This document shows, piece after piece, positions 1-64,000 of a DNA stretch of 64,000 bases. Source of the stretch: an uncultured Rhodobacteraceae bacterium (GTDB lineage Bacteria; Pseudomonadota; Alphaproteobacteria; Rhodobacterales; Rhodobacteraceae); the NCBI GenBank assembly GCA_937907485.1, contig CALESR010000270.1, positions 3,200 to 67,199 of the forward strand, written 5' to 3'. The number at the start of each line of letters is the position of its first letter. The first letter of the stretch is position 1. A model generated the notes under the pieces. The model saw nothing but the letters and a program-made list of their open reading frames with translations. It searched no databases and was not told the origin of the DNA. Both the position numbers and the translations under genes were made by a program.

Positions 1-2
1 CG

Positions 3-743
3 ATCCCCGGCTTTGCCATTCTGGCGGGCTATGAGGCGGTGCGCGTGCTGCGGCCGCTGTTCGTCACGCCCGAGAGGGTTCTGGCCTGCGAGTTCCAGCG
101 CCTTGATGCTGCGCTCTTTGGCTTTGGCAGCGGCCTGACCCCGGCGGATTTCTTTGCCCGCCATCACGGGCTGGTGGCGGATCTGGTCTTTGGCCTGCCC
201 TATACCGTGTTCTGGGCGATGGTGCTGCTGTGGTGCGTGCTGTTGTTCCTGATCTCGCGCGGGCGGTTTCGGCGCTATCTGTGGGTGCTGGCGCTGACGC
301 ATCTGGCGGCCTTTGTCGTCTGGATGCTGCTGCCCGCTGCGCCGCCGTGGTATGTGCGCGCGCATGCCTGCGTCATCGACCTGAGCGTCGCGCCGCAGGC
401 CGCTGCCCTCAGCCGCCTCGATGCGCTGTTCGGCATCCGCTATTTCGAGGCCTTCTATAGCCGCGCGCCCACGGTCTTTGGCGCCTTTCCCTCGCTGCAT
501 GTGGCCTTTCCGGCGGTGGCGATGGTGACGGGCTGGCGCTGGTTCGGTCCGGCGGGGCGGGCCGTCACCGCCGCACTGACCCTGTGGATGATCGCGGCGA
601 GCGTGTATCTCGATCACCATTGGCTGATCGACGGGCTGGCGACGCTGGGGCTGGTGCTGGCGCTGCACGCTGTGCTGGTGCGGCTTTGGCCGGCCTATGC
701 GGCGCCCGATCCGGGCGCGCGCTGGCGCGAGGGGCCGCGATGA
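3..743 (+). CDS. Aur1-like inositol phosphorylceramide synthase / PAP2-superfamily phosphotransferase (5'-truncated by window edge)
   Basis: Frame is open from base 3. Membrane protein with PAAPPWY, VFGAFPSLH and YLDHHWLID, which parallel the fungal Aur1 conserved blocks (PAxxPWY, FGAFPSLH, HHYFVD) including both catalytic His and the Asp. Confidence 0.78.
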   Translation: MPGFAILAGYEAVRVLRPLFVTPERVLACEFQRLDAALFGFGSGLTPADFFARHHGLVADLVFGLPYTVFWAMVLLWCVLLFLISRGRFRRYLWVLALTHLAAFVVWMLLPAAPPWYVRAHACVIDLSVAPQAAALSRLDALFGIRYFEAFYSRAPTVFGAFPSLHVAFPAVAMVTGWRWFGPAGRAVTAALTLWMIAASVYLDHHWLIDGLATLGLVLALHAVLVRLWPAYAAPDPGARWREGPR

Positions 744-1891
744 CCCTGGAAATTCTGCCCGTGCTGGACCGCCGGTTGCTGGCGCAGTTCATCGACCTGC
801 CGCCCGCCCTGTATCAGGGTCTTGCGGGCTTTGTGGCGCCGCTGCGGATGGAGCGGGCGATGATGCTGGACCCGCGCAAGGCGCCGTTCTTTCGGCGCGG
901 GACGGTGCGGTATTGGCTGGCCCGGCGCGACGGGGTGACCGTGGGGCGGATTTCGGCGCAAATCGCCGCGGATCGGCCGGTCGGCGTGCCCGAGGCGACG
1001 GGCATGTTCGGCTGTCTCGATGCGATTGATGATCGCGCGGTGATCGCTGGGCTGATCGCCAAGGCCGAGGGCTGGCTGGCGAGACAGGGTTGCCGCCACG
1101 CCTTTGGGCCCTTCATGCTGAACATGAACGGCGAGCCGGGACTGCTGATCGACGGTTTTGAACAGCCGCCGATGACCCAGACGCCTTGGCACCCGCCCTA
1201 TCTGCGCGGCCATCTCGAGGCTCTGGGCTATGCCAAGTGGAAGGATCTGAATTCGTGGCGGCTCGATCTGCGCGGGGTCGAGGCCGCCACATTGCGCCAG
1301 TCCCTGCGCCTGCCGCGGCGGCGCGGCGAGGTGACCGCGCGGCCGATCACCCGGCGGTCGTTGCGGGCCGACCTGCCGATCCTGCGCGACCTTTACAACG
1401 ACGGCTGGCGCGACAACTGGGGGCATGTGCCGCTGAGCCTCAATGACCTGCAGGGCCTGCGCCTGCTGGCGCCCTTCCTGCCGCGCGAAACCGGCCGGGT
1501 GATCGAAATTGACGGCGCACCCGTGGCGATCTTGCTGGGCATTCCGGACATTTTCGAACTGTCGCGCGGGTTGGGGCCGCGGCCCTCGCCGTTGGGTTGG
1601 CTGCGGCTGGCCTGGCGCTCGCTGCGCTTTCGGCCGCGCAGCGGGCGCATCATCGTGATGGGGATCGCCGCGAACCTTCGCTACAGCGCTGCCGGGGCGG
1701 CGATCCTGTTGACACTGCTCGACGAGATGATCGACCAGCAGCAAGCCCTCGGCCTCGAGGCAATCGAAGGGGGCTGGGTATTGGAAGATAACGTCGCATT
1801 GACACGGCTGCTGGTTCGTTACAACTTTGCCGCCACACGGACTTTTCGCATCTTCGGCAAGACCTTCTCCGACGATGCCAGCCAGGGATAA
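740..1891 (+). CDS. bcerS: GNAT-fold acyltransferase of the YghO/bacterial ceramide synthase (bCerS) family
   Basis: ATG at 740 overlaps the upstream stop (ATGA). Motifs GRISAQI, GMFGCLDAIDD, AEGWL, GPFMLNMNGEPGLLIDGF, PWHPPY, GYAKWKDL, YNDGWRDNWGHVP and GWVLEDN match my recollection of this family. It lies near an SPT-like gene. Confidence 0.68.
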   Translation: MTLEILPVLDRRLLAQFIDLPPALYQGLAGFVAPLRMERAMMLDPRKAPFFRRGTVRYWLARRDGVTVGRISAQIAADRPVGVPEATGMFGCLDAIDDRAVIAGLIAKAEGWLARQGCRHAFGPFMLNMNGEPGLLIDGFEQPPMTQTPWHPPYLRGHLEALGYAKWKDLNSWRLDLRGVEAATLRQSLRLPRRRGEVTARPITRRSLRADLPILRDLYNDGWRDNWGHVPLSLNDLQGLRLLAPFLPRETGRVIEIDGAPVAILLGIPDIFELSRGLGPRPSPLGWLRLAWRSLRFRPRSGRIIVMGIAANLRYSAAGAAILLTLLDEMIDQQQALGLEAIEGGWVLEDNVALTRLLVRYNFAATRTFRIFGKTFSDDASQG

Positions 1892-1898
1892 CAGCTCG

Positions 1899-2240
1899 AT
1901 GACCGACAGCGACGTCAACATGGCCCCACCCGCCGAGCCCGAACGCGGCCCGGCGCCAACCGAGTGGCCGGTCCTGCCCGAAGAGGGGATGCTGGACAAG
2001 ATCCTGAAGATCGTGGTCGACGAGGGCAAGGTCGAGGCCGACGCCGTGCAACCCGTGGCCACCTTGGAATCGCTGGGCCTGATCTCGATCGACGTCATCA
2101 GCATCCTGATGGGAATCGAGGAGGAATTCGACGTCTATCTGCCGATGAGCGAGGAACTCTCCTCGGCGCGCAATCTGGCCGAGTTGATCGCCGTCATGGT
2201 CGCGCAGATGCGGCCGGACGAACTCAAGTCCATCGGCTGA
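1899..2240 (+). CDS. Dedicated acyl carrier protein (start may be 1899, 1920 or 1989)
   Basis: Small acidic protein with ATLESLGLISIDVISILMGIEEEFDV. The 4'-phosphopantetheine Ser is retained, in an atypical ISI rather than DSL context. Confidence 0.8.
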   Translation: MTDSDVNMAPPAEPERGPAPTEWPVLPEEGMLDKILKIVVDEGKVEADAVQPVATLESLGLISIDVISILMGIEEEFDVYLPMSEELSSARNLAELIAVMVAQMRPDELKSIG

Positions 2241-2248
2241 CCGGGGTC

Positions 2249-3466
2249 ATGGTGCGGGTCGCAATCACCGGATTTGGCGCCGTCAGTGCGGCTGGCATCG
2301 GCGCCGAGGCCCTGTGGCAGGCCGCGCGTGACGGGGTGTCGGGGGTGCGGCCGCTGGACATGCCCCGCAGCGAAACGCTGCGCGTGCGCATTGCGGCCGG
2401 TGTGCCGGAGTTTGATGCGGCGGCGTTGCTGGGCGGGTCGGTTCCCCGCACCAGCGAGCGCTTCAGCCAGTTCGCGATGGTCGCCGCCGCCGAGGCCGTG
2501 GCGCAGTCGGGGATCACCGCCGAGCAACTGGCCGGGCGACGCAGCGCGACGATCATCGGCACCGGGGTCGGCGGTGTCGGTACGATCGACGACAATTGTT
2601 ATCTCTTTTACAGCGAACAGCACTCCGGCGTGCGCGGCGAGGCGATGTCGGTGCCGCGCGTGATGCCCAGCTCTGCCGTGTCGCATGTGTCGATTGCGCA
2701 TGGCATCACCGGGCCCAGTTTCGGCATCGTCAGCGCCTGCGCCTCGGGGGCACAATCCATCGGCGTGGCGATGCAGATGATTCGGTCGGGCATGGTGGAC
2801 CGCGCGCTGGCGGGTGGCACCGAGGCCTGCATCACCCCGGTGACGATGCGCGGTTGGGAGATGCTGCGCGTGCTGTCACCGCGCGCCTGCCAGCCGTTTT
2901 CGGCGGACCGCACCGGCATGGTGCTGGGCGAGGGCGCGGCGGTGTTCTTGCTGGAATCCGAGGAGTCGGCCCACGCACGCGGCGCGACAGTGCTGGCGTG
3001 GCTGGACGGCTATGGCACCAGCAGCGATGCGCGCGACATGATCCAGCCCGATGCCGAGGGCGCGGCCACCGCGATGCGCGAGGCACTGGCGGATGCGGGC
3101 GTCACGCCGGGGCAGATCGGCTATGTCAACGCGCATGGCACCGGCACCGTGCTCAATGACGTGAACGAGGCCGCCGCCCTGCGCGCCGTCTTCGGAGAGG
3201 CGATTCAATCGGTGCCGGTGTCGTCGTCAAAGCCGATTCTGGGCCATACGTTGGGGGCCGCCGGGGCGCTGGAACTGGTCGTCGCGGTGCAGGCCCTTCG
3301 GCATCAGATGGTGCCGCCGCAGGTAAACCTGACCCGGCCCGACCCGAAATGTGCGCTGAACCTGCCAACCGGCGCGGCGCAACCGGCCGACCTCGACGCC
3401 GTGCTGTCGAATTCCTTTGCCTTTGGCGGCATCAACGCCGTGTTGCTGGTGCGCCGCGCGCCATGA
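2249..3466 (+). CDS. Beta-ketoacyl-ACP synthase II family (FabF/NodE-like)
   Basis: Catalytic Cys-His-His triad in SACASG, NAHGTGT and GHTLGAAG; C-terminal SNSFAFGGINA. The segment WEMLRVLSPRACQPFSADRTGMVLGEG resembles NodE-type enzymes. Confidence 0.92.
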   Translation: MVRVAITGFGAVSAAGIGAEALWQAARDGVSGVRPLDMPRSETLRVRIAAGVPEFDAAALLGGSVPRTSERFSQFAMVAAAEAVAQSGITAEQLAGRRSATIIGTGVGGVGTIDDNCYLFYSEQHSGVRGEAMSVPRVMPSSAVSHVSIAHGITGPSFGIVSACASGAQSIGVAMQMIRSGMVDRALAGGTEACITPVTMRGWEMLRVLSPRACQPFSADRTGMVLGEGAAVFLLESEESAHARGATVLAWLDGYGTSSDARDMIQPDAEGAATAMREALADAGVTPGQIGYVNAHGTGTVLNDVNEAAALRAVFGEAIQSVPVSSSKPILGHTLGAAGALELVVAVQALRHQMVPPQVNLTRPDPKCALNLPTGAAQPADLDAVLSNSFAFGGINAVLLVRRAP

Positions 3467-3864
3467 GCGCCGCGCCGCGCGCCCTTGGCACCTATGAGGT
3501 CACCGTCGAGGCCGCAGCCGCAGCCGCCCTCGCCGCCGCCTTGGGGCGGAGGGGCCCCGAGGGCCCCGTGCCGCTGACCTATCCGCTGATCTGGCTGGCG
3601 GCGCCTGCCGTCCGTCTGGCCTTGCAGGCCGAACTGGCGGGTGAGGGGGCCCTGGCCCTGCCGGTCCACATTGAACAGCGCATTGCGCTGAGCGCGCCCT
3701 TGGTGATCGGTGCGGCCTATCGGCTGGTTCTGACCCTCGACGGTCCCGATGCGCGGCGCATTCTGCGGCTCGACGGCACGCTGCACGACAGCGCCGGGCA
3801 AGAGGTGGGCACCCTGCGCACCGGCCTTGCACTGGTGGCACTGCCGCAGGGCGCAGGCGCATGA
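3463..3864 (+). CDS. Hot-dog-fold protein, probable non-catalytic partner of the downstream MaoC dehydratase
   Basis: ATGA-coupled to the KS. P(L)TYP and PVHIEQRIALSAPLVIG pattern is typical of MaoC N-terminal/HadA-like subunits; no DxNPxH motif. Confidence 0.55.
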   Translation: MSAAPRALGTYEVTVEAAAAAALAAALGRRGPEGPVPLTYPLIWLAAPAVRLALQAELAGEGALALPVHIEQRIALSAPLVIGAAYRLVLTLDGPDARRILRLDGTLHDSAGQEVGTLRTGLALVALPQGAGA

Positions 3865-4259
3865 GCGGCGCGCTGCCTGTCGGTACGCGCCTGCCGGGTG
3901 TCGATCTGCCGCTGGCCGATGCCGAGGCGGTGCAGGCCTATCTGGCGGTGTCTGGCGATGACAACCCGCTGCACCGCGACCCCTCGATGGCGCGCGCGGC
4001 GGGCTTTGACGATAGTCTGGTGCCGGGGATGCTGGTGATGGGCCAGATGGCCGAGGTGCTGCACAATTGGCCCGCCTGCGCCGCGATCGACTGGATGCTG
4101 TGCCGCTTTGTCGATCCGGTGATCGTTGGCACTGCGCTGCGCTGCGAGGGGCGGGTTGTGGCGCAGGATCCTTCGGGAGGCGTGATCCTGCGGCTGACGG
4201 CAGGGGTCGGGCGGCGCCCTGCTGTGGTGGCCGAGGCGCTCATCCGCCCGTCGCCCTGA
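3861..4259 (+). CDS. MaoC-family (R)-hydroxyacyl dehydratase
   Basis: Hydratase motif SGDDNPLHRDPSMARAAGFDDSLVPGML and RFVDPV; ATGA-coupled to the upstream ORF. Confidence 0.82.
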   Translation: MSGALPVGTRLPGVDLPLADAEAVQAYLAVSGDDNPLHRDPSMARAAGFDDSLVPGMLVMGQMAEVLHNWPACAAIDWMLCRFVDPVIVGTALRCEGRVVAQDPSGGVILRLTAGVGRRPAVVAEALIRPSP

Positions 4260-5367
4260 GGCGTCGGCGCATCCGCCAGCCGCCGATCCCCAGCGCCAGC
4301 GCGCAGCCCCCCAACACTGCGACGGGCAGGCCCCAGGCGGCCCAGACCGGCGCGATGCGCCCGTATTCCCCCAGCGCGGAAAAGACGTTGCCGCCCAGAT
4401 TCAGCGCATAGGCCGCGCCGAGGATGACCAGCGGCGTCATCAGCCCGCGCCGCGCCGCCAGCCAGCGCAGGCTGAGGCTGGCGACCAGCAGCGCCATCGC
4501 CACCATGGCGGCCAAGGCCGCATGGCGCTCGTTCAGTGCGGCGCGATAGGCGTCGGCGGCCGGAACGCCGCCCGCGGCGTGCGCAATGCGCGTCAGTGCG
4601 TCCTGCGGCACCAGGCGGGGCTCGACCCCGGCATGGGCCAGCCAGTCGGTGTTGATGGCCAAGGGCACGCGGGCGTCGCTCGGGCCCCCGGCTGGCCAAG
4701 TGGCATGGGCGCCCGTCAACAGAACGGCGCCGTCAACCGGGCGCGCCTCGTCAGCCCAGATCACCCGCTCCAGCCGGTTTTCGCCGTCCAGAAGGAACAG
4801 CCGCAGATCGACCAGCACCGGCCCTGTGGCCTCGAACCGCAGACCGGCATGGACCAGCGCCGCCCCGAAATCATGCCATTCGGGCGGCGCGCTGCCGCCT
4901 GCGAAGCCTGCGCCGTAATAGCGAAACCCGGCCTCGCCCTGCGCCTTGACGGCATGGGGGCGCACATGGGCCAGCAGCGCGACTTGCGCCAGACCAAAGG
5001 CCACCCCGACCACCAGCGCGGGCATCAGCGACAACAGGGGCGCCCGCCCGGTGTTGGCGATCATCGCGCGCTCGTGCCCGCGTGTCAGGTCGAATTCCAC
5101 CCAAAGGATGCCGATCCCCATGCCGATCGGCAGGATTGCAGGCAAGTTGTAGAGCGCACGCAGCCACAGATACCAGGCCAGACGGGGGGCGCCCTCGGGC
5201 ATCGCGGCCACGCCCTGGGCCGTCAGCACCCGGTCGTAATGCCCGGCCAGATCCAGCGCCAACACCAGCGCCAACGCCAGCGCCACCACCAGCGCGGTGC
5301 GCAGTGCATAAAGCCGGGCGACATAGCGGGTTTCCAGCCCGAAGACGGCGAGCGGCGGGCGGGTCAC
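4240..5367 (-). CDS. LptF/LptG-family permease (LptG-like paralog)
   Basis: GTG at 5367 overlaps the stop of the upstream permease. RYV..Y N-terminus, three N-terminal TMs, LPAILPIG...E..M...G motif, periplasmic beta region, three C-terminal TMs with P..AAW.P. Confidence 0.7.
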   Translation of the reverse strand: MTRPPLAVFGLETRYVARLYALRTALVVALALALVLALDLAGHYDRVLTAQGVAAMPEGAPRLAWYLWLRALYNLPAILPIGMGIGILWVEFDLTRGHERAMIANTGRAPLLSLMPALVVGVAFGLAQVALLAHVRPHAVKAQGEAGFRYYGAGFAGGSAPPEWHDFGAALVHAGLRFEATGPVLVDLRLFLLDGENRLERVIWADEARPVDGAVLLTGAHATWPAGGPSDARVPLAINTDWLAHAGVEPRLVPQDALTRIAHAAGGVPAADAYRAALNERHAALAAMVAMALLVASLSLRWLAARRGLMTPLVILGAAYALNLGGNVFSALGEYGRIAPVWAAWGLPVAVLGGCALALGIGGWRMRRRLRATGG

Positions 5368-6524
5368 AATCGTATCCCCTGAGGCAGAACCGATCCCGGC
5401 AAAAGCCGGGCCATCAGCCACGACACCAGCGCGACCAGTGCCAGCGCCAACCCGGCCACCGAGGCCAGGGCCGCCCCAGGCGGCAGACCGCCCAGCAGCG
5501 CCGCGCCCGGCGACAGTGCCAGCCCACCGCCGAGCACCGCACCCAAGGCCACCGGCAGCGCCGCCAACCGCAGCGGTCCGCGAGTCGCCGCCAGCGCCAG
5601 CCCGGCGATCAGCGGCGCGGTCAGTGCCAGCGCCATGCCCAGCACCCGTTCCAGCGCGACCTGTCCGGCGCGCGCATTTCCGCCGAACCAGTCCTGCACC
5701 ACCTCGGGCAGGGTCGCCGTGCGCAGGGTTTCCCCCGGGCCCGGTGCGCCCGGCAGGTCGATGCGCACCGGACCCAGACGCATGCGCTCGACAGCGATCT
5801 GCAGCCCGGCGGTGCGCGTCTGCCCCTCGGTGCGGGAGAACTGGATGATCCGTGCGCCTTCGAGGTCGAGCGCGCCACTCGCCGCGCCGGTGTCGAGGAT
5901 CAGCCGGGTACGCGCGGCGGTGACCACTTGCTCTTCATCGGGATTCGGCCTGAGGAAAACGAAACTGCGTGCCCCGTCGCGGCCCTGCGGCTGCTGGTAA
6001 AAGGTCGTGCTGCCGATGCTCAGGAACCGCCCCTCGATCAGCTGCCCCTGTCGCACGGCCTCGAACTGCGCCTCGATCAGGCGCTGCGTCAGATGCCGGG
6101 CCGCCAGAGGTTCGACAAAACCGCGTAGGCCACCGGCGAGGGTCATCGCGACCAGACCCAGCAGCAGGCAAAAGCCGATCAAGGCGCGCGGTGGCACCCT
6201 GGCCGCGGCGAGAATCACCAGATCACCCGCCTCGCGCCGTCGCAGCAGCGCCAGATAGACCGCGATCACCACCGCCAGTGGCAGGCCGACCGACAGGATC
6301 TCGGGCGAGGCCAGAACCAGCGTCTGAGCAAGGAACCCCAGCCCCAACTGGTTGCGCAGCGTGTCGAACAGCAGATGCGTGACCATCTTGTCGGAAAGGT
6401 AAAGCGCCTCGACCGCCAGAAGCATCAGCGCCATCTGCCCGATGACCTCGCGGCCCAGCACACGCAGATAGCGGCGCGGCAGGCGGGCGGTTCGGGGCGT
6501 GGCGAGCTGGGGGGCGGTTTGCAT
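5364..6524 (-). CDS. LptF/LptG-family permease (LptF-like paralog)
   Basis: RRYLRVLGRE, PEILSVGLPLA..IAVYLALLRRREAGDLVILAAA, FVEPLA and IEGRF follow the YjgP/YjgQ pattern. Confidence 0.75.
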   Translation of the reverse strand: MQTAPQLATPRTARLPRRYLRVLGREVIGQMALMLLAVEALYLSDKMVTHLLFDTLRNQLGLGFLAQTLVLASPEILSVGLPLAVVIAVYLALLRRREAGDLVILAAARVPPRALIGFCLLLGLVAMTLAGGLRGFVEPLAARHLTQRLIEAQFEAVRQGQLIEGRFLSIGSTTFYQQPQGRDGARSFVFLRPNPDEEQVVTAARTRLILDTGAASGALDLEGARIIQFSRTEGQTRTAGLQIAVERMRLGPVRIDLPGAPGPGETLRTATLPEVVQDWFGGNARAGQVALERVLGMALALTAPLIAGLALAATRGPLRLAALPVALGAVLGGGLALSPGAALLGGLPPGAALASVAGLALALVALVSWLMARLLPGSVLPQGIRL

Positions 6525-6531
6525 GGGCGGG

Positions 6532-7272
6532 CTATCGCGCTGGGCCAAGCCAGAGCGCCCGCAGCGCCGGGTCGCCGGCGATCTCGTCAGGGGGCGCGTC
6601 ATGCAGCACGATGCCCTGCGCGATCACGACCACGCGGTCGCAGATCGACAATGTGTCGTGCACATTGTGGTCGGTGACCAGAATGCCGATGCCCCGCGCG
6701 GCCAGATCGCGGATCTGCGCCTTGACCTGTGCAATCGACAGCGGGTCGAGCCCGGAAAACGGCTCGTCCAGCAGCAGATACCGTGGCTGAACGGCAAGGA
6801 GCCGGGCGATTTCGCAGCGCCGCCGTTGCCCGCCCGATACCTGCCGCGGTTTGGCGTCCCGCACCTCGGTCAGGCCCATGTCGCTCAGCAGAGTCTCCAG
6901 TCGCGCCTCGCGGATGGAGCGGTCGGGTTCGTGGTTTTGCAGCGCCAGACGGATATTGTCGGCCAGGCTGAGGCCGCGAAAGGCCGAGGGTTCCTGCGGC
7001 AGATAGCCAAGGCCGCAGCGCGCGCGTGCGTAAGGTGCAAGGCCGGTCAGGTCGCGTCCGTCGAGCAGCACTCGGCCACGGTCGGGCGACTCGGCGCCGG
7101 TCAGCAGGCGGTAGATCGTGGTTTTCCCGGCGCCATTCGGCCCCAGCAGACCGACGATCTGGCCGGGTTGCACGGCAAAGCTGGCATCCGCAACCGCCTG
7201 CACGCCGCGATAGCGCTTTGACAGACCGACCGCAGCTAGCGAGGGCAGGGTGTCAGGGGGGCCGTCGGTCAT
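6532..7272 (-). CDS. LptB-like ABC ATPase
   Basis: Walker A GPNGAGKTT, LGYLPQEPSAFRGL, signature VSGGQRRRCEIAR, Walker B LLLDEPFSGLDP, and the LptB-typical GIGILVTDHNVHDTL. ATG at 7272 is coupled to the upstream stop. Confidence 0.9.
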   Translation of the reverse strand: MTDGPPDTLPSLAAVGLSKRYRGVQAVADASFAVQPGQIVGLLGPNGAGKTTIYRLLTGAESPDRGRVLLDGRDLTGLAPYARARCGLGYLPQEPSAFRGLSLADNIRLALQNHEPDRSIREARLETLLSDMGLTEVRDAKPRQVSGGQRRRCEIARLLAVQPRYLLLDEPFSGLDPLSIAQVKAQIRDLAARGIGILVTDHNVHDTLSICDRVVVIAQGIVLHDAPPDEIAGDPALRALWLGPAR

Positions 7273-8261
7273 GACGCCGATTTCGGCCCGGACGGCATCG
7301 CGCCCAGTCCCAGTGCCACCACGCCGACGATCAGCACCGTCACCAGCATGAGGCCTTGATGCAGCACGCCGATGGCGATGGCCTGCGCAGGGGGGGTGCC
7401 CAGCGCGGCATAGGTCGAGACCACCGCCAGGGCCTGTGGGCCCAGATGCACCGGCGCCAGCGGCAGCAGCGACACCAGACTGATCGAGGCCACCGCCAGC
7501 AGCGCCAGCGCGGGCGAGGCCTGAATACCCAGCGCGTGCTGCAGCGCCAGCGCGGCGGCGACCTCGAGCGCCTTCTTGGCCAGCGCCAGTATGGTTCCCG
7601 GCACCAGCACCCGGCGGCGCAGCAACTGCCCGACGTCCGACGCATAGCGGGCGATCACCCCGCCGATCCGCGCCGTCCAACGCTGCCCAAAGCGGCGCAA
7701 AGCGAAGAGCAGCAGGCCCAGTCCCAGCATCCCGGCGGTCAGCGCAAGGGTCGCGTGGCGCAGCGACTCTGGCAGCGGGGCGAGCGCAAGAGCCAGCGCC
7801 AGCAAGGCCAGTTTGGCCGCTCCGGCCAGCACCTGATCGAGGGTCATGACCCCCGTGGCCTCGGCCGGCGTCAATCCGGCATGGGCGTGCAGCGCCGCGG
7901 CCCCCGTGGCGACACCGCCGAGGCCGGACACCGCAAACCGCGCGCCGATCGACAGCGCGACAACCTGCGCCATCACCGGCCAGCGCACCCGGCGCAGCGG
8001 TGCGGCAAGGCACCGCCATTGCCAGACCCAGAGAGGATAGACCGCCAGACTGGCCGCCAGCGCCAGCGCCAGCAAGGCAGAATCTGTCGCGGCCAGTGCA
8101 AGGCCGACCTGCTGCCACGGCGTCAGAACGATCCCCAGAACCAGCAATCCGCCGATGACCAGCGCCGCACCCGCCACCACCAGCCGCCGACCTCGGCCCA
8201 AAGGGCCAGTCGAGCGCAGCGGCGCATGCAGCGAGGCTGCGTCGCGATGTCCTATGCGCAT
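7269..8261 (-). CDS. YbhN/UPF0104 (lysylphosphatidylglycerol synthase TM domain) flippase-like membrane protein
   Basis: Polytopic hydrophobic protein with W.W..L, LPLAPVHLGPQ..AV...Y..LG and A.AIGVLH.G, the typical LPG_synthase_TM layout. Start is uncertain. Confidence 0.68.
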   Translation of the reverse strand: MRIGHRDAASLHAPLRSTGPLGRGRRLVVAGAALVIGGLLVLGIVLTPWQQVGLALAATDSALLALALAASLAVYPLWVWQWRCLAAPLRRVRWPVMAQVVALSIGARFAVSGLGGVATGAAALHAHAGLTPAEATGVMTLDQVLAGAAKLALLALALALAPLPESLRHATLALTAGMLGLGLLLFALRRFGQRWTARIGGVIARYASDVGQLLRRRVLVPGTILALAKKALEVAAALALQHALGIQASPALALLAVASISLVSLLPLAPVHLGPQALAVVSTYAALGTPPAQAIAIGVLHQGLMLVTVLIVGVVALGLGAMPSGPKSAS

Positions 8262-8340
8262 GCCGGGGTTACCAACTGGCTGGTGAAGGGGACAGAAGCT
8301 TGATATCTGGAATTGTTAGTCAAATCAGGATGAGAAAGCA

Positions 8341-9423
<1,083 letters not shown>

Positions 9424-9444
9424 GGGCGGTGGCGACAGGGGCGG

Positions 9445-10677
9445 ATGATGGGCGAGGGCGCGGCAACCGGACGGTCGTTCAACGAGGTGATGGGCAAGCG
9501 CATTGCCCGCGCGTTTCAGCGCGTTGCCGAGGGGATGAGCGCCGACGAGTTCAACCGCTCTGGCGCGCGGGAGGCCTTTTTTGCCCCGATCGACGCATTG
9601 GAGTCCGCGACCACGGCGCAAGGTGGGCAGTTTCTCAGCTTTGGCCATTACGACTATCTCGGGTTGACGCGGCACCCTGCGGTGATCGAGGCGGGGGTGG
9701 CGGCGCTGCGCCAGCATGGCAGCGGTGCGGGCGCCTCGCGGCTGGTCGGCGGCGAAAGGCTGGCCCACCGCGCGCTTGAAACCGCGATGGCGCGGTTCCT
9801 CGGGGTGGATGCGACGCTGGCGGTCATCAGTGGGTATCTGACCAACCTGTCGCTGATCCCGCATCTGCTGACCGCAAAGGATCTGCTGATCCTCGACGAT
9901 CTGGCGCACAACTCGATCGCCAGCACGGCCCGCATTGGCGGTTATGCCTGCCGGACCTTTGCTCACAACGATTGCGACGCGCTCGAACGTATCCTGACCA
10001 CGGAACGTGCCCGCTATCGCCATGTGCTGATTGTCACCGAGGGGCTGTTCTCGATGGATGGCGACATCCCGGACCTGCCGCGGATTCTGGCGCTCAAGGA
10101 GGCCCACAACGCCTGGCTGATGCTGGACGAGGCGCATTCCTATGGCGTGCTGGGGGCGACAGGGCGCGGCATCACCGAACATTTCGGCGTCGATCCGCGA
10201 CGAGTCGATATCTCGGTCGGCACGTTGTCCAAGAGTTTCGGCGCCTCGGGCGGGTTGATCGTCGCCGCCGAGCACGTCATCGAATGGCTGCGTTATACAC
10301 TGCCGGGCTTTGTGTTCAGCGTCGGCCTGTCGCCGGTTGCCGTGGCGACGGTGCATGCGGCGCTGGATCTGCTGATCGCCGAGCCCGAGCGACTGGCCCG
10401 CATGAACGAGGCGTCGCGGTATTTCCTGGCGCAGGCGCGGGCGGCGGGGCTGAACACTGGCCCGGCGATCGGAACGGCGGTGGTGCCGGTGATCTTTGCC
10501 GATACCCAGCAAACCATGCTGGCGGCCCGGCGGCTGCGCGAGGCGGGCATTTATGCCCCGCCGGTGGCGACGGTCGGCGTGCCCTCGGACAGTCCGCGCA
10601 TTCGGTTTTTCCTGACGGCGAATCACACAACCGCCGATATCGACCGCGCGATAGCCGTGCTGGTCGGGTCAGCCTGA
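9445..10677 (+). CDS. PLP-dependent alpha-oxoamine synthase, serine-palmitoyltransferase-like (RkpG/WcbT-type)
   Basis: YDYLGL, SGYLTN, DLAHNSI, EGLFSMDGD, DEAHSYG, and PLP-lysine motif GTLSKS. The family is certain; serine/acyl substrate is inferred from context. Confidence 0.85.
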   Translation: MMGEGAATGRSFNEVMGKRIARAFQRVAEGMSADEFNRSGAREAFFAPIDALESATTAQGGQFLSFGHYDYLGLTRHPAVIEAGVAALRQHGSGAGASRLVGGERLAHRALETAMARFLGVDATLAVISGYLTNLSLIPHLLTAKDLLILDDLAHNSIASTARIGGYACRTFAHNDCDALERILTTERARYRHVLIVTEGLFSMDGDIPDLPRILALKEAHNAWLMLDEAHSYGVLGATGRGITEHFGVDPRRVDISVGTLSKSFGASGGLIVAAEHVIEWLRYTLPGFVFSVGLSPVAVATVHAALDLLIAEPERLARMNEASRYFLAQARAAGLNTGPAIGTAVVPVIFADTQQTMLAARRLREAGIYAPPVATVGVPSDSPRIRFFLTANHTTADIDRAIAVLVGSA

Positions 10678-11484
10678 CGGGCCTTCGCCCTCGCCCGGAT
10701 CGGGGGCACTGCCGGTGTGTTTCAGACTGTAGGTCAGGATGCGGTCGACCAGCGCGTCTGGCGCCAAGGCCCCCAGCGCCACCGCCAGCCGCAGGGGCCA
10801 GGGAAAGGCGCTGATTCGCGCGCCGCGCGCGACGTCGTGGGCGATGCGCTGCGCCGCGCGCTCGGCGCTCCACAGCCAGGGGCGCGGGGTGGTCAGCGAC
10901 TGGCTCATCGGGGTATCGACAAAGCCCGGCAGCACCAGCGTCACCGCAACACCCTGCGGGCGCAGCAACCGGCGCGTCCCCTCGGCATAGATCCTGAGGG
11001 CGGCCTTGGACGCGGAATAGACCGGCGCCTGCGGCAACCCGATGCCCCCCTGAACCGAGCCGATGATGACCACATGCCCGGCGCCGCGTTGCGCCATGCG
11101 GGGCTGCAAGGGAGTCAACGTGTTCAGCACGCCCATCATGTTCACCGCCATCAGGTCGCGGGCCTGCGCGCCCCGCTCGCCGCCCGGTGGCGCCAGTGCG
11201 CGCCCGCCGCCCAGGCCCGCCCCGGCGATCACCAGATCGACCGCTTGCCGCTGGTCGCACCCCTCGATCCAGGGTTCCAGGCGGTCGTGGTCGGTGACGT
11301 CGATGCGGGCGGCCTCGACCGTGGCGCCGCGCTGGCGGCAGGCCTCGGCAGTGGCGGCCAGCCGCTCGGCGTCGCGGCCATTGAGCGACAGCGCACGACC
11401 CGGCGCGGCGTAATGCAGCGCCAGCGCACGGCCGATGCCGCTGCTCGCGCCGGTAATCAGCACATGCTGGGGTTTGGTCCGCAT
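10669..11484 (-). CDS. Classical short-chain dehydrogenase/reductase (RkpH/WcbP-like; candidate 3-ketosphingoid reductase)
   Basis: ITGASSGIG, catalytic YSASK, PGFVDTPM; AAGGAG Shine-Dalgarno upstream of ATG 11484. Confidence 0.85.
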   Translation of the reverse strand: MRTKPQHVLITGASSGIGRALALHYAAPGRALSLNGRDAERLAATAEACRQRGATVEAARIDVTDHDRLEPWIEGCDQRQAVDLVIAGAGLGGGRALAPPGGERGAQARDLMAVNMMGVLNTLTPLQPRMAQRGAGHVVIIGSVQGGIGLPQAPVYSASKAALRIYAEGTRRLLRPQGVAVTLVLPGFVDTPMSQSLTTPRPWLWSAERAAQRIAHDVARGARISAFPWPLRLAVALGALAPDALVDRILTYSLKHTGSAPDPGEGEGPSG

Positions 11485-11604
11485 TGAGGGCTCCTTGCCC
11501 TGTGGTGGTATCACGCGCGCCGGGTTCCTCGCCAGTCGGAACGACGGGATGGCGGCTTTGTCGGCCTGTCGCTATGCTGGCCGCGCCGCCAGAAGGGGTC
11601 TGCC

Positions 11605-12207
11605 TTGCGCATCCATGAACCGTTCGTCGAACCCGTTGCCCGCCGTCTGGTGGGGTCCGGCATCAGCCCCGATGCGCTGACGCTGGCCTCGGTGCCACCG
11701 GCGGTGCTCGCCGGGGTCTGCGCGGCCGTCGGCTGGTTCGAGGCGGCGGCGCTGGCCTTCACACTTAGCGGTGTGCTCGACCTGCTCGATGGGGCGCTGG
11801 CGCGGGCGATGGATCGGCGCAGCCGGTTCGGCGCCTTGCTCGATTCGTCGCTTGACCGGGTCGCGGATGCCTGTGTGCCGATCGGGCTGGTGGTGTTTTA
11901 CAGTGCGCAGGGCGGGCTGGCCGCAATCCCGGCGCTGGCGCTGCTGGCGTCGCTGTGGGTCTCGTATATCCGCGCGCGGGCGCAGTCGCTGGCGCTGGAA
12001 CTGCCCCGGCTGTGGATGCGCCGCGAGGACCGCTTTGTCGCGCTGGTGCTGGCGCTGCTGGCGGCGCGCTGGGTGGCGCCCGAGTCTGACGTGCCCGCGG
12101 TGCTGCTGCTGTGGGTCTGCGCTGCCATCGCGGTTCTGGGGATGATTGCCGGTGGCATGGCGCTGGTGCAGGCGGCACGACTGGCCCGTCAACCGCCCGA
12201 GGCGTGA
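11605..12207 (+). CDS. CDP-alcohol phosphatidyltransferase, probable phosphatidylinositol-phosphate synthase
   Basis: Signature DLLDGALARAMDRRSRFGALLDSSLDRVAD, plus SYIRARAQSL and RREDR as in PIP/AIP synthases. Near ino1. TTG start is uncertain. Confidence 0.88.
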   Translation: MRIHEPFVEPVARRLVGSGISPDALTLASVPPAVLAGVCAAVGWFEAAALAFTLSGVLDLLDGALARAMDRRSRFGALLDSSLDRVADACVPIGLVVFYSAQGGLAAIPALALLASLWVSYIRARAQSLALELPRLWMRREDRFVALVLALLAARWVAPESDVPAVLLLWVCAAIAVLGMIAGGMALVQAARLARQPPEA

Positions 12208-13070
12208 TTGCCCCAGTCCGCCGCAAAGACCGCGATGGCCGTGGCGTCATTCTGGCCCGAGCGGTTTGGCCCGTCGGTCAGCGCCTGAATCGCCGAGGCG
12301 AGGGTCTCGACCGGAAAGCTGCGGGTCGGCACCACCAGCCGCGGCACGCCGCGCCGCGCCAGATGCCCCGAGACCCAGACATCATCGACCCAGCGCACGG
12401 CCTCGGGCATGCCCGAGAAATCGTGCACCGCCGCATCCAGCGCCCTCGGCGGCAGCAGATAGCCCCAGGTGCCAAACAGGATATCGACCGGGACCAGCCG
12501 GGTCTGCGCACTGCACAGAACGTGGTGCAGCGCGGGAAACTCTCGCCCCGGCGTCAGGCACACGCCACGCAGGCCCAGCGCGGCGGTGGGGTTCGCCCGG
12601 TGTGCAGTCAGCAGCGAGGCCAGAAAATCGCGCGGATAGACCACGTCATCATCGACAACCACGAGGCAGGCGTCGGGGTCAGCCGCCAGTGTTGGCAACA
12701 GCTTGGTCACCGGGCCTTCGTCGGTGCAGCGCAGCACCTCGACACCGGGCGGCAGACCCAGCGTCTGTGGGTCAGGATAGGCCGCGCCGTCGCGTCGGCG
12801 GGTCCGGGGCAGGCACAGCACGATGCGGTCGGCGGGCTGGGACTGGTCGATCAGACTGCGCAGGACGCGGTGCAGCCGATGCGCGCGGGCGGGAATCGTG
12901 GTCAGCGTCACCACCAGCCGTTCGGGCCGCGGTGTGGCGGGCACTGGAGCGGGCACCCGCCAGCCCAGCCGCAGCGCCCGCAGATACAGCCCGGCGATCT
13001 GCGCCAGACTGGGCTGGCGATAGCGCGCAAGACTGCGGGCGATGTTTTGCAACAGGGGCACTTTGGTCAT
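12189..13070 (-). CDS. GT-A fold glycosyltransferase (GT2-like)
   Basis: VVTLTTIPAR, LRSLIDQS, DEGPVTKLLP, acidic VVVDDDVVYP, late DDVWVSG. ATG at 13070 is coupled to the upstream stop. Confidence 0.7.
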   Translation of the reverse strand: MTKVPLLQNIARSLARYRQPSLAQIAGLYLRALRLGWRVPAPVPATPRPERLVVTLTTIPARAHRLHRVLRSLIDQSQPADRIVLCLPRTRRRDGAAYPDPQTLGLPPGVEVLRCTDEGPVTKLLPTLAADPDACLVVVDDDVVYPRDFLASLLTAHRANPTAALGLRGVCLTPGREFPALHHVLCSAQTRLVPVDILFGTWGYLLPPRALDAAVHDFSGMPEAVRWVDDVWVSGHLARRGVPRLVVPTRSFPVETLASAIQALTDGPNRSGQNDATAIAVFAADWGNHASGG

Positions 13071-13840
13071 GGCGCCCAGACCTCGGCCGCGGGGCGCCAG
13101 ACCGGCGCGGCAAAGGGATTGACCAGGCGATTGCGCTCGATCCAGCGGCGGGTCAGCGAGGGGCGGGGCAAGCCTGCGTCCTTCCAACTGCCCTGCGTCA
13201 GGTGGCGGGTGACGATGTGGCGGTTCACTGGCCAGATGTCGGGATAGTCCAGCGGCGCCATGAGTTGGATCTGCGCGCCGATCCAGACCTCGGGCCAAGG
13301 GCGTTCTTGCAACAGGCGGGTCAGCATCCGGGGCCCGGTGATGTCCTCGATCCGGTGCCGGGGGGGCTGGGGTTCGGCGGCGAACAGCGCAAAGGCCCGC
13401 TCGATCGCCGCGCGCAGGAGTGGATGGCCGGGCCGGGTTGCCAGAATGCAATTGGCGATCTGCAGCGGCTTGAGATAGCCCAACTCGCGCTGACGCCGGG
13501 CGCCCAGATGCGCCTCGATCGACAGCGAGCATGGGCGCGCGAACAGGTCAGGCGGCAAGGGGCGCAGGGGTTGCATGTCGATATCGGCATAGAGCCCGCC
13601 ATCGCGCCACAGCACGGCCAGCCGGAACACATCGGCGCGCATCACGCCAAAGGGCATCGCGTCAAAGGCGGCGAGGTGCTGGGGCGCGACCTCGGCCAAC
13701 ACCGCGCGGCTGGCGTCGTCGTCGTATAACCGCAGCTCCAGGCCCGGGTTGAGCCGTGCCCAATCCGCACGCAGGGCCTCGGCCTGGGGCGGCAGTCGGG
13801 CCGTTTTCCAGGTTTGCGACAGGATGCGGGGCAGGGGCAT
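13067..13840 (-). CDS. GT32 glycosyltransferase (Och1/Sur1 DXD sugar-binding family)
   Basis: LPRILSQTWKT, RADVFRLAVLWRDGGLYADID, ANCILATRPGHPLL, ITGPRMLT and HLTQGSW are GT32 hallmarks. Confidence 0.87.
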   Translation of the reverse strand: MPLPRILSQTWKTARLPPQAEALRADWARLNPGLELRLYDDDASRAVLAEVAPQHLAAFDAMPFGVMRADVFRLAVLWRDGGLYADIDMQPLRPLPPDLFARPCSLSIEAHLGARRQRELGYLKPLQIANCILATRPGHPLLRAAIERAFALFAAEPQPPRHRIEDITGPRMLTRLLQERPWPEVWIGAQIQLMAPLDYPDIWPVNRHIVTRHLTQGSWKDAGLPRPSLTRRWIERNRLVNPFAAPVWRPAAEVWAP

Positions 13841-13971
13841 GGGATATCCAGCAGGGATCAGCGCGCAGGATACGGTGACCGGCGCAGGGTTTCAACCGGC
13901 GCGGCATCGCGGCCAATTGCACAGGGTGCGCCTCGCGGTCTAGGGTCGGGTGCACGACAAAGGACCGCCCT

Positions 13972-14691
13972 GTGACCCACCGTCCCATCGCCTATATGAC
14001 CGTCGATGCCGAACCCGATTGCCCGCCCTTCCTGTGGACATGGCGCGGCATCGACGAGGGGCTGCCGCTGCTGCTGGACCTGCTGGCGGACGAAGGTGTG
14101 CCCGCGACCTTTTTCACCACGGGCGGCACCGCCGAGGCCCGGCCCGAGGCCGTCACTGCCATCGTCAAGGGCGGGCACGAACTGGCCTGCCACGGCTATT
14201 CGCACAGCAATTTTCGCACGCTTGACCGCGACGCCGCCCGCGACGAGATCACCCGCACCAACGCGATTCTGCGCGCGCATGCCCCGGTAACCTCGTTTCG
14301 CGCGCCGTATCTGTCCTTTCCCGAGGCCTATGTCCCGCTGCTGGCCGAGGCCGGGTTTGCCGTGGACAGCTCGCGCGGGATCTACAAGCGCAACGAGCCG
14401 CGCCATGACGGCGACGGGATGCCCTTTCGGCTGGATGCGTCGGTGACGTCGAGCGTGCTGCGCCTGCCGCGCGTGCTGCGCAGCCCGTATTTTCATGCGC
14501 TGCGCAGTCCGGTCACGCTGTTCGTGCATCCTTGGGAATTCGTCGATTTGTCGCGCACGGGTATCCGGCTGGACTGCCGGTTCCGCACCGGGCAACCCGC
14601 GCTGGACCGGCTGCGCACCACGCTGCGCTGGTTCAAGGCGCGCAATTTCCAGTTTCGGCTGGTGAACGAGGCACCGGCCCTAGCCGCCTGA
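13972..14691 (+). CDS. NodB-type polysaccharide/glycolipid deacetylase
   Basis: MTVDAE, VPATFF, GHELACHGYSH, SFRAPY, FVHPWEF. Confidence 0.85.
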   Translation: MTHRPIAYMTVDAEPDCPPFLWTWRGIDEGLPLLLDLLADEGVPATFFTTGGTAEARPEAVTAIVKGGHELACHGYSHSNFRTLDRDAARDEITRTNAILRAHAPVTSFRAPYLSFPEAYVPLLAEAGFAVDSSRGIYKRNEPRHDGDGMPFRLDASVTSSVLRLPRVLRSPYFHALRSPVTLFVHPWEFVDLSRTGIRLDCRFRTGQPALDRLRTTLRWFKARNFQFRLVNEAPALAA

Positions 14692-15777
14692 GGCCATCTG
14701 CCGATAGAGCGCCAGATGCTGCGCCGCAACTTTGGGCCAGTCAAAACGCCCAAGGGCGGGGCGCGGACCGGTCAGCCGCCGGGCCAGGTCGGAATCCATG
14801 GCCAGCGCCTGCAGCGCCTCGATCATGGCAGCGTCGCTGTCGCACAGAAAGCCGTCCTCGCCGTCGCGGATGAACTCGGCCAGACCGGTGCCCGCGCGGC
14901 CGATCACCGGCAGCCCGGCGGCGCGGGCCTCGAGCGCGGCGATGCCAAAGGATTCGTTGCGCGACGGCAGGACAAAGGCATGGGCGCTGCGATAGAGGGT
15001 GCGCAGATCCTCGCGGCCCAGCCAACCGGGGTTTTGCACGCCGGCGCCCAGCGTGGCGCGGTGACGTCCCTCACCGGCGACCACCATCTCGACGGGCCGG
15101 TCGATGCGCCGTTCCAGAGCCTCGCGCAGCCTTCCCAGCACCTGTGGCCGTTTCTTGCGCTCGAGTCGCATTGCCGAGACCAGCCGAAAAGCTCCCCCGG
15201 CAGGCGGTTGCGCGGGGTCGGCCATCCAGAACCCGGCGTCAAAGCCATTGGGCAGAACCTGTGGCGCGATGGTGGACAGTGGCGCCAGTTGTGCCGCGAT
15301 TCGGGAACTGACCGCTGTCAGTCGCACGTCCGGCCACCGCGGACCCAGCCAGCGCAGCAGGGGTGCCAGCGCCGCCAGATCGGAATGCGCGGTCAGCATC
15401 ACGGGCAGGCCCAGACTGCGCGCGGCGATCAGCCCGGCGAGGCAGGCGGGCGCGACGATGCTGGCATGAACATGCACCACATCGGGCGCGATCGCGGTCA
15501 GCGCTGTCGCCATCCGCCGCACCAGCCGGGGCGACACCGCAAGGTCAAACCCCGGCAACCGCAGCCCGCCCGGTGAAAAAACCGCAACCTCGTCGCTGCG
15601 CGCGCCAGGCTGCGGGGTCAGGACGCTGACCTGCGCCCCCGCAGCGGTCAGCGCCCGGCCGAGGCCGGACAGGTGGCTCTCGATGCCGCCACGGCGCGGG
15701 GCAAACCAGTCGCTGACAAAGGTGATCTTCAGACCTCGGGTCGGGGCAAAGGCCGCTTCGGCAGGCATTGTCGGCAA
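14680..15777 (-). CDS. GT4 glycosyltransferase, PIG-A/PimA-like
   Basis: N-terminal FVSDWFAPRRGGIESHL, DVVHVHAS...TAHS, and GT4 EX7E motif ESFGIAALE. Confidence 0.9.
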   Translation of the reverse strand: MPTMPAEAAFAPTRGLKITFVSDWFAPRRGGIESHLSGLGRALTAAGAQVSVLTPQPGARSDEVAVFSPGGLRLPGFDLAVSPRLVRRMATALTAIAPDVVHVHASIVAPACLAGLIAARSLGLPVMLTAHSDLAALAPLLRWLGPRWPDVRLTAVSSRIAAQLAPLSTIAPQVLPNGFDAGFWMADPAQPPAGGAFRLVSAMRLERKKRPQVLGRLREALERRIDRPVEMVVAGEGRHRATLGAGVQNPGWLGREDLRTLYRSAHAFVLPSRNESFGIAALEARAAGLPVIGRAGTGLAEFIRDGEDGFLCDSDAAMIEALQALAMDSDLARRLTGPRPALGRFDWPKVAAQHLALYRQMASGG

Positions 15778-15861
15778 CTCCGGGCGCGGGCGGCAAAGGG
15801 CGGGAAATCTTTACGCCCTAGGGCGACATGATATCAGCGCAGTGCAGCCCCGTCGCGCGTA

Positions 15862-15890
15862 TTGCACTGTCTGCGTAGGCGGGCAATAGT
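15862..15890 (+). promoter_or_regulatory. Possible sigma70-type promoter for the barrel gene
   Basis: TTGCAC-17 bp-AATAGT; a pattern match only. Confidence 0.22.
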
Positions 15891-16005
15891 CGCGCTGGCA
15901 ACCGTCCATTCGGGAGTGGAACAGATGGCGATGTGTGGCGGCAGGCACCTGGAGCACCGTGGATGCCTGCGCTCAAGATTCGGGCTTCGGGTCTTTGTGT
16001 CGCTG

Positions 16006-16569
16006 ATGATCGCCTTGCTGCTGGCCCAGATGCCCCCCGGCGCCGCGCGCGCGCAGGATCTGTCGTGGCAGGTCTGGGGCGCCGTGATGACCGACAATGA
16101 CGTCCGGCAACTGGTAACCTTTGACAGCATCCGGTTGCTGGAGTCTGGTCTGGTCGGTTTCGCGCTGAACACCCGCTTTGGCCGCCCGTACGACCTGCCC
16201 TTTGGCCAGCTTCGTTTCGAGGCCGAGGCGCAATTGGTTCGCCATTTCGGCCTGCAGGATCATTGGGAGGTCAACCTGCCGGTGGGCCTGCGCTTTGCCC
16301 CGCGCCGCCGGATTTTGGGGTTCGACAGTCTGGCGTTTCTGATAGGGCCGTCGATGGCCTCGCAGATCCCGGCGATCGAACTGCGCCGCGGAGGCGGGGT
16401 GGGGTCACGGGGAATGGTCTATTTCCATGTCGAACTGGAGCGTCAGCTGCGGTCCGACCCCGCCGCGCGGATCTTCCTGCGGTTGCACCACCGCTCGGGT
16501 GGCTATGGGCTGTTTGCCAATGCGGTGGGGACCAACGCATTCGCCATCGGCTATCGCCGGGCGTTCTGA
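16006..16569 (+). CDS. Putative outer-membrane beta-barrel (PagL-like topology); start uncertain (15925-16006)
   Basis: Signal-peptide-like MIALLLAQMPPGAARA|QD, alternating amphipathic strands, RLHHRSG, C-terminal AIGYRRAF ending in Phe (BAM signal). Confidence 0.5.
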   Translation: MIALLLAQMPPGAARAQDLSWQVWGAVMTDNDVRQLVTFDSIRLLESGLVGFALNTRFGRPYDLPFGQLRFEAEAQLVRHFGLQDHWEVNLPVGLRFAPRRRILGFDSLAFLIGPSMASQIPAIELRRGGGVGSRGMVYFHVELERQLRSDPAARIFLRLHHRSGGYGLFANAVGTNAFAIGYRRAF

Positions 16570-16657
16570 CAGCGGCCAACCCCGAAGGCACGTCGCGGTC
16601 GGGCGCCCTGCACCTCGATACGCCGGGGTGCCGGACATCCGAGGCCCCTGCGCCAAG

Positions 16658-18586
16658 TCAGGCAATCTGCTCGCGGTGCTGCTGGTCCCAGACCTGATCG
16701 GAGAGTGCCATCGCCGTTGGCCGATAGGCCAGCGGTGCCCCGACAAGGATCGTGCGGATGGCGGGAATGTCATAGTCGCGGCAGGCCTGCGCCAATTGGT
16801 CTAGCAGTTCCGACAGTGGCTCGGGGTCGAGGGCGACCTCGGTCGCGGTCAGGATGCGTGGATGTTCGGTGCCGGTGGGCGAATCGCCGATCAGTAGTTC
16901 TTCGAACAGTTTCTCGCCCTTGCGCAGACCGGTGACCTGAATCTGGATGTCGCCGCGCATCGCGGTGTCGGCATCGGGCGTGTCGACGATATAGGGCACC
17001 AGTCCGTTCATGCGCACCATCGACAGCGCCAGATCGAGGATCCGGACCGGGTCGCCCATGTCGAGCACAAATACATCACCGCCGCGCGCCATCGCGCCGG
17101 CCTGAATGACCAGTTGTGCCGCCTCGGGGATTGTCATGAAAAAACGGTTGATATCGCGGTGGGTCACCGTCACGGGCCCCCCGCGCTCGATCTGGGCCTG
17201 AAACAGCGGGATGACCGAGCCCGAGGACCCCAGCACATTGCCGAAGCGCACGATGGAGAAGGTGGTCGTGTGCGTTTCGCGCGCGAGCGCTTGACAGATC
17301 AGCTCGGCCAGCCGCTTGGACGCGCCCATGACATTGGTCGGCCGCACGGCCTTGTCGGTGGAAATCAGGATGAAGTTCTCGACCCCGGCCTCGGCGGCGG
17401 CACGGGCGATGGCCCTTGTGCCGAACACATTGTTGCGCAGGCCCTCGATGACGTTCTCTTCGACCAGTGGAACATGCTTGTAGGCGGCCGCGTGATAGAT
17501 CGTCTGCACCGCGAATTGCCCGATCACCTTGCGCAGCCGCTCGGGATCCTGCACCGACCCGAGGATCGGCACCAGCCGCACCGTCAGCCGCTCACGCAAG
17601 AGGGTTTCGCGCAGTTCCGCATCAATGGTGTAGAGGCTGTATTCCGAGACGTCGAACAGAATCAGGATCTTGGGGGCAAGACCGATCACCTGGCGGCACA
17701 ATTCGCTGCCGATCGAGCCGCCAGCGCCAGAGACCATCACCACCTTGCCAGTGATGTTGCGCCGCATCATGGCGGCGTTGGGTTCGACCGGGTCGCGGCC
17801 CAGCAGGTCTTCGGGCCGCACACTGCGCAACTCGCTGAACTTGGCCTTGCCGCTGACGATATCGGCCATGCCGGGGATCGTCTTGATCTCGAGGCCGTAA
17901 ACCTCGATCGCGGCGACGATCTCGCGGCGGCGCACCCGTGTTGCGCTGGGGATGGCCAGCAGCACGGTGCGCGCGCGCGTGTCGTTGATGAGCGACGGCA
18001 AGGCCAGGGGGTTAAAGACCCGCAGGCCACCGATTGTGCTGCCGACCAGCGCCGCGTCATCGTCGAGAAAGGCGACCGGTTGATACTCGCGACCGTGGCG
18101 CAGCGCGTTGACCAACTGGCGCCCCGCATCGCCTGCGCCATAGACCAGCACGGGCCTGCGGTGGTTCGATTGCGTCTGTCGAAACAGCGCCCAGATCACG
18201 AACCGCGACCCGCCCGCCAGACAGAAGACGAGCATCGCCTGAATATACGGCACCGAGCGCGGCACCGGCGTGCCGATCGCCAGATCCGACAGCGAGAGGG
18301 TAAAGGCCGAGATCAACCCCCCCAGCAACAGCACCTTCAGTGCGCCCGAGGAGATATAGCGCACCACCGTGCGATACAGCCCCATAGCCGCCCAAAACCC
18401 GACAGTCAGCGGAATCACCGGCGCAAAGGCCAGCCACGCCCGCGGATCCCCGAGGAACCGCCACGATTCCAGCCGCAGGAACATCCCCAGCGCAAAGGAC
18501 AGGGTAATCAGGGCGGAATCCGAAAAAACCTGTATCGCCTGCTTGGTGGTGCGCGGCAGCCTGCCAAGACGGAGAAAAACATTCAT
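16658..18586 (-). CDS. Membrane-anchored UDP-GlcNAc 4,6-dehydratase (PglF/WbpM/CapD family)
   Basis: N-terminal TMs, YGAGDAG, EDLLGRDPV, SGAGGSIGSELCRQ, HAAAYKHVP, ISTDKAVRPTNVMGASKR, VRFGNVLGSSGSV, GEKLFEEL. Confidence 0.95.
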   Translation of the reverse strand: MNVFLRLGRLPRTTKQAIQVFSDSALITLSFALGMFLRLESWRFLGDPRAWLAFAPVIPLTVGFWAAMGLYRTVVRYISSGALKVLLLGGLISAFTLSLSDLAIGTPVPRSVPYIQAMLVFCLAGGSRFVIWALFRQTQSNHRRPVLVYGAGDAGRQLVNALRHGREYQPVAFLDDDAALVGSTIGGLRVFNPLALPSLINDTRARTVLLAIPSATRVRRREIVAAIEVYGLEIKTIPGMADIVSGKAKFSELRSVRPEDLLGRDPVEPNAAMMRRNITGKVVMVSGAGGSIGSELCRQVIGLAPKILILFDVSEYSLYTIDAELRETLLRERLTVRLVPILGSVQDPERLRKVIGQFAVQTIYHAAAYKHVPLVEENVIEGLRNNVFGTRAIARAAAEAGVENFILISTDKAVRPTNVMGASKRLAELICQALARETHTTTFSIVRFGNVLGSSGSVIPLFQAQIERGGPVTVTHRDINRFFMTIPEAAQLVIQAGAMARGGDVFVLDMGDPVRILDLALSMVRMNGLVPYIVDTPDADTAMRGDIQIQVTGLRKGEKLFEELLIGDSPTGTEHPRILTATEVALDPEPLSELLDQLAQACRDYDIPAIRTILVGAPLAYRPTAMALSDQVWDQQHREQIA

Positions 18587-18735
18587 TATCAATCACCCAA
18601 AGTCGGCTTGCATCCAAAAAAAACTTTTCGGTTGTGCTCATCCCTAGCGCGCATTGGCGCGCGGCTCAACGCCCGGAAGAGCGCACAAGCCCGTGAACGG
18701 CGCCTCCGCGCCGAGGCATCGGCCTGCCAACAACG

Positions 18736-20913
18736 TCAATCCTTGCGTTGCTTGTACTCATAGCGATAGCCATAGCCGTAGCCATAACCGTAGCCACCCT
18801 TGGCCTTGCGCGGGTCAAATCCATTCAGGACCGCCCCGCTAAAGCGCAGCCCAGCCGAGTTCATCGTCTTGATTGACGCCTCGACCTCGCCCATCGGCGT
18901 CTGGTCATGGCGCGCGACAAAGATCGTCGCTCCGGTTGCCCGTCCCAGAACCACCGGGTCAGTCACCGCCAGGACGGGCGGCGAGTCAAAGATGGTCAGG
19001 TCGAAATTCTCGCTGCACCAAGCAACGAGACCGCTCAATTCGGCGCGCATCAGCAGTTCCGAGGGGTTCGGCGGATAGCGCCCGGTCGACAGGAAGAACA
19101 GGCTGGGCACCGGACCTTGAATCACTGCGGCCTCGGGGGTGATGTCATGCGCCAGAACCTCGGCCAGGCCGGGCTGGTGGCGCTCGACCCCGAAATACCG
19201 CCGCAGTTGTCCGCGCCGCATGTCGGCGTCGATCAACAGGACCCGCGTCCCCGCCTCGGCAGCGACCACGGCGAGGTTCGCCGCCAGAAAGCTCTTGCCC
19301 GCGCCGGGATGCGACGAGGTGATGGTCAGGGTCGGCGTTTGCGCATCCAGCATGCCGAAATGCAGGCTGGTGCGCAGCGAACGGATGGCCTCGACGGTCA
19401 GATCGCCCGCGCTGTTGAGCGCCAGCAAGGGCATGTGGCCCTGCCGCCGTCCCGAGGTATCGGAATCGCGCGAATAGTTGATGGTGGCAAAAACCGGCAA
19501 GCCCAGTTTTTCCAGCGCGCCAGCCTCTTGCACGCCCTTGCGCAGCCAACTGCGAAACAGCACCCAGGCCGCCCCGCCCACCGCGCCGACGACCAGCGCC
19601 AAGGCCAGGATCAGCGAGCTGCGCGGCGCAATGGGCGAGGGCGCAGCGGCGGCCGTGTCGATGATGCGCACATTGCCGATTGTGCTGGCACGCAGCACCT
19701 CAACCTCCTGCGCGCGGGTCAGCAACTCGGTATAGATGCCCTGCGCCAGTTCGACCGACCGCGTCAGGTTCAGCACCTGCCGCTGGGTCTCGGGCAATTC
19801 GCCGACCTGCGCACGCAGCGCGACCAATTGTGCCTCGAGTCGGGTCCTTTGGTCCAGCAACTGTCGATACGTCGGATGGGCTGGCGTATACCGTTGCGCG
19901 ATTTCGTCCTCCTGGCTTTGCAGGTCCGACAGTTCGCTTTCGATCCGCGTCACCTGTGACAGGATCGCCTGGGTTTCCAGCGTCAGGTCGATGGTGACCT
20001 CGCGCTGACGAAAATCGTTCAGCGCCGCCTCGGCCTCGCGCAGGCTCCGCTCGGCGAGGGGGAGTTGCTCGCGGATGAAGGCAAGGCTGCTTTCCGCTTC
20101 GGCAGCACTGCGCGAGATGTTCTGGCGCAAATAGGCCTGAATGACGGCATTCAGCGCCTGCGCGATGGTTCGGCGGTTCGCACCGGTCAGGCTGACCTCG
20201 AGGATCCCCGAGGCCCGACCACGCTCGGCGACGGCCAGCCGACCGCGCAGCCCGCCCATCGCGCTCAACTCGTCGATCTGGGTGATGAAGAACACCCGCC
20301 CCGGTGGCGCCGTCAGTGTGGCAACTGTCAGCAAAAACCCGGTATCGGGCAGGGACAGCGCCTGCCCCACCACGCCGTCGTGCTCGGCGCCGTCCGGAGT
20401 GGTCACCGTAAAGGCGCCATCCGCACCGGCAACCAGCGTGCTGCGCATGTTGACCCACCGGGGCGGCACCGTCAGGCTTTCGAGCGCCAGCAGATCGCCC
20501 CGTCGGGCAAACCGCACCGGAAGCAGCGAATCGACAAGCGGCAGTTGATAGCGCGCTACCATCGTGCCGATCAGCGGCGCGCGTTCCGTGCCGATCACCC
20601 AGTCGAGATTCTGGTCGGCAACCGCCTGACCCAGCACCATGCGCGAACGGATGATCTCGATCTCGGTAACGCTGCGCGGGTCGGATTCGGTCAGCGACGC
20701 CAGACTGCTGGGCAGCGCCATCGAGCCGCTGCGCTCTTCCAGTTGCAACAAGGCATCGGCGCGAAACGTCGGGTTGCTGTTGGCGACCATGAACGCGCCG
20801 ATAACCGCGCCCAGCACGGCGCCCGCGACAATCCAGAACTTGCCCTTCCAGAGCGTGCCCAAGAGGGCGCCGAGATCGATCTCGTCTTCGCGAACTGCTT
20901 CGGATTTGGTCAT
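18736..20913 (-). CDS. wzc: Wzc polysaccharide co-polymerase / tyrosine autokinase
   Basis: DEIDL N-terminus, EIEIIRSR, Walker A TSSHPGAGKS, LLIDADMRRG, FDSPPVLAVTD, C-terminal tyrosine cluster GYGYGYGYRYEY. Confidence 0.95.
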   Translation of the reverse strand: MTKSEAVREDEIDLGALLGTLWKGKFWIVAGAVLGAVIGAFMVANSNPTFRADALLQLEERSGSMALPSSLASLTESDPRSVTEIEIIRSRMVLGQAVADQNLDWVIGTERAPLIGTMVARYQLPLVDSLLPVRFARRGDLLALESLTVPPRWVNMRSTLVAGADGAFTVTTPDGAEHDGVVGQALSLPDTGFLLTVATLTAPPGRVFFITQIDELSAMGGLRGRLAVAERGRASGILEVSLTGANRRTIAQALNAVIQAYLRQNISRSAAEAESSLAFIREQLPLAERSLREAEAALNDFRQREVTIDLTLETQAILSQVTRIESELSDLQSQEDEIAQRYTPAHPTYRQLLDQRTRLEAQLVALRAQVGELPETQRQVLNLTRSVELAQGIYTELLTRAQEVEVLRASTIGNVRIIDTAAAAPSPIAPRSSLILALALVVGAVGGAAWVLFRSWLRKGVQEAGALEKLGLPVFATINYSRDSDTSGRRQGHMPLLALNSAGDLTVEAIRSLRTSLHFGMLDAQTPTLTITSSHPGAGKSFLAANLAVVAAEAGTRVLLIDADMRRGQLRRYFGVERHQPGLAEVLAHDITPEAAVIQGPVPSLFFLSTGRYPPNPSELLMRAELSGLVAWCSENFDLTIFDSPPVLAVTDPVVLGRATGATIFVARHDQTPMGEVEASIKTMNSAGLRFSGAVLNGFDPRKAKGGYGYGYGYGYRYEYKQRKD

Positions 20914-21434
20914 GGAATGCTCCGTGCAGCCAGCGGGTGTGTCGATCCGTGCCAACCTGTGCCAACAACAGGGCCAAAGATCAAGCGCGGGCGCAAGGCT
21001 CACGGGACTTTGCACGCATGCTCGCGCCCGACGACATGCGGAATTTGTCTGCGTTCGGTGGTTTTGGCGTCTTCGCCAGACCGCAGACCCGCCCGGCGCA
21101 GGGGCGGACCAGACCCGTGGAAATCCGCCCAAATTTTGCGGCTGCAGCAATTCGGGCTTGCGAGAAATATGGCCACGCCTTATCCAGCCGGGTACAACGC
21201 ATGCCCCGGTCGGGCTGCCGTCTTGGTCTTTGGCGCCATGTCGAATGGTCACGGCGCTGCATTCTGGCTCGTCTGGCAGTCTGAAAAAGGCATGTCTTTG
21301 ATCCGTATTGCTCAACATTGTGCAAGATCGAGGGGCTGGCCTTGTGACCCGGTCACCCGGTGTTCTGCGTCGCGCCCCGGTGGATCAGGGTGCCAATTGC
21401 CTGGGCATGCGACTTTCACGGGGACTTTCACGGC

Positions 21435-22739
21435 ATGAAGATTGCGATGATCGGCACTGGCTATGTCGGCCTTGTCTCGGGCGTGTGTTTTTCGGATTTC
21501 GGCCATCAGGTCGTCTGCGTCGACAAGATGCCCGAAAAGATCGCGATGCTGGAACGGGGCGAGATCCCCATTTATGAACCCGGCCTCGACACGGTGCTGC
21601 AGCGCAATGTCGCGGCAGGCCGGCTGAGCTTTACCACCGACCTCGCTGCGGCTGTGGACGGCGCCGACGCGGTGTTCATTGCCGTCGGCACCCCCACTCG
21701 ACGCGGGGATGGCCATGCCGATCTGACGTATGTCATGGCCGCCGCCGAGGATATCGCCTGCGCGCTGACTGGCTATGCCGTGGTGGTGACCAAATCGACC
21801 GTGCCGGTCGGCACCAACCGCAAAGTGGCCGCCGCCATCCGCGCCGCCAATCCAGAGGCCGAATTCGACGTTGCCTCGAACCCGGAATTCCTGCGCGAAG
21901 GGGCGGCGATCGACGATTTCATGAAGCCGGACCGCGTGGTTGTCGGGGTCGAAAGCGAGCGGGCCAAGGCGGTGATCGGCGAGGTCTATCGCCCGCTTTA
22001 TCTGCGCGATTTTCCGGTGGTCTATACCGATCTTGAATCGGCCGAGATGATCAAATACGCCGCCAACGCCTTTCTGGCGACCAAGATCAGTTTCATCAAC
22101 GAGATCGCTGCCCTATGCGAGCGGGTCGGCGCCGATGTCAAATCGGTGGCCAAGGGGATGGGACTGGACGGGCGCATCGGCAACAAGTTCCTGCACGCCG
22201 GGCCGGGATATGGCGGTAGTTGCTTTCCAAAGGATACCTCGGCCCTCACGCGCATCGGGCAGGAGCACGGCGCTCCGCAGCGCATCGTCGAGACGGTGAT
22301 CGCTGTCAACGAGGCCACCAAGCGGCGGATGATCGACAAGGTGGTCGATCTGTGCGGCGGCTCGGTGAATGGCAAGACGCTTGCCGTGCTGGGCGTCACC
22401 TTCAAGCCCGGGACCGATGACATGCGCGACGCGCCTTCGCTGACCATCGTGCCTGCGCTGGTGGGGGCGGGGGCGCGGATTCGGGTCGTTGATCCGCATG
22501 GCCGCAAGGAAGGCGAGGCGCTGTTGCCGGGCGTCGACTGGGTCGAAGACCCCTATACCGCCTGCGCCGGTGCCGACGCGGTGGTGATCCTGACCGAGTG
22601 GAACGCGTTTCGCGCTCTCGACCTCGGGCGGTTGGCGGCGGGAATGGCGCGCCCGGCCATGGCCGATTTGCGCAATATCTATAATCGCGAGACGGCGCAG
22701 CGGGCCGGATTCGCGGCCTATACGGGAGTGGGACGTTGA
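21435..22739 (+). CDS. ugd: UDP-glucose 6-dehydrogenase
   Basis: MKIAMIGTGYVGL, IAVGTP, KSTVPVGT, NPEFLREG, KYAANAFLA, catalytic GYGGSCFPKD, FKPGTDDMR. Confidence 0.97.
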   Translation: MKIAMIGTGYVGLVSGVCFSDFGHQVVCVDKMPEKIAMLERGEIPIYEPGLDTVLQRNVAAGRLSFTTDLAAAVDGADAVFIAVGTPTRRGDGHADLTYVMAAAEDIACALTGYAVVVTKSTVPVGTNRKVAAAIRAANPEAEFDVASNPEFLREGAAIDDFMKPDRVVVGVESERAKAVIGEVYRPLYLRDFPVVYTDLESAEMIKYAANAFLATKISFINEIAALCERVGADVKSVAKGMGLDGRIGNKFLHAGPGYGGSCFPKDTSALTRIGQEHGAPQRIVETVIAVNEATKRRMIDKVVDLCGGSVNGKTLAVLGVTFKPGTDDMRDAPSLTIVPALVGAGARIRVVDPHGRKEGEALLPGVDWVEDPYTACAGADAVVILTEWNAFRALDLGRLAAGMARPAMADLRNIYNRETAQRAGFAAYTGVGR

Positions 22740-23740
22740 GAACAGCCTTCATCACCGGCACAGGTGGATTCATCGGCTTTCATTTGGCCGAGCTTTTGCT
22801 GCAAGAAGGGTGGAAGGTCGCCAGCCTTGACGGCATGACCGACTATTACGATGTCCGACTCAAGGAACGTCGACTGGACATGCTGCGTCAGCATCCGAAT
22901 TTCTCGTTCACGCGCGCGATGCTCGAGGACAATCCGGCAGTGCAAGCCGCCATTGCCGAGGCCAGCCCGGATGTCATCGTGCATCTCGCAGCGCAGGCCG
23001 GGGTGCGTTATAGCCTTGAAAATCCGCGTGCCTATATTGACGCGAACATCGTCGGCACCTTCAACGTGATGGAGGCCGCGCGGGCCTTGAAGGTTGGTCA
23101 CCTGCTGATGGCCTCGACCAGTTCAGCCTATGGCGCCAATACCGAGATGCCCTTTGCCGAGACGCAAAAGGCTGACACCCCCCTGACCATCTATGCCGCG
23201 ACCAAGAAGGCCAACGAGGCGATGGGCCATTCCTATGCCCATATCTATGGCCTGCCGGTGACGATGTTCCGCTTCTTTACCGTCTATGGCCCTTGGGGGC
23301 GCCCCGACATGGCGCTGTTCAAGTTCACCAAGGGGATTCTGGAAGGCACGCCGATCGACATCTACAACAATGGCGACATGTGGCGCGACTTTACCTATGT
23401 CACCGATCTGGTCCGCGGCATCCGCCTGCTGATCGACGCGGTGCCGGGCGGCCCCGAGACCGCGGTCACAGGTGACAGCCTGTCGCCGGTGGCGCCCTTC
23501 CGGGTGGTGAATATCGGCAATTCGGACAAGGTGCGCCTGATGGATTTCATCGAGGCGATCGAGGACCATCTCGGCAAGACCGCGATCCGAAACTACATGC
23601 CAATGCAGACCGGCGACGTGCCCGCCACCTGGGCCGATGCCTCGATCCTGCAGCAACTGACTGGCTATCGCCCGGCAACCGATTTTCGCGACGGGGTGGC
23701 GCGGTTCGTCGAATGGTACCGTGAGTATCACGGCGTCTGA
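22736..23740 (+). CDS. UDP-glucuronate 4-epimerase (LpsL-like)
   Basis: TGTGGFIG, HLAAQAGVRYS, YAATKK, RFFTVYGPWGRPDMA, RDFTYV. TTG start overlaps the ugd stop. Confidence 0.92.
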   Translation: MRTAFITGTGGFIGFHLAELLLQEGWKVASLDGMTDYYDVRLKERRLDMLRQHPNFSFTRAMLEDNPAVQAAIAEASPDVIVHLAAQAGVRYSLENPRAYIDANIVGTFNVMEAARALKVGHLLMASTSSAYGANTEMPFAETQKADTPLTIYAATKKANEAMGHSYAHIYGLPVTMFRFFTVYGPWGRPDMALFKFTKGILEGTPIDIYNNGDMWRDFTYVTDLVRGIRLLIDAVPGGPETAVTGDSLSPVAPFRVVNIGNSDKVRLMDFIEAIEDHLGKTAIRNYMPMQTGDVPATWADASILQQLTGYRPATDFRDGVARFVEWYREYHGV

Positions 23741-23760
23741 ACCGGGGCAGGAGAACCGCC

Positions 23761-25671
23761 ATGTCGCAACCGACCACTGCCCATCGCCCGGATATCGACG
23801 GGCTGCGCGCCGTCGCCGTGCTGCCGGTGATCGGCCATCACGCCGGCCTGCCCGGCGTGCCCGGCGGGTTTTTGGGCGTGGACGTGTTTTTTGTGATCTC
23901 GGGCTTTCTGATTACGGGAATTCTGTTGGCCGATCTGCAGCGCGGGCAATTCTCGATTGCCCGGTTCTATGAACGGCGGGCGCGGCGCATCCTGCCGGCG
24001 CTGGTGCTGACGCTGCTCGCCTCGGTGCCGCTGGCGCTGGCCCTGATGCTGCCCGGCCAGTTGATCGGGTTTGGCGAGAGCCTGATTTCGGTCGTGCTGT
24101 TCCTGTCGAACCTGCATTTCTGGCGCTCGGTCAACTATTTTGCCGAAGCTGCCGAGTTGCAACCGCTGCTGCACACCTGGAGTCTGGCGGTCGAGGAGCA
24201 GTTCTATGTGCTCTTTCCGCTGCTGTTGCTGGCGCTGTGGCGGCTGGCGCGTGGTGGGTTGATCGGGGTGTTGGGCCTGCTGATGCTGGCCGGGTTCGGC
24301 GTGTCGGTCTGGGCCTCGCATGCGATGCCGGTGGCGAATTTCTATTGGCTGCCGACGCGGGCATGGGAGTTGCTGGCCGGGGCGTTGTGCGCCGTTCTGG
24401 CGCCAAGGGTGGCGGCACTTGGGGGGGGGGGGCTTCGGTCCGTCCTCGCGGCGCTGGGGCTGGCCATGGTCGTGGGGGCGATGATGGCGTTTGATCGCAC
24501 CATGGCCCTGCCGGGGGCACTGACGCTGGTGCCGGTCGCCGGAACGGCGCTGGTGATCCTGTTCAGCCGGGCAGGGCAGGGGCTGGCCGGTCGCTTGCTC
24601 GCTTGGCGGCTGATGGTGGGGATCGGGCTTGTCAGCTACAGCGCCTATCTGTTCCACCAACCGCTCTATGCGTTTGCGCGCCTTGGCTTAGGCGACGGGG
24701 CAACGCCCGCCATTCTGGCCTTGCTGGGATTGCTGGCGCTGGGGTTTGCGGCGCTGTCCTGGCGGTTTGTCGAGCAACCTTTCCGCCGTGCCGGGGGTGG
24801 CCCGCTGCCGACGCGCGCCAGTGTTTTTGCCGCCGGGTTGGTCGCCAGCCTCGCTGTGGCGATGATCGGCGCCGGGCTGATCGCCACGCGGGGATTGGCC
24901 CATCGGTATGAGCCAAGCGACCTCGAGTTGGCGTTGTTTGATCGTCAGGAGGCGGGGGCCTATGTACGGGGTCGGTTCAACGCCGCGCGCCTGCAGCCAT
25001 TTTCCGAGGATGGGCGTCTGCGGTTTCTGGTGATAGGTGATAGCTTTGCTCAGGATTTTGTCAATGTGCTGGCTGAAGGTGGGTTCAGCCAAGGGCTGAG
25101 CCTGTCCACGCATCACGTCAGCAAACAATGCGGCAACCTCTATCAGACGCCCGAGTTGGCGCAAAACGTGGCGGCCTCGGACGCGGCGCTGTGCGAGTCC
25201 GAGGGCGGACTGGAGCGAGCCGAGTTGCTACCCTTGATCCGCGATGCCGATATCATCGTGCTGGCGAGCGACTGGCAGCCGTGGCAACTGGCGCATGTCG
25301 CCGCCACGGCCGAGCGCCTGGCGGCACTGTCATCAGCCGAGGTCTTTGTCCTGGGCCGCAAGGATTTCGGCACCGTCAACCTGCGCGACCTGATCGCCAC
25401 CGATGCCGCCAGCCGCCCTGCACTGCGCAATCCGACGCGGCCAGAGCAGTTCGAGGCCGATGGAATCCTGCGCGCGACGCTGGGCGACCGGCTCATCGAC
25501 ATTCAGGCGGCGATCTGCGACGAGAGCCTGCGCTGCCCGTTGTTCACCCCCGAAGGCGCGCTGATTTCCTATGACGGTGGTCATCTGACGCGGGCCGGGG
25601 CCGCGTGGGTGGCAGGCCGTCTTGCCGACCACCTGCCCACCCGCCTGACCGCTTCGCCCAGCCCGCCCTGA
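23761..25671 (+). CDS. O-acyltransferase (Acyl_transf_3 + periplasmic SGNH domain, OafA-like)
   Basis: IDGLRAVAV, GGFLGVDVFFVISGFLI, RRARRILPA, HTWSLAVEEQFY, GLVSYSAYLFHQP, SGNH GDSFAQD and DGGHL. Confidence 0.93.
   Translation: MSQPTTAHRPDIDGLRAVAVLPVIGHHAGLPGVPGGFLGVDVFFVISGFLITGILLADLQRGQFSIARFYERRARRILPALVLTLLASVPLALALMLPGQLIGFGESLISVVLFLSNLHFWRSVNYFAEAAELQPLLHTWSLAVEEQFYVLFPLLLLALWRLARGGLIGVLGLLMLAGFGVSVWASHAMPVANFYWLPTRAWELLAGALCAVLAPRVAALGGGGLRSVLAALGLAMVVGAMMAFDRTMALPGALTLVPVAGTALVILFSRAGQGLAGRLLAWRLMVGIGLVSYSAYLFHQPLYAFARLGLGDGATPAILALLGLLALGFAALSWRFVEQPFRRAGGGPLPTRASVFAAGLVASLAVAMIGAGLIATRGLAHRYEPSDLELALFDRQEAGAYVRGRFNAARLQPFSEDGRLRFLVIGDSFAQDFVNVLAEGGFSQGLSLSTHHVSKQCGNLYQTPELAQNVAASDAALCESEGGLERAELLPLIRDADIIVLASDWQPWQLAHVAATAERLAALSSAEVFVLGRKDFGTVNLRDLIATDAASRPALRNPTRPEQFEADGILRATLGDRLIDIQAAICDESLRCPLFTPEGALISYDGGHLTRAGAAWVAGRLADHLPTRLTASPSPP
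24421..24432 (+). repeat. G12 homopolymer inside the acyltransferase CDS, currently in frame
   Basis: Twelve consecutive G at 24421-24432 encoding GGGG; the longest homopolymer I found in the window. Confidence 0.95.
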
Positions 25672-25712
25672 GCGGCTTGGTCCCTTTGCTGCGTTTTTAC
25701 CGAGGTATTGCC

Positions 25713-26405
25713 ATGAAATTCCTTCTGCGCACCGCATTTACCGCCTTTGCGCGGCTGTCCAAACGGTTCTCGCGCGAGAACCTCTATGAATGGCTGGCCG
25801 AGGATCTGGCCACTCTGCCGCCGGGCAGCAAGGTGCTCTGCATCGGCGGTGGCGGTGCTTTGGATGCGATGATCAAGGACCATCCGTCCACGGACGCCAT
25901 TTCGATCGACATCGACCCGGATCGCAAGCCCGATCTGGTGATGGATGCAACCGCCATGACATTTGCCGACGGCACCTTTGACGCGGTCTACATGATGGAA
26001 GTGCTGGAGCACGTCAAAGACCCGCAGGCCGCGTTGAGCGAGGTCCGGCGTGTGCTCAAGGACGGTGGGCGTTTCGTCCTCAGCACGCCCTTTGTCTTTG
26101 GCATCCACGAAGAGCCGTGGGATTTCTGGCGCTTTACCCGGCATGGGCTGGAACACCTGCTCGGGGCCTTTGAAAATCACGCGATTCGGGCGCGCAACCA
26201 CTATTACCGGTCGATCATCGTGCTGTTCATGCGCTCGATCTTTTCGCCGGGCAGAAAGCGTCAATTGGTCGGCGGACTGGCCATCGTGCTGGGGATGCCG
26301 TTCTTTCTGGTGTTGATGCTGCTCGATGTCATTTCGCCGGATGATCGCTCGACGTCAGGTTATTTCGTGACCTGCAGCAAGCCGCAAAACGGGGGGAACG
26401 CATGA
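25713..26405 (+). CDS. Class I SAM-dependent methyltransferase
   Basis: VLCIGGGG, SIDIDPDRKPDLVMDA, FDAVYMMEVLEHV, LKDGGRFVLSTPF, DFWRFT. Confidence 0.85.
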   Translation: MKFLLRTAFTAFARLSKRFSRENLYEWLAEDLATLPPGSKVLCIGGGGALDAMIKDHPSTDAISIDIDPDRKPDLVMDATAMTFADGTFDAVYMMEVLEHVKDPQAALSEVRRVLKDGGRFVLSTPFVFGIHEEPWDFWRFTRHGLEHLLGAFENHAIRARNHYYRSIIVLFMRSIFSPGRKRQLVGGLAIVLGMPFFLVLMLLDVISPDDRSTSGYFVTCSKPQNGGNA

Positions 26406-27679
26406 AAGACCACACGAACTCGACCCTCGCCGTGATCGGGCTGGGCTATGTCGGCCTGCCATTGGCGGTCGAATTCGGCCGCAAGCGGGCGGTCGTCGGA
26501 TTTGACATCAATGCTCGCCGGATCGCTGACCTCGCCGCGGGCCATGACGCGACGCTGGAGGTGAATGCCGAAGAACTGGCGGCATCGCGCCATCTGCGGT
26601 TTACCGCCGACTCTGCCGATCTGGCGGCCTGTTCGATCTTCATCGTCACCGTGCCGACACCGATTGACGCCTACAAGCGCCCGGACCTGACGCCGCTGCT
26701 GCGCGCCTCCGAGACCATCGGCAAGGTGCTCAAGCGCGGCGATATCGTGATCTATGAATCCACCGTCTATCCCGGCGCCACCGAGGAAGACTGCGTGCCG
26801 GTGCTGGAACGTGTATCGGGCCTGAGATTCAACGTCGATTTCTTTGCCGGTTACAGCCCCGAACGGATCAATCCGGGCGACAAATCTCACCGGCTGCCCG
26901 ATATCCGGAAGGTCACTTCGGGCTCGACCCCCGAAATTGCCGGGATCGTCGACGGCCTGTATGCCTCGATCATCACTGCCGGAACCTACCGCGCCGAATC
27001 GATCCGGGTGGCCGAGGCCGCCAAGGTGATCGAGAACACACAACGCGACCTGAACATCGCCCTGGTCAATGAACTGGCGATCATCTTCAACCGGATGGGT
27101 ATCGACACCGACGCCGTGCTCAAGGCCGCGGGCACCAAGTGGAACTTCTTGCCGTTTCGCCCCGGTCTGGTCGGCGGGCACTGTATTGGCGTCGACCCCT
27201 ATTATCTGACGCACAAGGCGGCCGAGATCGGCCTGCACCCTGAGGTGATCCTTGCCGGGCGCCGGGTGAACGATACGATGGGCGTCTATGTCGCGGGCCG
27301 GATGGTCAAGGCGATGCTGCATCGCTCGATCCAGATTCGCGGCTCGCGGGTGTTGGTGATGGGGCTCACCTTCAAGGAGGATTGCCCGGACCTGCGCAAT
27401 ACCCGCGTGATCGACACGATTCGTGAGCTCGAAAGCTTTGGCGTGAGCGTGGATGTGCATGATCCTTGGGCCGATGCCGCCGAGGCGTCGCACGAGTTCG
27501 GCCTGTCGTTGTGCGCGGCGCCGGAGCAGGGCGTCTATGACGGGGTGCTCGTCGCGGTGGCGCATCGGCAGTTTCGCGCAGCCGGTGTTGCTGCGATGCG
27601 CGGCCATTGCACCGCGGACGGGGTGTTGTTCGACCTCAAGAGCATCTTTGCGCCGACCGAGAGCGATCTGCGATTGTGA
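26402..27679 (+). CDS. UDP-N-acetylhexosamine 6-dehydrogenase (TviB/WbpO/WecC family)
   Basis: GLGYVGLP, IVTVPTP, ESTVYPG, YSPERINPGD, KVIENTQRD, GLVGGHCIGVDP, FKEDCPDLRN. Confidence 0.95.
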   Translation: MKDHTNSTLAVIGLGYVGLPLAVEFGRKRAVVGFDINARRIADLAAGHDATLEVNAEELAASRHLRFTADSADLAACSIFIVTVPTPIDAYKRPDLTPLLRASETIGKVLKRGDIVIYESTVYPGATEEDCVPVLERVSGLRFNVDFFAGYSPERINPGDKSHRLPDIRKVTSGSTPEIAGIVDGLYASIITAGTYRAESIRVAEAAKVIENTQRDLNIALVNELAIIFNRMGIDTDAVLKAAGTKWNFLPFRPGLVGGHCIGVDPYYLTHKAAEIGLHPEVILAGRRVNDTMGVYVAGRMVKAMLHRSIQIRGSRVLVMGLTFKEDCPDLRNTRVIDTIRELESFGVSVDVHDPWADAAEASHEFGLSLCAAPEQGVYDGVLVAVAHRQFRAAGVAAMRGHCTADGVLFDLKSIFAPTESDLRL

Positions 27680-27723
27680 CTTAGGGCGGTGGCGCGTTGC
27701 GGCACCGCGGGACGGAGTAGGGA

Positions 27724-29088
27724 ATGCTGCGACGGGTAGTCGCCGGAGTGTCCGGCGCGGGGATCAAGGGGCAGTTGCTGCGCGCCGGGGCCGGAGGGCT
27801 GGGTGTGCGGATTCTCTCGTTGTTCGCGACGCTGCTGTCGTCCGTGGTTCTGGCGCGGGTATTGGGCGATTCGGGCTATGGGCTTTATGCCTTTGCGCTG
27901 TCGGTCACCGCGCTGTTGGCGCTGCCCGTGCAGGTCGGCGTGCCGATTCTGGTGATCCGCGAGACCTCCAGCGCCGAGGCGGCGCGCGACTGGGCGGCCT
28001 TGCACAGTATCCGGACCTGGGCGCTGCGGGTGAACTGGCTGTTCGGGCTGCTGATCGTCGCGGCGGTCTTGCTGTTCGCCTGGGCCGCCGGCGAGCGCAT
28101 TTCGACCTCCACCCGTCACGTCCTGTTTCTGGCGGTGGCCCTGATCCTGCCTGTCGCTCTGAGCAGCACTCTGGGCGCGACGTTGCGCGGGCTGCGCCGG
28201 GTGATGGCGGGTCTCTATCCCGGCGAGGTCGTGCGCCCCGTGCTGATAAGCGCGCTGGTGGGGGCATCGGCGTTGGTGTGGGCGGACAGCATAGGCCCCG
28301 AAACGGCGTTGCTGCTGAACCTTGCCGCAACGTTGCTGGTGCTGGGGCTTTTGATCGTGCTGGTCCGGCGTGCGCTTCCGGCCGACAGCCGCGGTGAACT
28401 GGCGCTGGCCTTCAAGACCGGGCCTTGGCTGAAATCGCTGCTTCCGCTGGCGATGATGTCGAGTCTGCATCTGGTGAACCAGAACACGGATATGGTCATG
28501 CTCGGTCTGTTCCGCGACGCGGCCGAGGTCGGCTATTACAAGATCGCGGTGTCAGGCGCGGGGTTCGTGATCTTTGGCCTGTCGGCCATCCAGGTCGTCG
28601 CCATGCCCTATGTCAGCCGCTTTTTCTCGGGTCGCGAACATGATCGGCTGCAGCGCCTCGCGGCGGCCTGCGCTGGTGCATCGACATTGCTGGCGCTGCC
28701 GGTGATCGGTATCTATCTGCTTTGGGGCCGTGAGTTGCTCGCCTTTGTCTATGGCGAGACCTTCGTTGCCTCGTGGGGGCCCCTCTTGATCCTGTCGGGA
28801 GCGCAACTGGTGAACGGGTTCTTCGGCATCGTCTGGCCGCTGCTGGTCATGACCGGCCACGAACGCGCAGGCTTTCGCGGGCTGGCGATTGCCACGGTCG
28901 TCAACGTGGGTCTGAACGCGGCGCTGATCCCGGCTTGGGGGGCCGCTGGTGCCGCCCTGGCCACCGGAATCTCGATCTTGATCTGGAACCTGCTTTTCTG
29001 GCTGGCGGTCCGGCGATATCTGGATATCGACGGTTCAGTCCTGGGTCTGCTGCGGTGGGGCAGGGCAGGAAAGGCGCCCGGCGCATGA
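27724..29088 (+). CDS. wzx: Wzx flippase (Polysacc_synt / MATE-like)
   Basis: About 12 TMs, LARVLG...YG.YA, NTDMVMLG, AEVGYY, NAALIPAWGAAGAALAT. Confidence 0.88.
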   Translation: MLRRVVAGVSGAGIKGQLLRAGAGGLGVRILSLFATLLSSVVLARVLGDSGYGLYAFALSVTALLALPVQVGVPILVIRETSSAEAARDWAALHSIRTWALRVNWLFGLLIVAAVLLFAWAAGERISTSTRHVLFLAVALILPVALSSTLGATLRGLRRVMAGLYPGEVVRPVLISALVGASALVWADSIGPETALLLNLAATLLVLGLLIVLVRRALPADSRGELALAFKTGPWLKSLLPLAMMSSLHLVNQNTDMVMLGLFRDAAEVGYYKIAVSGAGFVIFGLSAIQVVAMPYVSRFFSGREHDRLQRLAAACAGASTLLALPVIGIYLLWGRELLAFVYGETFVASWGPLLILSGAQLVNGFFGIVWPLLVMTGHERAGFRGLAIATVVNVGLNAALIPAWGAAGAALATGISILIWNLLFWLAVRRYLDIDGSVLGLLRWGRAGKAPGA

Positions 29089-30113
29089 ACCTTGCAGATT
29101 TGAAAGAGACGCTCGTGCAACGACCCGCCATTTCAGTCACCATGGCCGCCTATAATGTCGCGCCCTATGTGGCGGCCTGTCTGGATAGTCTGCTCGCGCA
29201 GGACTGGCCGGATTTCGAGCTGATCATCGTCGACGACGCCTCTAGCGATGGGACACGAGAGATTCTCAGCGACTATGCGGCGCGCGATGGGCGCATCCGC
29301 CTGTTCCTGCAGACGAAAAACATGGGGCTAGCGGTCGCGCGCAATCTGGGCATCGCCGAGGCACGCGGTGACTGGGTGACCTTCCTTGACGCCGATGACC
29401 TATACAGCCCGCAGATGTTGCGGGTCGCGATCGAAACCGGGCGGGCGCGGGGCGCCGAGATGGTGCTGTGGGACTATGTGGTGTTCACGGACGAGGATGA
29501 GATTGCCCGAAAGCGAGCCGAGCCATCGCCGATGGCCTATCTCGACCCCAAAGACCGCAAGGCGCTGCTGGATCGCCCCGCCTTTGCCTGGACGCGGTTG
29601 GTGCGCCGCGATGCCCTGACGCGGCTGCAGATCGCGTTTGCGCGGGGTCTGACCTATCAGGACGTCCCTGTGCATTGGGCCTTGGTCACGCAACTCGACA
29701 CCATTGCGCTGGTGCCGCAGCGTCTCGCCTATTACCGCCAGCAACCGCAGGCAACCACGGCGGGCAAGGGTCTGAAGCGGGCTGATTATTTCACCGTCCT
29801 CGATCTGGTCGAGGCCTATCTGGTCGAAAACGGTCTCTTCGAGACCTTTGCCGATACCTTGACCGGGCGTCAGTTGAATGCCTGGCATGGCGTGCATGAC
29901 GTGATTGCGCCTGAGCATCGCGCGCAGGTCGAGGCGATGATCGAGCAGCGGTTCACCGACCGGCATCGCGCCTATCTGCGGGCGGGCAAACCCCTGCGTT
30001 GGCAGGCGCGGGCGTTTTACCGGGCCCTCGAGGGCAACCGGTTTGCCGGCTGGGCGCTGTCCGCGCGGTCGATGCTCCGGTCGCTGTACCGCCGATTTGC
30101 GAGACGAGGTTGA
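29085..30113 (+). CDS. GT2 glycosyltransferase
   Basis: ISVTMAAYN, IIVDDASSDG, GLAVARNLG, FLDADD. Confidence 0.92.
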   Translation: MNLADLKETLVQRPAISVTMAAYNVAPYVAACLDSLLAQDWPDFELIIVDDASSDGTREILSDYAARDGRIRLFLQTKNMGLAVARNLGIAEARGDWVTFLDADDLYSPQMLRVAIETGRARGAEMVLWDYVVFTDEDEIARKRAEPSPMAYLDPKDRKALLDRPAFAWTRLVRRDALTRLQIAFARGLTYQDVPVHWALVTQLDTIALVPQRLAYYRQQPQATTAGKGLKRADYFTVLDLVEAYLVENGLFETFADTLTGRQLNAWHGVHDVIAPEHRAQVEAMIEQRFTDRHRAYLRAGKPLRWQARAFYRALEGNRFAGWALSARSMLRSLYRRFARRG

Positions 30114-30114
30114 C

Positions 30115-31068
30115 ATGGAAATTCGCGACACCTCCCTGATTTCGCGGCTCAAGCGCGCTTTGGTGACCTGGAAGAACTCCAACGCCTTTGGCAAGCTGAT
30201 GTGGCTTGAAACGCTGCGGCTTCGCGCCGCGTGGAACCTCGCGCGGTATTCGGATCGCGATGCCATCATCAAGCTCTATCGCGATTACAGCGGGCGGGTG
30301 CCTGATCTGGAAAACCCGGTCCGGTTCAGCGAGAAACTGCAGTGGCTGAAACTGAACAACCGGGACCCGCTGCAGACGGTCCTGGCCGACAAGCATGCGG
30401 TCCGGGCCTATCTGATTGAGCGCGGCTTTGGCGATTTGCTCTGCCGCCAACTCGCCCGCATCGAGGATGCACGCGCCGTCGATTTCGAGGCACTGCCGGA
30501 GCGGTTTGTCATCAAGGCGGCCCATGCCAGCGGCTGGAATCTGATCGTGGCCGACAAGGCGCGACTGGACCGGAAACAAGCGCGCCGATTGATGGCTGCG
30601 TGGCTACGGCAGGGGATCTTCTGGAACGGGCGCGAATGGCCTTATCGCGACATGCCGCACCGGCTGGTGATTGAAGAGTACCTGTCTGACGCCAGCGGTG
30701 GGCTGCGCGACTACAAATTCTATTGCTTCAACGGTGAGCCGCGTTTTGTTCAAGCCAACTCCGGGCGGCTGTCGCAAGAGCATGCGCAGAACTTCTACAG
30801 CCTCGATTGGCAGATCCTGCCCTTTGGCAAGGACCTCGCGCCGCGTCCCGATATCGAGATCCCCCGACCGCCCGCGTTGCAGCGCATGATCGATATCGCC
30901 CGTGCGCTTTCGGTCGGCCACCCGTATATCAGGGTTGATCTCTATGATCTGGACGGCCGGGTGGTTTTTGGAGAACTGACCTTCTACCCGGCAAGCGGAC
31001 TGCCGGATTTCATCCCCGATGAACAGGATTTCGTCTGCGGCGAGATGCTTGTTCTACCCAATGCCTGA
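30115..31068 (+). CDS. TupA-like ATP-grasp protein
   Basis: PDLENPVRFSEKLQWLKL, ADKHAVR, FVIKAAHASG, IEEYL, DYKFYCFNG, RVDLY, FGELTFYPASG. Confidence 0.9.
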   Translation: MEIRDTSLISRLKRALVTWKNSNAFGKLMWLETLRLRAAWNLARYSDRDAIIKLYRDYSGRVPDLENPVRFSEKLQWLKLNNRDPLQTVLADKHAVRAYLIERGFGDLLCRQLARIEDARAVDFEALPERFVIKAAHASGWNLIVADKARLDRKQARRLMAAWLRQGIFWNGREWPYRDMPHRLVIEEYLSDASGGLRDYKFYCFNGEPRFVQANSGRLSQEHAQNFYSLDWQILPFGKDLAPRPDIEIPRPPALQRMIDIARALSVGHPYIRVDLYDLDGRVVFGELTFYPASGLPDFIPDEQDFVCGEMLVLPNA

Positions 31069-31078
31069 GGACTATTTC

Positions 31079-31843
31079 ATGACGCAAGACTTGCAAGCGG
31101 CCCAGCAGGTTCAGGAAAGCTGGTATTCCTTTCCCTATCACTATGTCACCGCCCTGCCGCCCCGGTTCGGCGTGGCGCGCGTTTATGACTGGCACCTGAA
31201 CTATGCCTCTGCGGTGACATTTCTGCTGGACCAGATCGCCGCCGATGCCTCGCACGACAAGATCATCGACATCGGCTGCGGCGACGGGCGCCTGACCCAT
31301 GAACTGGCCAAGCGTTTTCCCGCTGCGCGCCTGACCGGCATCGATTATTCGCAACAGGCGATCCGGCTGGCCTCGGCGCTGAACGCCGGCGGGGCGATGA
31401 GGTTCGAGGCGCGCGATCTGATCGAAGCCCCCTTTGACGGTGACAACGATGTTGCCGTCCTGATGGAGGTCTATGAGCATATCGAGCCCGCCAAGGCCGA
31501 TACCTTTCTACGTGGGGTGCGCGACACCCTGCGGCCCGGTGGTGTGCTGCATCTGACGGTGCCCCATCGCAACCTGCCACTGGCGCCGCACCATTTCCGC
31601 CATTTCGACTCGAACGTGCTGGGCAGCGAAGTCTCGCGCTATTTCGACGTCGAGGTCATCAAGCCCTTCGAGCGCCTGTCGGCCAAGCGCAAATGGCTGA
31701 ACCGGCTGCTGATCAACCGGTTCTTCGTGCTGAATCACCAAGGGGCGCTGAATGCCGTTTTCCGCAACTACATGAACACAATGTTCCACTGCGAGCGCGA
31801 GGACCAATGCCAACGTCTCTATCTCAAGGCCATCCGCCGCTGA
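31079..31843 (+). CDS. Class I SAM-dependent methyltransferase
   Basis: IDIGCGDG, GIDYS, LMEVYEHI, LRPGGVLHLTVP. Confidence 0.87.
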   Translation: MTQDLQAAQQVQESWYSFPYHYVTALPPRFGVARVYDWHLNYASAVTFLLDQIAADASHDKIIDIGCGDGRLTHELAKRFPAARLTGIDYSQQAIRLASALNAGGAMRFEARDLIEAPFDGDNDVAVLMEVYEHIEPAKADTFLRGVRDTLRPGGVLHLTVPHRNLPLAPHHFRHFDSNVLGSEVSRYFDVEVIKPFERLSAKRKWLNRLLINRFFVLNHQGALNAVFRNYMNTMFHCEREDQCQRLYLKAIRR

Positions 31844-31851
31844 GCGCGCCG

Positions 31852-33024
31852 TTGAAGGTCTGGCATGTCGTCGGGCCGATGAACCACGGCGGCGCCGAAG
31901 TGATGGTGATGGAGCTGTTGCGCCACAAGGATCCGGGCACGCAGGTTGATTTCCTCGTGCACCAGACGCGCGACCATGTCGGCGGCAGCGCCGATTTCGA
32001 CGCCGAGATCTTGGCCAGTGGCGCGCGTCTGTTCCCGATCGTCACACCGGTGCAGAGTGGGCTGCGCGCCTATTTTCGCGCGTTTCGCGCGCTGGTTCAG
32101 GCGCAGGGACGGCCGGATGTGGTGCATACCCATCTCAACGCTCGCAGCGGGATTGTGGCGCTGGCGGCTCGGCGCAATGGGGTCCGGCGCATCATCGTCC
32201 ATGCCCATGCGGCGCTGACCTTTCGGGGGTCGCTGGCGTATCGGGTCTTTGCGACGGTAGAACTGGCCGTCGCAAAGGTGATCTTTGGGCTGCTAGCCAC
32301 CGATTTCTGGGGCTGCTCGGCCGACGCGGTCGCCAGCCAGTTTCCGCGTTGGCTTCACCGCGGTCAACCGCGGGTGGTCATCAACAACGCGATCAATGTT
32401 TCTCAGTATGTATCGGTCTCGCCCGAGGCGGTGGCCCGGGCGCGCGCCGACCTGTCGGGCGGGCGCCAAGGCCTGTTGATCGGCACTGTCGGACGACTCG
32501 TGCGGCACAAGAACGCGGCGATGCTGGTCGATATTCTCGACGCAATGCGCCGCCGCGGTGTGAATGCCACGCTTGCGCTGATCGGACGCGAGGCGGACGC
32601 CGCCTATTGCGAGGACATCCGCGCGCGGGCCTTGGATCTGGGGCTGTCCGAGGCGGTGCGCTTCATCGGCCCGCGCAACGACATTCCGGCGGTGATGGCG
32701 GCGCTCGACGTCTTTGTGTCGCCGGCCCTGCGCGAAGGGTTTGGCCTTGTCGGACTCGAGGCGCAGGCCGCCGCCACCCCGGCAGTGCTGTCAACCGGAT
32801 TCCCTGCGATGATCGACATGGATCTTGGCGCAGTGCTGGTGCCAAAGGGGTTCGACGCCGACCTTTGGGCGGAGGCGGTGATCGAGGCGTCGGGCCGCGC
32901 GCGCCCGGCGCTCGATCTCGTCGCGCGCCGCATTGGCGAGCGCGGTTTTTCGTCCGTCGAGAATACGCAGCGCATCGAACGCGCCTGGCGCGACCCGTCG
33001 TTTCTGCCCGGAGACCCCGTATGA
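31852..33024 (+). CDS. GT4 glycosyltransferase (EpsF-like); start may be 31807
   Basis: HVVGPMNHGGAE, DVVHTH, GTVGRL..HKN, FVSPALREGFGLVGLEAQAA. Confidence 0.88.
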   Translation: MKVWHVVGPMNHGGAEVMVMELLRHKDPGTQVDFLVHQTRDHVGGSADFDAEILASGARLFPIVTPVQSGLRAYFRAFRALVQAQGRPDVVHTHLNARSGIVALAARRNGVRRIIVHAHAALTFRGSLAYRVFATVELAVAKVIFGLLATDFWGCSADAVASQFPRWLHRGQPRVVINNAINVSQYVSVSPEAVARARADLSGGRQGLLIGTVGRLVRHKNAAMLVDILDAMRRRGVNATLALIGREADAAYCEDIRARALDLGLSEAVRFIGPRNDIPAVMAALDVFVSPALREGFGLVGLEAQAAATPAVLSTGFPAMIDMDLGAVLVPKGFDADLWAEAVIEASGRARPALDLVARRIGERGFSSVENTQRIERAWRDPSFLPGDPV

Positions 33025-34196
33025 CCGGTTCCGCATCGCTCTCGCTCTTGATCTGTGGTGACATCTGCCCGACGGCGGACACCCGTGCGCTGTTCGACGA
33101 TGGGGTGCCCGGTGCCTTGCTGGGCACGTTGGTCGACAGGATCCGGGCCGCCGATCTTTCGCTCGCCAATCTCGAATGCGTCTTGTCCGAAACGGCGCCC
33201 CCAGCGGACAAGATCGGACCAGTGTTGACCGGCAAGGCCGCCGACGCCCGACTGCTGGCCGACGCTGGATTCGACCTGCTGGGTGTGGCGAACAACCACA
33301 TCAAGGACTGCGGCGAGGCCGGAGTGCTGGATACGCTTGCCGCCTGTGCGGCCGCCGGGATTCGCACGACGGGCAGCGGACCGAATGCCGCCGCTGCAGC
33401 CGAACCCGCGTGCCTTGAGGTCAAGGGCTGGACCATCGGCGTGATGGCCGTGGCCGAGCACGAATTCAACGCCGCTTCGGCAACTGGCGCCGGCGCGCAT
33501 GTTTTTGATCCCTTGACCGATCTCGAACGCCTGCGCGCCCTGAAAGCACGGTGTGATTGGGTTGTCGTGCTCTATCACGGGGGTATCGAGTATCACCCCT
33601 TTCCCAGCCCATTGTTGCAGCGTACCTGCCGTTCGCTGGTGCGCAACGGCGCCGACCTGGTCCTGTGTCAGCACAGCCATGTGATCGGCACGCTCGAGGC
33701 CTATGAGGGCGGGCATATCCTGTATGGGCAGGGCAATTCGGTCTTTGGCCACCGTCCCGGCAAATCGGGGTGGAATCAGGGGCTGGCGGTCTCGGTATTT
33801 CTTGATCGAGCGGACGGAATACAGGCCCGATTGGACATGTTGCCGATTGGCTGTGACGCCTCGGGGAGGGTCGATCTCCTCCCCGAAGACAGTGCAAAGG
33901 CCTGTCTGATGGCACTGGACGAACGGTCGCGCCGCGCCGAAGATCCCGCGTGGATCGAGACCGCCTGGTCAGGGTTCTGCGCCAATCTGGGCAAGAACCA
34001 GTTGCCGCATGTGCTGGGGCTGGGCCTCTGGCCGACACGCCTCAACCGGTTGCTCAAGGGCGGGTTGGTGCGGACCCTGTTCAGCAAGAAGCAACGCATG
34101 ACCGCCCTGAACGTCGTGCGCTGCGATGCGCATCGCGAGGTGGTGTTGACCGCGTTCGGGCAGACCTTGGATATCGCGCGGTTTGATCGCCCATGA
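33021..34196 (+). CDS. CapA/PGA_cap-family metallophosphoesterase-like protein
   Basis: CGDICP, ANLEC, ANNHIKDCG, YHGGIE, CQHSHV, YGQGN. Confidence 0.85.
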   Translation: MTGSASLSLLICGDICPTADTRALFDDGVPGALLGTLVDRIRAADLSLANLECVLSETAPPADKIGPVLTGKAADARLLADAGFDLLGVANNHIKDCGEAGVLDTLAACAAAGIRTTGSGPNAAAAAEPACLEVKGWTIGVMAVAEHEFNAASATGAGAHVFDPLTDLERLRALKARCDWVVVLYHGGIEYHPFPSPLLQRTCRSLVRNGADLVLCQHSHVIGTLEAYEGGHILYGQGNSVFGHRPGKSGWNQGLAVSVFLDRADGIQARLDMLPIGCDASGRVDLLPEDSAKACLMALDERSRRAEDPAWIETAWSGFCANLGKNQLPHVLGLGLWPTRLNRLLKGGLVRTLFSKKQRMTALNVVRCDAHREVVLTAFGQTLDIARFDRP

Positions 34197-35248
34197 TGCC
34201 GCATTTCGCCCTTCTGTTCGGGGTTTCGACGGTGGCGCTGATCGCGCAATACCGCCGGTTCTCGGGCGGAATCCGTTATGTGCTGGGCTTTGTGATCGTT
34301 CTCATGCTGACCCTTTTCGCCGGGCTTCGCGGGAATTTTGTCGGCGCCGATACGATCGGCTATATCGAGCGTTTCCTGTATCTGGTCAGCGTAGACGCCG
34401 ACTGGGATGGGACCAGTTCTGCCGAGCCGGGCTACAAGACGCTGGTTCTGATCGCGCGGCTGATATCGGACGATCCGACCGTGTTCTTGATCGTGACCTC
34501 GGGTGTGGTGTCTGGGCTCTTGGTGGCCGGGGCCTATCGAATGGCGCTGATCCCGCCTCTGGCGCTGTTCGTGATGATCGCCTTTGGCTTTTATGCCTTT
34601 CACATGAACGGTTTGCGGCAGGGTCTGGCCTTGGCCGTGTATGTCCACGCGCTGCCATCGCTGCTGCAGGGCCGACCTGCGCGCTATGGGCTGTGGGTGC
34701 TGGCCGCGTCGCTGTTCCATACGACCGCGATCTTCACATTGCCGCTTTATCCGCTGTTTCGCATCGGGTTTTCGATCTGGACCTTCGGCTTTCTCATGGT
34801 CATGGCAGGCCTGACGACCGTGGGTCTGGACTTTGTTTTCCAGTTCGCCGGCCTCGCCAACGAACGCTATGCGCTCTACGGTCAGAGCACGGCCACCGGC
34901 GGCGCGATGCTGACACTGTTTCACGTCATGCTCGCTGCGATGTTCATGCTGGGGCGCCCAATGGTGCGTCGCGAATGGCGAGCGGATTACGATAAATTGT
35001 TGATGATGCTGCTGTTCGGGGCGATGATCTTCGTGATTGTCCAGTTGACGGGCAGCTACGTCGAAATGACCCGGATGGCGCTCTATTTCACCATTTCGAT
35101 GGCGTTTCTTTGGCCGATCCTCTTGCGGTCGGTTCGCTCGCCGAATGTCCGGTTTTCGGTCATTGTCGCCGTCATGGGGATGGGCTGCGTCTATTTTTTT
35201 GTTTTTCTCAATCAGATAGGCGGGTACATCCCGTTCACGTTCCGATGA
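34193..35248 (+). CDS. wzy: EpsG-family O-antigen/capsule polymerase (Wzy)
   Basis: About 10 TMs, AGLRGNFVGADTIGY, EPGY, NGLRQGLA, LFHTTA, RMALYF. Confidence 0.83.
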   Translation: MMPHFALLFGVSTVALIAQYRRFSGGIRYVLGFVIVLMLTLFAGLRGNFVGADTIGYIERFLYLVSVDADWDGTSSAEPGYKTLVLIARLISDDPTVFLIVTSGVVSGLLVAGAYRMALIPPLALFVMIAFGFYAFHMNGLRQGLALAVYVHALPSLLQGRPARYGLWVLAASLFHTTAIFTLPLYPLFRIGFSIWTFGFLMVMAGLTTVGLDFVFQFAGLANERYALYGQSTATGGAMLTLFHVMLAAMFMLGRPMVRREWRADYDKLLMMLLFGAMIFVIVQLTGSYVEMTRMALYFTISMAFLWPILLRSVRSPNVRFSVIVAVMGMGCVYFFVFLNQIGGYIPFTFR

Positions 35249-36198
35249 ACCGGCCAACCGGTTTGGCGCAAGTTGCAATGAAGGCCACGATGAGTTCCGA
35301 CAAACCGCGCCTGTACCTGAGCGTCGACTTCGAGGATTTTTCGCATGACAATCTGCGAAGCCTCGGTGCGCCGTATGAGCCAACGATGCGGCGCGAGGCC
35401 TTGCTGCGGTCGTTGGACGTCATTCAGGACTACGCCACGCGGCATTTTCAAGACCCGCGAATGACCTTTTTCTGCACCGGGATCGTGGCGCGCAAGTGCC
35501 CGGATGTCGTGCGGCGGATCGCCGACTTGGGGCATGAGGTCGCGTGCCACTATCATTTTCACGACGATGTTCGCGCCGACAATCTGCACGTGTTGTCGCA
35601 GCGCCTCAGCGATGCCAAAGCTGCCCTCGAGGATGCCGGTGGCCAGGTGGTTCGCGGCTTTCGCGCGCCCCGGTTTTCGATCGATGCCGATGACCGCCAC
35701 CGCTATGGCCTGATCGAAGAGCATTTCGACTACGATTCGTCGATGCGGGTGGATTCGGTCGAGGAATGTATCGCGGTGCGCAAGGCTTTGGGCCTGACGC
35801 GGTTGCGGGTCTTTCCCGTCGGGTGCCACCGGGTGCGGCGCTATCTCAAACCGATCAAGACCGGCGGCACCTATCTCAAGTTGTTCCCGGTCTCGATCGG
35901 GATTGATCTGTTGCGACGCTCGACGGCGAACGGGTTGCTCCCGATGCTCTATCTGCACCCCTATGAATTCGTGGCCGACCGCTCGTTCATGATCGGTTGG
36001 AAGGAGTTGGCGTTTTTGCCCCCCATGAAACGGGCGCTGGTCTATGCGCGTCAGATACAATGGCATGTTGTTGGAAATGCAGGAATGAACACCAAGCTCG
36101 ACCGGGTCTTTGCCGAGTTCCAGCAGGGCGGACGGATGTGTGATCTGCTGGCGACAGATTATGCGCTTTCGTCGGACAAGACTCAGGGTCGGCCATGA
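35245..36198 (+). CDS. Polysaccharide deacetylase family protein
   Basis: LSVDFED, TFFCTG, GHEVACH, GFRAPRFS, YDSS, YLHPYE. Start at 35245, 35278 or later. Confidence 0.85.
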   Translation: MNRPTGLAQVAMKATMSSDKPRLYLSVDFEDFSHDNLRSLGAPYEPTMRREALLRSLDVIQDYATRHFQDPRMTFFCTGIVARKCPDVVRRIADLGHEVACHYHFHDDVRADNLHVLSQRLSDAKAALEDAGGQVVRGFRAPRFSIDADDRHRYGLIEEHFDYDSSMRVDSVEECIAVRKALGLTRLRVFPVGCHRVRRYLKPIKTGGTYLKLFPVSIGIDLLRRSTANGLLPMLYLHPYEFVADRSFMIGWKELAFLPPMKRALVYARQIQWHVVGNAGMNTKLDRVFAEFQQGGRMCDLLATDYALSSDKTQGRP

Positions 36199-37067
36199 AA
36201 ATCACCATTGGTTTGCCATTCTTCAACGCCGAAGACGATCTGCCCGATGCGATCCGCTCGATCTTCGCCCAAACCCATCAGGATTGGGAACTGATCCTGA
36301 TCGACGACGGTTCGACCGACCGCTCGTTGGACATCGCGCGCTCGGTTCAGGATCCGCGCGTGCGGGTTGTTTCGGATGGGCGAAATCTGCGACTGGCGGC
36401 GCGGCTGAATCAGATCGTCGATCTGGCGCAGACCGAGATCATCGTGCGCATGGATGCCGATGACCTGATTGCGCCCGAGCGGATCGAACGCGAACTCGCG
36501 GTTTTGCAGGCCGAGCCGGGCATCGATCTTGTATCGACCGGGCTGGTGTCGATTGACCGCAAGGGCGAACCCTTTGGCGCACGTTCGCATTTTGCCGACA
36601 CTGTCACGCGCGAGAACCTGCTGCGCAAACAGGGCGCCGGGATTGTCCATGCCGCCGTGGTCGGGCGCAGGGCGTGGTTTTTGCGCAACCGTTATGACCC
36701 GTCGGTGCCAATTGCGCAGGATTACGACCTTTGGCTGCGCTCCAGTGCGAAGGGGGATCTGGCGGTGCGAATCCTGCAAGAACCACTGTATTATGTGCGC
36801 GAGGTCGGCAGTGTCACTCCGTCCAAGATGTTCCGCTCGTACCGGATGGATCGCCGGGCCCTCTGGCGCAACCGGCGTAACCTGTGGGAGGCGCGCTTTA
36901 TCCTGAAATCGCTGCTGAAAACCGCGGCCCTATGGCTGATCGTCACCGCCGGACGGCTGGACTGGCTGGTGCGCCGCCGCTCGACGCCGCTGACGGATCA
37001 GGCGCTGATCGCCAAAGTCCATTCCGATATCGCCACGATCCGAAGCACCCATGTCCCCGGCCTTTGA
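36195..37067 (+). CDS. GT2 glycosyltransferase
   Basis: ITIGLPFFN, IDDGSTD, RMDADD, AQDYDLWLR. Confidence 0.92.
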   Translation: MKITIGLPFFNAEDDLPDAIRSIFAQTHQDWELILIDDGSTDRSLDIARSVQDPRVRVVSDGRNLRLAARLNQIVDLAQTEIIVRMDADDLIAPERIERELAVLQAEPGIDLVSTGLVSIDRKGEPFGARSHFADTVTRENLLRKQGAGIVHAAVVGRRAWFLRNRYDPSVPIAQDYDLWLRSSAKGDLAVRILQEPLYYVREVGSVTPSKMFRSYRMDRRALWRNRRNLWEARFILKSLLKTAALWLIVTAGRLDWLVRRRSTPLTDQALIAKVHSDIATIRSTHVPGL

Positions 37068-38256
37068 TCCCCTTGCGCCCGCTTCGCGACGCCCGCGCGT
37101 TGCATGGGTGATGCATAGCGTCTTCAACGCAAAGTTCTTTCTGGTTCCGCATCTGCGCATGCTGGGCGAGGAGCACGAGGTCTTGCTCTATCTGCGCAAC
37201 GACGCACCCGAAATTCTGGCCAATCTGGATATTCCCGCACGGGTCGTCGAAATCCCGATTGTCAGGCATGTCGATCCCTTGGCCGATCTCAAGGCGTTGT
37301 GGGTGCTGTATCGGGCGCTGCGGCGTGATCGGCCGGACCTTGTGCACAGCACGACGGCCAAAGGCGGGCTGATCGGCATGCTGGCGGCGTTCTTCGCCCG
37401 GGTGCCGCGGCGGGTTCATACCTTTCAGGGCGAAGCCTGGCCGCATTTCACCGGGGTCAAGCGTTGGCTGTTCAAGGCGCTTGACCGATTGGTCGCATGG
37501 CTTGCGACCGAGGTGACCGTGGTTTCGGCCTCGGAACGCGATTTCCTGCGCGACCAAGGTGTGTTGCCACCGAATCGGGGTCTGGTTCTGGGCTCAGGCT
37601 CGATCTGCGGGGTGGATCTGGAGCGTTTTTATCCAGACGCCGAGAGGCGCGCTGCGAAACGCGCGGAGCTGGGCTATGTCGAGGGCGATTTCGTCATCCT
37701 GTATTTGGGGCGGCTGCAGCGCGACAAGGGGTTGCACATCCTCGATGCGGCCCTGCAAAAGCTCACGGCACGCAGCGACCAGCCGATTCACGTGCTGGCC
37801 GTCGGCCCGGACGAAGACGGGCTTGGCGAGGGGCTGGTGCGCACCTTTGGCGCCGGGGTGCAGGTGCTGCCCTATACCGACACCCCTGAGGATTTCATCG
37901 CTGCGGCGGACATTCTGGTGCTGCCGAGTTTCCGCGAAGGCTTTGGCATGGTGCTGATCGAGGCCGCGGCAATGGGTGTGCCGTCGGTGGCATCGCGCAT
38001 CTATGGCATCACCTGCGCGGTCGCCGAGAATCAAACCGGCCTGCTGTTCGATGTTGGCGACCCGCAGGCGATGGCCGACGCGATGGAGCGCTTGTTGACC
38101 GATGGCGGTTTGCGGCGCAGACTCGGGGAAAACGGCATCAACCGGACGCGCGCCGAGTTCGACCAGAAAGTTGTGATCGAGCATTTCCGCCAGTTCTATC
38201 GGGCGCAACTGGCCGAATGGGTGCCCAGGGCAAGCGACAAGGGAGAGCGTCGGTGA
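37051..38256 (+). CDS. GT4 glycosyltransferase (CapM-like)
   Basis: VHSTTAKGG, HTFQG, GSICGVD, GRLQRDKG, PSFREGFGMVLIEAAA. Confidence 0.92.
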   Translation: MSPAFDPLAPASRRPRVAWVMHSVFNAKFFLVPHLRMLGEEHEVLLYLRNDAPEILANLDIPARVVEIPIVRHVDPLADLKALWVLYRALRRDRPDLVHSTTAKGGLIGMLAAFFARVPRRVHTFQGEAWPHFTGVKRWLFKALDRLVAWLATEVTVVSASERDFLRDQGVLPPNRGLVLGSGSICGVDLERFYPDAERRAAKRAELGYVEGDFVILYLGRLQRDKGLHILDAALQKLTARSDQPIHVLAVGPDEDGLGEGLVRTFGAGVQVLPYTDTPEDFIAAADILVLPSFREGFGMVLIEAAAMGVPSVASRIYGITCAVAENQTGLLFDVGDPQAMADAMERLLTDGGLRRRLGENGINRTRAEFDQKVVIEHFRQFYRAQLAEWVPRASDKGERR

Positions 38257-39083
38257 TCGACTACAGTTTGCACCCCGCGCTCGAACGCGCCAGCATCGAC
38301 GATTACATCGCGCTGTTTGATCTGGCCTTTCCCGGCAATGACAAACTGGGGCGCGCGTATCTCGAATGGCTCTATCGGCAGAACCCGGACGGTCCGGCTG
38401 TCGGGATGGACGCCTACCTGGGTGATGAACTGGCCGCCCATTATGTCACTATTCCGCGCACTTATCGGCAGGGCGGGGCGACGTATCGCGCACTGTTGTC
38501 GGTCAACACGGCGACCCATCCCCGCCACCAGCAGCGCGGGCTGTTCAAGCGTCTGGCCAATGCGACCTATGAAGCGGGGCAGGCGCAGGGGTTTCAGTTC
38601 GTGCTCGGCGCCGCCAATGCGAATTCGACCCATGGGTTTATCCGCAGTCTGGGCTTTGAGCATCTGGGCCAAATCCGCATGGTCGCCTGGTGCGGTCCGG
38701 ATGAGGTCGTCGAGCGGCTGCGCCTCGATACTCGGCCCGATTGGCTGGCCTGGCGGCTGGCGCGACCACAGGCCAGCTATCGTCTGTCACGGTTGGCCGG
38801 GGGCAGGGTGCGCATCCAGACCCGCCAGCGCGGCCTTGGCGTGACATTGGGTTTTGTGCCCGCCGAATCCCTCGCGCCCGTTCTCACCGATCATAGGGTG
38901 CACAGCCTGCCCTGGTTGCCGAACCTCACGCCGATCTTTCCGGTGCCGGGTGCAAGTCTGCGGTTGCCCGACCGCCTGCACCCGTCGCCCTGGAACGTGA
39001 TCTTCCGCCCGCTCGGTGCCGCGGGTCACGAGATCGACACCCGCCTGTTGCAGTATGACGGGCTGGCGATGGATACGTTCTGA
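38253..39083 (+). CDS. GNAT-family acyltransferase
   Basis: WLYRQNPDG, SVNTATHPRHQQRGLF, GAANANS. GTG overlaps the upstream stop. Confidence 0.8.
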   Translation: MIDYSLHPALERASIDDYIALFDLAFPGNDKLGRAYLEWLYRQNPDGPAVGMDAYLGDELAAHYVTIPRTYRQGGATYRALLSVNTATHPRHQQRGLFKRLANATYEAGQAQGFQFVLGAANANSTHGFIRSLGFEHLGQIRMVAWCGPDEVVERLRLDTRPDWLAWRLARPQASYRLSRLAGGRVRIQTRQRGLGVTLGFVPAESLAPVLTDHRVHSLPWLPNLTPIFPVPGASLRLPDRLHPSPWNVIFRPLGAAGHEIDTRLLQYDGLAMDTF

Positions 39084-39091
39084 ACCACGCC

Positions 39092-39466
39092 TCAGGCGCC
39101 CAGTTCCGTGATAAGGTGGCGCGCCAGTGCCAACGAGTCGACCTGCGTCACCAACAGGATTGCGTCCTCGGTCGAGGGCAGCGGACCCGTGCCGGACCAG
39201 TCTTGCAGGCACTGGCGCGCAGCCTCTGCCGCCGACATGTCGATCGCACCGCTGACATCCCAATCCGGACGATCCGGCAACGCCGCCATTGCCGCCAGCC
39301 AGGTTGCACCGTCGCTGATCGAGGCCAGCGCCAGCGTGCCCCCGCCGATGCCGGACCCACCGGCCAGATCGAAGGTCTGGGCGTCGGCTGTGCTTTGCCC
39401 CAGAACCAGCGCCAGTTGATTGGCGCTGTCGCAAAGAGCGGCGGGGCAGATGATTGTCAGTCTCAT
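39092..39466 (-). CDS. Small phage-type hypothetical protein co-transcribed with the spike/fibre genes
   Basis: ATGA-coupled to the fibre gene. MRLTIICPAAL..ANQLALVLG pattern recalled from proteins that follow phage fibres in Rhodobacterales. Confidence 0.55.
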   Translation of the reverse strand: MRLTIICPAALCDSANQLALVLGQSTADAQTFDLAGGSGIGGGTLALASISDGATWLAAMAALPDRPDWDVSGAIDMSAAEAARQCLQDWSGTGPLPSTEDAILLVTQVDSLALARHLITELGA

Positions 39467-40656
39467 GTCGGCGCTCCGGTTTTCTGGGCCATGTAGTGAC
39501 TCAGCAGGGTGTTGTCGGGCTCGGACAGGGCCGTGTCGAACAGCACCAGCCCGTGAATCCGCCCGGCAAAGCGCAATCCGCCGTCCGTGCGTTGCCCCAG
39601 ATGCAACTCGCGGGCGTTTCTCCAATGTGCCGCCACGGTGCCGCTGCTCGCGCTTGAAGCAAGGTCCGCGCCGCCTGACACCTGCAACGCCGCCAGATGG
39701 GGCGCGGCGACCGAAGCCCGCAGCAGCGCGGCGGCGGCAACCGGCGCGGCGGTGGCACTGTTTGTCACAGAGACCGGCGTCCCGTTGTTTACCGTTAGGG
39801 CGATCTGCGGCAACCCGGCCGTCGCCGGAGCATCCAGCGCCATCGTTGGTTCGGCGCCGCCAAGGTCCAGAACTCGCGCTGCCACGCCATCGTCGGGCTT
39901 GTAAAGACCCGCGGCGCCGGTCAGGGCCGCGCCCGATGACAGGTCCAAACGTCGCACGATCAGCCGGTCATCTATCCCGTCAAAGGACAACGAAGGCAGG
40001 CCGCCCGCGAGGCTGTAAACCGGACGCGCGGCCAGCACGGGTTGCGTGGCATGGGCGCCGGGCAACTCGCGCACCGAGAGCCCGGCCTTCAGCGAGGTGA
40101 CCCCGCCACTCGACGGGGTATAGCAACGCAACGACAGGTCTGCCGGGAAGACCGCCAGAAACCGGTGTGTGCCGTTGCCGCTGAACACCGGGCTATAGCC
40201 GCTGCCATGCCATAACCGGATACCGCCCGAGACATAGTCGCTGATGGTGATCGTCACCTCGACGCTCGCACTGGTCTGATAGGGCGACCCATTGGCGGCC
40301 GTCAGCAACAGCCCGTTGCTGCCTGCGGGCACTGCATCGAAGGTTACGATGCCCCCGGCGACCGACACGCCACTGGCAAAGCTGCTCCAGGTTCCGGAGC
40401 CAAAACCCGAGGGCATCAACTCGGCACCCCGAGCCAGCGCATGCGACTTGTCGAGCGCCAGTGCTACGAGATCACCGGGCGTGGTGGCTGGCGTCGTGCC
40501 TGCAAGATCGGTGAACAGCGTCGCTGCATCCGAGGGGTCAATCCAGACCCCGCGGATGCCGGTGGCAAACACCATCGCCGGATCGAGCACTGGCACCGCG
40601 CCGACCCGCCGTCGAAACGGTGCCGAGCAGACCGAAAGGTCGACCACTGTCTTCAT
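39463..40656 (-). CDS. Putative GTA head fibre / phage receptor-binding protein (LamG-like beta-sandwich with inserted module)
   Basis: VWIDPSDAATLFTDLAGTTP...LDKS and ATQ...RPVY...LSFDGIDD motifs of phage-fibre LamG-like domains; Gly/Ser/Thr-rich. ATGA-coupled to the spike base gene. Confidence 0.62.
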   Translation of the reverse strand: MKTVVDLSVCSAPFRRRVGAVPVLDPAMVFATGIRGVWIDPSDAATLFTDLAGTTPATTPGDLVALALDKSHALARGAELMPSGFGSGTWSSFASGVSVAGGIVTFDAVPAGSNGLLLTAANGSPYQTSASVEVTITISDYVSGGIRLWHGSGYSPVFSGNGTHRFLAVFPADLSLRCYTPSSGGVTSLKAGLSVRELPGAHATQPVLAARPVYSLAGGLPSLSFDGIDDRLIVRRLDLSSGAALTGAAGLYKPDDGVAARVLDLGGAEPTMALDAPATAGLPQIALTVNNGTPVSVTNSATAAPVAAAALLRASVAAPHLAALQVSGGADLASSASSGTVAAHWRNARELHLGQRTDGGLRFAGRIHGLVLFDTALSEPDNTLLSHYMAQKTGAPT

Positions 40657-40916
40657 GCCAGCACCAGCGCGTGGATGCCGCTGGCCGTGGTGCCGGTCGC
40701 GTTCACCCGGCGCACGCCGAGCGGCAGGATCGAATGGTCGAGAACCGACAGGCTGCGGGTATTCCCGGCCACCGTAACGATATCCAGCGTGCCGCCGGTT
40801 TCGACATAAAGCGCGATGGCAACATGCGCCAGATCGACCGAGTCGCTGGGCGTGACGGGCAGCGCGTCGGTCGCGGGGCCGGACAGGGCAGCGGAACGAT
40901 GCGAAAAGGGGTTCAT
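40653..40916 (-). CDS. ghsA: GTA head-spike base protein, Rcc01079 family
   Basis: 87 aa: MNPFSHRSAALSGPA...VTPSDSVDL...ALYVETGG.L...ILPLGVRRVNATGTTA.GI.ALV fits the family pattern MxPF...L.xPA...(V/I)TPSD...ATGTTA..I.AL. Confidence 0.8.
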   Translation of the reverse strand: MNPFSHRSAALSGPATDALPVTPSDSVDLAHVAIALYVETGGTLDIVTVAGNTRSLSVLDHSILPLGVRRVNATGTTASGIHALVLA

Positions 40917-41015
40917 GGCAAGTCCTTGTGCTGGGGTGCGCGGCAGCAAGTCGCTGGCCGCATCCGGCACTGTCCGCCAACGGCCTTGCTCTTGCGTGAT
41001 GTGCGCGGACCCGCC

Positions 41016-41031
41016 GTTAAGACTTGGTGAA
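41016..41031 (-). promoter_or_regulatory. CtrA-like box upstream of the spike operon
   Basis: Minus strand reads TTCA-N7-TTAAC, one mismatch to TTAA-N7-TTAAC, about 100 bp upstream of ATG 40916. Confidence 0.42.
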
Positions 41032-41152
41032 CCAGCTTGGCTGCGAAGCTGGCAGGCCGCGCAACGCACCGTCAATTTCCACAGAAGCAGCCCGGCGCAT
41101 CAGGTCGCGGAACAACAAGGCGCGCCTCAATTGCCCCTCGGACGCCACGACA

Positions 41153-41758
41153 TCACCGCAGCCGACGGAAAACCGTCGCCAGGATAAGCCTGAAATCCCA
41201 GCACAAAGTTCGGTTGCGGGCATAGAGGAGGTCGAGATGTGCTTTTCGTGGAATGCAACGCGTCTGATAGACCCGCTCGTTTTCTTCCGGTGTCGTGCAA
41301 TGGCGCAGCAGGAAATCCTCATGCGCATGGAAATAGATCGAAGCCACGCCGGTCACGCCTGGGCGCGATTGCAGGACCTTGCCATAGATCTCGGGGAATC
41401 GCTCGACATAGACCGGCAGCGGCGGGCGAGGGCCGACGAAACTCATGTCCCCCTTGAGTATGTTCCATAGCTGCGGGATTTCGTCGATTCGGGTGCGGCG
41501 CAGAAACGCCCCGGTCCGGGTGATCCGATGCGCCTTGTGGCCACCCGAGGCGGTCGTATCGTTGACCGCCGGGCGCATCGTGCGGAATTTCACCAAGCGA
41601 AAAGTCTTGCGAGGCGCCTTGGCGCGGTCAGAGATGTAAAAAACCGGACGGCCATCAAGCAGGAGGATCGCCACAGCGGTCACGATCATGATCGGCGAGA
41701 AGACGGCGATGGCGATCAGGGCGAAAAGGATGTCGAAAAATCGTTTTGCAGGCGTCAT
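41153..41758 (-). CDS. Priming phosphoglycosyl transferase (bacterial sugar transferase, PglC/WcaJ C-terminal type)
   Basis: KRFFDI, KFRTM, FLRRTRIDEIPQLWNILKGDMSFVGPRP, RPGVTG. Confidence 0.93.
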   Translation of the reverse strand: MTPAKRFFDILFALIAIAVFSPIMIVTAVAILLLDGRPVFYISDRAKAPRKTFRLVKFRTMRPAVNDTTASGGHKAHRITRTGAFLRRTRIDEIPQLWNILKGDMSFVGPRPPLPVYVERFPEIYGKVLQSRPGVTGVASIYFHAHEDFLLRHCTTPEENERVYQTRCIPRKAHLDLLYARNRTLCWDFRLILATVFRRLR

Positions 41759-42010
41759 AATCCCATTCCTTTCGTAACCACCTGTCCTGTTTCTGGTGGC
41801 GACGGAAAACTTCGTCCTTCATCACCTCGCGGCGGAAGGTTCGCGCTCAAGCCTCGCTTATCCCTGATCCAACCCGGCAAGCCAAGAGCACGGTGAGCCC
41901 CCAAGCGCGGCGCACCCAAGCCTGATCCGTTCCGGGGTCTGGGCGAGGTGAAAGCCGAACAGTCTCGCTCCGCCAAACGAGGCAAACCCGTTGAGGGAAG
42001 ACCAATGCTC

Positions 42011-42028
42011 ATATGGCGGATGGGGTGG
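42011..42028. repeat. att core copy (duplicated tRNA-Ser 3' end)
   Basis: Identical to 48711-48728. Confidence 0.93.
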
Positions 42029-42153
42029 CCGCCATGAAAGCGATTTATCCGTTAGCAATCAATAGCATAATGGCGAAACTCGCCTAGTTTCCTTGGCCAT
42101 ACCACACAAGCCGGTATGCAGCCTTGCGCGATTCGGTGCATCTGGTTACTCTA

Positions 42154-42166
42154 TCTTTGTGGGGTA
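42154..42166. repeat. Probable integrase arm-type site
   Basis: TCTTTGTGGGGTA also occurs at 48658-48670, near the other att; related TGTGGGGTT at 48650-48658. Confidence 0.55.
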
Positions 42167-42184
42167 GTAAGAAGGGCACCAGAC

Positions 42185-43474
42185 ATGCCGAGGATTGCCG
42201 AAGAATTGACCGCGCTGGACGTCAAGCGGCTGGCGCATCCCGGCGGAGCCAACAATGCCCTGTTTGCGGTGGGGGGCGTGCCGGGGCTTCACATGCAGAT
42301 TACCCCAATGGGCGGGCGCACCTGGATATTGCGCGTCAAGGTGGGGATAAAGCGGCGCGATATCGGGCTGGGCGGCTTTCCCGCTGTGACCCTATCGCAG
42401 GCCCGCGACAAGGCCCGCGACGCCCGCGCCAAGATCGAGCAAGGCATTGACCCGGTCGAGGTGCGCAAAGCCGCCAAAGCCGCGCTGATTGCCTCACAGC
42501 GCCGGGGCCTGACCTTTGCGCAGGCGGTCGAGCGCTACCTTGCCGCCAAGATGGAGGCGCACAAGAACGCCAAGCACCGCCAGCAATGGGCCAACACGCT
42601 GGCCACCTATGCCACCCCGGAACTGGGCGCGCTTCTGGTGCAGGATATCCAAACGCAGGACATTCTGCGCGCGTTGCAGCCGATCTGGGTCGACAAGACC
42701 GAAACCGCCAGCCGGGTTCGCGGGCGCATCGAGGCGGTCCTGTCATGGGCAACCGTGGCCGGGCACCGGACGGGCGACAACCCAGCGCGCTGGTCTGGCA
42801 ACCTGAAAGAACTGTTGCCCGTGCCGTCCAAGGTCGCCAAGGAAGGCCACCATCCCGCCGTCACGATTGACGAAGCGCCGCGCTGGTTTGCCGCCTTGCA
42901 GGGCCGCGACGGGTTCGGGGCGCGGGCGCTGGAGTTTGCCGCGTTGACCGCGACTCGGTCCAAGGAAGTGCGCGGCGCGCCTTGGGATGAGATCGATCTG
43001 GACAAGGGGCTGTGGATAGTCCCCGCTGTGCGGATGAAAGGGGGCAAGGAACACCGCGTCCCCCTGTCCCCGCGCGCGCTGTCGTTGCTGCGCGCGCTGC
43101 CCCGGATCGAGGGCAACCCGCTGGTGTTTCCGGCGGCGCGCGGCGGGCAACTGTCCGACATGACCCTGTCGGCCACCATGAAGCGGATGCACGAGGCCGA
43201 GGTGGCCGAGGGCGGCGCGGGTTACCTTGACCGCACGTCCAAGCGCCCCGCCGTGCCGCATGGCCTGCGCAGCACCTTCCGCGACTGGGTGGCCGAGCGG
43301 ACGCAATACCCCGGCGACATGGCCGAGGTCGCGCTGGCGCACAAAATCAGCAACGCCGTTGAGGCCAGCTATCGGCGCGGCGACATGATCGAAAAGCGCC
43401 GCCGGATGATGGCGGATTGGGCGGATTATCTGGGCGGCACGGCGAAGGCCGGGCAGGTTGTGAGGATCGGGTGA
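42185..43474 (+). CDS. P4-type tyrosine integrase with arm-binding domain
   Basis: N-terminal arm-binding domain (GLHMQITPMGGRTW, LGGFPAVTLSQAR); catalytic R (TRSKEVRG), K (MKGGKEH), HGLR, LAH and Y (ASYRRG). Confidence 0.96.
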   Translation: MPRIAEELTALDVKRLAHPGGANNALFAVGGVPGLHMQITPMGGRTWILRVKVGIKRRDIGLGGFPAVTLSQARDKARDARAKIEQGIDPVEVRKAAKAALIASQRRGLTFAQAVERYLAAKMEAHKNAKHRQQWANTLATYATPELGALLVQDIQTQDILRALQPIWVDKTETASRVRGRIEAVLSWATVAGHRTGDNPARWSGNLKELLPVPSKVAKEGHHPAVTIDEAPRWFAALQGRDGFGARALEFAALTATRSKEVRGAPWDEIDLDKGLWIVPAVRMKGGKEHRVPLSPRALSLLRALPRIEGNPLVFPAARGGQLSDMTLSATMKRMHEAEVAEGGAGYLDRTSKRPAVPHGLRSTFRDWVAERTQYPGDMAEVALAHKISNAVEASYRRGDMIEKRRRMMADWADYLGGTAKAGQVVRIG

Positions 43475-44376
43475 TGTGGTGTCCAGAAGGCTACGTTTCT
43501 TGGAATGATGTGGTGAATGAAGTCTTCGAGTTGGCCGAGAAGATTTTGTGCGAAGTCAGTGCCTCGAAATCGCTTGTAGCTTATGAAGACGGACCGACAA
43601 CTCCCCGTCATATTCACTCAGCAAGTTACTATCTTATTCGTGGCGGGTTTGCTGAAGACTATGCAGAGGCGGATTTCATTGTAGGGCTAACGGCAACATA
43701 CCTCTTGAGTCATTTTCTTGAGCACTTTCCGCCACTACTAGCCAATATCGCTGGTCCAATCATTCAAGCAAGTCCAGAAGTCTTTCTTCACAAGGATCGC
43801 CTCGACCTCTGCACATATTCTTGGCCAATAAGAAGTGACCCACAATTTCAGGCGCTGTTCACTTATGCAAAGGAAGGGCGAATCTCAACGAAGACACTTC
43901 TTGATCGATTCGCGTTCATCGATCCGATTTCAGGGCAAATTTGTCGCAAGAATGGTGACATAAACTTTCTCGCTAACTTCACCTCAATGGATGAAATGGA
44001 TGCTTACAGACTTGCTGAGTTTGTCCGCAATGTGTCCGAATCCGTCGTCTGCTGGCCTGCATTTCCCGATTCAAATGATATACGAGACTTTCTAGACGGT
44101 CTTGGCTGGGACGAAAAAATCTCGGCGAAGCTAAATGACGTTCTTGGAGGCGAAACCGATTCCCCTACGACAGGCGAAAAACTGATGAGAGGAAGGCCTG
44201 ACAAGAAGGCCGCTGCTGCTAAGGTCTACTTTGATATCTTTCCAGATGGGCATGAAGCCTGCGGCAAGACATGGAAGCAAGCCCTTCAAGAAGTTGAAAG
44301 TCGCCTAGGAAGGTCAGTATCGGAAGTCACCCTCAAAAGGGGCGTTGGTCAATTACGGGGACGAGCACCTCAATAA
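43474..44376 (+). CDS. Hypothetical protein, AT-rich, with C-terminal GRP-led HTH-like segment
   Basis: Long ORF with visibly lower GC than its flanks; overlaps the integrase stop; C-terminal RGRPDKK...TWKQALQEV...SVSEVTLKR. Confidence 0.7.
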   Translation: MWCPEGYVSWNDVVNEVFELAEKILCEVSASKSLVAYEDGPTTPRHIHSASYYLIRGGFAEDYAEADFIVGLTATYLLSHFLEHFPPLLANIAGPIIQASPEVFLHKDRLDLCTYSWPIRSDPQFQALFTYAKEGRISTKTLLDRFAFIDPISGQICRKNGDINFLANFTSMDEMDAYRLAEFVRNVSESVVCWPAFPDSNDIRDFLDGLGWDEKISAKLNDVLGGETDSPTTGEKLMRGRPDKKAAAAKVYFDIFPDGHEACGKTWKQALQEVESRLGRSVSEVTLKRGVGQLRGRAPQ

Positions 44377-44476
44377 TCGCAAAAACCATTTTGAACTTTG
44401 CGAGATTTCTGAGTAGCTGCCGCTACGTGTCGGATTGGGCCACGATGCGATCCATGGCAACCGCATGGAGTAGCAA

Positions 44477-44665
44477 ATGCCTGCAACCTATCTCACTGAC
44501 CGCCAGCTTGGCGCCCGCTGGGGCGTTCACCATCTGACCATCCGTCGCTGGCAACGCACCGATCCCGAATTTCCCCGCCCGGTGAAACTGACACCCGGCT
44601 GCACCCGCTGGAAACTGTCGGAAATCGAGGCTTGGGAAGCGTCCAAAGCCCAAACCGCCGCATAA
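44477..44665 (+). CDS. alpA: AlpA-family excisionase/regulator
   Basis: 62 aa: YLTDRQLGARWGVH..TIRRW...FPRPVKL..GCTRWKLSEIEAW. Confidence 0.88.
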   Translation: MPATYLTDRQLGARWGVHHLTIRRWQRTDPEFPRPVKLTPGCTRWKLSEIEAWEASKAQTAA

Positions 44666-44771
44666 ACGAAACCGCCACCCGGCGGGGCGGCGGCGCATTC
44701 GTTTTGGGGCATTTGGACTGCCTGAACAATAGCACCACCCTGCCTTGGCATCAATGCTCAAGGTATTGAAC

Positions 44772-45062
44772 ATGACCAAACAAGACCACTGGTTTTCCAA
44801 CCCCACTCAGGTGTTCTGGTGTTGCAAAGCCCTGATCGATGGCCGCTGGATTTCCCACAAGACGGAAATTCGCGAGGTGAACGGATGGCGCCTTGGCGCA
44901 ATCATCCACAATCTGAAATCCAGATACCGCTGGCCGATTGAGGTCGAGTATCGCGGCCCCGAGTGCATCGCCTATTACCGGCTGCGCCCCGGCACCGAGA
45001 TTGCCCGCCTCAAATTCCCGCCCAGCGCCGCCGGGCTTGCGGGCGAGGTATCGGGATGCTGA
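44772..45062 (+). CDS. Small winged-helix-like hypothetical protein
   Basis: ALIDGRWIS..E.....WRLGAIIHNLK..Y.WPI pattern (HTH-like); ATG at 44772. Confidence 0.55.
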   Translation: MTKQDHWFSNPTQVFWCCKALIDGRWISHKTEIREVNGWRLGAIIHNLKSRYRWPIEVEYRGPECIAYYRLRPGTEIARLKFPPSAAGLAGEVSGC

Positions 45063-45163
45063 CCCTGTTGCTCAAGCTGGGGTTTCGCCCCGTTGTCGCG
45101 TCATTGTTGGCCCTTGCCTTCTATACGGTGCTACTCTTGCTCATCTGGTGGGTGATGCCATGA
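45056..45163 (+). CDS. Small single-TM protein
   Basis: 35 aa hydrophobic ORF overlapping both neighbours (ATGA-coupled to Prim-Pol). Confidence 0.45.
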   Translation: MLTLLLKLGFRPVVASLLALAFYTVLLLLIWWVMP

Positions 45164-46272
45164 GCACTCGCGCCCGGCGCCATGATGACGTGCTTCCCGA
45201 TGATTTCCGCAATCAGCTTGCCCGCCTTGCGCGGGCGGGCTTCCCCCTCTTGCCGCTTGGCGGTGGCACCGATGGCAAGGCCCCGCTGGTGAGGGCATGG
45301 GCTGGCCCTGTGTTGCCTTTGGCGCACGTTCTGGCCCCGCTGCACCGATCTGGGGCGCAGGTCTATGGCATCCGGCTGGACGGGCTGGCGGTGATCGATT
45401 GCGACGACGACGACCCCGCGCTTGTTGATGCGATGGAGGCACGTTTCGGCCCGTCCCCGGTGCATGTGAAAACCCCACGCGGGCGCCACCTGTATTATCG
45501 GGCTAGTCGCGCCGAGACGGCGCCAAACCTGCGCGCCGAGGGATTGCCGGTCGATATCAAGACCGGGGCGCGGTCCTATGTCGTGGGGCCGCTGTCTCTC
45601 AGGCCCGATGGAGGCGCCTATGTGGCCGCCAAGGGCGTGCTGGGCATCGATGCCTTGCCAACCCTGCGCGCGCCTCTCAGGCCCGCCCCAGAGGCGCCGG
45701 GCAGGGCACTGTTAATCGGTGAACGCCATGTGAGGCTGGTCAAGGAGGCGGTCGCAATGGTCGAGTTTGTGGACAGCGCCGAGGAACTGGCCGCCAACCT
45801 TGCGGCGGTTCGGGATGACCTTTGCCAAGATGCCGAGAACTTCCCGGATAGTGAGGTGGTCGCCATATCGGGCTGGGCTTGGACGGTGAGACTTGAAAAC
45901 CGGGTTTACCGGGGTCGCCAGAGCGCCTTTTCGGTTCAACGGCTGGCCTTGGACGCGCTGCGCCGATGGGAGAACGGCACCGACGCGCTAGCGATGTATG
46001 TGATGCTGGTCGACCTGCATGGGCATATCCCCGGCAAGCGGTTCGCGCTGGACTTCAAGGCCATGCGGGCGTCCGACCTGACCCGGCTTTCCGTTCCCCG
46101 CCTGCGCGCGGGGCGGCGCACCTTGCAAGCTGTGGGGCTGCTGAGGCTGATGGGCAACCATCGCGCGGGCGCGGTTCACCAGACCTTTGCCTTGGGCAGG
46201 CCTTGCGCCCCTGACGCCGACCCGGACCGCATCGTTCATATTGGCAAACCCGCCCACAAAGGGCAAAGTTGA
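45160..46272 (+). CDS. Bifunctional DNA primase/polymerase (Prim-Pol) replication protein
   Basis: GFPLLPL...KAPLVRAW, YGIRLDGLAVIDCD, VKTPRGRHLYYR, VDIKTGARSYVVGPLS; no Walker A helicase motif seen in the C-terminal part. Confidence 0.85.
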   Translation: MSTRARRHDDVLPDDFRNQLARLARAGFPLLPLGGGTDGKAPLVRAWAGPVLPLAHVLAPLHRSGAQVYGIRLDGLAVIDCDDDDPALVDAMEARFGPSPVHVKTPRGRHLYYRASRAETAPNLRAEGLPVDIKTGARSYVVGPLSLRPDGGAYVAAKGVLGIDALPTLRAPLRPAPEAPGRALLIGERHVRLVKEAVAMVEFVDSAEELAANLAAVRDDLCQDAENFPDSEVVAISGWAWTVRLENRVYRGRQSAFSVQRLALDALRRWENGTDALAMYVMLVDLHGHIPGKRFALDFKAMRASDLTRLSVPRLRAGRRTLQAVGLLRLMGNHRAGAVHQTFALGRPCAPDADPDRIVHIGKPAHKGQS

Positions 46273-46307
46273 CAGGTCACCCGCGAACCGATGCCAAGCC
46301 GCGCCGC

Positions 46308-46336
46308 TGGTGGCCGGGGTGGATTTGAACCCAAGG
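46308..46336 (-). pseudogene. Degenerate tRNA 3'-end-like fragment (possible relic att site)
   Basis: Minus strand reads CCTTGGGTTCAAATCCACCCCGGCCACCA: T-loop GTTCAAATC plus acceptor-like arm ending in CCA; no 5' half visible. Confidence 0.4.
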
Positions 46337-46345
46337 ACGCAGTCC

Positions 46346-47149
46346 ATGAGAGCATTTGTTGTCGCGCTAGCCCTCGCCCTCGCCCCGGTGCCCGGCGTGG
46401 CGCAGGATTTTGAGGCCGGCTTGGCCGCCTTTGTGAATAGCGACTATGCGACAGCCCTGAATGAATGGAGGCCTTTGGCCGAGCAGGGCAACGCTCTGGC
46501 GCAATTCTCCCTTGGCTTCATGTATCACCAAGGCCAAGGCGTGCTGCAGGACCCTGCAGAAGCCGTGCGCTGGACTCGCGCCGCTGCAGAGCAGGGGCAT
46601 GCAGGAGCGCAAGCCAATCTCGGCCTCATGTATCGCCTAGGCCAAGGCGTGCCGCAGGACTTTACAGAGGCCGCGCGCTGGTATCGCGCTGCCGCAGAGC
46701 AAGGCCACGCTGTGGCACAATTAGACCTTGGAGACATCTATCACTATGGCAACGGCGTGCCGCAGGACCATGTCGAGGCCGTGCGCTGGTATCGGCTGGC
46801 CGCCGAGCAGGGCAACGCCGGGGCGCAAGCCAACCTCGGCGAGATGTATAGCATGGGCGTCGGCGTACTGCGGGACTATGCCGAGGCCGCACGCTGGAAT
46901 CGTGCCGCCGCCGAGCAGGGAAATTCCTTCGCGCAAATGAATCTGGGCGCCATGTATGCCGAAGGCTACGGTATGCCACAGGACTATGTTACGGCACATA
47001 TGTGGCTAAACATCGTCGCTAGCACAGGATATCGACCTGCCGTCGCGGCCCGCGAAACTGTTGCCCGCAGAATGACCCTCACTGACATATCCGAGGCGCA
47101 GCGCCGGGCGCGGGTTTGTATGGCGTCCAATTATCAAGATTGCGACTGA
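46346..47149 (+). CDS. Exported Sel1-like repeat protein
   Basis: Signal peptide MRAFVVALALALAPVPGVA|QD; about five 36-aa repeats A(A)EQG.A.AQ..LG.MY..G.GV.QD..EA.RW. Confidence 0.93.
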   Translation: MRAFVVALALALAPVPGVAQDFEAGLAAFVNSDYATALNEWRPLAEQGNALAQFSLGFMYHQGQGVLQDPAEAVRWTRAAAEQGHAGAQANLGLMYRLGQGVPQDFTEAARWYRAAAEQGHAVAQLDLGDIYHYGNGVPQDHVEAVRWYRLAAEQGNAGAQANLGEMYSMGVGVLRDYAEAARWNRAAAEQGNSFAQMNLGAMYAEGYGMPQDYVTAHMWLNIVASTGYRPAVAARETVARRMTLTDISEAQRRARVCMASNYQDCD

Positions 47150-47207
47150 ATGCCGAATGAAGGGCGCAGGGGCGTGGGGAAAGCAGGGGGGAGGGCTAAG
47201 ATTACAT

Positions 47208-47840
47208 ATGACGCCTGAAATCACACCTACAAACCCGCAAGAGGCCTGCCCGATGCCCGATAGCCCCGCACCCGCCAAGGCCCCGCCTGACCGCATAGAC
47301 CGCACCCTCAAGGCCATACGCGACCATGAAACAGCGCCGAGCATGCAACTGTCCATGAGGGACGGCGCGTTGAACATCGGCTATGAATGCGACGACCTGC
47401 AAACCGCGATGCTCTTGCAGATGGCCGACTTGGGCACCGCTGACCGCGACGTTTACGCGGGCCTGACCGGGCAGATAGCCTGCTTGGGCGCGCATGGGCG
47501 CAGTGTGGACAATACCGCGTCCAATTTCGTCATGGGCGTTGTTCGATGCGTGAAGCCGCGCGACGAACTGGAGGCCCTGCTGGCGACGCAGATGGGCGCT
47601 ATTCACGCCGCCAGCATGATGATGGCGCGCAAACTCAATCTGGTGACGACCATCCCGCAACAGGACAGCGCCGAGCGCGCCCTGAACAAGCTGACCCGGA
47701 CCTTTGCCATGCAGATGGAGGCCCTGAAACGCTATCGCACTGGCGGGCACCAGAAGGTCACGGTCGAGCATGTAACGGTGCAAGCTGGCGGGCAGGCCAT
47801 TGTGGGCGCCGTCCAGACGGGGGGCGGGGAGCGCCCATGA
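47208..47840 (+). CDS. Conserved hypothetical protein of alphaproteobacterial integrative elements
   Basis: PRDELEALLATQM...H, KL.RTF..QMEALKRYR.GG.QKVTVEHVTV.AGGQAIVG.V, a pattern recalled from genes preceding HGGxSTG proteins. Confidence 0.65.
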   Translation: MTPEITPTNPQEACPMPDSPAPAKAPPDRIDRTLKAIRDHETAPSMQLSMRDGALNIGYECDDLQTAMLLQMADLGTADRDVYAGLTGQIACLGAHGRSVDNTASNFVMGVVRCVKPRDELEALLATQMGAIHAASMMMARKLNLVTTIPQQDSAERALNKLTRTFAMQMEALKRYRTGGHQKVTVEHVTVQAGGQAIVGAVQTGGGERP

Positions 47841-48130
47841 AATCCGACGACAACCCCATGCGCCCCGTTAAAGACCCCGCCCAGCGCCTCGCCAAAGCCC
47901 CCCGTTGCCGCGCCATGGCCAAGACAACCCGGCACCGCTGCCAAGGCCCCGCTGTGACGGGCTGGCAAGTCTGCCGGATGCACGGCGCAGGCGGCGGCGC
48001 CCCCTCTGGCCCGGCGAATGGCCGCTGGCGTCATGGGGAAAGGTCTAGGTCCGTTGAGGCCATGCGCCGCGAGATTGCCGATCTGGTGGTCGAGGCGCGC
48101 AAGGCCGCGCTGGCGTTGGGGGCGTGTTGA
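47837..48130 (+). CDS. HGGxSTG-domain-like protein (Cys/His-rich, small-terminase-associated family)
   Basis: RCRAMAKTTRHRCQGPAVTGWQVCRMHGAGGGAPSG...NGRWRHG; ATGA-coupled. Confidence 0.72.
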   Translation: MKSDDNPMRPVKDPAQRLAKAPRCRAMAKTTRHRCQGPAVTGWQVCRMHGAGGGAPSGPANGRWRHGERSRSVEAMRREIADLVVEARKAALALGAC

Positions 48131-48187
48131 AAGCTAGTCTGCGCTGGCGTTGATGCTGGTGGCACTCAAGTGGCCTCGAATTGAGGA

Positions 48188-48520
48188 CTACTCCAAGCGC
48201 ATTCCACACCGATCTCGGATGAGCGCGGCGAAAAGCTCAGTCGTTTCGTTTGGCCACTCATGGCCAGTGCGTTCGCTTGTCTGGTTCATGTTGAGAACGG
48301 CTTCAAGATCGGTAGAGGGTAGCCGTGACAGCGCTTCGTCTAGCATGGCCTCCAGCGCAAGCATGCGTCGCAGGTCTGGCATTCGCTCATTGGACGTTGC
48401 CTCTCTCGCGAAGCGTTCGACAATGAGGCAATCGGTTCGCTGCCATGTTTGAGCGAGTGCTGGCAAAGCCAAGCAGGCAAGTGAAGCGACGAAGGGAACG
48501 GCAAAGGTCAGTCTGCGCAA
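48188..48520 (-). CDS. Exported hypothetical protein (element cargo)
   Basis: TTG start and signal peptide RRLTFAVPFVASLACLALPALA|QT; two Cys. Confidence 0.55.
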   Translation of the reverse strand: MRRLTFAVPFVASLACLALPALAQTWQRTDCLIVERFAREATSNERMPDLRRMLALEAMLDEALSRLPSTDLEAVLNMNQTSERTGHEWPNETTELFAALIRDRCGMRLE

Positions 48521-48710
48521 AGTTGCCCCCTAATTCTGGCGTTGCGGCCTATGGCTGCACTCGCGTGCCCGCCCACGATGCCTCTGACTTGCTAACGCAA
48601 ACTCTCTAGTGGCGCCTAGACGCAACTTTCCCGCCAAGCGTTTTTCCAATGTGGGGTTCTTTGTGGGGTATTCTTACATAAATCTATAATTAGTCAACGA
48701 AATCAACGAT

Positions 48711-48728
48711 ATATGGCGGATGGGGTGG
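48711..48728. repeat. att core overlapping the tRNA-Ser 3' end
   Basis: Identical to 42011-42028. Confidence 0.93.
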
Positions 48729-48803
48729 GATTCGAACCCACGGTGGGGTTTCCCCCACGCTGGTTTTCAAGACCAGAGCCTTAAGCCACTCGGCCACCCA
48801 TCC
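48714..48803 (-). tRNA. tRNA-Ser(TGA), 90 nt with long variable arm
   Basis: GGATGGGTGGCCGAGTGGCTTAAGG...CTTGAAAA...GTGGGGGAAACCCCAC..GGGTTCGAATCCC...CCGCCA; anticodon TGA; encoded CCA. Confidence 0.98.
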
Positions 48804-48846
48804 GGCCCTGTGGTCATAGCCGCGCGCGCGAGGGGCTGCAAGGCGG

Positions 48847-50856
48847 TCAACCCGTGGCGATGCGCGGCCGACCCGAGGCTGTGGCGCGCAGGCGGATCTC
48901 GATGAGCAGGCGTTGGCCTTCGACCTCGGCGCCGACGTCCTCGCGGACCAGTTCGAGGCGTGGTGCGGTGACTCCGGCGGCGCGGGCGCGGGACTCGGCG
49001 CGCGTTGTGAGGTCGGCACGCAGGGCGGCAACTGCGGCTTCGGCCTCGATGAAGCGTTGGGGACCGGCCTCGAGATGGGCGACGAAAAGGCCTGGCGTCG
49101 GGCTGGTGACCTGACCTTCGGCGCGCATCGACACCTGGCCCACCACCGCGCCAACCGCATTGGCGACACCGGCGAAGTCGGGCACGACCACGTCGCAGCC
49201 CAGCCGTTCGCCGACCGCGCCATACCAGCACCCGGCCGAAGCCCCCAGCGCGATCACCGGCACTCCCAACCGAGCCTGCAACTGCACGAGCGCGGGCGCC
49301 CGGTCCAGCGCGGCCCGCGTCAATGGGTGACGGGCGAGGATTTCCGAGGGCAGCGGCCAATCGCGTCCGTCCTCGGCAAAGGCGGCCTCGAGCAAGCAGG
49401 TGACGCTTTGGCGCGTGACCTGATCGGCGATGCGGCGCGCCATGCCCTCGGCGTCGGCGGCCAGCCTTTCGCCATTGCCACCGCGCTGCCGGGCCAGCAA
49501 GGTCAGGCCCTTGTGCGCCGCTGCACCGTCCCAGCCCGACTGACGCCCCAGCACATGCGCCGCATCCGAGGGGGTCGGCCCTGCCAGCAGCACCAGCCCA
49601 CGCTGCACCAGCCTTGTCAACGCCGGGCCCTCGATGCGGGCCCGGATCAGCGCGCTCAGCCGCGCGGGACCGGCCAGCAGTCGCTCGGCCAACGCGGCCT
49701 CGCGCGGCTCCAGCCCCCCGGGCAGGGTGGTGAACAGCGGCAAGGCAAAGCGCCAGCCCTCATCAGGCGCGGGGTCACGCCCCAACGCCTCGTCTAGCGC
49801 GCGGTGCACAAGGTCCGGGTGTTGCACTGCCAGCAGCGCCAGCGGCATTACTCGGCGCGGACCCAGTTGCAGATCGCCCTCCAATCCACCCAGCACCTGC
49901 ACCTCGCTGTCGCCTCCCAGACCCGAGGTGCGCATCGCCACCGCCTCGACCATCGTGCGCCATCCGCCAACCCGGGCCCCCTCGGGGTCGATGGCGGGTT
50001 TGCCGCCGCGCAGCAGGCAGACGTCGGTGGTGGTGCCGCCAATGTCCGACACCAGTGCATCCTGCAACCCGGTCAGCCAGGCGGCCCCGGCGATCGAGGC
50101 GGCGGGGCCGGACAGGATCGTTTCGATCGGCCGCTCGCGCACCAGGGCGGCGGAAACCAGCGCGCCGTCGCCTCGTACCACCATGAGCGGCGCTGATATC
50201 CCCAGAACCCGCATATGGCCCTCGCACGAGGTCACCAGCCGGTCGATCATTGACACCAGACGAGCGTTCAGCAACGCGGTCAACGCGCGTTTCGGCCCGT
50301 TCAACGCCGCCGACAGCTCATGCGAGCAGGTCACTGGCAGGCCGGTGCGCGCGCGGATCAGCGCGCGGGCGGCGATTTCATGGGCGGGGTTGCGGGTGGC
50401 GAATTGCCCGGCGACCGCGATGGCGGCGATGCCTTGGGGCAGGGCGGCGATCCCGGCCTCGAGCGCTGCAAGGTCAAGCGGCATCGCCTCGGTTCCGGCA
50501 TGGCCATGGCCACCGGCAACGTCGATCAAGGGGTCGCTGCCCAGCGCCTCGGCGAGGCCCGCCCGGCTGCGCTCACCCCGATCAAAGCCGATCAACACCA
50601 GCGCTGCGCGGGTGCCCTGACCCTCGACCAGCGCGTTGGTGGCCAACGTCGTCGACAATGAGACCAGCGCCACATCGCCCGGCGCCACCCAAGGCGCGCG
50701 CGCCAGCACCGCGTCGATTGCGCCGCCGATCCCCACGGACAAATCCGGGCGCGAAGTCAGCGCCTTGGCTTGGGCCAGCACCTTTTGCGACGCATCGTCC
50801 AGCAAGACCGCGTCGGTAAATGTTCCGCCGGTGTCGATGCCCAGAAAAATCGCCAT
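48847..50856 (-). CDS. Hydantoinase/oxoprolinase N-terminal family protein
   Basis: GIDTGGTFTDA, STTLATNALVEG, LMVVRGDG, ETILSGPAAS, DIGGTTTD, GLGGDS, ANAVGA. Confidence 0.92.
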   Translation of the reverse strand: MAIFLGIDTGGTFTDAVLLDDASQKVLAQAKALTSRPDLSVGIGGAIDAVLARAPWVAPGDVALVSLSTTLATNALVEGQGTRAALVLIGFDRGERSRAGLAEALGSDPLIDVAGGHGHAGTEAMPLDLAALEAGIAALPQGIAAIAVAGQFATRNPAHEIAARALIRARTGLPVTCSHELSAALNGPKRALTALLNARLVSMIDRLVTSCEGHMRVLGISAPLMVVRGDGALVSAALVRERPIETILSGPAASIAGAAWLTGLQDALVSDIGGTTTDVCLLRGGKPAIDPEGARVGGWRTMVEAVAMRTSGLGGDSEVQVLGGLEGDLQLGPRRVMPLALLAVQHPDLVHRALDEALGRDPAPDEGWRFALPLFTTLPGGLEPREAALAERLLAGPARLSALIRARIEGPALTRLVQRGLVLLAGPTPSDAAHVLGRQSGWDGAAAHKGLTLLARQRGGNGERLAADAEGMARRIADQVTRQSVTCLLEAAFAEDGRDWPLPSEILARHPLTRAALDRAPALVQLQARLGVPVIALGASAGCWYGAVGERLGCDVVVPDFAGVANAVGAVVGQVSMRAEGQVTSPTPGLFVAHLEAGPQRFIEAEAAVAALRADLTTRAESRARAAGVTAPRLELVREDVGAEVEGQRLLIEIRLRATASGRPRIATG

Positions 50857-51121
50857 GCTTGCCCCCTGTTTCGCCCGGCAGAGCTAGGCCGTGGCCGGGA
50901 TAAAGGAAAGGGGGGAAGGCCGGATTGTCGGCAGGCGACGAGCGGATACAACCGCTGATATGACGCGGGTCACAAGAGCTGCCTCGGGCCGCTGCGCGAG
51001 GTACCGCTTTGCCGGGCGGTCAAGCGCCGAGGCGCGAACCATTTGGGCCGGACATCGCCGAATTCTCTGGCCAATCGCGATGGGGCCGCCCTTCAGCGCC
51101 TGTGCTCACTGGACTTTGGCG

Positions 51122-54100
51122 TCAGCCCGTCTCCGGTTTGCCGCACCGGGCGGCGATAACGCGCAATGCGCCTAACAAGGCCTCCTTGCGAAAGGGTTTG
51201 GCGACATGGCCGTCAAAACCCGCAGCCGTATAGGTTTCCACCTGATGCTGCATCGCGTTCGCGGTCACCGCCAGTGCCGGTGTCCGCGGCGCTCCGGCGG
51301 CCAACTCGGCTGTGCGAATCCGGGTCAGGGCCTCGAGCCCGTCGAGGCCTGGCATCGAGATGTCGAGCAGCAAACCGTCAAATCCGCCGGGTGTGAAGAG
51401 GTCACAGGCGGCGTGCCCGTCTTCGGCCAGCGTGACAAGGGCGCCAACGCTGCTCAGCATCGTTTGCAGGATGCGCCGGTTGGTCAGGTTGTCGTCAGCC
51501 ACCAAGAGCCGCAACCCGGCGATCCGGTCCGATGTGATACCCTCGACCACCTGCGATGGCGGCGCCTCCTTGCCTCCGACCGGTGGCGCGGGCAACTGCA
51601 GGATAACGCGGGTTCCTTGACCTTCGAGGCTTTCGATCGAGATCGTGCCGCCCATCAGCGAGACCAGCTTGCGGGTGATCGATAGGCCAAGACCGGTGCC
51701 GCCAAAGCGCCGGGCCGTTGAACTTTCGGCCTGTTCGAATTCGTCAAAGACGCGGGCCAGTTGCTCGGGGCTCATGCCGATGCCAGTGTCGGCGATCTCG
51801 ATACGCAACAGGCTGTCGCCGGGTTCGGCGGCCAGCGTCATCGTCACCGATCCGCTTGCCGTGAACTTGATGGCATTGCCGACCAGGTTGGTCAGGATCT
51901 GCAATAAGCGGTTGGCGTCGCCGCGTCGCGGCAGTTCGAGAGCGGGCGGGATCGGCACGGTGAGGGTCAGGCCCGCTGCCGTGGCGCGAGGCTGGAACAG
52001 CGCCCTGACCCTGCGGAGAACCTCGGCTGGCACGAAAGGCTGTGACTCGACGATCATCTTTCCGGCCTCGATCTTGGCCAGGTCGAGAATGTCGTTGAGG
52101 ATGGTCAGCAACCCTTCGCCTGAGACGCGGATCGTGTCGATCATGTCGCGCTGGCGCGGTGAGACTGGGGTTTCTCCCAGCAATTCGGCCATGCCCAGAA
52201 CCCCTGTGAGCGGTGTACGCAGTTCGTGGCTCATATTGGCGAGGAAACGCGATTTTGCTTCGCTGGCGGCCTCGGCGCGTTCGGTCGCGGCGATCAGCGC
52301 GCTGACATTCGACCCGGTTCCGCGATAGCCGCAAAAGGTGCCGGCGTCATCAAAGAAGGGGGCGCCGCTGACGCGCAGCCAGACTGGTGACCGCTGGTCG
52401 GTGGGCGGCAGTTTCAGCAGCAGGCCCGTCAGGGTCGCGCGGTTTTCAACCAGCACGCCCAGTGCCCGCCAATCGATCCCGAGACCGGCGATGCCGGAGG
52501 CGGGATCCAGCCGGTCCAGCCGTTGACCGATCAGCGGGGCAACGGCGATGCCGGTCGTGCGTTCGAACCCTGAGGTCAAGTGGCGCAGCAGGTTGCCGGG
52601 CGAGACCTCCCAGAACCACTCGTCGCTGACCGCGGCGATATCGGCATAGCGTTGCTCGGACGCGCGCTGCGCGGAGAGAGCCTCTTCGAGCGCCTGTTTC
52701 GCCGCCTCCAGGGCGAATTCGCGTTCCTTGCGTTCGGTGATGTCGATGTGCAGGCCACTTTCCTCGGCAGCGACGCCGGGGGCGGCCCAACGCTGGACGC
52801 GCGACTGCGACATGATCCAGATGTAGTGGCCGTCGCGATGGCGCATGCGAAACTCGTTCGCGATGACGTCGCGGTCGGTGCCGAACAATTCCGAGACGCC
52901 GTTGCGCAGGGCGTCGATATCGTCCGGATGGACCAACGCGTCGAATTTTTCATGCGTCCACGGGTGCAGTTCGGCCAGCCGGTAGCCCAGCATCGCGGCA
53001 TATTGCTCGTCGATGACGACCTTGCCCAATACTGAATCCAGTTGCCAGGTGCCGACCGAGGACGCCTCGAGGATGGCGCGCATCCGGCCTTCGGTCTCGC
53101 GCCGGTCGGTGACGTCGATGCCGATGCCGCTGATCGTCAGCGGGGTGCCGGCCGCATCCGTCGCGCTGACCTTGCCCCGTGCGAGGATATGCACCCAGTG
53201 TCCCAGCGCGTGGCGCAGGCGGAATTCGACCTCTATGCTGGCCTTGGTGCCGTGACGCAAAGCCCGCATCTGGATCACCAGTGCAAGATGGTCGGCCGGG
53301 TGAATCAGGTCCTCCCACATCTCGCGCGTGAGGTTGCCGCCGTCGTCCGAAGGCAGGCCCAGCATGTCAAGCCAGGCACCGTTGTAAACCGTGGTGCCGC
53401 TCTGGCTGTCGAATTCCCAGATTCCCAGCCGAGCCGCCGCGATGACGTCGTTCAGCCGCGCCTCGGCCGAGCGGATTTCGGTGATGTCGATGCGCAGTCC
53501 AACATGGCCCCCTTCGGGGGTCTTGCTGGTCAACGAACGGATCACCCGGCCGTCGGCAAGGCGCAATTCGGTGCTGTGAACCGTCTGGCGGTGCTGGGCG
53601 AGGCGGTCGGCCAGCCAAGCCTCTTCCTGGCCGATGGCGTCGAGGAATTGCCCGCGGTTGAGTTGGCTGCGCAGGATTTCCTCGAACCGCACTCCGGGCA
53701 CGATAAGATCGCTCGAAGCCGGGAAATAGGCGCGGTAATGCTCGTTGCAGAGCACCAGACGGTCTTCGGCATCGAAGTAGACAAAGCCGTCGGGCAGCGC
53801 CTCGATGGCGGCATAGAGCCGGGCATGGGCGCGTTCGGCAGCGCGCGCCATGTCTTCAAGCGCGGCCTCATGACGCTTGAGCGCGGTGATGTCGGATTCA
53901 AGGATGGTGAAGCCGCCTGGCCCGTTGTCGGTCGTTGACATCGGCTGGATGCTGACATCGACCCAGATCTGCTGCCCGTGGCGGTCTGTCTTGGCAACGT
54001 CTATGCGCAGGGGGCGGCGTTCGGCAAAGGCGCTGCCAATGGCAGTCAGAACCTCGGGCGCAATGCCGGGATCGTGCAATTCCCAGATGGGGCGGCCGCG

Positions 54101-55126
54101 CAGCGCCTCGAGCGGTTGGCCGGCGTTGTCTTCGACCACCTTGTTCGCCCAGACAACGCGGCAGTCGGCGTCGAGCACCAACGCCTGACTGGTCATGCCA
54201 CGCGTGACCGCGTCCAACATGGCAATTTCGGCGGCGCGCTGATGATCCTCGGTTATGTCGCGGATGCGAAAGACAAAACCGGTGCAGCCCTGCCGACCCA
54301 TGCGGCGCGCAATTGTGGTTTGATACCAGGTGTCGCCGCGTTCATGGGCGATCTTGTAGGGCTGCAGTTCAACGGTGCCCTCCCGCAGCGCCTGCGCCAT
54401 TCCTTCGCGTTGCAGGCGGGCGATATCGGCTGGGAGCGTGTCTTCGAGCGTGCCGCCGAGGATCTGGTCGGTTGGCCCGGCGAGCAGATGCGGTGCCGAG
54501 CAATGCAGGTCGATGCAGCGCCCCTCGAGGTCAATTTCCAGCACCAGTTCTGGCATCGCAGACAGCGTGGCGCGCAGCCGTTCCTCGACGTCGCTGGCGC
54601 CGGAATGGTCGCCCAGAAGCGGAGCGATCGCCCCGGCCAATCCGTCGATCAGGTGGCGCAATATGCCAAGGATGCGCGGCGTGTGCCGGGGATGGCCGTG
54701 CGCCGCGGCAAAGCCCAGCACACCAATGCGCTGGCCCTCACGCCCAAGAGGCAGGGCGAATCCGCCGTTCATGCCGAGGGACTCGAGCATTTCGCGAGTC
54801 ACAGGGCATGGGCCTGCGGCGTCGAACACCAGCGGGTCGGTGCCGGGATTGGCCGCAGCCAGCCGTGCCAGCACCGCAGGCGCGCGGGGCGCCAGCCCGA
54901 CGCGGCACCACTGGCGGTGCAACCGGTCATGCGTTTCGCTGTTCACCAAAAGCCAGGCGCAATCGGCTTCGAGGATCAGACCCAGACGTTCGAGCAGTTG
55001 ATCGACCAGCGCACCCAGTCGATGCGCCGGGGTCTGCGGCAGCCGTGCAAGGCCGCCGAGAACGACCTCGGTCACCGCCTCGGCGGTGTGATGGGGGCTG
55101 GGTTCGTGACGGCTGCCGTCGTCCAT
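51122..55126 (-). CDS. Cytoplasmic multi-PAS hybrid histidine kinase with C-terminal receiver
   Basis: Several PAS/PAC units (HPADH, HPDD), H-box FLANMSHELRTPL, N-box NLVGNAIKFT, DTGIGM, GTGLGL, REC LVADDN/LLDISMPGLDG/KP; no clear TM. Confidence 0.95.
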   Translation of the reverse strand: MDDGSRHEPSPHHTAEAVTEVVLGGLARLPQTPAHRLGALVDQLLERLGLILEADCAWLLVNSETHDRLHRQWCRVGLAPRAPAVLARLAAANPGTDPLVFDAAGPCPVTREMLESLGMNGGFALPLGREGQRIGVLGFAAAHGHPRHTPRILGILRHLIDGLAGAIAPLLGDHSGASDVEERLRATLSAMPELVLEIDLEGRCIDLHCSAPHLLAGPTDQILGGTLEDTLPADIARLQREGMAQALREGTVELQPYKIAHERGDTWYQTTIARRMGRQGCTGFVFRIRDITEDHQRAAEIAMLDAVTRGMTSQALVLDADCRVVWANKVVEDNAGQPLEALRGRPIWELHDPGIAPEVLTAIGSAFAERRPLRIDVAKTDRHGQQIWVDVSIQPMSTTDNGPGGFTILESDITALKRHEAALEDMARAAERAHARLYAAIEALPDGFVYFDAEDRLVLCNEHYRAYFPASSDLIVPGVRFEEILRSQLNRGQFLDAIGQEEAWLADRLAQHRQTVHSTELRLADGRVIRSLTSKTPEGGHVGLRIDITEIRSAEARLNDVIAAARLGIWEFDSQSGTTVYNGAWLDMLGLPSDDGGNLTREMWEDLIHPADHLALVIQMRALRHGTKASIEVEFRLRHALGHWVHILARGKVSATDAAGTPLTISGIGIDVTDRRETEGRMRAILEASSVGTWQLDSVLGKVVIDEQYAAMLGYRLAELHPWTHEKFDALVHPDDIDALRNGVSELFGTDRDVIANEFRMRHRDGHYIWIMSQSRVQRWAAPGVAAEESGLHIDITERKEREFALEAAKQALEEALSAQRASEQRYADIAAVSDEWFWEVSPGNLLRHLTSGFERTTGIAVAPLIGQRLDRLDPASGIAGLGIDWRALGVLVENRATLTGLLLKLPPTDQRSPVWLRVSGAPFFDDAGTFCGYRGTGSNVSALIAATERAEAASEAKSRFLANMSHELRTPLTGVLGMAELLGETPVSPRQRDMIDTIRVSGEGLLTILNDILDLAKIEAGKMIVESQPFVPAEVLRRVRALFQPRATAAGLTLTVPIPPALELPRRGDANRLLQILTNLVGNAIKFTASGSVTMTLAAEPGDSLLRIEIADTGIGMSPEQLARVFDEFEQAESSTARRFGGTGLGLSITRKLVSLMGGTISIESLEGQGTRVILQLPAPPVGGKEAPPSQVVEGITSDRIAGLRLLVADDNLTNRRILQTMLSSVGALVTLAEDGHAACDLFTPGGFDGLLLDISMPGLDGLEALTRIRTAELAAGAPRTPALAVTANAMQHQVETYTAAGFDGHVAKPFRKEALLGALRVIAARCGKPETG

Positions 55127-55187
55127 CCGGGGGCTTTCGCAGAATGCGTCAGGGTCGAGCATAGCAGTCAGCGCAACCGCAAACAGC

Positions 55188-55203
55188 TTGAAAAACGGTT
55201 AAC
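55188..55203 (+). promoter_or_regulatory. CtrA-like box between the hybrid kinase and DUF1989 genes
   Basis: TTGA-AAAACGG-TTAAC, one mismatch to TTAA-N7-TTAAC, about 60 bp upstream of the kinase ATG. Confidence 0.42.
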
Positions 55204-55277
55204 AGTCGCTCAAAGACACCCACTTGTCGGTCGATTGCTGCCGGGCCATGCTGGGGCACCCTGGTTTCGAGGTTCCG

Positions 55278-56141
55278 ATGCCGCATTCTGCCAACACCCC
55301 AACCGATGCCCCTGTCGACGCCCGGGCTCGTCGCGCGATTGCACCGGTGATCTGCTATCCGGTCGGCTCGCTGCCGCAGCCTGACATGGCGCGGATCAGC
55401 GCCGCCCGCGCGCGGACCCGACCGGGTGCGCGCACCCTCGTCCCGCCGCGTGAAGGCGCGGCCTTCCGCGTGTCTGCCGGGTCGTTCTTTCGCATCACCT
55501 GCCCGGAGGGTGCTCAAGTCGGCGATCTCAATCTTTTCAATGCGGCCAATCCGGACGAGCGCTTCTTTTCCGGCAAGACCCGCGCACTGCATGGCACACA
55601 TCTGAAGGTTGGCCAGCGGATGTGGTCAGGGTTTCCCTATCTGCGGCCGATGGCGACGATGGTCGCCGACACGCTGGCCTGGTATGGCACCGATCCCCAC
55701 GGCGGCCGGGTCCATGACGTGATCGGCACGCGTTGCGATCCCTATACGCATTGGCTGCTGTCGGGCGGTCAGATGTATCACCATTGCTGCCACTCCAACC
55801 TGACCCGTGCTTTGGCCGCGGAAGGGGTCGAGGGTGCCGAGAGGCTGGTGCATGACGTGCTCAATGTCTTCATGTGCACCGGCTTCACTGCCGATACCGG
55901 GCAGTATTTCATGAAGGCCAGTCCGGTGCGCTCCGGGGATTATCTGGAGTTTTTCGCCGAGATCGACCTGTTGGGCGTGCTGTCAGCCTGTCCGGGGGGC
56001 GATTGCGGGTCCGAGCATTCCTCGGACGCGGCGCCGTGCCACCCATTGTTGGTCGAGGTGTTCGAAACCGATACGGCCGCGCTGGAAGGCTGGTGGCAAG
56101 CGCCGACTGTGAACGGGTATGACCGCAGCCACGGGGCCTGA
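55278..56141 (+). CDS. DUF1989 / urea-carboxylase-associated family protein
   Basis: GAQVGDLNLFN, SGKTRALHG, HDVIGTRCDPY, CCHSNL, HDVLNVFMCTG, LSACPGGDC. Confidence 0.88.
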   Translation: MPHSANTPTDAPVDARARRAIAPVICYPVGSLPQPDMARISAARARTRPGARTLVPPREGAAFRVSAGSFFRITCPEGAQVGDLNLFNAANPDERFFSGKTRALHGTHLKVGQRMWSGFPYLRPMATMVADTLAWYGTDPHGGRVHDVIGTRCDPYTHWLLSGGQMYHHCCHSNLTRALAAEGVEGAERLVHDVLNVFMCTGFTADTGQYFMKASPVRSGDYLEFFAEIDLLGVLSACPGGDCGSEHSSDAAPCHPLLVEVFETDTAALEGWWQAPTVNGYDRSHGA

Positions 56142-56254
56142 TCGCCTGGGGCCTGAGGCCGCAAGCCGTGTGTTTCGGCATGACAAAGGGGTGCGGGGGA
56201 CTTGGCTTTCCCGATGGGTCGGAATATGATCAAATTATGTGACCAGGAGCCCCC

Positions 56255-57640
56255 ATGCCCGTTGATGCCCCCGAACCCGATCACCGGATTGCAGGCGTAA
56301 GCGCCGCGCGACTGGCGGCGTTTTCCACCCGCGAGGCGGCGCGTTTCACGCAGACAAGGGTCAAGACCCGCGCCTTGCTGGATCAGGGCGAGGCCGCTTG
56401 GCTGTCGGGCGTGCCAATGCACTGGATGCGCGACTGGCCCTCACCTTGGCCTCTGGTGATGGCTTCGGCGCGCGGTGCGCGACTGACGGATGCCGATGGC
56501 TATGAGATCGACGATTTCTGTCTGGGCGATACCGGTTCGATGTTCGGCCATTCGCCGGCCCCGGTGGCGCGTGCAATCAAGGCGCAGGCCGGGCGCGGAC
56601 TGACGGGCATGTTGCCCTCGAAAGCAGCGCTGCGGGTCGGGCCCTTGCTGCGGGCGACCTTTGGGCCGCTGGTCTGGCAGGTCGCCACCACCGCAACCGA
56701 CGCCAACCGCTTTGCCCTACGGGTAGCGCGGGCGGTGACCGGGCGGCCGAAGGTGTTGGTGTTCAACGGCTGCTACCACGGCACGGTCGATGAGACGATG
56801 GTGACGCTGGAAGGTGGGCGAACGGTCAACCGGCCCGGCCTGTTGGGGCAATTCGCCGACCTGAGCCTTGGCGCGGTCTGTGTCGAGTTCAACGATCTGG
56901 CCGGGGTTGAGGCGGCTTTGGCGCAAGGCGATGTCGCCGCCGTGCTGACCGAGCCGGTGATGACCAATTCCTGCATGGTCCTGCCCGATCCGGGGTTTCA
57001 CGCGGGGCTGCGCAGCCTGACCCGGGCACATGGTGCGCTGCTCATCATCGATGAGACGCATACGATTTCGTCAGGGCTGGGTGGCTATACGCGGGTGCAT
57101 GGTCTGGACCCCGACATGTTCGTTGTCGGCAAATGTGTCGCGGGCGGGGTGGCGACAGCGCTCTGGGGGATGACCGAGGCGGTTGCCGAGCGGTATACCG
57201 TGGTCAATGCCGGGCGCGCCTCGGGGCATTCGGGGATGGGGACGACGCTGTCGGCCAATCCTCTGCAGTTTGCCGCGCTCGAGGCGACCTTGGCCGAAGT
57301 GATGACGCCCGGCCATTACGCCCACATGGAACGGGGCGCCGCGCGGTTGGAGGCCGGTCTTGCACAGGTGATCGCCGCTCATGGCCTGCCGTGGCATGTG
57401 GTGCGCGTGGGTGCGCGGGTCGAATTCATCTGTGCGCCGGGGCCCTTGAAAAACGGCGCCGAAGCGGCGCGGGCGCATCAGCCGCAGGTCGAGGCGGCGC
57501 TGCATCTGGGACTGCTCAATCGCGGCTGCCTGATCGCGCCTTTTCACAATATGATTCTGGTCAGCCCAAAGACGCGAAAGCGCCAGATCGACCGGCTGAT
57601 CGCGGCCTTTGACGAAATCCTCACCGAGTTGATGCGATGA
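56255..57640 (+). CDS. Class III aminotransferase (GSA-aminomutase-like)
   Basis: DDFCLGDTGSMFGH, TTATDANRF, GCYHG, TEPVMTN, IDETHT, PLP-Lys VGKCVAGG, GTTLSAN. Confidence 0.9.
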   Translation: MPVDAPEPDHRIAGVSAARLAAFSTREAARFTQTRVKTRALLDQGEAAWLSGVPMHWMRDWPSPWPLVMASARGARLTDADGYEIDDFCLGDTGSMFGHSPAPVARAIKAQAGRGLTGMLPSKAALRVGPLLRATFGPLVWQVATTATDANRFALRVARAVTGRPKVLVFNGCYHGTVDETMVTLEGGRTVNRPGLLGQFADLSLGAVCVEFNDLAGVEAALAQGDVAAVLTEPVMTNSCMVLPDPGFHAGLRSLTRAHGALLIIDETHTISSGLGGYTRVHGLDPDMFVVGKCVAGGVATALWGMTEAVAERYTVVNAGRASGHSGMGTTLSANPLQFAALEATLAEVMTPGHYAHMERGAARLEAGLAQVIAAHGLPWHVVRVGARVEFICAPGPLKNGAEAARAHQPQVEAALHLGLLNRGCLIAPFHNMILVSPKTRKRQIDRLIAAFDEILTELMR

Positions 57641-59025
57641 CCGACACCTGCCCCTCAGGCGCCACCAAGGCCGAGGCCGAGGCCTTTCTGGCCGCACATC
57701 CCGATATTCAGGCGATCGATATCTTGCTGCACGATTCCAACGGGATCGGGCGCGGCAAGATCATCCGGCGCCACGAATTGTTGAGCATTTTCGAGGGCGG
57801 ACGGCATCTGCCGATCTCGATCCTTGGTCTCGATATTCTGGGTGAGGATGTGCACGAGACCGGCCTGATCTGGGACGCGGGCGACGGCGACCTACGGGCT
57901 TGGCCGGTGCCTGGCACGCTGAAGGCGCAGCACGGCACCGACCCCGCGCGGGCCGAGATGTTTCTCGGGCAATACCATCTGGACGGCACGCCGATGCTTT
58001 CCGACCCGCGCCACGCGCTGGCCCGGCAAAAGGACGCTCTGGCGGCGATGGGGCTTTTTCCGTCAGCGGCGTTCGAACTGGAGTTTTTCCTCCTTGATCC
58101 CGAGCGCGACGCCCTAGGCCGGGTGCAGCCCGCCCGAGACGTGCTGGACGGACGGTTTTCCAACAAGACCGAAGTTTATTCCGTCGATCAGTTGATCGGC
58201 ATGCAGCCCTTGTTCGACGATATCTATGCGGGCGCGGCCAAGGCCGACATCACGGCGGAAACGCTGATTTCGGAATATGCGCCGGGGCAGTATGAATTGA
58301 CCCTGCGCTACCGCGCCGATGTGTTGACGGCGGCCGATGATCTGGTGCGCCTGAAGCGCATTGTGCGGGCGCAGGCGCGCAGGCATGGCGTGGTGGCCTG
58401 TTTCATGGCCAAGCCGATCGCGGATTACGCGGGTTCTGGGATGCATCTGCATGTGTCCTTGCAGGATGCCGAGGGGCGCAACGTGTTCTCCGAAGCGCCG
58501 GGGGCTGGCTGGACCGACACCCTGCGGCATGCCATCGGTGGGATGATCCAGACGATGGGCGAGTCGATGTTGGTTTTCGCCCCCCACGCCAATTCCTGGC
58601 GGCGGTTCGCCAATCAGTCCTATGCGCCGGTTTCGCCCACCTGGGGCGTGAACAACCGCTCGGTCGCGCTGCGCATTCCCGCCGGCGATGTTCGGGCGCG
58701 GCGGATCGAGCACCGCCCGGCGGGGGTGGATGCCAACCCTTATCTGGTGGCGGCGACCGTCCTCGCGGCGCTGCGTAAGGGCATTGTCGAACACATCGAC
58801 CCCGGCCCTGAAACGACCGGCAACGGCTATGACGCCGGGGCTGGGGCAGGGATCCCGCGCGACTGGCGCTCGGCCATCGAGGCTGCAACGGGCTCGGCGT
58901 TCCTCAAGGACGCCCTTGGCGACGAGATGCACCGGACGTTTTGCGCGGTCAAGGCGGCGGAATATGCCCGCGTGGCGCGCACGATTCCGGATGTGGACTT
59001 CGATCTCTATCTGCATAGGGTGTGA
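57637..59025 (+). CDS. Glutamine-synthetase-family ligase (PuuA-like gamma-glutamyl-amine ligase)
   Basis: RGK, ELEFFL, SEYAPGQYE, FMAKP...GSGMHLHVSL, NSWRRF, WGVNNRSVALRIP, RIEHR..GVDANPYL. Confidence 0.92.
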   Translation: MTDTCPSGATKAEAEAFLAAHPDIQAIDILLHDSNGIGRGKIIRRHELLSIFEGGRHLPISILGLDILGEDVHETGLIWDAGDGDLRAWPVPGTLKAQHGTDPARAEMFLGQYHLDGTPMLSDPRHALARQKDALAAMGLFPSAAFELEFFLLDPERDALGRVQPARDVLDGRFSNKTEVYSVDQLIGMQPLFDDIYAGAAKADITAETLISEYAPGQYELTLRYRADVLTAADDLVRLKRIVRAQARRHGVVACFMAKPIADYAGSGMHLHVSLQDAEGRNVFSEAPGAGWTDTLRHAIGGMIQTMGESMLVFAPHANSWRRFANQSYAPVSPTWGVNNRSVALRIPAGDVRARRIEHRPAGVDANPYLVAATVLAALRKGIVEHIDPGPETTGNGYDAGAGAGIPRDWRSAIEAATGSAFLKDALGDEMHRTFCAVKAAEYARVARTIPDVDFDLYLHRV

Positions 59026-59078
59026 GGCTTGGGGAGGCTGCCAGTCCCCTACCGGGGCGCGGCCGGATTGGGAAACCC

Positions 59079-60248
59079 ATGCAGATCAGGGTGGCAAAGA
59101 TGCACGGTAAGTTCCTGGTCTTTGCATTGATCGCAGGCGCGGCCGAGGCGCAGGTCTGCGCGCCCGTGGCGGCGCCGCTGGTCAATGCCTGTGACGGGCC
59201 GCGCGTGACGCTGGCGATCGGCGGCGACGTGCTGGTGCATCGGGCGCTGGCGTGGCGTGGGTACGAGCGTGGGTTCTCCAGCCTGTGGGGCGCCGTCGAG
59301 CCGATCTTACAGGCGGCGGATCTGGCGGTGCTGAACCTCGAAGGGCCGGTGGCGGCGGGATTTGCACGCGGCGGGCGGCGGGTGGCCGATCCGGGGCCGG
59401 TGTTCGATGACGTCGTTTATACCGAGTATCCGGCCTTCAATTATCACCCGGTGCTGATCGAGGCGCTGCTCGGGTCAGGCGTCGATGTGGTGACGACGGC
59501 CAACAACCACGCGCTGGACCGCGGACCGACGGGGTTGGACGCGACGCTGGGCGCGCTGGAACGTGCCGGAATGCGCCATGTGGGCGCAGTTCGGGGCGGC
59601 GAGGCGGTTTGGCGGCCGTTGCGGCTGCGGACGGCGGCGGGGCAACTCAGCCTGATCGCGTGCACGTTTTCCACCAATGGCATAGCGGATGCACGGGGTC
59701 AGGTGCCGCACTGCTATGAGGATCGCGCGGGTCTTCTGGCATTGGTGCGAGCCGAGGCCGCAGGCGGCGCCGGTGTGCTGGTGCTGCCGCATTGGGGTCA
59801 GGAGTATGAGCTGGAACCAGATCGCGCGCAGCGGGGGCTGGCGCGCGATCTGGTGGCAGCCGGGGCGATGGCGGTGGTCGGCACGCATCCGCATGTGCCG
59901 CAGCCTTGGGAAATGCTGGTGGGGCCTTCCGGCGTGGTGCCGGTGGTCTATTCGACCGGCAATTTCATCGCCGCGCAGCCGCCTTTGGCACGGGCGACAG
60001 GGATGATCGCCTGGATGGACCTGTGCGCCGGGCCGCGCGGGCCGATGGTGGGCGGGGCGGGTTATGTGCCGATCCAGATGGAGTTCGAGGGCGCCGATCC
60101 TTCGTTGACGCTGGCCGATCAGGGGGCAGCTGGGGTGGCCGGGCGCGCGCTGCTGGCGCGGCAAAGCCCGGGGCGCGAGGTCGCGTTGAGCTGCAATTCG
60201 CCGCGGCGCGCACAGGTCAGGGCGCCCGAGGTGGTGATCGACCGCTGA
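59079..60248 (+). CDS. Exported CapA/PGA_cap-family protein
   Basis: GGDVLVH, NLEGP, ANNHALD, HWGQEY, GTHPHV, YSTGNF; signal-like N-terminus. Start at 59079 or 59100. Confidence 0.88.
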   Translation: MQIRVAKMHGKFLVFALIAGAAEAQVCAPVAAPLVNACDGPRVTLAIGGDVLVHRALAWRGYERGFSSLWGAVEPILQAADLAVLNLEGPVAAGFARGGRRVADPGPVFDDVVYTEYPAFNYHPVLIEALLGSGVDVVTTANNHALDRGPTGLDATLGALERAGMRHVGAVRGGEAVWRPLRLRTAAGQLSLIACTFSTNGIADARGQVPHCYEDRAGLLALVRAEAAGGAGVLVLPHWGQEYELEPDRAQRGLARDLVAAGAMAVVGTHPHVPQPWEMLVGPSGVVPVVYSTGNFIAAQPPLARATGMIAWMDLCAGPRGPMVGGAGYVPIQMEFEGADPSLTLADQGAAGVAGRALLARQSPGREVALSCNSPRRAQVRAPEVVIDR

Positions 60249-60379
60249 GCCGCGCCAACCGGTCGCAGGGGGCCCATCTTGACGCGTGGCGGTTCCGGGA
60301 TGCAGCCTGAGGGCGCCGCCGTCGCGTTGTGCCGGGCGGCGAACGGTCAGCGGTTTCAACCGGCATCGGAGGTCATGGA

Positions 60380-60898
60380 ATGAGCCTGATGCGACACTCC
60401 CTTGTTTTGTCAGCCGTTTGCGCGTTGATGACGGTGACGGGTCTGCCCGGTCGGGTTGCGGCGGATCAACCCTCGATCCTGATGGTGGCGATCGATCCGG
60501 GGGCGTTGAACCGCGTCGTGCGGCAAGAACTCGGTCGCCCGGCGGCGCGGTCCCTTCGCGCGGCATTGGTCGGCGCCACCTATCGGGTGCCCGAGATCTC
60601 GGACCTGTATGGGCCGGATTGGGTGGTTGTCGATTCGCTGTTTCCCATCCTTAGGGCGTTGCGCGACGCCGCTGTAACCGACCAGCGCCTAAACGAGGTT
60701 CTGGCGGAGGTGAACGAGGCCGCACCCGTGCGCGGTCTGGCGATCACGCCGGCTTTCGGCGGCTGCCTGACAGTGACCTTGTCGGTCGAGGTGCATGACG
60801 GCATCACCGGCGTGCAGGCGCAGGGAGTCGAGTCCGACATCGAAGGCTGCGGCTCGGGCGACCTGACGCAGGTCGGGCCGGGTTTTTATGAGTTCTGA
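60380..60898 (+). CDS. Exported hypothetical protein
   Basis: GGAGG upstream; signal-peptide-like N-terminus ending VAA|DQ. Confidence 0.55.
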   Translation: MSLMRHSLVLSAVCALMTVTGLPGRVAADQPSILMVAIDPGALNRVVRQELGRPAARSLRAALVGATYRVPEISDLYGPDWVVVDSLFPILRALRDAAVTDQRLNEVLAEVNEAAPVRGLAITPAFGGCLTVTLSVEVHDGITGVQAQGVESDIEGCGSGDLTQVGPGFYEF

Positions 60899-61080
60899 GG
60901 CGGCTCGGGCGCGCGCTGGTGGGCGTCGAGATCACGTTCAGCCTTGTCCGCGCGGGCACGGGTCAGATCGCGCTCGACCTTGCTGACGCCATATTTCGCG
61001 GCTTGCACGGCGCCCGCGTCCCGCTCGGCCGCGCGGGCGTTCTGTTTGCGCCTTATGCGCAGATTGATGATCTGCGCCAC
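60886..61080 (-). CDS. DUF4169-family small protein
   Basis: MAQIINLR..RK..AR......A....AKYG.SK.ER pattern. Confidence 0.85.
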   Translation of the reverse strand: MAQIINLRIRRKQNARAAERDAGAVQAAKYGVSKVERDLTRARADKAERDLDAHQRAPEPPQNS

Positions 61081-61083
61081 GGG

Positions 61084-61341
61084 TTACCCCCTCAACGCGC
61101 GCCAAAGACCCAGCCCGGCGCCCAGCGCAAAACCCGGAAGGATGGCATAGATCCCCAGCGCCGCAGCGCCCATCTCGCAGCCGCCTGAACTGCCGGGGCC
61201 GCAGCCCCCGGCCAGATGGCTGATCCCCAGCGCGCCAAAAGCCGCGACGATCGGCACCAACAGCGCCCCCATCAGCCCCCAGCCCAGCGCGCGGGGCAGG
61301 GCGCGCAGCAGGCGCGAGAGGGGGCTTGGATTGGCGTTCAT
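61084..61341 (-). CDS. Small membrane protein
   Basis: Two TMs around GGCGPGSSGGCEMG; ATG at 61341 coupled to the upstream stop. Confidence 0.6.
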   Translation of the reverse strand: MNANPSPLSRLLRALPRALGWGLMGALLVPIVAAFGALGISHLAGGCGPGSSGGCEMGAAALGIYAILPGFALGAGLGLWRALRG

Positions 61342-61937
61342 CCGGCCAGTCTGGCAGGTTTGCGCGGGCCATACCAGTACCAAAGCCGGTAAACCTCCAA
61401 CACCGCGAGCGGGCCGAAATGCACCAACGCTGCCCAGGGGCTGGCCCAGTCATGCAGCGCTGCCCAATGCACCAGCGTCAGCACCGCGGCCGGGTATGTC
61501 CAGCGTTGCAGGCTCTTCCAGCGCGGCCCCATGGCGCGCAGCGCCCAGTCCGCCGAAGTCACGGCCAGCGGCACGAAAATGGCCATCGCCAGCCAGCCGG
61601 TCCAGATGTCGAAACGCGCGACCTGCTCCAGCACCCGCTCCAGCGTGCCGCGGTCGATCACATAGAGCACCGTATGCGCGGCGGCATAGGCAAAGCTGGC
61701 GACGCCGAAGTATCGCCGGTTCTGGCGCAGCCAGCGGGGGAATCGTGCCTGACGAAAGATCAGGATCAGCGGCGAGGCCAGCAGGGTGATGATGAGAAAC
61801 CGCGCCGAGAACTCGCCGGTTGGGTGCAAGAGGATATGGGCAATGCGCGGGTTGTCCGAGGTGGCGAGTTGCCAAGCCATCCCTGCGCCGGGAAGCGACA
61901 GGATCAGCCAGAGAATATAGGGGGAAAAGCGCGACAT
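61338..61937 (-). CDS. Ferric-reductase-like TM protein (MsrQ-like)
   Basis: HPTGE, RRYFGVASFAYAAAH, PLAVTS.D, WKSLQRWTY...LVHW. Confidence 0.85.
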   Translation of the reverse strand: MSRFSPYILWLILSLPGAGMAWQLATSDNPRIAHILLHPTGEFSARFLIITLLASPLILIFRQARFPRWLRQNRRYFGVASFAYAAAHTVLYVIDRGTLERVLEQVARFDIWTGWLAMAIFVPLAVTSADWALRAMGPRWKSLQRWTYPAAVLTLVHWAALHDWASPWAALVHFGPLAVLEVYRLWYWYGPRKPARLAG

Positions 61938-61992
61938 ATCAGGCTCCAGAGGGTGCGCACCTGTCACGCGCGGCGCCATGGTTTCCGTCGGT

Positions 61993-62847
61993 CTAGAGGC
62001 TGCGCGCGGCAAAGGTGTCGCAGGCCGCCAGATCGCCGCCACGATAGCCAGTGAAGAACCAGCGCTGCCTTTGGTCACTGGTGCCGTGAGTGAAGCTGTC
62101 GGGCACCACGGCGCCGCCGGCGGCGCGTTGCAACGCGTCGTCCCCAATGCGCGCCGCCGTCGCCAGCGCCTGCCGGATGTCGGCTTCGGTCAGTGCCAGC
62201 CGCTGCGCTGCCGAACGCGCCCAAAGCCCGGCATAACAATCGGCCTGCAACTCGATGCGCACGCTCAGCGCGTTAGCCTCACGCTCGGCCACTCGCTGCC
62301 GCTGTGCGTTGACCTGTCCCAATGTGCCGGTCAGGTTCTGTACATGATGCGCAACCTCATGCGCGATGACGTAGGCATTGGCGAATTCTCCGCCGGCGTT
62401 CAACTGCTGCTCCATCACCCGAAAGAACCCGGTGTCCAGATAGACGCGCTGGTCGCCGGGACAATAAAACGGCCCCATCGCCGCCTGCGCCGAACCACAG
62501 GCCGACGCGGTGCCGCCGCGATAGAGCACCAGCGTGGTCGGCTGATACCGCTGGCCGGCGGCGCGGAACAGTGTGGTCCAGACCTCCTCGGTCTCGGCAA
62601 GAACGGTTGCGACAAAGGCCTCTTCGTCATCGTCGATCGCATTGGGTCCGCTGGGCGCCGGGGCGCTGGCCACAGTGCCGGTGCCGCCCGAGAGGAAGGG
62701 CGTCACATCGACGCCGAAATAGGCGCCAATCAGCAAGACGATTATCGTGGCGCCGATGCCCAACCCACCGCCGGGGCCACGACCGCCGCCTCCGCCTGTC
62801 CGCCGGTCCTCGATGTTACGACTGGTCCGCCGCCCACGCCACTGCAT
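61993..62847 (-). CDS. YpfJ-like neutral zinc metallopeptidase
   Basis: MQWRGRRTSRNIEDRR, GPFYCP.D, HEVAHHVQ, ELQADC, DSFTHGTS.QR. Confidence 0.93.
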   Translation of the reverse strand: MQWRGRRTSRNIEDRRTGGGGGRGPGGGLGIGATIIVLLIGAYFGVDVTPFLSGGTGTVASAPAPSGPNAIDDDEEAFVATVLAETEEVWTTLFRAAGQRYQPTTLVLYRGGTASACGSAQAAMGPFYCPGDQRVYLDTGFFRVMEQQLNAGGEFANAYVIAHEVAHHVQNLTGTLGQVNAQRQRVAEREANALSVRIELQADCYAGLWARSAAQRLALTEADIRQALATAARIGDDALQRAAGGAVVPDSFTHGTSDQRQRWFFTGYRGGDLAACDTFAARSL

Positions 62848-62922
62848 GACACTACCCCGTTGTGCACTGACGCCATCTTGCGGCCCGCGCGGCAAATGTC
62901 AAACCGCGCGGGCAAAGCTCGG

Positions 62923-63861
62923 TCAGGGGCGGCTTTTGCGGAACGATGAATCCGGCGTTCCGGTGAAGCACCCCATCACGTGCGGATAAGCCTCGGTAAC
63001 GACATAGCCATAGACCCCGTCCTGAACCATGCCGTTGCACTGATCCAGATCACCCGATCCCGGCACATAAACCCAGTCGTCGATAAATGTTCCGTCATGC
63101 GTGCGGCCCGGTCCACCAGCGCGCAACCCGGCGCGCAACTGATAGCTGGTGCGCACTCGGCGGATCGTTGAACCGTCGCGGATAAAGCTGCCGAAGATTG
63201 GAAAGCCATCCGCAGCAAAGCCGATCACCGGTGAGGGGCGACTGGCATCGTCCTGATCGAAGAGGGCCATCGGGTTGCCGTGGTAATGATAGGTGCCGTC
63301 GGGTTGGGTGTGAGCGTTGTGTTCGTCCGCGCCAAATTGGCCACCCGGTCCCAGAGGATCATACCGATACGGCGCCGACATGTCGTTGCAGCCGATACGG
63401 CCATCGCCAACGCCAAAACAACCGGCGGCCATCATGTCCAGCTTGACGCCATTCAGAAAGATCGCGTTGTCGTATTCCAGGCTCAAGGGTGTGGGTTGTG
63501 CGGCGGCGCGGGGGCTGGCGGTGATGGAATAGGATTGCGCGCTTTCTTGCGTCGGGGTGTGAAAGCGGCCCGTGGCGTTGAAATCATGGTTGGGGATCGC
63601 GTTTGATTCGATCCGGCAGGTGCCACCGCTGCTGGTCACGGTAACCTCGGCCTCGAAGGTGCGCTGGTTTTGTACGTCGCTGACCGTCGCCGTATTTGCG
63701 GCGACGTAATCGGCGCAATTGGCCGAGCGCGCGGTCAGCACCGCATCGGTGATGTCATGCGCAAGGGCCGGACGGGTCGTGTATCCGGTGGCCAGTGCCA
63801 AGGTCAGAACCGCCGCGCCAGCGCCGCGGTTCAGGGGGGTATAGGGGTTCGAAAGGGTCAT
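62923..63861 (-). CDS. Exported YHYH protein
   Basis: Signal peptide ending ALA|HD; NAIPNH, HNAHTQPDGTYHYH, GFAADGFPIFG, DLDQCNG. Confidence 0.9.
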   Translation of the reverse strand: MTLSNPYTPLNRGAGAAVLTLALATGYTTRPALAHDITDAVLTARSANCADYVAANTATVSDVQNQRTFEAEVTVTSSGGTCRIESNAIPNHDFNATGRFHTPTQESAQSYSITASPRAAAQPTPLSLEYDNAIFLNGVKLDMMAAGCFGVGDGRIGCNDMSAPYRYDPLGPGGQFGADEHNAHTQPDGTYHYHGNPMALFDQDDASRPSPVIGFAADGFPIFGSFIRDGSTIRRVRTSYQLRAGLRAGGPGRTHDGTFIDDWVYVPGSGDLDQCNGMVQDGVYGYVVTEAYPHVMGCFTGTPDSSFRKSRP

Positions 63862-63931
63862 TCAGACATTCTCCGGCGTTGATACCGGTAACAGAACGCT
63901 TGAGATGCCCTTTTCCGTCGCGATTTCGTGA

Positions 63932-64000
63932 TTATCCCTTGGGCGAGATCATGTCCTCAGGGCGAACGACGCGGTCGAAGGTCTCGCCATCGACATAGCC
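63932..64000 (-). CDS. fumC: 3' end of class II fumarate hydratase (partial)
   Basis: Last 22 residues GYVDGETFDRVVRPEDMISPKG* match the FumC C-terminus. Confidence 0.7.
   Translation of the reverse strand, partial: GYVDGETFDRVVRPEDMISPKG

What the first reader, a model, noticed from the sequence alone, without database searches (positions are those of the whole stretch)
1..16569. Candidate complete glycosyl-inositol-phosphoceramide (fungal/plant GIPC-like) biosynthesis and export system in a Rhodobacterales bacterium
Seen: one locus carries Ino1, a CDP-alcohol phosphotransferase, an SPT-like oxoamine synthase, an SDR, a bCerS-like GNAT, an Aur1-like enzyme, a Sur1-type GT32, a PIG-A-like GT4, a third GT, a deacetylase, a private ACP/KS/DH module, a LptBFG paralog and an OM barrel. 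Established: in yeast the route is SPT, 3-KDS reductase, ceramide synthase, Aur1 (IPC), then Sur1/Csh1 (MIPC). Bacteroides makes inositol dihydroceramides with MIPS + PIP synthase + an Aur1-like gene, and Caulobacter uses Spt/bCerS/CerR next to lptFG paralogs. Inference: these genes make and export a glycosylated inositol phosphoceramide, a lipid class I do not know to be described for Rhodobacterales. The PIP phosphatase step is not visible; it may lie left of base 1.
Basis: partly seen in the sequence, partly recalled or inferred. Interest (0 to 1): 0.93.

Follow-up and report, generated by a model that had tools for sequence, protein, structure and literature searches.

The report
Inositol-phosphoceramide glycolipid synthesis and export island
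A roughly 20-kb gene island in a Rhodobacteraceae genome most likely makes a sugar-decorated inositol-phosphate sphingolipid, like those of fungi and plants, and sends it to the outer membrane through its own copy of the LPS export pump; no such lipid is on record for this bacterial order, and no lipid has been measured yet.

Summary

Four results strengthen the sphingolipid reading:
- The unannotated 383-aa protein belongs to the bacterial ceramide-synthase family. Homologs occur in 19 of 19 sampled Alphaproteobacteria with an alpha-type Spt, usually next to it, and only one weak hit occurs in 131 others.
- The PAP2 protein matches only yeast Aur1 in the PDB, with the catalytic motifs intact.
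- In 250 Rhodobacterales genomes, Ino1 occurs in 11, always with this oxoamine-synthase clade.
- The locus holds a full second LptB/F/G set plus an MprF-type flippase domain.

Corrections:
- The oxoamine synthase is a new clade, not a canonical bacterial Spt. Its amino-acid substrate is unproven.
- The "OM barrel" is a PagL-like outer-membrane deacylase.
- The island extends left into a GT4 and a Wzm/Wzt transporter.
- No PIP phosphatase lies upstream; a single pgpA sits on another contig.
- The adjacent capsule genes are not part of the island.

Verdict: a new variant of known kinds (Bacteroides inositol ceramide, Caulobacter ceramide synthesis and LptF2G2 export). The evidence is in silico only. 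Confidence is about 0.65.

The parts
1..743 (+). Aur1-like inositol-phosphotransferase (PAP2_3), 308 aa. The true ATG lies 183 nt left of the window, at C270:3016.
   Evidence: PF14378 gives 6.6e-15. NCBIfam NF052609, the Bacteroides PI-dihydroceramide synthase model, gives 1.5e-27, below the equivalog cut-off. The only PDB hits are yeast Aur1 (9vj3, 9ivc) at 1.7e-11, with PAAPPWY, FGAFPSLH and HHxxxD conserved. Homologs include myxobacteria and eukaryotic IPC synthases.
740..1891 (+). bCerS-family tandem-GNAT N-acyltransferase (ceramide synthase candidate), 383 aa. Its ATGA start overlaps the PAP2_3 stop.
   Evidence: No Pfam or NCBIfam hit. The AF2 model has pLDDT 90 and a tandem-GNAT fold. 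Homologs at 31-39% identity occur in 19 of 19 Spt-positive Alphaproteobacteria, mostly 1-18 kb from spt, with 1 weak hit in 131 others. In G041 the homolog sits in an Spt-LptF-LptG locus.
1875..2240 (+). Dedicated acyl carrier protein
   Evidence: PF00550 gives 9.3e-06. The GLISID serine motif is visible in the translation. It is 85% identical to the ACP in the MAG.
2252..3466 (+). FabF-like beta-ketoacyl-ACP synthase II with a Cys-His-His triad
   Evidence: PF00109 and PF02801 hit. TIGR03150 fabF scores 402 bits, below its cut-off. The gene travels with the bCerS-family gene in Aestuariivirga and Novosphingobium album.
3463..3864 (+). Non-catalytic hot-dog subunit (HadA-like)
   Evidence: A weak NCBIfam HadA hit at 2.5e-4. 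The gene is ATGA-coupled to both the KS and MaoC genes. It is conserved in the MAG.
3861..4259 (+). MaoC/HadB-like (3R)-hydroxyacyl dehydratase, catalytic subunit
   Evidence: PF01575 gives 6.5e-15. HadB gives 1.9e-11. The GDDNPLH motif is present.
4240..5421 (-). LptG paralog (LptG2)
   Evidence: PF03739 scores 61.7 bits and TIGR04408 67 bits. The canonical lptF and lptG genes lie on contig C39.
5364..6602 (-). LptF paralog (LptF2)
   Evidence: PF03739 scores 61 bits and TIGR04407 64 bits.
6532..7272 (-). LptB paralog (LptB2), the ATPase dedicated to this exporter
   Evidence: TIGR04406 scores 267 bits, above its 240-bit cut-off. A second, canonical lptB on C179 scores 361 bits.
7269..8261 (-). 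Stand-alone MprF-type flippase domain (LPG_synthase_TM / UPF0104 / PplT), in one operon with LptB2F2G2
   Evidence: PF03706 gives 4.6e-18. TIGR00374, the flippase-like domain model, gives 2.1e-6. The same domain is encoded beside the Bacteroides inositol clusters as BT_1521 (PMC9246714) and in gpgSDF as GpgF (PMC12713373).
8341..9423 (+). myo-Inositol-3-phosphate synthase (Ino1/MIPS)
   Evidence: PF01658 gives 2.4e-36. TIGR03450 scores 478 bits. In the order sample, Ino1 occurs only in genomes that carry this AOS clade.
9445..10677 (+). PLP-dependent alpha-oxoamine synthase of a new clade; candidate serine palmitoyltransferase
   Evidence: PF00155 gives 6e-48. It scores below the cut-off of every named AOS model. 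The best PDB hit is Sphingobacterium SPT, at 205 bits. It forms its own clade on the Spt/Kbl side of the tree. It is the only non-HemA AOS in the genome.
10669..11484 (-). Classical SDR without a signal peptide; candidate 3-ketosphinganine (or oxo-ceramide) reductase
   Evidence: PF00106 gives 3e-40. TGxxxGxG and YxxxK are present. An SDR sits beside Ino1 and the AOS in every type-B locus.
11605..12207 (+). CDP-alcohol phosphotransferase of the (archaetidyl/phosphatidyl)inositol-phosphate synthase type
   Evidence: PF01066 hits. NF040950 scores 113 bits and NF045883 PIPSynth 98 bits, both below cut-off. The DxxDGxxAR...GxxxDxxxD motif is present.
12189..13070 (-). GT-A (GT2-like) glycosyltransferase with a DDD motif
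   Evidence: Weak PF13641 and PF00535 hits. It is 73% identical in the MAG.
13067..13840 (-). GT32 glycosyltransferase (DXD)
   Evidence: PF04488 gives 9.4e-12. The YADID motif is present.
13972..14691 (+). NodB-fold (CE4) de-N-acetylase
   Evidence: PF01522 gives 3.1e-22. The best NCBIfam hit is the XrtA-system polysaccharide deacetylase (6e-23); NodB gives 7.3e-16.
14680..15777 (-). GT4 glycosyltransferase; candidate first sugar transferase onto the inositol lipid
   Evidence: PF00534 and PF13439 hit. The best solved relatives are PimA over the full length (2e-12), then MshA and BshA. The GlcNAc-PG synthase model scores 65 bits.
15925..16569 (+). PagL-like outer-membrane lipid deacylase: signal peptide, 8-stranded barrel, C-terminal Phe
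   Evidence: The AF2 model has pLDDT 88. The top fold match is PagL 2erv, with TM 0.74 normalised on the target. HHRS and Glu are invariant across 40 relatives, and 6 of 40 hit PF09411.

Best explanation
The island encodes a pathway for a glycosylated inositol-phosphoceramide, a bacterial counterpart of fungal and plant GIPC, together with its route to the outer membrane. All steps below are inferred from homology and comparative genomics. None has been shown biochemically.

1. Ino1 converts glucose-6-P to inositol-3-P. The PIP-synthase-like enzyme joins it to CDP-diacylglycerol. A phosphatase, probably the unlinked PgpA, yields phosphatidylinositol.
2. The new-clade oxoamine synthase condenses serine with an acyl thioester. 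The cytoplasmic SDR reduces the 3-keto group.
3. The bCerS-family tandem-GNAT enzyme N-acylates the base. Its acyl donor comes from the adjacent private ACP, KS and HadAB-like dehydratase module, probably an elongated or 2-enoyl/3-hydroxy chain.
4. The Aur1-like PAP2 enzyme transfers inositol-phosphate from PI to ceramide.
5. The PimA/MshA-like GT4 adds a HexNAc or hexose to the inositol. The CE4 deacetylase exposes an amine. GT32, the GT2-like enzyme and the upstream GT4 extend the glycan.
6. The UPF0104 flippase domain, and/or the upstream Wzm/Wzt transporter, moves the lipid across the inner membrane. LptB2F2G2 extracts it and feeds it to the shared Lpt bridge.
7. The PagL-like barrel remodels an ester-linked acyl group at the outer membrane.
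For: bCerS family: 19 of 19 Spt-positive genomes carry a homolog, against 1 weak hit in 131 Spt-negative ones. Most homologs lie within 18 kb of spt. One lies in an Spt-LptF-LptG locus.

Aur1 relation: yeast Aur1 is the only PDB match, with the catalytic motifs identical or conservative. The Bacteroides PI-DHC synthase model gives 1.5e-27. Relatives occur in myxobacteria, a group reported to make ceramide phosphoinositol (PMC9246714).

Linkage of Ino1 to the AOS: in 250 Rhodobacterales genomes Ino1 occurs in 11. All 11 carry this AOS clade, and in 10 the two genes lie within 2.5 kb. Type-B operons run AOS-DUF4833-Ino1-SDR-...-LptF-LptG.

The AOS is the genome's only non-HemA member of its family, so no other Spt candidate exists for the bCerS enzyme.

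Second Lpt set: canonical lptB, lptF and lptG lie elsewhere. [quoted passage not shown]

The whole island is syntenic in a second genome.

The trio of GT4, deacetylase and UPF0104 flippase matches the experimentally defined gpgSDF logic (PMC12713373).
Against: No lipid, transcript or enzyme data exist.

The AOS falls outside the clade of known bacterial Spt and scores below every Spt model's cut-off. Its use of serine is therefore inferred.

I could not align the bCerS-family protein directly with the characterised Caulobacter CCNA_01212. Its identity rests on co-occurrence and locus context.

No PIP phosphatase is encoded in the island.

The reductase is a classical SDR, not a CerR-type enzyme.

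Type-B loci share the AOS, Ino1 and LptFG but mostly lack a bCerS-family gene. The AOS product therefore need not always become a ceramide.

The acceptors and donors of all the glycosyltransferases are unknown.
Confidence: 0.65

Rival explanations
1. The inositol and glycosyl genes build a glycosylated glycerophospholipid, such as a GlcN-PI, PIM-like or GPI-like lipid on diacylglycerol. The AOS, SDR and bCerS-family genes make a separate, simpler ceramide. The two lipids share only the exporter.
For: The GT4's nearest solved relatives act on PI or inositol-P (PimA, MshA). GT4 plus deacetylase plus UPF0104 flippase is a proven module for modifying a glycerophospholipid (gpgSDF, PMC12713373). 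The PIP-synthase-like enzyme makes a diacylglycerol lipid first.
Against: The Aur1-like gene is translationally coupled to the bCerS-family gene (stop and start overlap at 740-743). Its only characterised relatives transfer inositol-P to ceramide. Ino1 is locked to the AOS clade across the order.
Confidence: 0.15
2. The product is the lipid anchor of a polysaccharide, a lipoglycan or capsule anchor in the manner proposed for RkpG/RkpH/RkpI or WcbT/WcbP, rather than a small membrane glycolipid. The glycosyltransferases polymerise a chain on the lipid, and Wzm/Wzt exports it.
For: Wzm and two Wzt proteins with carbohydrate-binding Wzt_C domains, plus a GT4, are conserved directly upstream in both genomes. 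AOS, SDR and a UPF0104 membrane protein match my recollection of the rkp-1 gene set, which I did not check here (lead e1-5259569). PKS-plus-AOS pairs of that type make sphinganines (PMC12134224).
Against: The Wzx/Wzy capsule locus to the right is not conserved with the island. Only four or five glycosyltransferases are present, and no polymerising GT or chain terminator is evident. I did not compare the sequences with RkpG, RkpH or RkpI.
Confidence: 0.15
3. The oxoamine synthase does not use serine, and the island makes a non-sphingoid amino lipid, for example a 1-deoxy or glycine-derived base. The Aur1-like enzyme then acts on another hydroxyl acceptor.
For: The AOS lies outside the known Spt clade. 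Its best NCBIfam score is to the BioF model (335 bits), with Kbl about equal to Spt-CFB. The tree gives only weak support (89/85) for any link to an SPT.
Against: The genome has a bCerS-family enzyme and no other Spt candidate. The best PDB hit is an SPT, and the PLP-lysine motif GTLSKSFGASGG resembles SPTs more than Kbl. An inositol-phosphotransferase of the Aur1 type needs the C1 hydroxyl that only serine supplies (established knowledge of the IPC synthase reaction).
Confidence: 0.08

Closest known systems
Bacteroides thetaiotaomicron inositol lipid cluster BT_1521-BT_1526 (Heaver et al. 2022, PMC9246714)
   Same: Both have a MIPS, a PIP-type CDP-alcohol transferase and an Aur1-like PAP2 PI-ceramide inositol-phosphotransferase. 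Both have a neighbouring LPG-synthase-TM protein. Both would reach inositol phosphoceramide through PI.
   Different: The PgpA-type PIP phosphatase is not in the island. Here the ceramide genes (AOS, SDR, bCerS family), four or five glycan-modifying enzymes, a full LptBFG set and a PagL-like protein are in the same locus. The proteins score far below the Bacteroides equivalog cut-offs (97 against 480 bits; 68 against 350 bits).
Caulobacter crescentus sphingolipid locus: spt, acpR, aasR, cerR, bcerS and lptF2/G2/C2 (PMC11324152; PMC11087976; bioRxiv 10.64898/2026.04.12.717747)
   Same: Both have a bCerS-family N-acyltransferase, a dedicated ACP and LptF/LptG paralogs inside the lipid locus. In both, the sphingolipid is destined for the outer membrane.
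   Different: The AOS belongs to a different clade. The reductase is a cytoplasmic classical SDR, not the periplasmic CerR. A KS and dehydratase module replaces the acyl-ACP synthetase. The island has its own LptB, whereas Caulobacter borrows the LPS LptB, and it has no LptC2. The head group is inositol-phosphate-glycan rather than phosphoglycerate.
Fungal and plant GIPC pathway (Aur1/IPC synthase, then Sur1/Csh1 GT32 mannosyltransferases)
   Same: The Aur1-type catalytic motifs are conserved. A GT32 enzyme is in the same locus. The predicted order of reactions is the same.
   Different: There is no Kei1-like subunit. The relation of the GT32 to Sur1 is at family level only. The first sugar is more likely added by a PimA/MshA-like GT4 and then de-N-acetylated. 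The ceramide enzymes are of the bacterial type.
gpgSDF of Pseudomonas aeruginosa and hexSDF of C. difficile (PMC12713373; PMC10128005)
   Same: Both combine a lipid-glycosylating glycosyltransferase, a deacetylase and a flippase related to the MprF flippase domain. That combination gives a lipid with an amino sugar on the outer face of the membrane.
   Different: The acceptor here is presumably an inositol lipid, not PG or diacylglycerol. The genes are not contiguous. The score against the GpgS model is 65 bits, against a cut-off of 480.
SgaAB of Pseudomonas fluorescens MYb115 (PKS plus AOS making sphinganines; PMC12134224)
   Same: An AOS outside the classical Spt set is paired with a private chain-building system.
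   Different: Here the chain-building genes are type II (ACP, KS, dehydratase) and travel with the N-acyltransferase, not with the AOS. I made no direct sequence comparison with SgaB.

Membership tests
Bacterial ceramide pathway (Spt / bCerS / CerR, Caulobacter type) | Spt orthologous to known proteobacterial or CFB Spt | tested here: not met
   NF047603 scores 204 bits against a 670-bit cut-off, NF047600 scores 287 against 640, and NF047599 scores 273 against 500. In the tree the AOS lies outside the clade of CFB and alpha-type Spt, which has 99/98 support.
Bacterial ceramide pathway (Spt / bCerS / CerR, Caulobacter type) | bCerS-family N-acyltransferase | tested here: met
   Homologs at 31-39% identity occur in 19 of 19 Spt-positive Alphaproteobacteria, mostly beside spt, with 1 weak hit in 131 others. 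In G041 the homolog lies in an Spt-LptF-LptG locus. The fold is tandem GNAT. I made no direct alignment with the characterised CCNA_01212, because its sequence was not obtainable here.
Bacterial ceramide pathway (Spt / bCerS / CerR, Caulobacter type) | CerR-type (NAD-dependent epimerase family, periplasmic) reductase | tested here: not met
   The adjacent reductase is a classical adh_short SDR with no signal peptide.
Bacterial ceramide pathway (Spt / bCerS / CerR, Caulobacter type) | LptF2/LptG2 paralogs in the locus | tested here: met
   Two PF03739 proteins lie in the island, in addition to the canonical pair on C39.
Bacteroides-type inositol lipid pathway (MIPS, PIPS, PIP phosphatase, PI-DHC synthase) | MIPS and a PIP-type CDP-alcohol phosphotransferase with DxxDGxxAR...GxxxDxxxD | tested here: met
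   PF01658 gives 2.4e-36. NF045883 scores 98 bits and NF040950 113 bits, both below cut-off, so the match is at family level. The motif is present.
Bacteroides-type inositol lipid pathway (MIPS, PIPS, PIP phosphatase, PI-DHC synthase) | PgpA-type PIP phosphatase in the cluster | tested here: not met
   None lies in the island or its left flank. One PF04608 gene lies elsewhere, at C139:10456-10908.
Bacteroides-type inositol lipid pathway (MIPS, PIPS, PIP phosphatase, PI-DHC synthase) | Aur1-like PAP2 inositol-phosphotransferase | tested here: met
   NF052609 gives 1.5e-27 (97 bits against a cut-off of 480), which makes it a homolog and not an equivalog. Yeast Aur1 is the only PDB hit, with the catalytic His/His/Asp motifs conserved.
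Fungal/plant GIPC glycosylation (Sur1/Csh1) | GT32 enzyme that mannosylates IPC | tested here: inconclusive
   A GT32 domain with DXD is present. Orthology to Sur1 and the acceptor were not tested and cannot be tested from sequence.
LptB2FG extractor | LptB-type ATPase plus LptF and LptG permeases | tested here: met
   LptB2 scores 267 bits against a cut-off of 240. The permeases pass the Pfam gathering score but not the equivalog cut-offs (64-67 bits against 230-240), which marks them as divergent paralogs.
PagL lipid A 3-O-deacylase | 8-stranded outer-membrane barrel with a His-x-Ser (plus Glu) catalytic site | tested here: inconclusive
   The top fold match is PagL 2erv (TM 0.74 on the target). 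HHRS and Glu residues are invariant. The protein itself does not hit PF09411, and only 6 of 40 relatives do, weakly. The substrate is unknown.
gpgSDF/hexSDF amino-glycolipid module | Lipid glycosyltransferase plus deacetylase plus MprF-type flippase-domain protein | tested here: inconclusive
   All three domain types are present. The GpgS model scores only 65 bits against a cut-off of 480, and the genes are not contiguous.

The most novel reading that the evidence does not exclude
The island would specify a second, ceramide-based analogue of LPS. An inositol-phosphoceramide anchor would carry a special N-acyl chain made by its own ACP, KS and dehydratase set. Glycosyltransferases would extend it into an oligo- or polysaccharide. 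Wzm/Wzt and/or the UPF0104 flippase would move it across the inner membrane. A fully dedicated LptB2F2G2 motor would pull it out, and a PagL-like enzyme would edit it in the outer membrane. In short, each stage of the lipid A/LPS assembly line would have a counterpart for a eukaryote-type GIPC.
Probability: 0.2. Interest if true: 0.9.

Novelty: new variant of a known kind. Interest (0 to 1): 0.75.

Why it matters
Inositol sphingolipids with sugars (GIPC) are regarded as hallmarks of fungi, plants and protists. In bacteria, only unglycosylated inositol ceramides have been tied to genes, and only in Bacteroidota. If the prediction holds, this island is a compact, transferable gene set for a GIPC-like lipid in a proteobacterium.

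It would also give three further things:

- A new oxoamine-synthase clade, widespread in marine Rhodobacteraceae and Stappiaceae and genetically locked to inositol synthesis.
- The first Lpt-type exporter for a non-LPS lipid that has its own ATPase. This bears on the open question of how bacterial sphingolipids reach the outer membrane.
- Candidate enzymes for an N-acyl chain-building module attached to ceramide synthase, and for an outer-membrane deacylase acting on a sphingolipid.

The type-B relatives occur in cultured Shimia, Stappia and Psychromarinibacter strains, so the core prediction can be tested directly by lipidomics.

Tried and rejected
- BioF or Kbl identity for the AOS is unlikely. 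The gene's conserved neighbours are Ino1, an SDR and LptFG, not bio or tdh genes. It lies on the Spt/Kbl side of the tree, away from E. coli BioF. I did not search for bioA, bioB or bioD.
- The capsule locus at 16.6-39 kb is not part of the system. It is absent next to the island in the MAG, where the right flank holds an acyltransferase and ADH/SIR2 genes.
- The PIP phosphatase is not upstream of the window. That flank holds Wzt and a GT4.
- Horizontal transfer cannot be inferred from composition. The island GC is 0.688 against 0.669 for the genome, within about 1.5 SD. The island is, however, absent from three same-genus genomes.
I therefore took the distribution from the genome search and the look-up of encoding contigs.
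- One look-up of encoding contigs (Shimia biformata, P0019) found nothing on record.
- The promoter and terminator scan was uninformative.
- The Aestuariivirga aminotransferase near the bCerS cassette is a HemA, not an Spt.
- Literature searches for inositol sphingolipids in Rhodobacterales or roseobacters found nothing.

Full report
**Observation**

The window is G000:C270:3200-67199 of a 3.6-Mb, 394-contig Rhodobacteraceae assembly. Its G+C is high, so I chose reading frames by third-position GC. I then identified the products with Pfam, NCBIfam and PDB sequence searches.

- A stand-alone MprF-type flippase domain (LPG_synthase_TM/UPF0104, 7269-8261, minus strand), in one operon with the three Lpt paralogs.
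- The upstream flank. I fetched it from the same contig. It holds a 461-aa GT4 and a Wzt ATPase with a Wzt_C domain. It holds no phosphatase.

**The island is a conserved unit**

The oxoamine synthase (AOS) has an 78%-identical relative in MAG HKST-UBA89 (GCA_020441345.1) and another in a JGI metagenome contig. Around them lie the same genes in the same order and orientation, at 53-85% protein identity, from the upstream GT4 to the last small ORF.

In the MAG the left flank reads dapF, apbA, Wzm, Wzt, Wzt, GT4 and then the island. In our assembly Wzt2 and the GT4 are present. Wzm and Wzt1 fall in a contig gap. The dapF ortholog sits at the very end of contig C371.

The right flank differs between the two genomes. 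The MAG has an acyltransferase, an alcohol dehydrogenase and SIR2. Our window has a Wzx/Wzy-type exopolysaccharide locus (CapD-like, Wzc, Ugd, epimerase, AT3-SGNH, Wzx, EpsG, GT4) followed by a phage-type integrase at 42071-43474. The capsule genes are therefore neighbours, not members. The island ends at 16569.

**The 383-aa protein is a ceramide-synthase-family enzyme**

This protein (740-1891) has no Pfam or NCBIfam hit. An AlphaFold model built on 30 homologs (pLDDT 90) has a tandem-GNAT fold. Its nearest solved structures are tandem-GNAT N-acyltransferases such as a glucosamine N-acetyltransferase and MshD.

The decisive test was comparative.
- In an even sample of 150 other Alphaproteobacteria, 19 genomes have a strong match to the alpha-proteobacterial Spt model.
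- All 19 have a homolog of the 383-aa protein (31-39% identity, E from 1e-52 to 1e-81).
- In 15 of the 19, the homolog lies on the same contig 1-18 kb from spt.
- The other 131 genomes yield one weak hit.
- In genome G041 the homolog sits in the array N-acyltransferase, fatty-acid hydroxylase, flippase, LptG, LptF..., Spt. This is the arrangement published for cerS-lptG2-lptF2 in Caulobacter (PMC11324152).

I could not obtain the Caulobacter protein itself, so the assignment is by family, not by direct alignment.

Closer homologs (44-50% identity) in Aestuariivirga and Novosphingobium album are again followed by an ACP and a KS. In Aestuariivirga two further small genes follow the KS; the second is a called MaoC dehydratase, while the first has no Pfam hit. 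The private chain-building module therefore belongs to the N-acyltransferase, not to the AOS. By analogy with the AcpXL/LpxXL system of rhizobial lipid A (my own knowledge), it probably supplies a special N-acyl chain.

**The head-group genes**

- The PAP2_3 protein's only matches in the whole PDB are the yeast IPC synthase catalytic subunit Aur1 (E 1.7e-11). PAAPPWY and FGAFPSLH are identical, and the HHxxxD block is conserved.
- It also matches the NCBIfam model built on the Bacteroides PI-dihydroceramide synthase (1.5e-27, far below the equivalog cut-off).
- Its database relatives are almost all metagenomic. The named ones include a Rhodobiaceae MAG, the myxobacteria Labilithrix and Chondromyces, and eukaryotic IPC synthases.
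- Its stop codon overlaps the start of the bCerS-family gene.
- Ino1 is unambiguous.
- The CDP-alcohol transferase is closest to archaetidyl- and phosphatidyl-inositol-phosphate synthases and carries their motif.
- A PgpA, the family of the PIP phosphatase in Bacteroides (PMC9246714), is encoded once in the genome, on another contig.

**The oxoamine synthase**

This is the weakest link. It is a bona fide PLP-dependent AOS with the lysine, histidine and aspartate motifs. It scores below the cut-off of every named model: BioF 335 bits, Spt-CFB 287, Kbl 284, Spt-alpha 204. Its best solved relative is Sphingobacterium SPT (205 bits), just ahead of Kbl and human SPTLC2.

I built a maximum-likelihood tree from these sequences:
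- E. coli BioF and Kbl.
- The genome's own HemA.
- Six alpha-type Spt sequences.
- Sphingobacterium SPT and human SPTLC2, both reconstructed from the printed alignments.

The window AOS and its relatives form one long-branched clade (100/99). That clade lies outside the bacterial Spt clade (99/98), on the Spt/Kbl side of the tree, and groups weakly with SPTLC2 (89/85). The tree has few references and several long branches, so it does not settle the amino-acid substrate.

Context does most of the work:
- The AOS is the only family member in the genome besides HemA, while a bCerS-family enzyme is present.
- In 250 sampled Rhodobacterales genomes the clade occurs in 14.
- Ino1 occurs in 11 of the 250. 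All 11 are AOS-positive, and in 10 the two genes lie within 2.5 kb.

In cultured Shimia, Stappia and Psychromarinibacter and in Ca. Rhodobacter oscarellae the operon reads AOS-DUF4833-Ino1-SDR-CTP_transf_1-LptF-LptG, followed in most by NTP_transf_3 and in all four by a GT4. A called CDP-alcohol transferase is present in three of the four, not in the Stappia locus. I call this type B. In two of these genomes it follows 2-aminoethylphosphonate biosynthesis genes.

An AOS permanently wedged between an inositol synthase, a reductase and a lipid exporter is hard to read as anything but the first enzyme of an inositol-bearing long-chain-base lipid.

**Export**

- The genome has canonical lptF and lptG (203 and 186 bits) and lptB (361 bits) elsewhere.
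- The island copies are divergent permeases (61 bits each).
- The island's LptB-type ATPase still passes the LptB equivalog cut-off (267 against 240).
- In Caulobacter, LptF2 and LptG2 are required when sphingolipids are made, and they borrow the housekeeping LptB. No second lptB exists there (bioRxiv 10.64898/2026.04.12.717747). A private LptB is therefore a real difference.
- The co-operonic UPF0104 protein belongs to the family proposed as general prokaryotic phospholipid translocators (bioRxiv 10.1101/2022.03.11.483950). The same domain is found beside the Bacteroides inositol clusters (BT_1521) and as GpgF/HexF in amino-glycolipid operons (PMC9246714, PMC12713373, PMC10128005).

**The glycan genes and the last ORF**

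- The GT4 at 14680-15777 aligns over its full length best with mycobacterial PimA, then with MshA and BshA. All three put a sugar on inositol or a small polyol acceptor.
- Its convergent, overlapping neighbour is a CE4 deacetylase.
- Together with the flippase domain, these two reproduce the synthase-deacetylase-flippase logic shown experimentally for GlcN-phosphatidylglycerol. A HexNAc-then-HexN head group is therefore a reasonable guess.
- GT32 and the GT2-like enzyme have intact DXD motifs, but their acceptors cannot be assigned.
- The final ORF has a signal peptide and a C-terminal Phe. It folds (pLDDT 88) into an 8-stranded barrel whose best structural match is PagL.
- HHRS and conserved glutamates are invariant in 40 relatives, and a few relatives touch the PagL Pfam model.
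- It is better described as a candidate outer-membrane lipid deacylase than as an export pore.

**Distribution and origin**

- The Aur1-like gene was found in none of 250 other Rhodobacterales genomes.
- The three same-genus genomes lack the AOS, Ino1, the bCerS family and the PAP2 gene.
- The island's G+C (0.688) is close to that of the genome (0.669).
- It is an accessory island that is rare in its full form. The simpler type-B form is common in a few marine genera.
- Type-B genomes mostly lack a bCerS-family gene. This is a caution: the AOS product need not always be N-acylated by that enzyme.

**Comparison with what is known**

Each module has a published counterpart:
- Bacteroides inositol ceramide synthesis.
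- Caulobacter-type ceramide synthesis and LptF2G2 export.
- gpgSDF-type amino-glycolipid synthesis.
- Fungal Aur1.

The following are not described in the papers I could search:
- The combination of these modules in one locus.
- The new AOS clade and its lock to Ino1.
- A dedicated LptB.
- The KS/ACP/dehydratase module attached to ceramide synthase.
- The PagL-like member.
- Any glycosylated inositol phosphoceramide in bacteria.

Two earlier notes of this scan describe a similar island with a PKS in another alphaproteobacterium. They agree with this reading, but they are AI notes, not independent evidence.

**Verdict**

It is a new variant of known kinds. My confidence in the main reading is about 0.65, and interest is 0.75. 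Everything about the product remains inference until lipids are measured.

Noticed in passing
L004, L023, L024, L025 (Stappia sp., Shimia haliotis, Psychromarinibacter sp., Ca. Rhodobacter oscarellae): A simpler 'type-B' operon reads AOS-DUF4833-Ino1-SDR-CTP_transf_1-LptF-LptG, followed in most by NTP_transf_3 and in all four by a GT4. A called CDP-alcohol transferase is present in three of the four, not in Stappia. It has no Aur1-like gene, no bCerS family and no LptB2. It may make the inositol lipid through CDP-inositol. DUF4833 is an unexplained, always-present member.
   Followed up: partly
L004 5468-9366; L024 5956-9849: In Stappia and Psychromarinibacter the type-B operon is directly preceded by 2-aminoethylphosphonate genes: a PEP mutase fused to a nucleotidyltransferase, phosphonopyruvate decarboxylase and an aminotransferase. 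This hints at phosphono-sphingolipid head groups.
   Followed up: no
L008 10001-13480; L007 10001-12743: A bCerS-family gene followed by ACP and KS genes forms a portable cassette in Aestuariivirga litoralis and Novosphingobium album, next to glycosyltransferases. In Aestuariivirga two further small genes follow the KS; the second is a MaoC dehydratase, the first has no Pfam hit.
   Followed up: partly
genomes G232, G333, G294 (order sample): Three Rhodobacteraceae genomes carry a more distant member of the AOS clade (47-50% identity) and an unlinked bCerS-family gene, but no Ino1. They are probably producers of non-inositol sphingolipids.
   Followed up: no
window 16658-39000: A Wzx/Wzy-type exopolysaccharide locus (CapD-like, Wzc, two UDP-sugar dehydrogenases, epimerase, AT3-SGNH acyltransferase, methyltransferases, Wzx, EpsG, GT4) has lower G+C (0.64) than the genome. 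It is absent at this position in the related MAG.
   Followed up: partly
window 42071-43474 and 48714-48803: A phage-type tyrosine integrase lies about 5 kb from a tRNA-Ser(TGA) gene. Together they may mark the edge of an integrated element that brought in the exopolysaccharide region.
   Followed up: no
window 51122-55198 (-): A 1358-aa hybrid histidine kinase with multiple PAS domains and a receiver domain.
   Followed up: no
C270:1-163 and the end of C371: An assembly gap. The Wzm and first Wzt genes present upstream of the island in the MAG are missing here. The dapF ortholog lies at the last bases of contig C371, which probably abuts C270.
   Followed up: partly

What the first reader, a model, noticed from the sequence alone, without database searches (positions are those of the whole stretch)
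3..743. Aur1-type IPC synthase with near residue-for-residue fungal catalytic blocks
PAAPPWY ... LSRLDALFGI ... VFGAFPSLH ... VYLDHHWLID follows my recollection of yeast Aur1 (PAASPWY ... LARIDKLLGI ... IFGAFPSLH ... MYLTHHYFVD) in order and spacing. It is translationally coupled to the bCerS-like gene, which suggests substrate hand-off.
Basis: partly seen in the sequence, partly recalled or inferred. Interest (0 to 1): 0.72.

Follow-up and report, generated by a model that had tools for sequence, protein, structure and literature searches.

The report
Aur1-like inositol-phosphoceramide synthase gene
A wastewater Rhodobacteraceae bacterium carries a membrane enzyme closely modelled on yeast inositol-phosphorylceramide synthase, as the first gene of an operon inside a cluster that also supplies inositol, phosphatidylinositol and a ceramide-like lipid. 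It therefore probably makes inositol sphingolipids, which are unreported in this bacterial group.

Summary
The frame at 3-743 is the C-terminal 246 residues of a 308-aa PAP2_3 protein that starts 183 nt upstream of the window.

- **Match to yeast Aur1:** all four quoted blocks are present and match Aur1 in order and spacing (±1 residue). The Aur1 triad H255/H294/D298 corresponds to H228/H268/D272, invariant in 79 homologs.
- **Structure:** an AlphaFold model (pLDDT 96) hits only Aur1 strongly in the PDB (E 5e-9). The next hits, LpxE, PgpB and SMSr, are at E 0.06-0.2.
- **Operon:** a 4-nt ATGA overlap joins the gene to a 383-aa protein. That protein's family sits next to Spt, a CerR-like reductase and LptF/G in canonical sphingolipid clusters, so it is bCerS-like.
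- **Cluster:** it also holds inositol-phosphate synthase, a PIP-synthase-like gene, a flippase-like gene, LptB/F/G paralogs, an oxoamine synthase and an SDR. This parallels Bacteroides BT_1521-1526.
- **Fusions:** family members occur fused to CDP-alcohol transferase, PgpA, GtrA, flippase-like and MMPL domains.

Most likely it transfers phosphoinositol from PI to a ceramide-like acceptor at the periplasmic face (confidence about 0.6; no biochemistry). I class it as a new member of a known kind. It is rare: 0 of 700 other sampled genomes of its class and family carry it. Direct substrate hand-off from the coupled gene is not supported.

The parts
3..743 (+). C-terminal 246 of 308 residues of the PAP2_3 / Aur1-like phosphoinositol transferase. 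The gene starts 183 nt upstream of window base 1. Catalytic codons: H228 at 498-500, H268 at 618-620, D272 at 630-632. The PAAPPWY block is at 333-353.
740..1891 (+). 383-aa bCerS-like (YghO-type GNAT-fold) N-acyltransferase. Its ATG overlaps the PAP2_3 stop (ATGA).
   Evidence: No Pfam or NCBIfam hit. Homologs 34-37% identical sit beside an Spt that passes the NCBIfam cut-off, a CerR-like reductase, a FAAL and LptF/G in L041 and L045.
1899..2240 (+). Dedicated acyl carrier protein
   Evidence: PF00550; ACP models
2249..3466 (+). FabF-type beta-ketoacyl-ACP synthase
   Evidence: PF00109 and PF02801; fabF model 401 bits, below its cut-off
3463..3864 (+). HadA-like hot-dog subunit, ATGA-coupled on both sides
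   Evidence: Weak HadA match; no Pfam hit; junctions
3861..4259 (+). MaoC/HadB-like dehydratase subunit
   Evidence: PF01575; HadB models
4240..6602 (-). LptG-like (4240-5421) and LptF-like (5364-6602) permease paralogs
   Evidence: PF03739 for both; conserved next to PAP2_3 in L004, L006, L091 and L093
6532..7272 (-). LptB-like ABC ATPase (start approximate). A second LptB at 47% identity lies on contig C179.
   Evidence: TIGR04406 264 bits, above its cut-off of 240
7269..8261 (-). LPG_synthase_TM / flippase-like membrane protein (counterpart of BT_1521)
   Evidence: PF03706; TIGR00374 flippase-like
8341..9423 (+). myo-inositol-phosphate synthase
   Evidence: PF01658; TIGR03450 477 bits
9445..10677 (+). 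Alpha-oxoamine synthase, Spt-like by context only
   Evidence: PF00155. bioF model 335 bits and Spt models 203-287 bits, all below cut-off. The same type is found in all five other cluster-bearing genomes.
10669..11514 (-). Classical SDR, candidate 3-keto reductase
   Evidence: NF005437 183 bits. A homolog lies directly upstream of PAP2_3 in L004 and L006.
11605..12207 (+). CDP-alcohol phosphotransferase of the PIP/AIP-synthase type
   Evidence: PF01066; AIP synthase 114 bits and PIP synthase 99 bits, below cut-offs
12189..15777 (.). Head-group decoration genes: two glycosyltransferases (12189-13840, -), a polysaccharide deacetylase (13972-14691, +) and a GT4 (14680-15777, -)
   Evidence: The GT4 plus deacetylase pair is conserved in L093.

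Best explanation
The gene encodes a bacterial inositol-phosphoceramide synthase of the Aur1 / BT_1522 type. It is an eight-helix inner-membrane lipid phosphotransferase whose active-site loops face the periplasm.

**Proposed chemistry.** By analogy with the mechanism established for Aur1, D272 activates H268. H268 attacks the phosphodiester of phosphatidylinositol, releasing diacylglycerol and forming a phosphoinositol-histidine intermediate. H228 then activates the C1 hydroxyl of a (dihydro)ceramide-like lipid, which takes over the phosphoinositol.

**Where the substrates come from.** The donor is made by the cluster's own inositol-phosphate synthase and PIP-synthase-like enzyme. Dephosphorylation would fall to an unlinked PgpA in this genome; relatives carry a PgpA inside the cluster. 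The acceptor would be made by the oxoamine synthase, the SDR and the co-translated bCerS-like N-acyltransferase, possibly using an acyl chain from the operon's private ACP/KS/dehydratase module. The flippase-like protein would bring lipids to the outer leaflet. The product, perhaps glycosylated, would then be extracted by the dedicated LptB/F/G set.

**Shown:** homology, conserved triad, fold, operon structure, cluster conservation and domain fusions.
**Inferred:** donor, acceptor, topology, order of steps and export.
For: - **Sequence:** PF14378 55.9 bits against a cut-off of 27. Aur1 is the only PDB chain hit, E 2e-11. NF052609 'phosphoinositol dihydroceramide synthase' is the only NCBIfam hit, 105 bits over 255 of 305 positions.
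- **Catalytic residues:** Aur1 H255A, H294A and D298A abolish activity (PMC13133130). Their counterparts H228, H268 and D272, plus S226, H267, P128-Y129 and P173/A175-Y179 of the PAAPPWY block, are invariant in 79 homologs.
- **Structure:** AF2 pLDDT 96.2, pTM 0.92. Foldseek gives Aur1 at E 5.5e-9 and 2.3e-8 with TM 0.61-0.67. The next hits are LpxE 0.06, PgpB 0.13 and SMSr 0.19.
- **Context:** MIPS, a PIPS-like gene and LPG_synthase_TM are in the same cluster, plus PgpA in relatives. This mirrors BT_1521-1526, where deleting BT_1522 removes PI-dihydroceramide but not PI (PMC9246714).
- **Fusions in the family:** CDP-OH_P_transf+PAP2_3, PAP2_3+PgpA, GtrA+PAP2_3, PAP2_3+LPG_synthase_TM, PAP2_3+VTT and MMPL+PAP2_3.
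- **Acceptor side:** the ATGA-coupled neighbour belongs to the family that sits with Spt (642 and 638 bits against a cut-off of 500), a CerR-like reductase, a FAAL and LptF/G in L041 and L045. That is the same layout as Caulobacter cerS-lptG2-lptF2 (PMC11324152). PAP2_3 lies next to or near the bCerS-like gene in L004-L007, L011, L023 and L091.
- **Tree:** the protein sits in a well-supported clade sister to Myxococcota homologs and near BT_1522-like proteins. M. xanthus is reported to make ceramide phosphoinositol (cited in PMC9246714).
- **Expression:** short metatranscriptome contigs at 96-97% identity cover several cluster genes. This is weak evidence.
Against: - There is no biochemical or lipid evidence for this organism or any alphaproteobacterial relative.
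- The protein scores far below the NCBIfam equivalog cut-off (105 against 480 bits) and is only 28% identical to the Aur1 core.
- The genome has no canonical Spt or CerR. The oxoamine synthase passes no Spt model and scores slightly better on bioF, so the acceptor may not be a classical ceramide.
- Some relatives carry PAP2_3 with Lpt, MIPS and PIPS genes but no bCerS within 10 kb (L093). A Polyangiaceae genome with PAP2_3-MMPL has no match to the bCerS-like profile.
- No PIP phosphatase lies in this cluster; only an unlinked PgpA exists.
- The cytoplasmic nucleotide-sugar glycosyltransferases fit awkwardly with a periplasmic transfer step.
Confidence: 0.6

Rival explanations
1. It is a head-group transferase of the same mechanism but with a different substrate pair. 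One version moves phosphoinositol, or an already glycosylated GlcN-inositol-phosphate, onto a non-sphingoid acceptor such as an N-acyl amino-alcohol or another glycerolipid. Another version takes the head group from PE or PG, making it a ceramide-phosphoethanolamine or ceramide-phosphoglycerol synthase.
For: - The acceptor-making genes are non-canonical: the AOS is below every Spt cut-off and there is no CerR.
- Relatives have PAP2_3 without bCerS nearby, and one whole genome lacks a bCerS-like match.
- A GT4 plus NodB-type deacetylase pair travels with PAP2_3 in L093 and in the window. Together with the ACP/KS/dehydratase and N-acyltransferase genes this recalls NodB/NodA/NodEF-type N-acylation of a deacetylated amino sugar (my own knowledge).
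Against: - MIPS and PIPS in the same cluster, and the CDP-alcohol-transferase and PgpA fusions, tie the family to PI. That argues against PE or PG as donor here.
- The coupled neighbour belongs to the bCerS family by synteny.
- A matching AOS is present in every cluster-bearing genome checked.
- AOS plus reductase plus a polyketide-type chain builder has been shown to make sphingoid bases in Pseudomonas (PMC12134224).
Confidence: 0.22
2. It is a PAP2-type lipid phosphate phosphatase rather than a transferase. For example, it could be the PIP-to-PI phosphatase that this particular cluster lacks, or a ceramide-1-phosphate or undecaprenyl-pyrophosphate phosphatase.
For: - The H-H-D triad is shared by all PAP2 enzymes, and hydrolysis is the default side reaction (PMC13133130).
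- The window's cluster has no PgpA, whereas relatives do.
- A C1-like Y-x6-R-P stretch (Y72...R79-P80) is visible in the sequence.
Against: - Generic PAP2 (PF01569) scores below its threshold, 24.0 against 27.2.
- No phosphatase appears in the PDB sequence search, even at E<=1.
- Structural matches to LpxE, PgpB and PhoN are seven orders weaker than to Aur1.
- Aur1-specific blocks outside the triad are invariant.
- Relatives carry PgpA and PAP2_3 side by side, or fused in one protein. This argues for two consecutive steps rather than redundant ones.
- The genome has a PgpA elsewhere.
Confidence: 0.1
3. It is a horizontally acquired remnant that is no longer expressed or functional.
For: - The gene is absent from 700 other sampled genomes of the class and family, including a same-genus genome.
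- The cluster's GC content (0.68-0.72) is above the rest of the window (0.60-0.67).
Against: - The frame is intact and full length, with all catalytic residues.
- Gene order is conserved, with overlapping stop/start codons, down to 48-64% identity.
- Transcript fragments of a 96-97% identical relative cover neighbouring cluster genes.
Confidence: 0.03

Closest known systems
Saccharomyces cerevisiae Aur1, catalytic subunit of IPC synthase (PDB 9ivc, 9vj3, 9vj4; PMC12122681, PMC13133130)
   Same: - Same Pfam family (PAP2_3).
- Same H-H-D triad and flanking residues (S253, H293, P152-Y153).
- Same PAAPPWY / LxRxD / FGAFPSLH / YLxHHxxxD blocks at the same spacing.
- Best and only strong structural match (TM 0.61-0.67).
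- Same predicted orientation, with the active site on the non-cytoplasmic side.
   Different: - 308 aa against 401 aa, with no long cytosolic tail.
- Only 28% identity over the core.
- No Kei1 partner is known or expected.
- The aureobasidin-resistance positions H157/F158 are not conserved in the alignment.
- On the tree, Aur1 is a long branch attached to a different bacterial subgroup.
- The gene sits in a bacterial operon with acceptor-making genes.
Bacteroides thetaiotaomicron BT_1522, PI-dihydroceramide synthase, and its cluster BT_1521-1526 (PMC9246714; NCBIfam NF052609)
   Same: - It is the only NCBIfam model hit.
- The cluster partners are the same: LPG_synthase_TM-like, PIP synthase and MIPS, plus PgpA in relatives. 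GtrA appears only as a fusion partner elsewhere in the family.
- BT_1522-like representatives fall in the neighbouring clade and are retrieved by this family's profile at about 200 bits.
   Different: - The score is 105 bits against an equivalog cut-off of 480, so it is not an ortholog by NCBI's rule.
- In Bacteroides the ceramide genes are unlinked. Here bCerS-like, AOS, SDR, ACP/KS/dehydratase and LptB/F/G are in the same cluster.
- No PgpA lies in this window's cluster.
Caulobacter crescentus sphingolipid region (spt, acpR, cerR, aasR, cerS CC_1154, lptF2/lptG2/lptC2, flippase CC_1166; PMC11324152, PMC11087976)
   Same: - The bCerS-type acyltransferase lies next to dedicated LptF/G paralogs and a putative flippase.
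- Anionic phospho-sphingolipids are destined for the outer membrane.
   Different: - Caulobacter makes ceramide phosphoglycerate with different head-group enzymes and no PAP2_3, MIPS or PIPS.
- It uses a canonical Spt and an NDUFA9-like CerR, both absent here.
- Here LptB is duplicated too.
Pseudomonas fluorescens PfSgaABC, polyketide-derived sphingolipids (PMC12134224)
   Same: A chain-building module, a non-canonical alpha-oxoamine synthase and a separate 3-keto reductase together supply the sphingoid base.
   Different: - Pseudomonas uses an iterative type I PKS. Here the module is type II ACP/KS/HadAB-like.
- No inositol head-group genes were described there.

Membership tests
Aur1-type IPC synthase (Pfam PF14378 PAP2_3, lipid phosphotransferase fold) | Match to PF14378 above the gathering threshold | tested here: met
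   55.9 bits against 27, covering profile positions 5-189 of 190
Aur1-type IPC synthase (Pfam PF14378 PAP2_3, lipid phosphotransferase fold) | His-His-Asp catalytic triad (Aur1 H255, H294, D298) | tested here: met
   H228, H268 and D272 align to the triad and are invariant in 79 homologs. The triad is defined by mutagenesis in PMC13133130.
Aur1-type IPC synthase (Pfam PF14378 PAP2_3, lipid phosphotransferase fold) | Aur1-specific blocks outside the triad (PAAPPWY, LxRxDxLxGI) in the same order and spacing | tested here: met
   Spacing is 25/22/43 against 26/22/42. Six of the seven PAAPPWY positions are invariant in the family.
Aur1-type IPC synthase (Pfam PF14378 PAP2_3, lipid phosphotransferase fold) | Fold closest to Aur1 among solved structures | tested here: met
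   Foldseek E 5.5e-9 and 2.3e-8 for 9vj4_A and 9ivc_A. The next hit is at E 0.06.
Aur1-type IPC synthase (Pfam PF14378 PAP2_3, lipid phosphotransferase fold) | Obligate Kei1 partner subunit | not tested
   No Kei1 sequence or model was at hand. No candidate small membrane partner is conserved next to the gene in the loci examined.
Aur1-type IPC synthase (Pfam PF14378 PAP2_3, lipid phosphotransferase fold) | Aureobasidin A contact and resistance residues (H157, F158) | tested here: not met
   In the phmmer alignment the Aur1 stretch LPYGLFHFGAP aligns to LPYTVF-WAMV. P-Y is kept, H157/F158 are not.
Aur1-type IPC synthase (Pfam PF14378 PAP2_3, lipid phosphotransferase fold) | Transfer of phosphoinositol from PI to ceramide | not testable with these tools
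   This needs an enzyme assay or lipidomics.
Bacteroides-type PI-dihydroceramide synthase (NCBIfam NF052609, BT_1522) | Score at or above the equivalog cut-off (480 bits) | tested here: not met
   105.3 bits. The B. thetaiotaomicron control genome passes.
Bacteroides-type PI-dihydroceramide synthase (NCBIfam NF052609, BT_1522) | Clustered with MIPS, PIP synthase, PgpA-type PIP phosphatase and an LPG_synthase_TM-like gene | tested here: met
   MIPS, PIPS-like and LPG_synthase_TM are in the window. PgpA is in the cluster in relatives but unlinked here.
Bacteroides-type PI-dihydroceramide synthase (NCBIfam NF052609, BT_1522) | Falls inside the BT_1522 clade on a tree | tested here: not met
   It lies in a separate, well-supported clade with other alphaproteobacterial-cluster proteins, sister to Myxococcota. 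BT_1522-like representatives (356-370 bits on NF052609) form the neighbouring clade. BT_1522 itself could not be fetched.
Generic PAP2 lipid phosphate phosphatases (PgpB, LpxE, LpxF, PhoN; PF01569) | Match to PF01569 above the gathering threshold | tested here: not met
   24.0 bits against 27.2
Generic PAP2 lipid phosphate phosphatases (PgpB, LpxE, LpxF, PhoN; PF01569) | C1 motif K-x6-R-P | tested here: inconclusive
   By inspection the sequence has Y72-x6-R79-P80 (YEAVRVLRP), so Lys is replaced by Tyr. These positions are in the family consensus but not among the columns conserved at 90% or more.
Generic PAP2 lipid phosphate phosphatases (PgpB, LpxE, LpxF, PhoN; PF01569) | Closest structural or sequence relatives are phosphatases | tested here: not met
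   No phosphatase in the PDB phmmer search at E<=1. Foldseek E is 0.06-1 for LpxE, PgpB and PhoN.
Bacterial ceramide synthase bCerS (Caulobacter CC_1154 type), for the coupled neighbour at 740-1891 | Homologs lie in clusters with Spt, CerR, an acyl-ACP synthetase and LptF2/G2 | tested here: met
   L041 and L045: Spt 642 and 638 bits against a cut-off of 500, an epimerase-type reductase, a FAAL and LptF/G next to homologs 34-37% identical. About half of 80 loci have an AOS within 10 kb. No direct alignment to CC_1154 was possible.

The most novel reading that the evidence does not exclude
The enzyme could be the committed step of a self-contained, horizontally mobile pathway for a glycosyl-inositol-phosphoceramide-like outer-membrane glycolipid in Alphaproteobacteria. 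The anchor would be built from a private type II fatty-acyl module, a non-canonical oxoamine synthase and a bCerS-like acyltransferase. The inositol head group would be decorated by GT4, deacetylase and other glycosyltransferase enzymes, possibly through GlcNAc-to-GlcN steps as in GPI synthesis. The lipid would be exported by its own complete LptB2FG machine. The conserved upstream Wzm/Wzt transporter and GT4 may add a polymer. That would amount to a sphingolipid-anchored analogue of LPS or of eukaryotic GIPC/GPI-type glycolipids.
Probability: 0.25. Interest if true: 0.8.

Novelty: new member of a known kind. Interest (0 to 1): 0.55.

Why it matters
Bacterial inositol sphingolipids have a genetically defined synthase only in Bacteroides, and are chemically documented in a few Bacteroidota and in Myxococcus. 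I found nothing in the held literature about them in Rhodobacteraceae or about this gene cluster.

Other bacterial loci link an Aur1-like gene to ceramide genes without any clue to the head group. This cluster physically joins head-group supply (MIPS, PIPS), acceptor synthesis, the transferase, a flippase-like protein and a dedicated LptB/F/G set. It therefore makes a precise, testable prediction: inositol-phosphoceramide, probably glycosylated, in the outer membrane.

It also offers a compact gene set for heterologous reconstitution and for asking how non-LPS lipids use Lpt paralogs. A small, Kei1-independent bacterial homolog of the antifungal target Aur1 could be a convenient model for the enzyme's mechanism.

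Tried and rejected
- **BT_1522 for a direct alignment and tree.** It is only in the unnamed control set. I used NF052609 scores of family representatives as a proxy.
- **Generic PAP2 outgroup.** I had no trustworthy PgpB or LpxE sequences in the Python box, so the tree has no such outgroup. The question 'does it cluster with phosphatases' was answered through Pfam thresholds, the PDB sequence search and Foldseek instead.
- **PgpA in the genome.** tblastn with a relative's PgpA found nothing, but the Pfam model found one on contig C139. I dropped the idea that the genome lacks any PIP-phosphatase candidate.
- **DUF4833 as the counterpart of BT_1524.** Rejected, because the paper describes BT_1524 as GtrA-like.
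- **Canonical Spt, CerR and AasR homologs.** None are in the genome, so I do not call the AOS 'Spt'.
- **Substrate hand-off through translational coupling.** Rejected as unsupported, because the predicted compartments differ.
- **Expression evidence.** Only short metatranscriptome contigs of a 96-97% relative were found, and none clearly covers the PAP2_3 gene. I treat this as weak.
- **Literature on inositol ceramides in Alphaproteobacteria or Rhodobacteraceae.** The search found nothing relevant.
Full report
**What is there**

The window is contig C270:3200-67199 of a 3.6-Mb, 99.6%-complete metagenome-assembled genome. The open frame at 3-743 is the 3' part of a gene that begins upstream of the window. 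On the contig it starts at an ATG 183 nt before window base 1 (a GTG 18 nt further up is possible). It encodes 308 aa, the same length as its nearest homologs.

The four quoted blocks are present at 333-353, 408-437, 474-500 and 603-632. The stop codon overlaps the ATG of the next gene (ATGA at 740-743). Further ATGA overlaps at 3463-3466 and 3861-3864, and gaps of 7-8 nt between the other genes, tie six genes into one operon. In order they are PAP2_3, a 383-aa protein, ACP, a FabF-type ketosynthase, a HadA-like subunit and a MaoC/HadB-like subunit.

**Is the resemblance to Aur1 real?**

Yes.
- Pfam places the protein in PAP2_3 (55.9 bits, cut-off 27). Generic PAP2 is below threshold at 24.0 against 27.2.
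- phmmer against every PDB chain returns only yeast Aur1, E 2e-11, even at a permissive E<=1.
- In that alignment PAAPPWY is identical, and the other blocks match at 6/10, 8/9 and 5/10. The spacing between blocks agrees within one residue.
- Overall identity in the core is only 28%, so the match is concentrated in the catalytic loops.
- The cryo-EM and mutagenesis work on Aur1 defines H255, H294 and D298 as essential, with S253 and H293 as helpers (PMC13133130). These correspond to H228, H268, D272, S226 and H267. All five, and six of the seven PAAPPWY positions, are invariant in an alignment of 79 homologs down to 35% identity.
- An AlphaFold2 model built on that alignment is very confident (pLDDT 96.2, pTM 0.92).
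- In a Foldseek search of the PDB the model hits Aur1 at E 5.5e-9 and 2.3e-8 (TM 0.61-0.67). The next matches are LpxE, PgpB, PhoN-type acid phosphatases and SMSr, at E 0.06 or worse.

**Relation to the known bacterial enzyme**

The only NCBIfam hit is NF052609, 'phosphoinositol dihydroceramide synthase', the model built on Bacteroides BT_1522. It matches nearly end to end but at 105 bits against an equivalog cut-off of 480.

A profile of this family searched against 1.84 billion representative proteins finds 266 clusters at E<=1e-30 and 1481 at E<=1e-10. Among the top 150 are proteins that score 160-370 bits on NF052609, so the two groups are parts of one continuous family.

On a maximum-likelihood tree the window's protein sits in a clade (support 99) made of the proteins from similar clusters. 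That clade is sister (support 100) to homologs from Myxococcota. BT_1522-like proteins form the neighbouring clade. Yeast Aur1 is a long branch attached elsewhere. BT_1522 itself and true phosphatase outgroups could not be included.

**The surroundings**

Downstream of the operon lie these genes:

| Gene | Coordinates (strand) |
|---|---|
| LptG-like and LptF-like permeases | 4240-6602 (-) |
| LptB-like ATPase, passing its NCBIfam cut-off | 6532 to about 7272 (-) |
| LPG_synthase_TM / flippase-like protein | 7269-8261 (-) |
| myo-inositol-phosphate synthase | 8341-9423 (+) |
| alpha-oxoamine synthase | 9445-10677 (+) |
| classical SDR | 10669-11514 (-) |
| CDP-alcohol phosphotransferase, best matched by archaetidylinositol-phosphate and PIP synthases | 11605-12207 (+) |
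| two glycosyltransferases | 12189-13840 (-) |
| NodB-type deacetylase and a GT4 | 13972-15777 |

Beyond about 16.6 kb an ordinary capsule locus begins, with a CapD-like gene and Wzc.

In Bacteroides, BT_1521-1526 encode an LPG-synthase-like protein, the PI-dihydroceramide synthase, PIP synthase, a GtrA-like protein, a PgpA-type PIP phosphatase and MIPS. Deleting BT_1522 removes PI-dihydroceramide but not PI (PMC9246714). Four of those functions are in this window.

The cluster is conserved in relatives.

| Locus | Identity | Gene content |
|---|---|---|
| L091 | 64% | Same gene order from the upstream Wzm/Wzt/GT4 through to the oxoamine synthase |
| L004/L005 (Rhodobiaceae MAG) | 52% | DUF4833, SDR, PAP2_3, bCerS-like, ACP, KS, HadA-like, MaoC, LptG/F/B, flippase-like, MIPS, PgpA, PIPS |
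| L006 | about 50% | The L004/L005 gene order without the chain-building module |
| L093 | 48% | PAP2_3, LptF/G/B, MIPS, flippase-like, GT4, deacetylase and PIPS, but no acyltransferase within 10 kb |
| L094 | 35% | PIPS-aminotransferase fusion, PAP2_3, PgpA, LPG_synthase_TM |
| L090, L092 (L090 is a Polyangiaceae MAG; P0081 of L092 groups with Myxococcota on the tree) | 38-39% | PAP2_3 paired with an MMPL exporter in both; a PgpA upstream in L090 |

Within the family there are natural fusions of PAP2_3 with CDP-alcohol transferase, PgpA, GtrA, LPG_synthase_TM, a VTT/DedA domain and MMPL. These fusions and the recurrent neighbourhood tie the family to the PIP/PI pathway and to lipid translocation.

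**The coupled neighbour**

The 383-aa protein has no Pfam or NCBIfam match but has hundreds of homologs. A scan of one genome per species found 585 loci; I analysed the best 80.

About half carry an oxoamine synthase within 10 kb. Two loci show the canonical arrangement. L041 is from Robiginitomaculum, a Caulobacterales relative, and L045 is from a Steroidobacteraceae genome. In both, the homolog (34-37% identical) sits with:
- an Spt that passes the NCBIfam equivalog cut-off (642 and 638 bits against 500),
- an epimerase-type reductase,
- a fatty acyl-AMP ligase,
- LptF/G paralogs, seen beside the homolog in L041.

This is the arrangement described for Caulobacter, where cerS (CC_1154) adjoins lptG2/lptF2 (PMC11324152). 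I therefore accept 'bCerS-like' by synteny, though I could not align it directly to CC_1154.

Weaker relatives (145-185 bits) occur in 13 of 300 other Rhodobacteraceae genera and may do something else.

**The acceptor is less certain than the donor**

The genome has no canonical Spt, no CerR-like reductase and no AasR-like ligase. The cluster's oxoamine synthase scores 335 bits on bioF and 203-287 bits on the Spt models, all below cut-off.

Three observations still favour a sphingoid base:
- The same type of synthase (262-296 bits on NF047599) is present in all five other cluster-bearing genomes I could search. In three it lies in or near the cluster.
- Relatives about 50% identical sit immediately upstream of bCerS-like genes in Methylocystaceae and other loci.
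- In Pseudomonas fluorescens, a non-canonical oxoamine synthase, a separate 3-keto reductase and a polyketide-type chain builder have been shown to make sphingoid bases (PMC12134224).

A ceramide-like N-acyl long-chain base is thus the most economical reading, but it is an inference.

**Mechanism proposed**

- **Shown:** homology, catalytic residues, fold, operon and cluster.
- **Topology (inferred):** from the positive-inside rule on the predicted helices, the N-terminus and the loops SRGRFRRY and WRWFGPAGR would be cytoplasmic. The PAAPPWY...FPSLH and YLDHH loops would be periplasmic. This matches Aur1's lumenal active site.
- **Donor supply (inferred):** MIPS makes inositol phosphate and the PIPS-like enzyme makes PIP from CDP-diacylglycerol. 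A PgpA gives PI; it is unlinked here on contig C139 and lies in the cluster in relatives.
- **Acceptor supply (inferred):** the oxoamine synthase, the SDR and the bCerS-like enzyme make the amide lipid, perhaps with an acyl chain from the ACP/KS/dehydratase module.
- **Transfer and export (inferred):** after flipping, H268 (activated by D272) takes phosphoinositol from PI and H228 activates the acceptor hydroxyl. The LptB/F/G set then extracts the product.
- **Unresolved:** the cytoplasmic-type glycosyltransferases do not fit neatly after a periplasmic step. They may act on PI before transfer.

ATGA coupling with the bCerS-like gene shows co-expression. It does not show direct hand-off, because the two active sites are predicted in different compartments.

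**Distribution and origin**

The protein has no homolog at E<=1e-10 in 400 other evenly sampled genomes of the class. The same holds for 300 other genomes of the family, covering 300 genera and including a same-genus genome. The cluster's GC content (0.68-0.72) is higher than the rest of the window (0.60-0.67). Its nearest outgroup on the tree is myxobacterial. This pattern fits horizontal acquisition.

The organism, or close strains, occurs in bioreactor, sludge and wastewater metagenomes. A wastewater metatranscriptome holds short contigs, 96-97% identical, on ACP, LptF, MIPS, the oxoamine synthase, the SDR and a glycosyltransferase. None clearly covers the PAP2_3 gene.

**Novelty and verdict**

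The enzyme kind is known: Aur1 in fungi, and BT_1522 in Bacteroides since 2022. Annotation pipelines already label some homologs 'inositol phosphorylceramide synthase'. Earlier notes of this scan report Aur1-like genes beside ceramide genes in several other phyla (unchecked by me).

What is new here is the lineage and the degree of integration. Head-group supply, acceptor synthesis, transferase, flippase-like protein, glycosyltransferases and a full LptB/F/G set lie in one cluster, which fixes the predicted head group as inositol. I found no paper describing this.

I rate it a new member of a known kind, of moderate interest, with about 0.6 confidence in the specific PI-to-ceramide reaction.

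Noticed in passing
Contig upstream of the window (L003:164-2893) and L091:4914-9808: A Wzt-type ABC ATPase with a Wzt_C domain and a divergent GT4 lie directly upstream of the PAP2_3 gene. Together with a Wzm permease and a second Wzt, they are conserved in the 64%-identical locus L091. A polymer exported by this ABC transporter may be linked to the lipid.
   Followed up: partly
window 1899-4259: A private ACP, FabF-type KS and HadA/HadB-like dehydratase pair, with no enoyl reductase, travels with the bCerS-like gene. It does so even in loci without PAP2_3 (L008 Novosphingobium MAG, L009, L012 Labrys). It looks like a separable module for a special N-acyl chain.
   Followed up: partly
P0243, P0247, P0259, P0251, P0280, P0285, P0287 (family representatives): There are natural fusions of the Aur1-like domain with LPG_synthase_TM, CDP-alcohol phosphotransferase, PgpA, GtrA, VTT/DedA and MMPL domains. 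These are the same partners as in the Bacteroides inositol-lipid cluster.
   Followed up: yes
L004:8134-8742, L006:8468-9031: A DUF4833 gene and an in-cluster PgpA accompany the cluster in Rhodobiaceae-type relatives. Both are missing from the window's version, where the oxoamine synthase occupies the position after MIPS.
   Followed up: partly
window 9445-10677 and genomes G699-G703: The cluster's oxoamine synthase belongs to a type that passes no NCBIfam Spt, BioF or Kbl cut-off. This type recurs in every cluster-bearing genome checked, and it sits directly upstream of bCerS-like genes in Methylocystaceae loci (L025, L032, L033, L038, L066).
   Followed up: partly
window 6532-7272 and contig C179:4142-4843: The genome has two LptB genes at 47% identity. 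The in-cluster copy passes the LptB equivalog cut-off. tblastn at E<=1e-5 found no second LptF/G, so the housekeeping permeases are very divergent from the cluster's copies.
   Followed up: no
window 15862-16569: A 235-aa ORF at the end of the lipid cluster has no Pfam or NCBIfam match.
   Followed up: no
P0349, P0364, P0388: Some family representatives look eukaryotic, with long N/Q/S-rich low-complexity tails. On the tree, two of the three (P0349, P0388) group inside the BT_1522-like bacterial clade and none groups with yeast Aur1.
   Followed up: partly
G406, G538, G584, G605, G618 (Rhodobacteraceae genomes): Weaker relatives of the 383-aa acyltransferase (145-185 bits) occur in 13 other genera of the family. 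Five of them were reported with one in-frame stop codon.
   Followed up: no
window 1-16000 vs 16000-64000: GC content of the lipid cluster is 0.68-0.72, except around MIPS at 0.64. The rest of the window is at 0.60-0.67.
   Followed up: no

Follow-up and report, generated by a model that had tools for sequence, protein, structure and literature searches.

A classical SDR next to an SPT-like gene as the candidate 3-keto reductase of a ceramide cluster without CerR

Gene content of the cluster

The start of the window (the whole stretch of DNA analysed, 64,000 nt) holds a predicted sphingolipid cluster from a wastewater bacterium of the Rhodobacteraceae. Its features are as follows.

1–743, + strand: PAP2_3 protein resembling inositol-phosphoceramide synthase (Pfam PF14378, 55.9 bits)
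740–1891, + strand: bCerS-family GNAT-like N-acyltransferase, predicted ceramide synthase (family-wide linkage to spt and cerR)
1899–2240, + strand: dedicated acyl carrier protein, ACP (PF00550 PP-binding, 27.5 bits, over the cut-off)
2249–3466, + strand: FabF-like ketoacyl synthase, KS (PF00109, PF02801; TIGR03150 fabF at 401 bits, under the cut-off)
3463–4259, + strand: dehydratase pair, HadA-like (3463–3864) and HadB/MaoC-like (3861–4259) (NCBIfam HadA/HadB, PF01575)
4240–8261, − strand: LptG-like, LptF-like and LptB-like ABC transporter genes and a flippase-like LPG_synthase_TM protein (PF03739 twice, PF00005, PF03706)
8341–9423, + strand: myo-inositol-1-phosphate synthase (PF01658, 124.6 bits)
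9445–10677, + strand: SPT-like alpha-oxoamine synthase, assigned to clade A, the SDR-associated PKS/Rkp/Sga type (PDB matches, synthase tree)
10669–11484, − strand: classical SDR, proposed 3-keto reductase (motifs, SDR tree, linkage)
11605–12207, + strand: CDP-alcohol phosphatidyltransferase family synthase resembling phosphatidylinositol-phosphate synthase (PF01066; NF040950, NF045883)

The PAP2_3 reading frame begins 184 nt before the window, at contig position 3016, and the top NCBIfam match of its product is NF052609, phosphoinositol dihydroceramide synthase (96.8 bits, under its cut-off). The Lpt-like ABC genes and the LPG_synthase_TM protein presumably form an exporter and are context outside the reductase question. 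A Wzt-like ABC ATPase and a glycosyltransferase occupy the 3.2 kb between the window and the contig end, and polysaccharide genes lie on both flanks of the sphingolipid cluster.

The bCerS-like gene encodes 383 aa (GC3 0.79). Although its product has no Pfam or NCBIfam match of its own (PF00583 is present in some homologues), we assign it to the bCerS family because its homologues are linked to an SPT-like gene and CerR. The family was carried by 55 of 400 sampled genomes of the same class; an SPT-like gene lay within 10 kb of bCerS in 28 of 40 fetched loci, and most bCerS loci with a nearby SPT also held a CerR orthologue beside spt. In the bCerS tree, a clade supported at 98 unites this gene with that of L064 (from genome G555, the nearest relative sharing this cluster), a second copy from Novosphingobium and two SDR-adjacent copies from CerR-less genomes. 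The ACP is kept beside bCerS and KS in loci L064–L067.

The SDR (271 aa) carries TGASSGIG at residues 11–18, N115, S143, Y156-x3-K160 and PG at 186–187. Both the acyltransferase and the TGxxxGIG/YxxxK reductase reported by the first-pass annotation are indeed present. A ribosome-binding site, AAGGAG, lies 7 nt ahead of its ATG, and dN/dS against the L064 orthologue is 0.20, indicating purifying selection. No transmembrane segment was predicted in the protein, and a signal peptide is excluded because the Rossmann motif, which begins at residue 8, leaves no space for one. Arg19 and Arg37 fit an NADPH-type classical SDR. The enzyme is thus probably cytoplasmic and NADPH-dependent, as judged from its sequence. 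The annotation had also noted that the SDR overlaps the SPT-like gene. The overlap is real, with both stop codons inside 9 nt (10669–10677), but the SDR is convergent on the opposite strand, and the two genes are therefore neither co-transcribed nor translationally coupled. On its other side the SDR is divergent from the CDP-alcohol phosphatidyltransferase gene, with a 120-nt spacer between them.

Search for CerR

We searched for CerR with a reference sequence drawn from an spt-acp-X-acyl-synthetase locus, whose top PDB matches are NDUFA9 39-kDa subunits, and with a profile of 22 CerRs. Full-length CerR orthologues (109–690 bits) were found in 46 of the 55 bCerS-bearing genomes, mostly adjoining spt. 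The genome under study gave a best match of 37.9 bits with the reference and of 129 bits with the profile, compared to at least 347 bits for true CerRs. The best profile match genome-wide, on contig C299, has orthologues at 51–54% identity that occur away from spt in CerR-bearing genomes, and we therefore read this sole NDUFA9-like gene of the genome as a housekeeping paralogue rather than as CerR.

The window contains just one extended-SDR gene that scores on the CerR profile, at 22736–23740 (69.9 bits); we rejected it, as it is a nucleotide-sugar epimerase/dehydratase gene following a UDP-glucose dehydrogenase gene. The earlier statement that the window lacks a CerR-like gene thus stands, and it extends further: no CerR orthologue was found in the 3.2 kb upstream to the contig end or anywhere in the 99.6%-complete genome, nor in that of L064, all within the scope of draft assemblies, of 394 contigs and of a MAG.

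Two synthase clades and the SDR lineage

The top PDB matches of the SPT-like protein are serine palmitoyltransferases (8guh and 3a2b, 1.4e-59). In the synthase tree, SPT-like genes fall into two clades, each supported at 99. Of the 14 rows in clade A, which includes this gene, 10 have the SDR lineage within 9 kb and none has CerR. In the 23 rows of clade B, CerR flanks the synthase 20 times and the SDR never does. Clade A takes in capsule-type PKS-synthase-SDR loci of Alpha-, Beta- and Gammaproteobacteria. Identity to the synthases of such loci in Paraburkholderia and Microbulbifer is 44% for this SPT and just 33% for a Caulobacter-type SPT. By these criteria the SPT belongs to the PKS/Rkp/Sga type, separate from the Caulobacter type.

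The SDR itself gave generic SDR matches only, against both PDB and NCBIfam. Its top NCBIfam model was PRK07024 (183 bits, under the cut-off), and FabG models reached at most 97 bits. In the SDR tree, FabG is a distant outgroup (100/100 support) and the synthase-linked SDRs, among which this one lies, form a grade rather than a single supported clade. There is no second member of the subfamily in the genome.

Linkage across genomes follows both partners. Members of the SDR lineage adjoin bCerS in G027, G207 and G211, all of them genomes without CerR, and also in Phreatobacter; in G344 the neighbour is a second bCerS copy. Clade-A synthases lie convergent with the SDR or near it in G443, G472, G482, G244, G451 and Microbulbifer, and in Paraburkholderia the two share one locus. 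Among five tested members of the same family, none has bCerS and four have the synthase–SDR pair. In L064 the entire block including the SDR is conserved, with the pair between inositol genes in the same order. We conclude from this gene context that the SPT–SDR pair is an evolutionary unit common to PKS-linked loci of the Sga, Rkp and Wcb types. Against a reductase role for this SDR stand Methylocystaceae, in which a clade-A SPT occurs with bCerS and a desaturase but with no linked SDR and no CerR, and G189 and G050/G223, in which bCerS accompanies a clade-B SPT and both reductases are missing; other reductases can thus serve the pathway.

The pair has apparent counterparts in known systems. 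Next to KpsS/KpsC-type capsule genes, Sinorhizobium meliloti RkpA/RkpG/RkpH and Burkholderia WcbR/WcbT/WcbP bring together a PKS, an acyltransferase of the alpha-oxoamine synthase type and an SDR. Loci L057, L114 and L115 match this combination, and their synthases are 44–46% identical to this SPT; L057 we take to be an rkp-1 region from its gene content, not from named sequences. Rkp/Wcb loci are regarded as providing a lipid carrier for the capsule and, unlike the cluster here, have no reported inositol or IPC-synthase-like gene. The same order of chain-building enzyme, synthase and adjoining classical SDR, seen in L057, L106–L108, L114 and L115, is that of SgaA (an iterative PKS), SgaB and PfSgaC in Pseudomonas fluorescens MYb115, where SPT activity has been proven for PfSgaB, which the PKS supplies, and PfSgaC is proposed as a KDSR (PMC12134224). 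For this SDR we propose the reductase role that has been suggested for PfSgaC; the likeness is one of gene architecture. The cluster here differs in having a discrete ACP, KS and dehydratase in place of a type I PKS, and in the addition of bCerS and an inositol-phosphate head-group set.

Proposed pathway and alternatives

Because its lineage is linked to clade-A SPT and bCerS in CerR-less genomes, the SDR is the leading candidate for the 3-keto reductase, and we think it quite probable that it fills this role in place of the NDUFA9-like CerR. We infer the pathway entirely from sequence and gene context. A 3-keto long-chain base would first form by condensation of serine with an acyl thioester on the clade-A SPT, the thioester possibly being a product of the KS/HadAB module carried on the cluster's own ACP. 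The SDR, probably a cytoplasmic NADPH-dependent enzyme, would then reduce the 3-keto group, and the bCerS-family enzyme would N-acylate the base. An inositol-phosphate head group would be attached by the PAP2_3 enzyme together with the synthases for inositol phosphate and PIP. Taken as a whole, we regard this explanation as likely, and the organism probably uses a second, more eukaryote-like ceramide route in place of the usual bacterial ceramide reductase.

Caulobacter crescentus has a ceramide pathway of Spt, bCerS and CerR, reportedly described by Stankeviciute et al. in 2022. The cluster resembles it in its SPT-like synthase, its bCerS-family N-acyltransferase and its dedicated ACP, and a dihydroceramide product is expected. 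It differs in that the genome has no CerR, the SPT falls in clade A and not in clade B, and a KS/HadAB module stands where Caulobacter has an acyl-ACP synthetase, of which there is none here. The proposed reductase differs too, being a classical SDR of probable cytoplasmic location where Caulobacter has an NDUFA9-like protein located in the periplasm. The idea of a hybrid, the Caulobacter route with another reductase, therefore holds for the presence of bCerS and SPT and the lack of CerR but not for the SPT, which falls in a separate clade paired with the SDR lineage. The cluster is better described, from its genes and trees, as an Sga/Rkp-type synthase–SDR pair joined to bCerS.

Partial precedents for a classical SDR in this role come from PfSgaC, itself a proposal, and from BT_0972 of Bacteroides thetaiotaomicron, which has demonstrated KDSR activity (PMC9278070). 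BT_0972 and the eukaryotic Tsc10 and KDSR/FVT1 share Gly-x3-Gly-x-Gly and Tyr-x3-Lys with this SDR, a likeness of motifs, and reduce free 3-ketosphinganine with NADPH ahead of N-acylation. BT_0972 was identified in a screen for activity, with no linkage to spt described, whereas this SDR adjoins SPT; Tsc10 and KDSR/FVT1 are membrane-anchored, a further difference. The sulfonolipid pathway, in another phylum and with cysteate as substrate, follows the order proposed here: cysteate fatty acyltransferase, 3-ketocapnine reductase (CapC/KCR), then N-acyltransferase (PMC11211663). Its reductases use NADPH on the free base and are 21–27% identical to KDSRs (PMC11211663).

Reduction before acylation, as in eukaryotes, is somewhat favoured over the reverse. 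The SPT–SDR pair exists in bCerS-less genomes, so that the free 3-keto base is the most likely substrate of the SDR; together with the free reduced sphinganines that MYb115 makes from its sgaAB-type cluster (PMC12134224), this makes the free base the more likely ancestral substrate. These points weigh against an SDR that works after acylation, an order that we find doubtful. In it, bCerS would acylate the 3-keto base and the SDR would then reduce 3-oxo-dihydroceramide, in this case as a cytoplasmic and not a periplasmic step. This order does have the analogy of Caulobacter, whose cerR mutants accumulate oxidised ceramide and for which the Klein laboratory places acylation first (PMC11087976); the bCerS here is from the same family, and the SDR–bCerS adjacencies fit this direction equally. 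No sequence feature discriminates the reaction order of the SDR.

The absence of a ketoreductase from the KS/HadAB module is a point against our explanation, and it fits the suggestion of the first-pass annotation that the SDR is the beta-ketoacyl-ACP reductase of this type II module, the sphingoid 3-keto group being reduced by an unlinked enzyme or never. PDB matches of the SDR to FabG and actinorhodin KR (~1e-19) and the retention of the whole block in L064 agree with this. Distribution argues otherwise, and we now consider that assignment very unlikely: KS and HadAB genes are absent from L005, L020, L056 and L081, which carry the SDR lineage with a synthase or bCerS; in L057 the SDR lies beside a type I PKS with its own KR domain; and the bCerS-ACP-KS trio occurs without the SDR in Aestuariivirgaceae and in Novosphingobium, the latter lacking the subfamily genome-wide. 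The SDR also lies 6.4 kb from the KS module while adjoining SPT, FabG is its distant outgroup, and the genome has many FabG-like genes. A further reading takes the SDR for a relocated copy of the widespread alphaproteobacterial housekeeping SDR, normally between mltG and yicC and unrelated to sphingolipids, to which it is 39–53% identical; the mltG and yicC loci of this genome, with no other subfamily member available, hold none. This is extremely unlikely, since the 21 housekeeping copies form a clade (96/94) that leaves this SDR out, most of the family lacks the housekeeping gene (of 150 genomes, just 7 reach at least 127 bits), the SDR is paired with a clade-A synthase in four of five family members tested, and close SDR homologues share contigs with bCerS homologues.

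A decidedly unlikely alternative is that the synthase and SDR form an RkpG/RkpH-like (WcbT/WcbP-like) unit for the lipid carrier or anchor of the neighbouring capsule and not for an inositol sphingolipid backbone. Polysaccharide genes do flank the cluster, rkp-1 products have been credited with the synthesis or modification of a lipid carrier for K antigen (PMC4881576), and in G344, Phreatobacter, Paraburkholderia and Microbulbifer a clade-A synthase and SDR lie in capsule-export loci with KpsS/KpsC-like, KpsM/T-like and LTA-synthase-like genes. The genome has only two alpha-oxoamine synthase genes, however, and this synthase must therefore supply bCerS and the IPC-synthase-like enzyme if these have a substrate; the position of the pair between inositol genes in L064 also speaks for the sphingolipid backbone. 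The two readings are compatible, as an Rkp-type capsule 'anchor' may itself be a sphingoid lipid.

Gene content and the acyltransferase

Using GC3-guided open reading frame calling together with profile searches, we laid out the cluster gene by gene. The organism is an alphaproteobacterium with 68-70% GC, and its closest relative with the same cluster (locus L064 of genome G555; L numbers denote fetched loci and G numbers genomes) is labelled Rhodobacteraceae/Paracoccaceae.

Genes of the cluster, in window coordinates
Ending at 743: PAP2_3 protein, inositol-phosphoceramide-synthase-like
740-1891: GNAT-like gene of 383 amino acids (bacterial ceramide synthase family, bCerS)
1899-2240: ACP
2249-3466: FabF-like KS
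3463-4259: HadA-like and HadB-like dehydratases
4240-8261, minus strand: LptG-, LptF- and LptB-like genes and a flippase-like gene
8341-9423: inositol-1-phosphate synthase
9445-10677, plus strand: SPT-like alpha-oxoamine synthase
10669-11484, minus strand: classical SDR
11605-12207: PIP-synthase-like gene
Beyond the PIP-synthase-like gene: glycosyltransferases

The first-pass annotation had described the SDR as overlapping the SPT-like gene. The overlap is real, 9 nt holding both stop codons, and the arrangement is convergent, with the SDR on the minus strand and preceded by its own ribosome-binding site (AAGGAG).

The 383-residue GNAT-like protein has no Pfam or NCBIfam match of its own, and precomputed annotation places PF00583 on some of its homologues. 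Among 400 genomes sampled from the class, 55 encode full-length homologues (30-39% identity). Of the 40 loci fetched, 28 have an SPT-like gene no more than 10 kb from the homologue, accompanied in most of these by CerR, the NDUFA9-like ceramide reductase of the Caulobacter route; loci of the L045 type carry spt, acp, an extended SDR and an acyl synthetase in that order, which is the published Caulobacter layout. This linkage to spt and cerR identifies the family as that of bCerS. In the tree, the window protein nests among these proteins, in a clade (support 98) with L064, the Novosphingobium copy of a bCerS-ACP-KS trio and the SDR-adjacent copies of G027 and G207. Judged by guilt of association, it is thus a bCerS-family protein and a predicted acyltransferase, in agreement with the first-pass call.

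The bCerS-ACP-KS trio also occurs with no SPT, SDR or HadAB genes nearby, in Novosphingobium album, an uncultured Novosphingobium and an Aestuariivirgaceae MAG (L066:9902-12686, L065:857-3539 and L067:1240-3887); in N. album the bCerS of the trio is a second copy, in a genome bearing CerR. Conservation of the trio without a neighbouring SPT suggests a private ACP/KS module that supplies bCerS with its N-acyl chain and does not serve SPT. Inositol-1-phosphate synthases 52-53% identical to that of the window adjoin bCerS or SPT in three other alphaproteobacterial families (L019:14726-15817, L022:10560-11663 and L049:863-3116), with CerR present in two of the three genomes, and inositol sphingolipids may occur more widely across the class.

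The search for CerR

CerR has been described as NDUFA9-like (PMC11087976). As a reference we took the extended SDR of the L045-type locus, beside spt and acp, whose best PDB matches are NDUFA9 39-kDa subunits. Full-length CerR orthologues (109-690 bits) were present in 46 of the 55 bCerS-bearing genomes, mostly adjoining spt. The source genome, 99.6% complete in 394 contigs, contained no orthologue: the best single-query match scored 37.9 bits, and a 22-sequence CerR profile reached 129 bits at best, compared with at least 347 bits for true CerRs. The first-pass observation that the window lacks a CerR-like gene therefore extends to the whole genome. CerR is also missing from the independent MAG with the same cluster (L064, G555). 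A cerR directly upstream of the window, which would have refuted the first-pass idea, was sought as far as the contig end, and these 3.2 kb hold a Wzt-like ATPase and a glycosyltransferase but no CerR.

Two candidates were rejected. The gene at 4489-5580 of contig C299, adjoining uppP, has orthologues of 51-54% identity that genomes with CerR carry away from the cerR locus, and is thus a housekeeping NDUFA9-like paralogue. The second profile match, at window 22736-23740, is the sole extended SDR in the window that scores on the profile, weakly, and is a nucleotide-sugar epimerase/dehydratase following a UDP-glucose dehydrogenase. The two genes of this stretch (21360-23740), UDP-glucose 6-dehydrogenase and then the epimerase/dehydratase-like gene, probably supply uronic acid to the adjacent polysaccharide locus.

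Lineages of the SDR and of the synthase

The SDR (271 amino acids) has the full motif set of a classical SDR, as first annotated from TGxxxGIG and YxxxK: TGASSGIG at 11-18, N115, S143, Y156 and K160. NCBIfam SDR models match it, and PF00106, PF13561 and PF08659 occur on its close homologues. The protein leaves no room for a signal peptide, has no predicted membrane segment and is under purifying selection relative to its L064 orthologue (dN/dS 0.20). Among NCBIfam models the uncharacterised PRK07024 scores highest (183 bits), FabG models reach at most 97 bits, far under their cut-offs, the best 60 PDB sequence matches are generic SDRs with no 3-ketosphinganine reductase (KDSR) among them, and the ESM Atlas returned generic SDR clusters only.

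In an SDR tree rooted with FabG, FabG forms a distant outgroup (100/100 support, branch length 3.0), ruling out the window SDR as a FabG orthologue. A housekeeping member of the subfamily occupies the order fabD-fabG-acpP-fabF-mltG-[SDR]-yicC-gmk in 21 alphaproteobacterial loci from many families (housekeeping PRK07024-like loci are L060-L063 and L086-L105, for example L062:3609-4370). In the tree these copies cluster together (96/94) apart from the window SDR, which is therefore not a relocated housekeeping gene, and they are the sister group of the synthase-linked SDRs. The window SDR groups with that of L064 (100/100), and two Phreatobacter SDRs from SPT-SDR-bCerS triads join them with moderate support (93/69); SDRs linked to PKS genes fall into a separate group. 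The housekeeping copy is absent from the source genome and most of its family, in which the subfamily is rare (7 of 150 genomes at 127 bits or more).

Beyond the window, the SDR lineage directly adjoins bCerS in G027 (L005), G207 (L020) and two Phreatobacter genomes (L081 and L083), and G211 (L056) has the order SDR, bCerS, SPT. A search for CerR in G027, G207, G211 and, of the two Phreatobacter genomes, that of L081 (G553) found no orthologue. In G344 (L057) the SDR lineage adjoins a second bCerS copy, and CerR goes with the first. Within the source family, four of five tested members have the SDR and a synthase 43-45% identical to the window SPT, and none of the five has bCerS. SDR and synthase are convergent in G443, G472, G244 and Microbulbifer, and a type I PKS lies in the locus of G443, G482 and G514.

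The synthase tree resolves two clades, tabulated here with the reductase genes found near their members.

Synthase clades and neighbouring reductases
Clade A: support 99; 14 rows; CerR within 9 kb in 0; SDR lineage within 9 kb in 10
Clade B (Caulobacter-type loci): support 99; 23 rows; CerR within 9 kb in 20; SDR lineage within 9 kb in 0

Clade A contains the window SPT and those of Phreatobacter and Methylocystaceae, together with all PKS-linked synthases; in one further row, G514, synthase and SDR share a contig at a distance of 17 kb. The Paraburkholderia and Microbulbifer synthases share 44% identity with the window SPT, compared with 33% for a clade-B SPT, and its position among the PKS-linked synthases marks it as Sga/Rkp/Wcb-type. 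In Sga/Rkp/Wcb modules an iterative type I PKS stands upstream of the synthase, whereas profile searches found none in this cluster, which has discrete ACP, KS and HadA/HadB genes instead. Because its SPT belongs to the SDR-paired clade, the cluster is, on the sequence comparisons, a PKS/Rkp/Sga-type synthase-SDR unit joined to bCerS, as opposed to a Caulobacter pathway whose reductase has been exchanged. The first-pass idea of a hybrid, with bCerS accompanied by an SDR in place of CerR, thus stands for the gene set and gives way as regards a substituted reductase.

Several PKS-linked members lie in capsule-type loci, where a fully reducing type I PKS is accompanied by a clade-A synthase, the SDR, KpsS-like genes and in some cases a bCerS-like GNAT (L057:440-12891 on G344:C6, L044 on G034:C14, L114 and L115). 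On a Microbulbifer plasmid (L115), the PKS, the synthase and a convergent SDR separated by a 20-nt gap sit amid KpsC/S-, KpsD- and KpsM/T-like genes. Plasmid pII of Paraburkholderia dioscoreae (L114) carries a capsule protein, SDR, LTA-synthase-family protein, type I PKS, LpxC-like gene, synthase and GNAT; the LpxC-like gene is of the deacetylase type. These loci suggest a sphingoid or ceramide-like anchor as the product of the Rkp-1/Wcb 'lipid carrier' genes. RkpI was considered as a bCerS-like gene and rejected, being described as a sulfatase/LTA-synthase-type membrane protein.

Substrate of the SDR and order of reactions

From the observed gene content, linkage, phylogeny and absence of CerR, which partly support and refine the first-pass interpretation, we infer a cytoplasmic reduction of the 3-keto group by the SDR, with NADPH as the probable cofactor, at which Arg19 and Arg37 hint. 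In P. fluorescens, free and reduced sphinganines are the products of the characterised SgaAB-type cluster (PMC12134224). Given this, and the occurrence of the SDR lineage where bCerS is absent, the likelier substrate is the free 3-keto base, which would give a eukaryote-like order of reduction and then acylation. Biochemical precedents for a reduce-first order in bacteria are BT_0972 (PMC9278070) and the sulfonolipid 3-ketocapnine reductases (PMC11211663). Reduction by the SDR after acylation is possible, and there is open dispute over the order in which bacteria carry out the two steps when making ceramide (PMC11087976). The first-pass annotation had also raised the alternative that the SDR is the ketoacyl-ACP reductase of the KS module. 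This is disfavoured, as the SDR accompanies a synthase or bCerS where there are no discrete KS or HadAB genes, and conversely the bCerS-ACP-KS trio of Novosphingobium and Aestuariivirgaceae occurs without it; in the Novosphingobium genome CerR is present and the SDR subfamily absent. Moreover, the L057 PKS is fully reducing (KS-AT-DH-MT-ER-KR-ACP) and so needs no additional ketoreductase. A secondary role of the SDR in serving the KS module is possible.

Reduction of the free base fits a broader reading, which we advance tentatively, rating all of its parts jointly at slightly under an even chance. Bacteria would have two separately evolving synthase and reductase modules for sphingoid bases, one pairing clade-B Spt with CerR, reported to be periplasmic, and the other clade-A Spt with a cytoplasmic classical SDR, and bCerS would have been recruited to both. 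Ceramide of the SDR type would be completed in the cytoplasm in the eukaryotic order, and here the module would feed an inositol-phosphoceramide glycolipid exported by a private Lpt-like machine. If so, the long-mysterious Rkp-1/Wcb 'capsule lipid' genes would make sphingoid or ceramide-like lipids. The source of reducing power for a CerR in the periplasm is likewise without explanation. A pathway that keeps bCerS and has a putative cytoplasmic SDR in place of CerR offers a clean test of whether bCerS enzymes accept reduced bases, and of a eukaryote-like order in Proteobacteria. Since each SPT clade keeps to one type of reductase, surveys using Spt, bCerS and CerR as markers would miss a whole class of producers. 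The pattern would also connect sphingolipid chemistry with the 'lipid carrier' genes long known from Rkp-1/Wcb capsule loci, Burkholderia among them.

Some loci have neither reductase. A Methylocystaceae operon (L068:8660-12174 of Methylosinus sporium; L069-L080 and L084) comprises a clade-A SPT, bCerS and a sphingolipid-delta4-desaturase-like gene (Lipid_DES and FA_desaturase); the two genomes searched have no CerR orthologue, and the SDR subfamily is represented only by an unlinked copy, implying that methanotroph ceramides are made with some different reductase. A clade-B SPT and bCerS with no CerR orthologue found occur in G189 (L015, L049) and in G050 and G223 (L058, L059). G189 has no SDR-subfamily member at E ≤ 1e-25; G050 and G223 have copies only on contigs other than that of bCerS, the one in G050 being the housekeeping gene beside yicC and gmk. 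These three genomes reflect either assembly gaps or a third kind of reductase. As the Methylocystaceae and these genomes have no CerR or linked SDR, other reductases can evidently serve the pathway.

Two wastewater metatranscriptome runs contain contigs of 95-99% identity that overlie portions of the inositol-phosphate synthase gene, of SPT and of the SDR (10900-11170). With no strand assigned and DNA carry-over possible, they give a weak hint of expression; uncovered bins carry no meaning. Activated-sludge data sets contain the organism in abundance. Near-identical copies of window 8300-12300 were found in bioreactor, activated-sludge, wastewater, anaerobic-digester and soil metagenomes from 13 studies, and one soil run yielded a variant contig of this region with about 57 differences over 3.4 kb.
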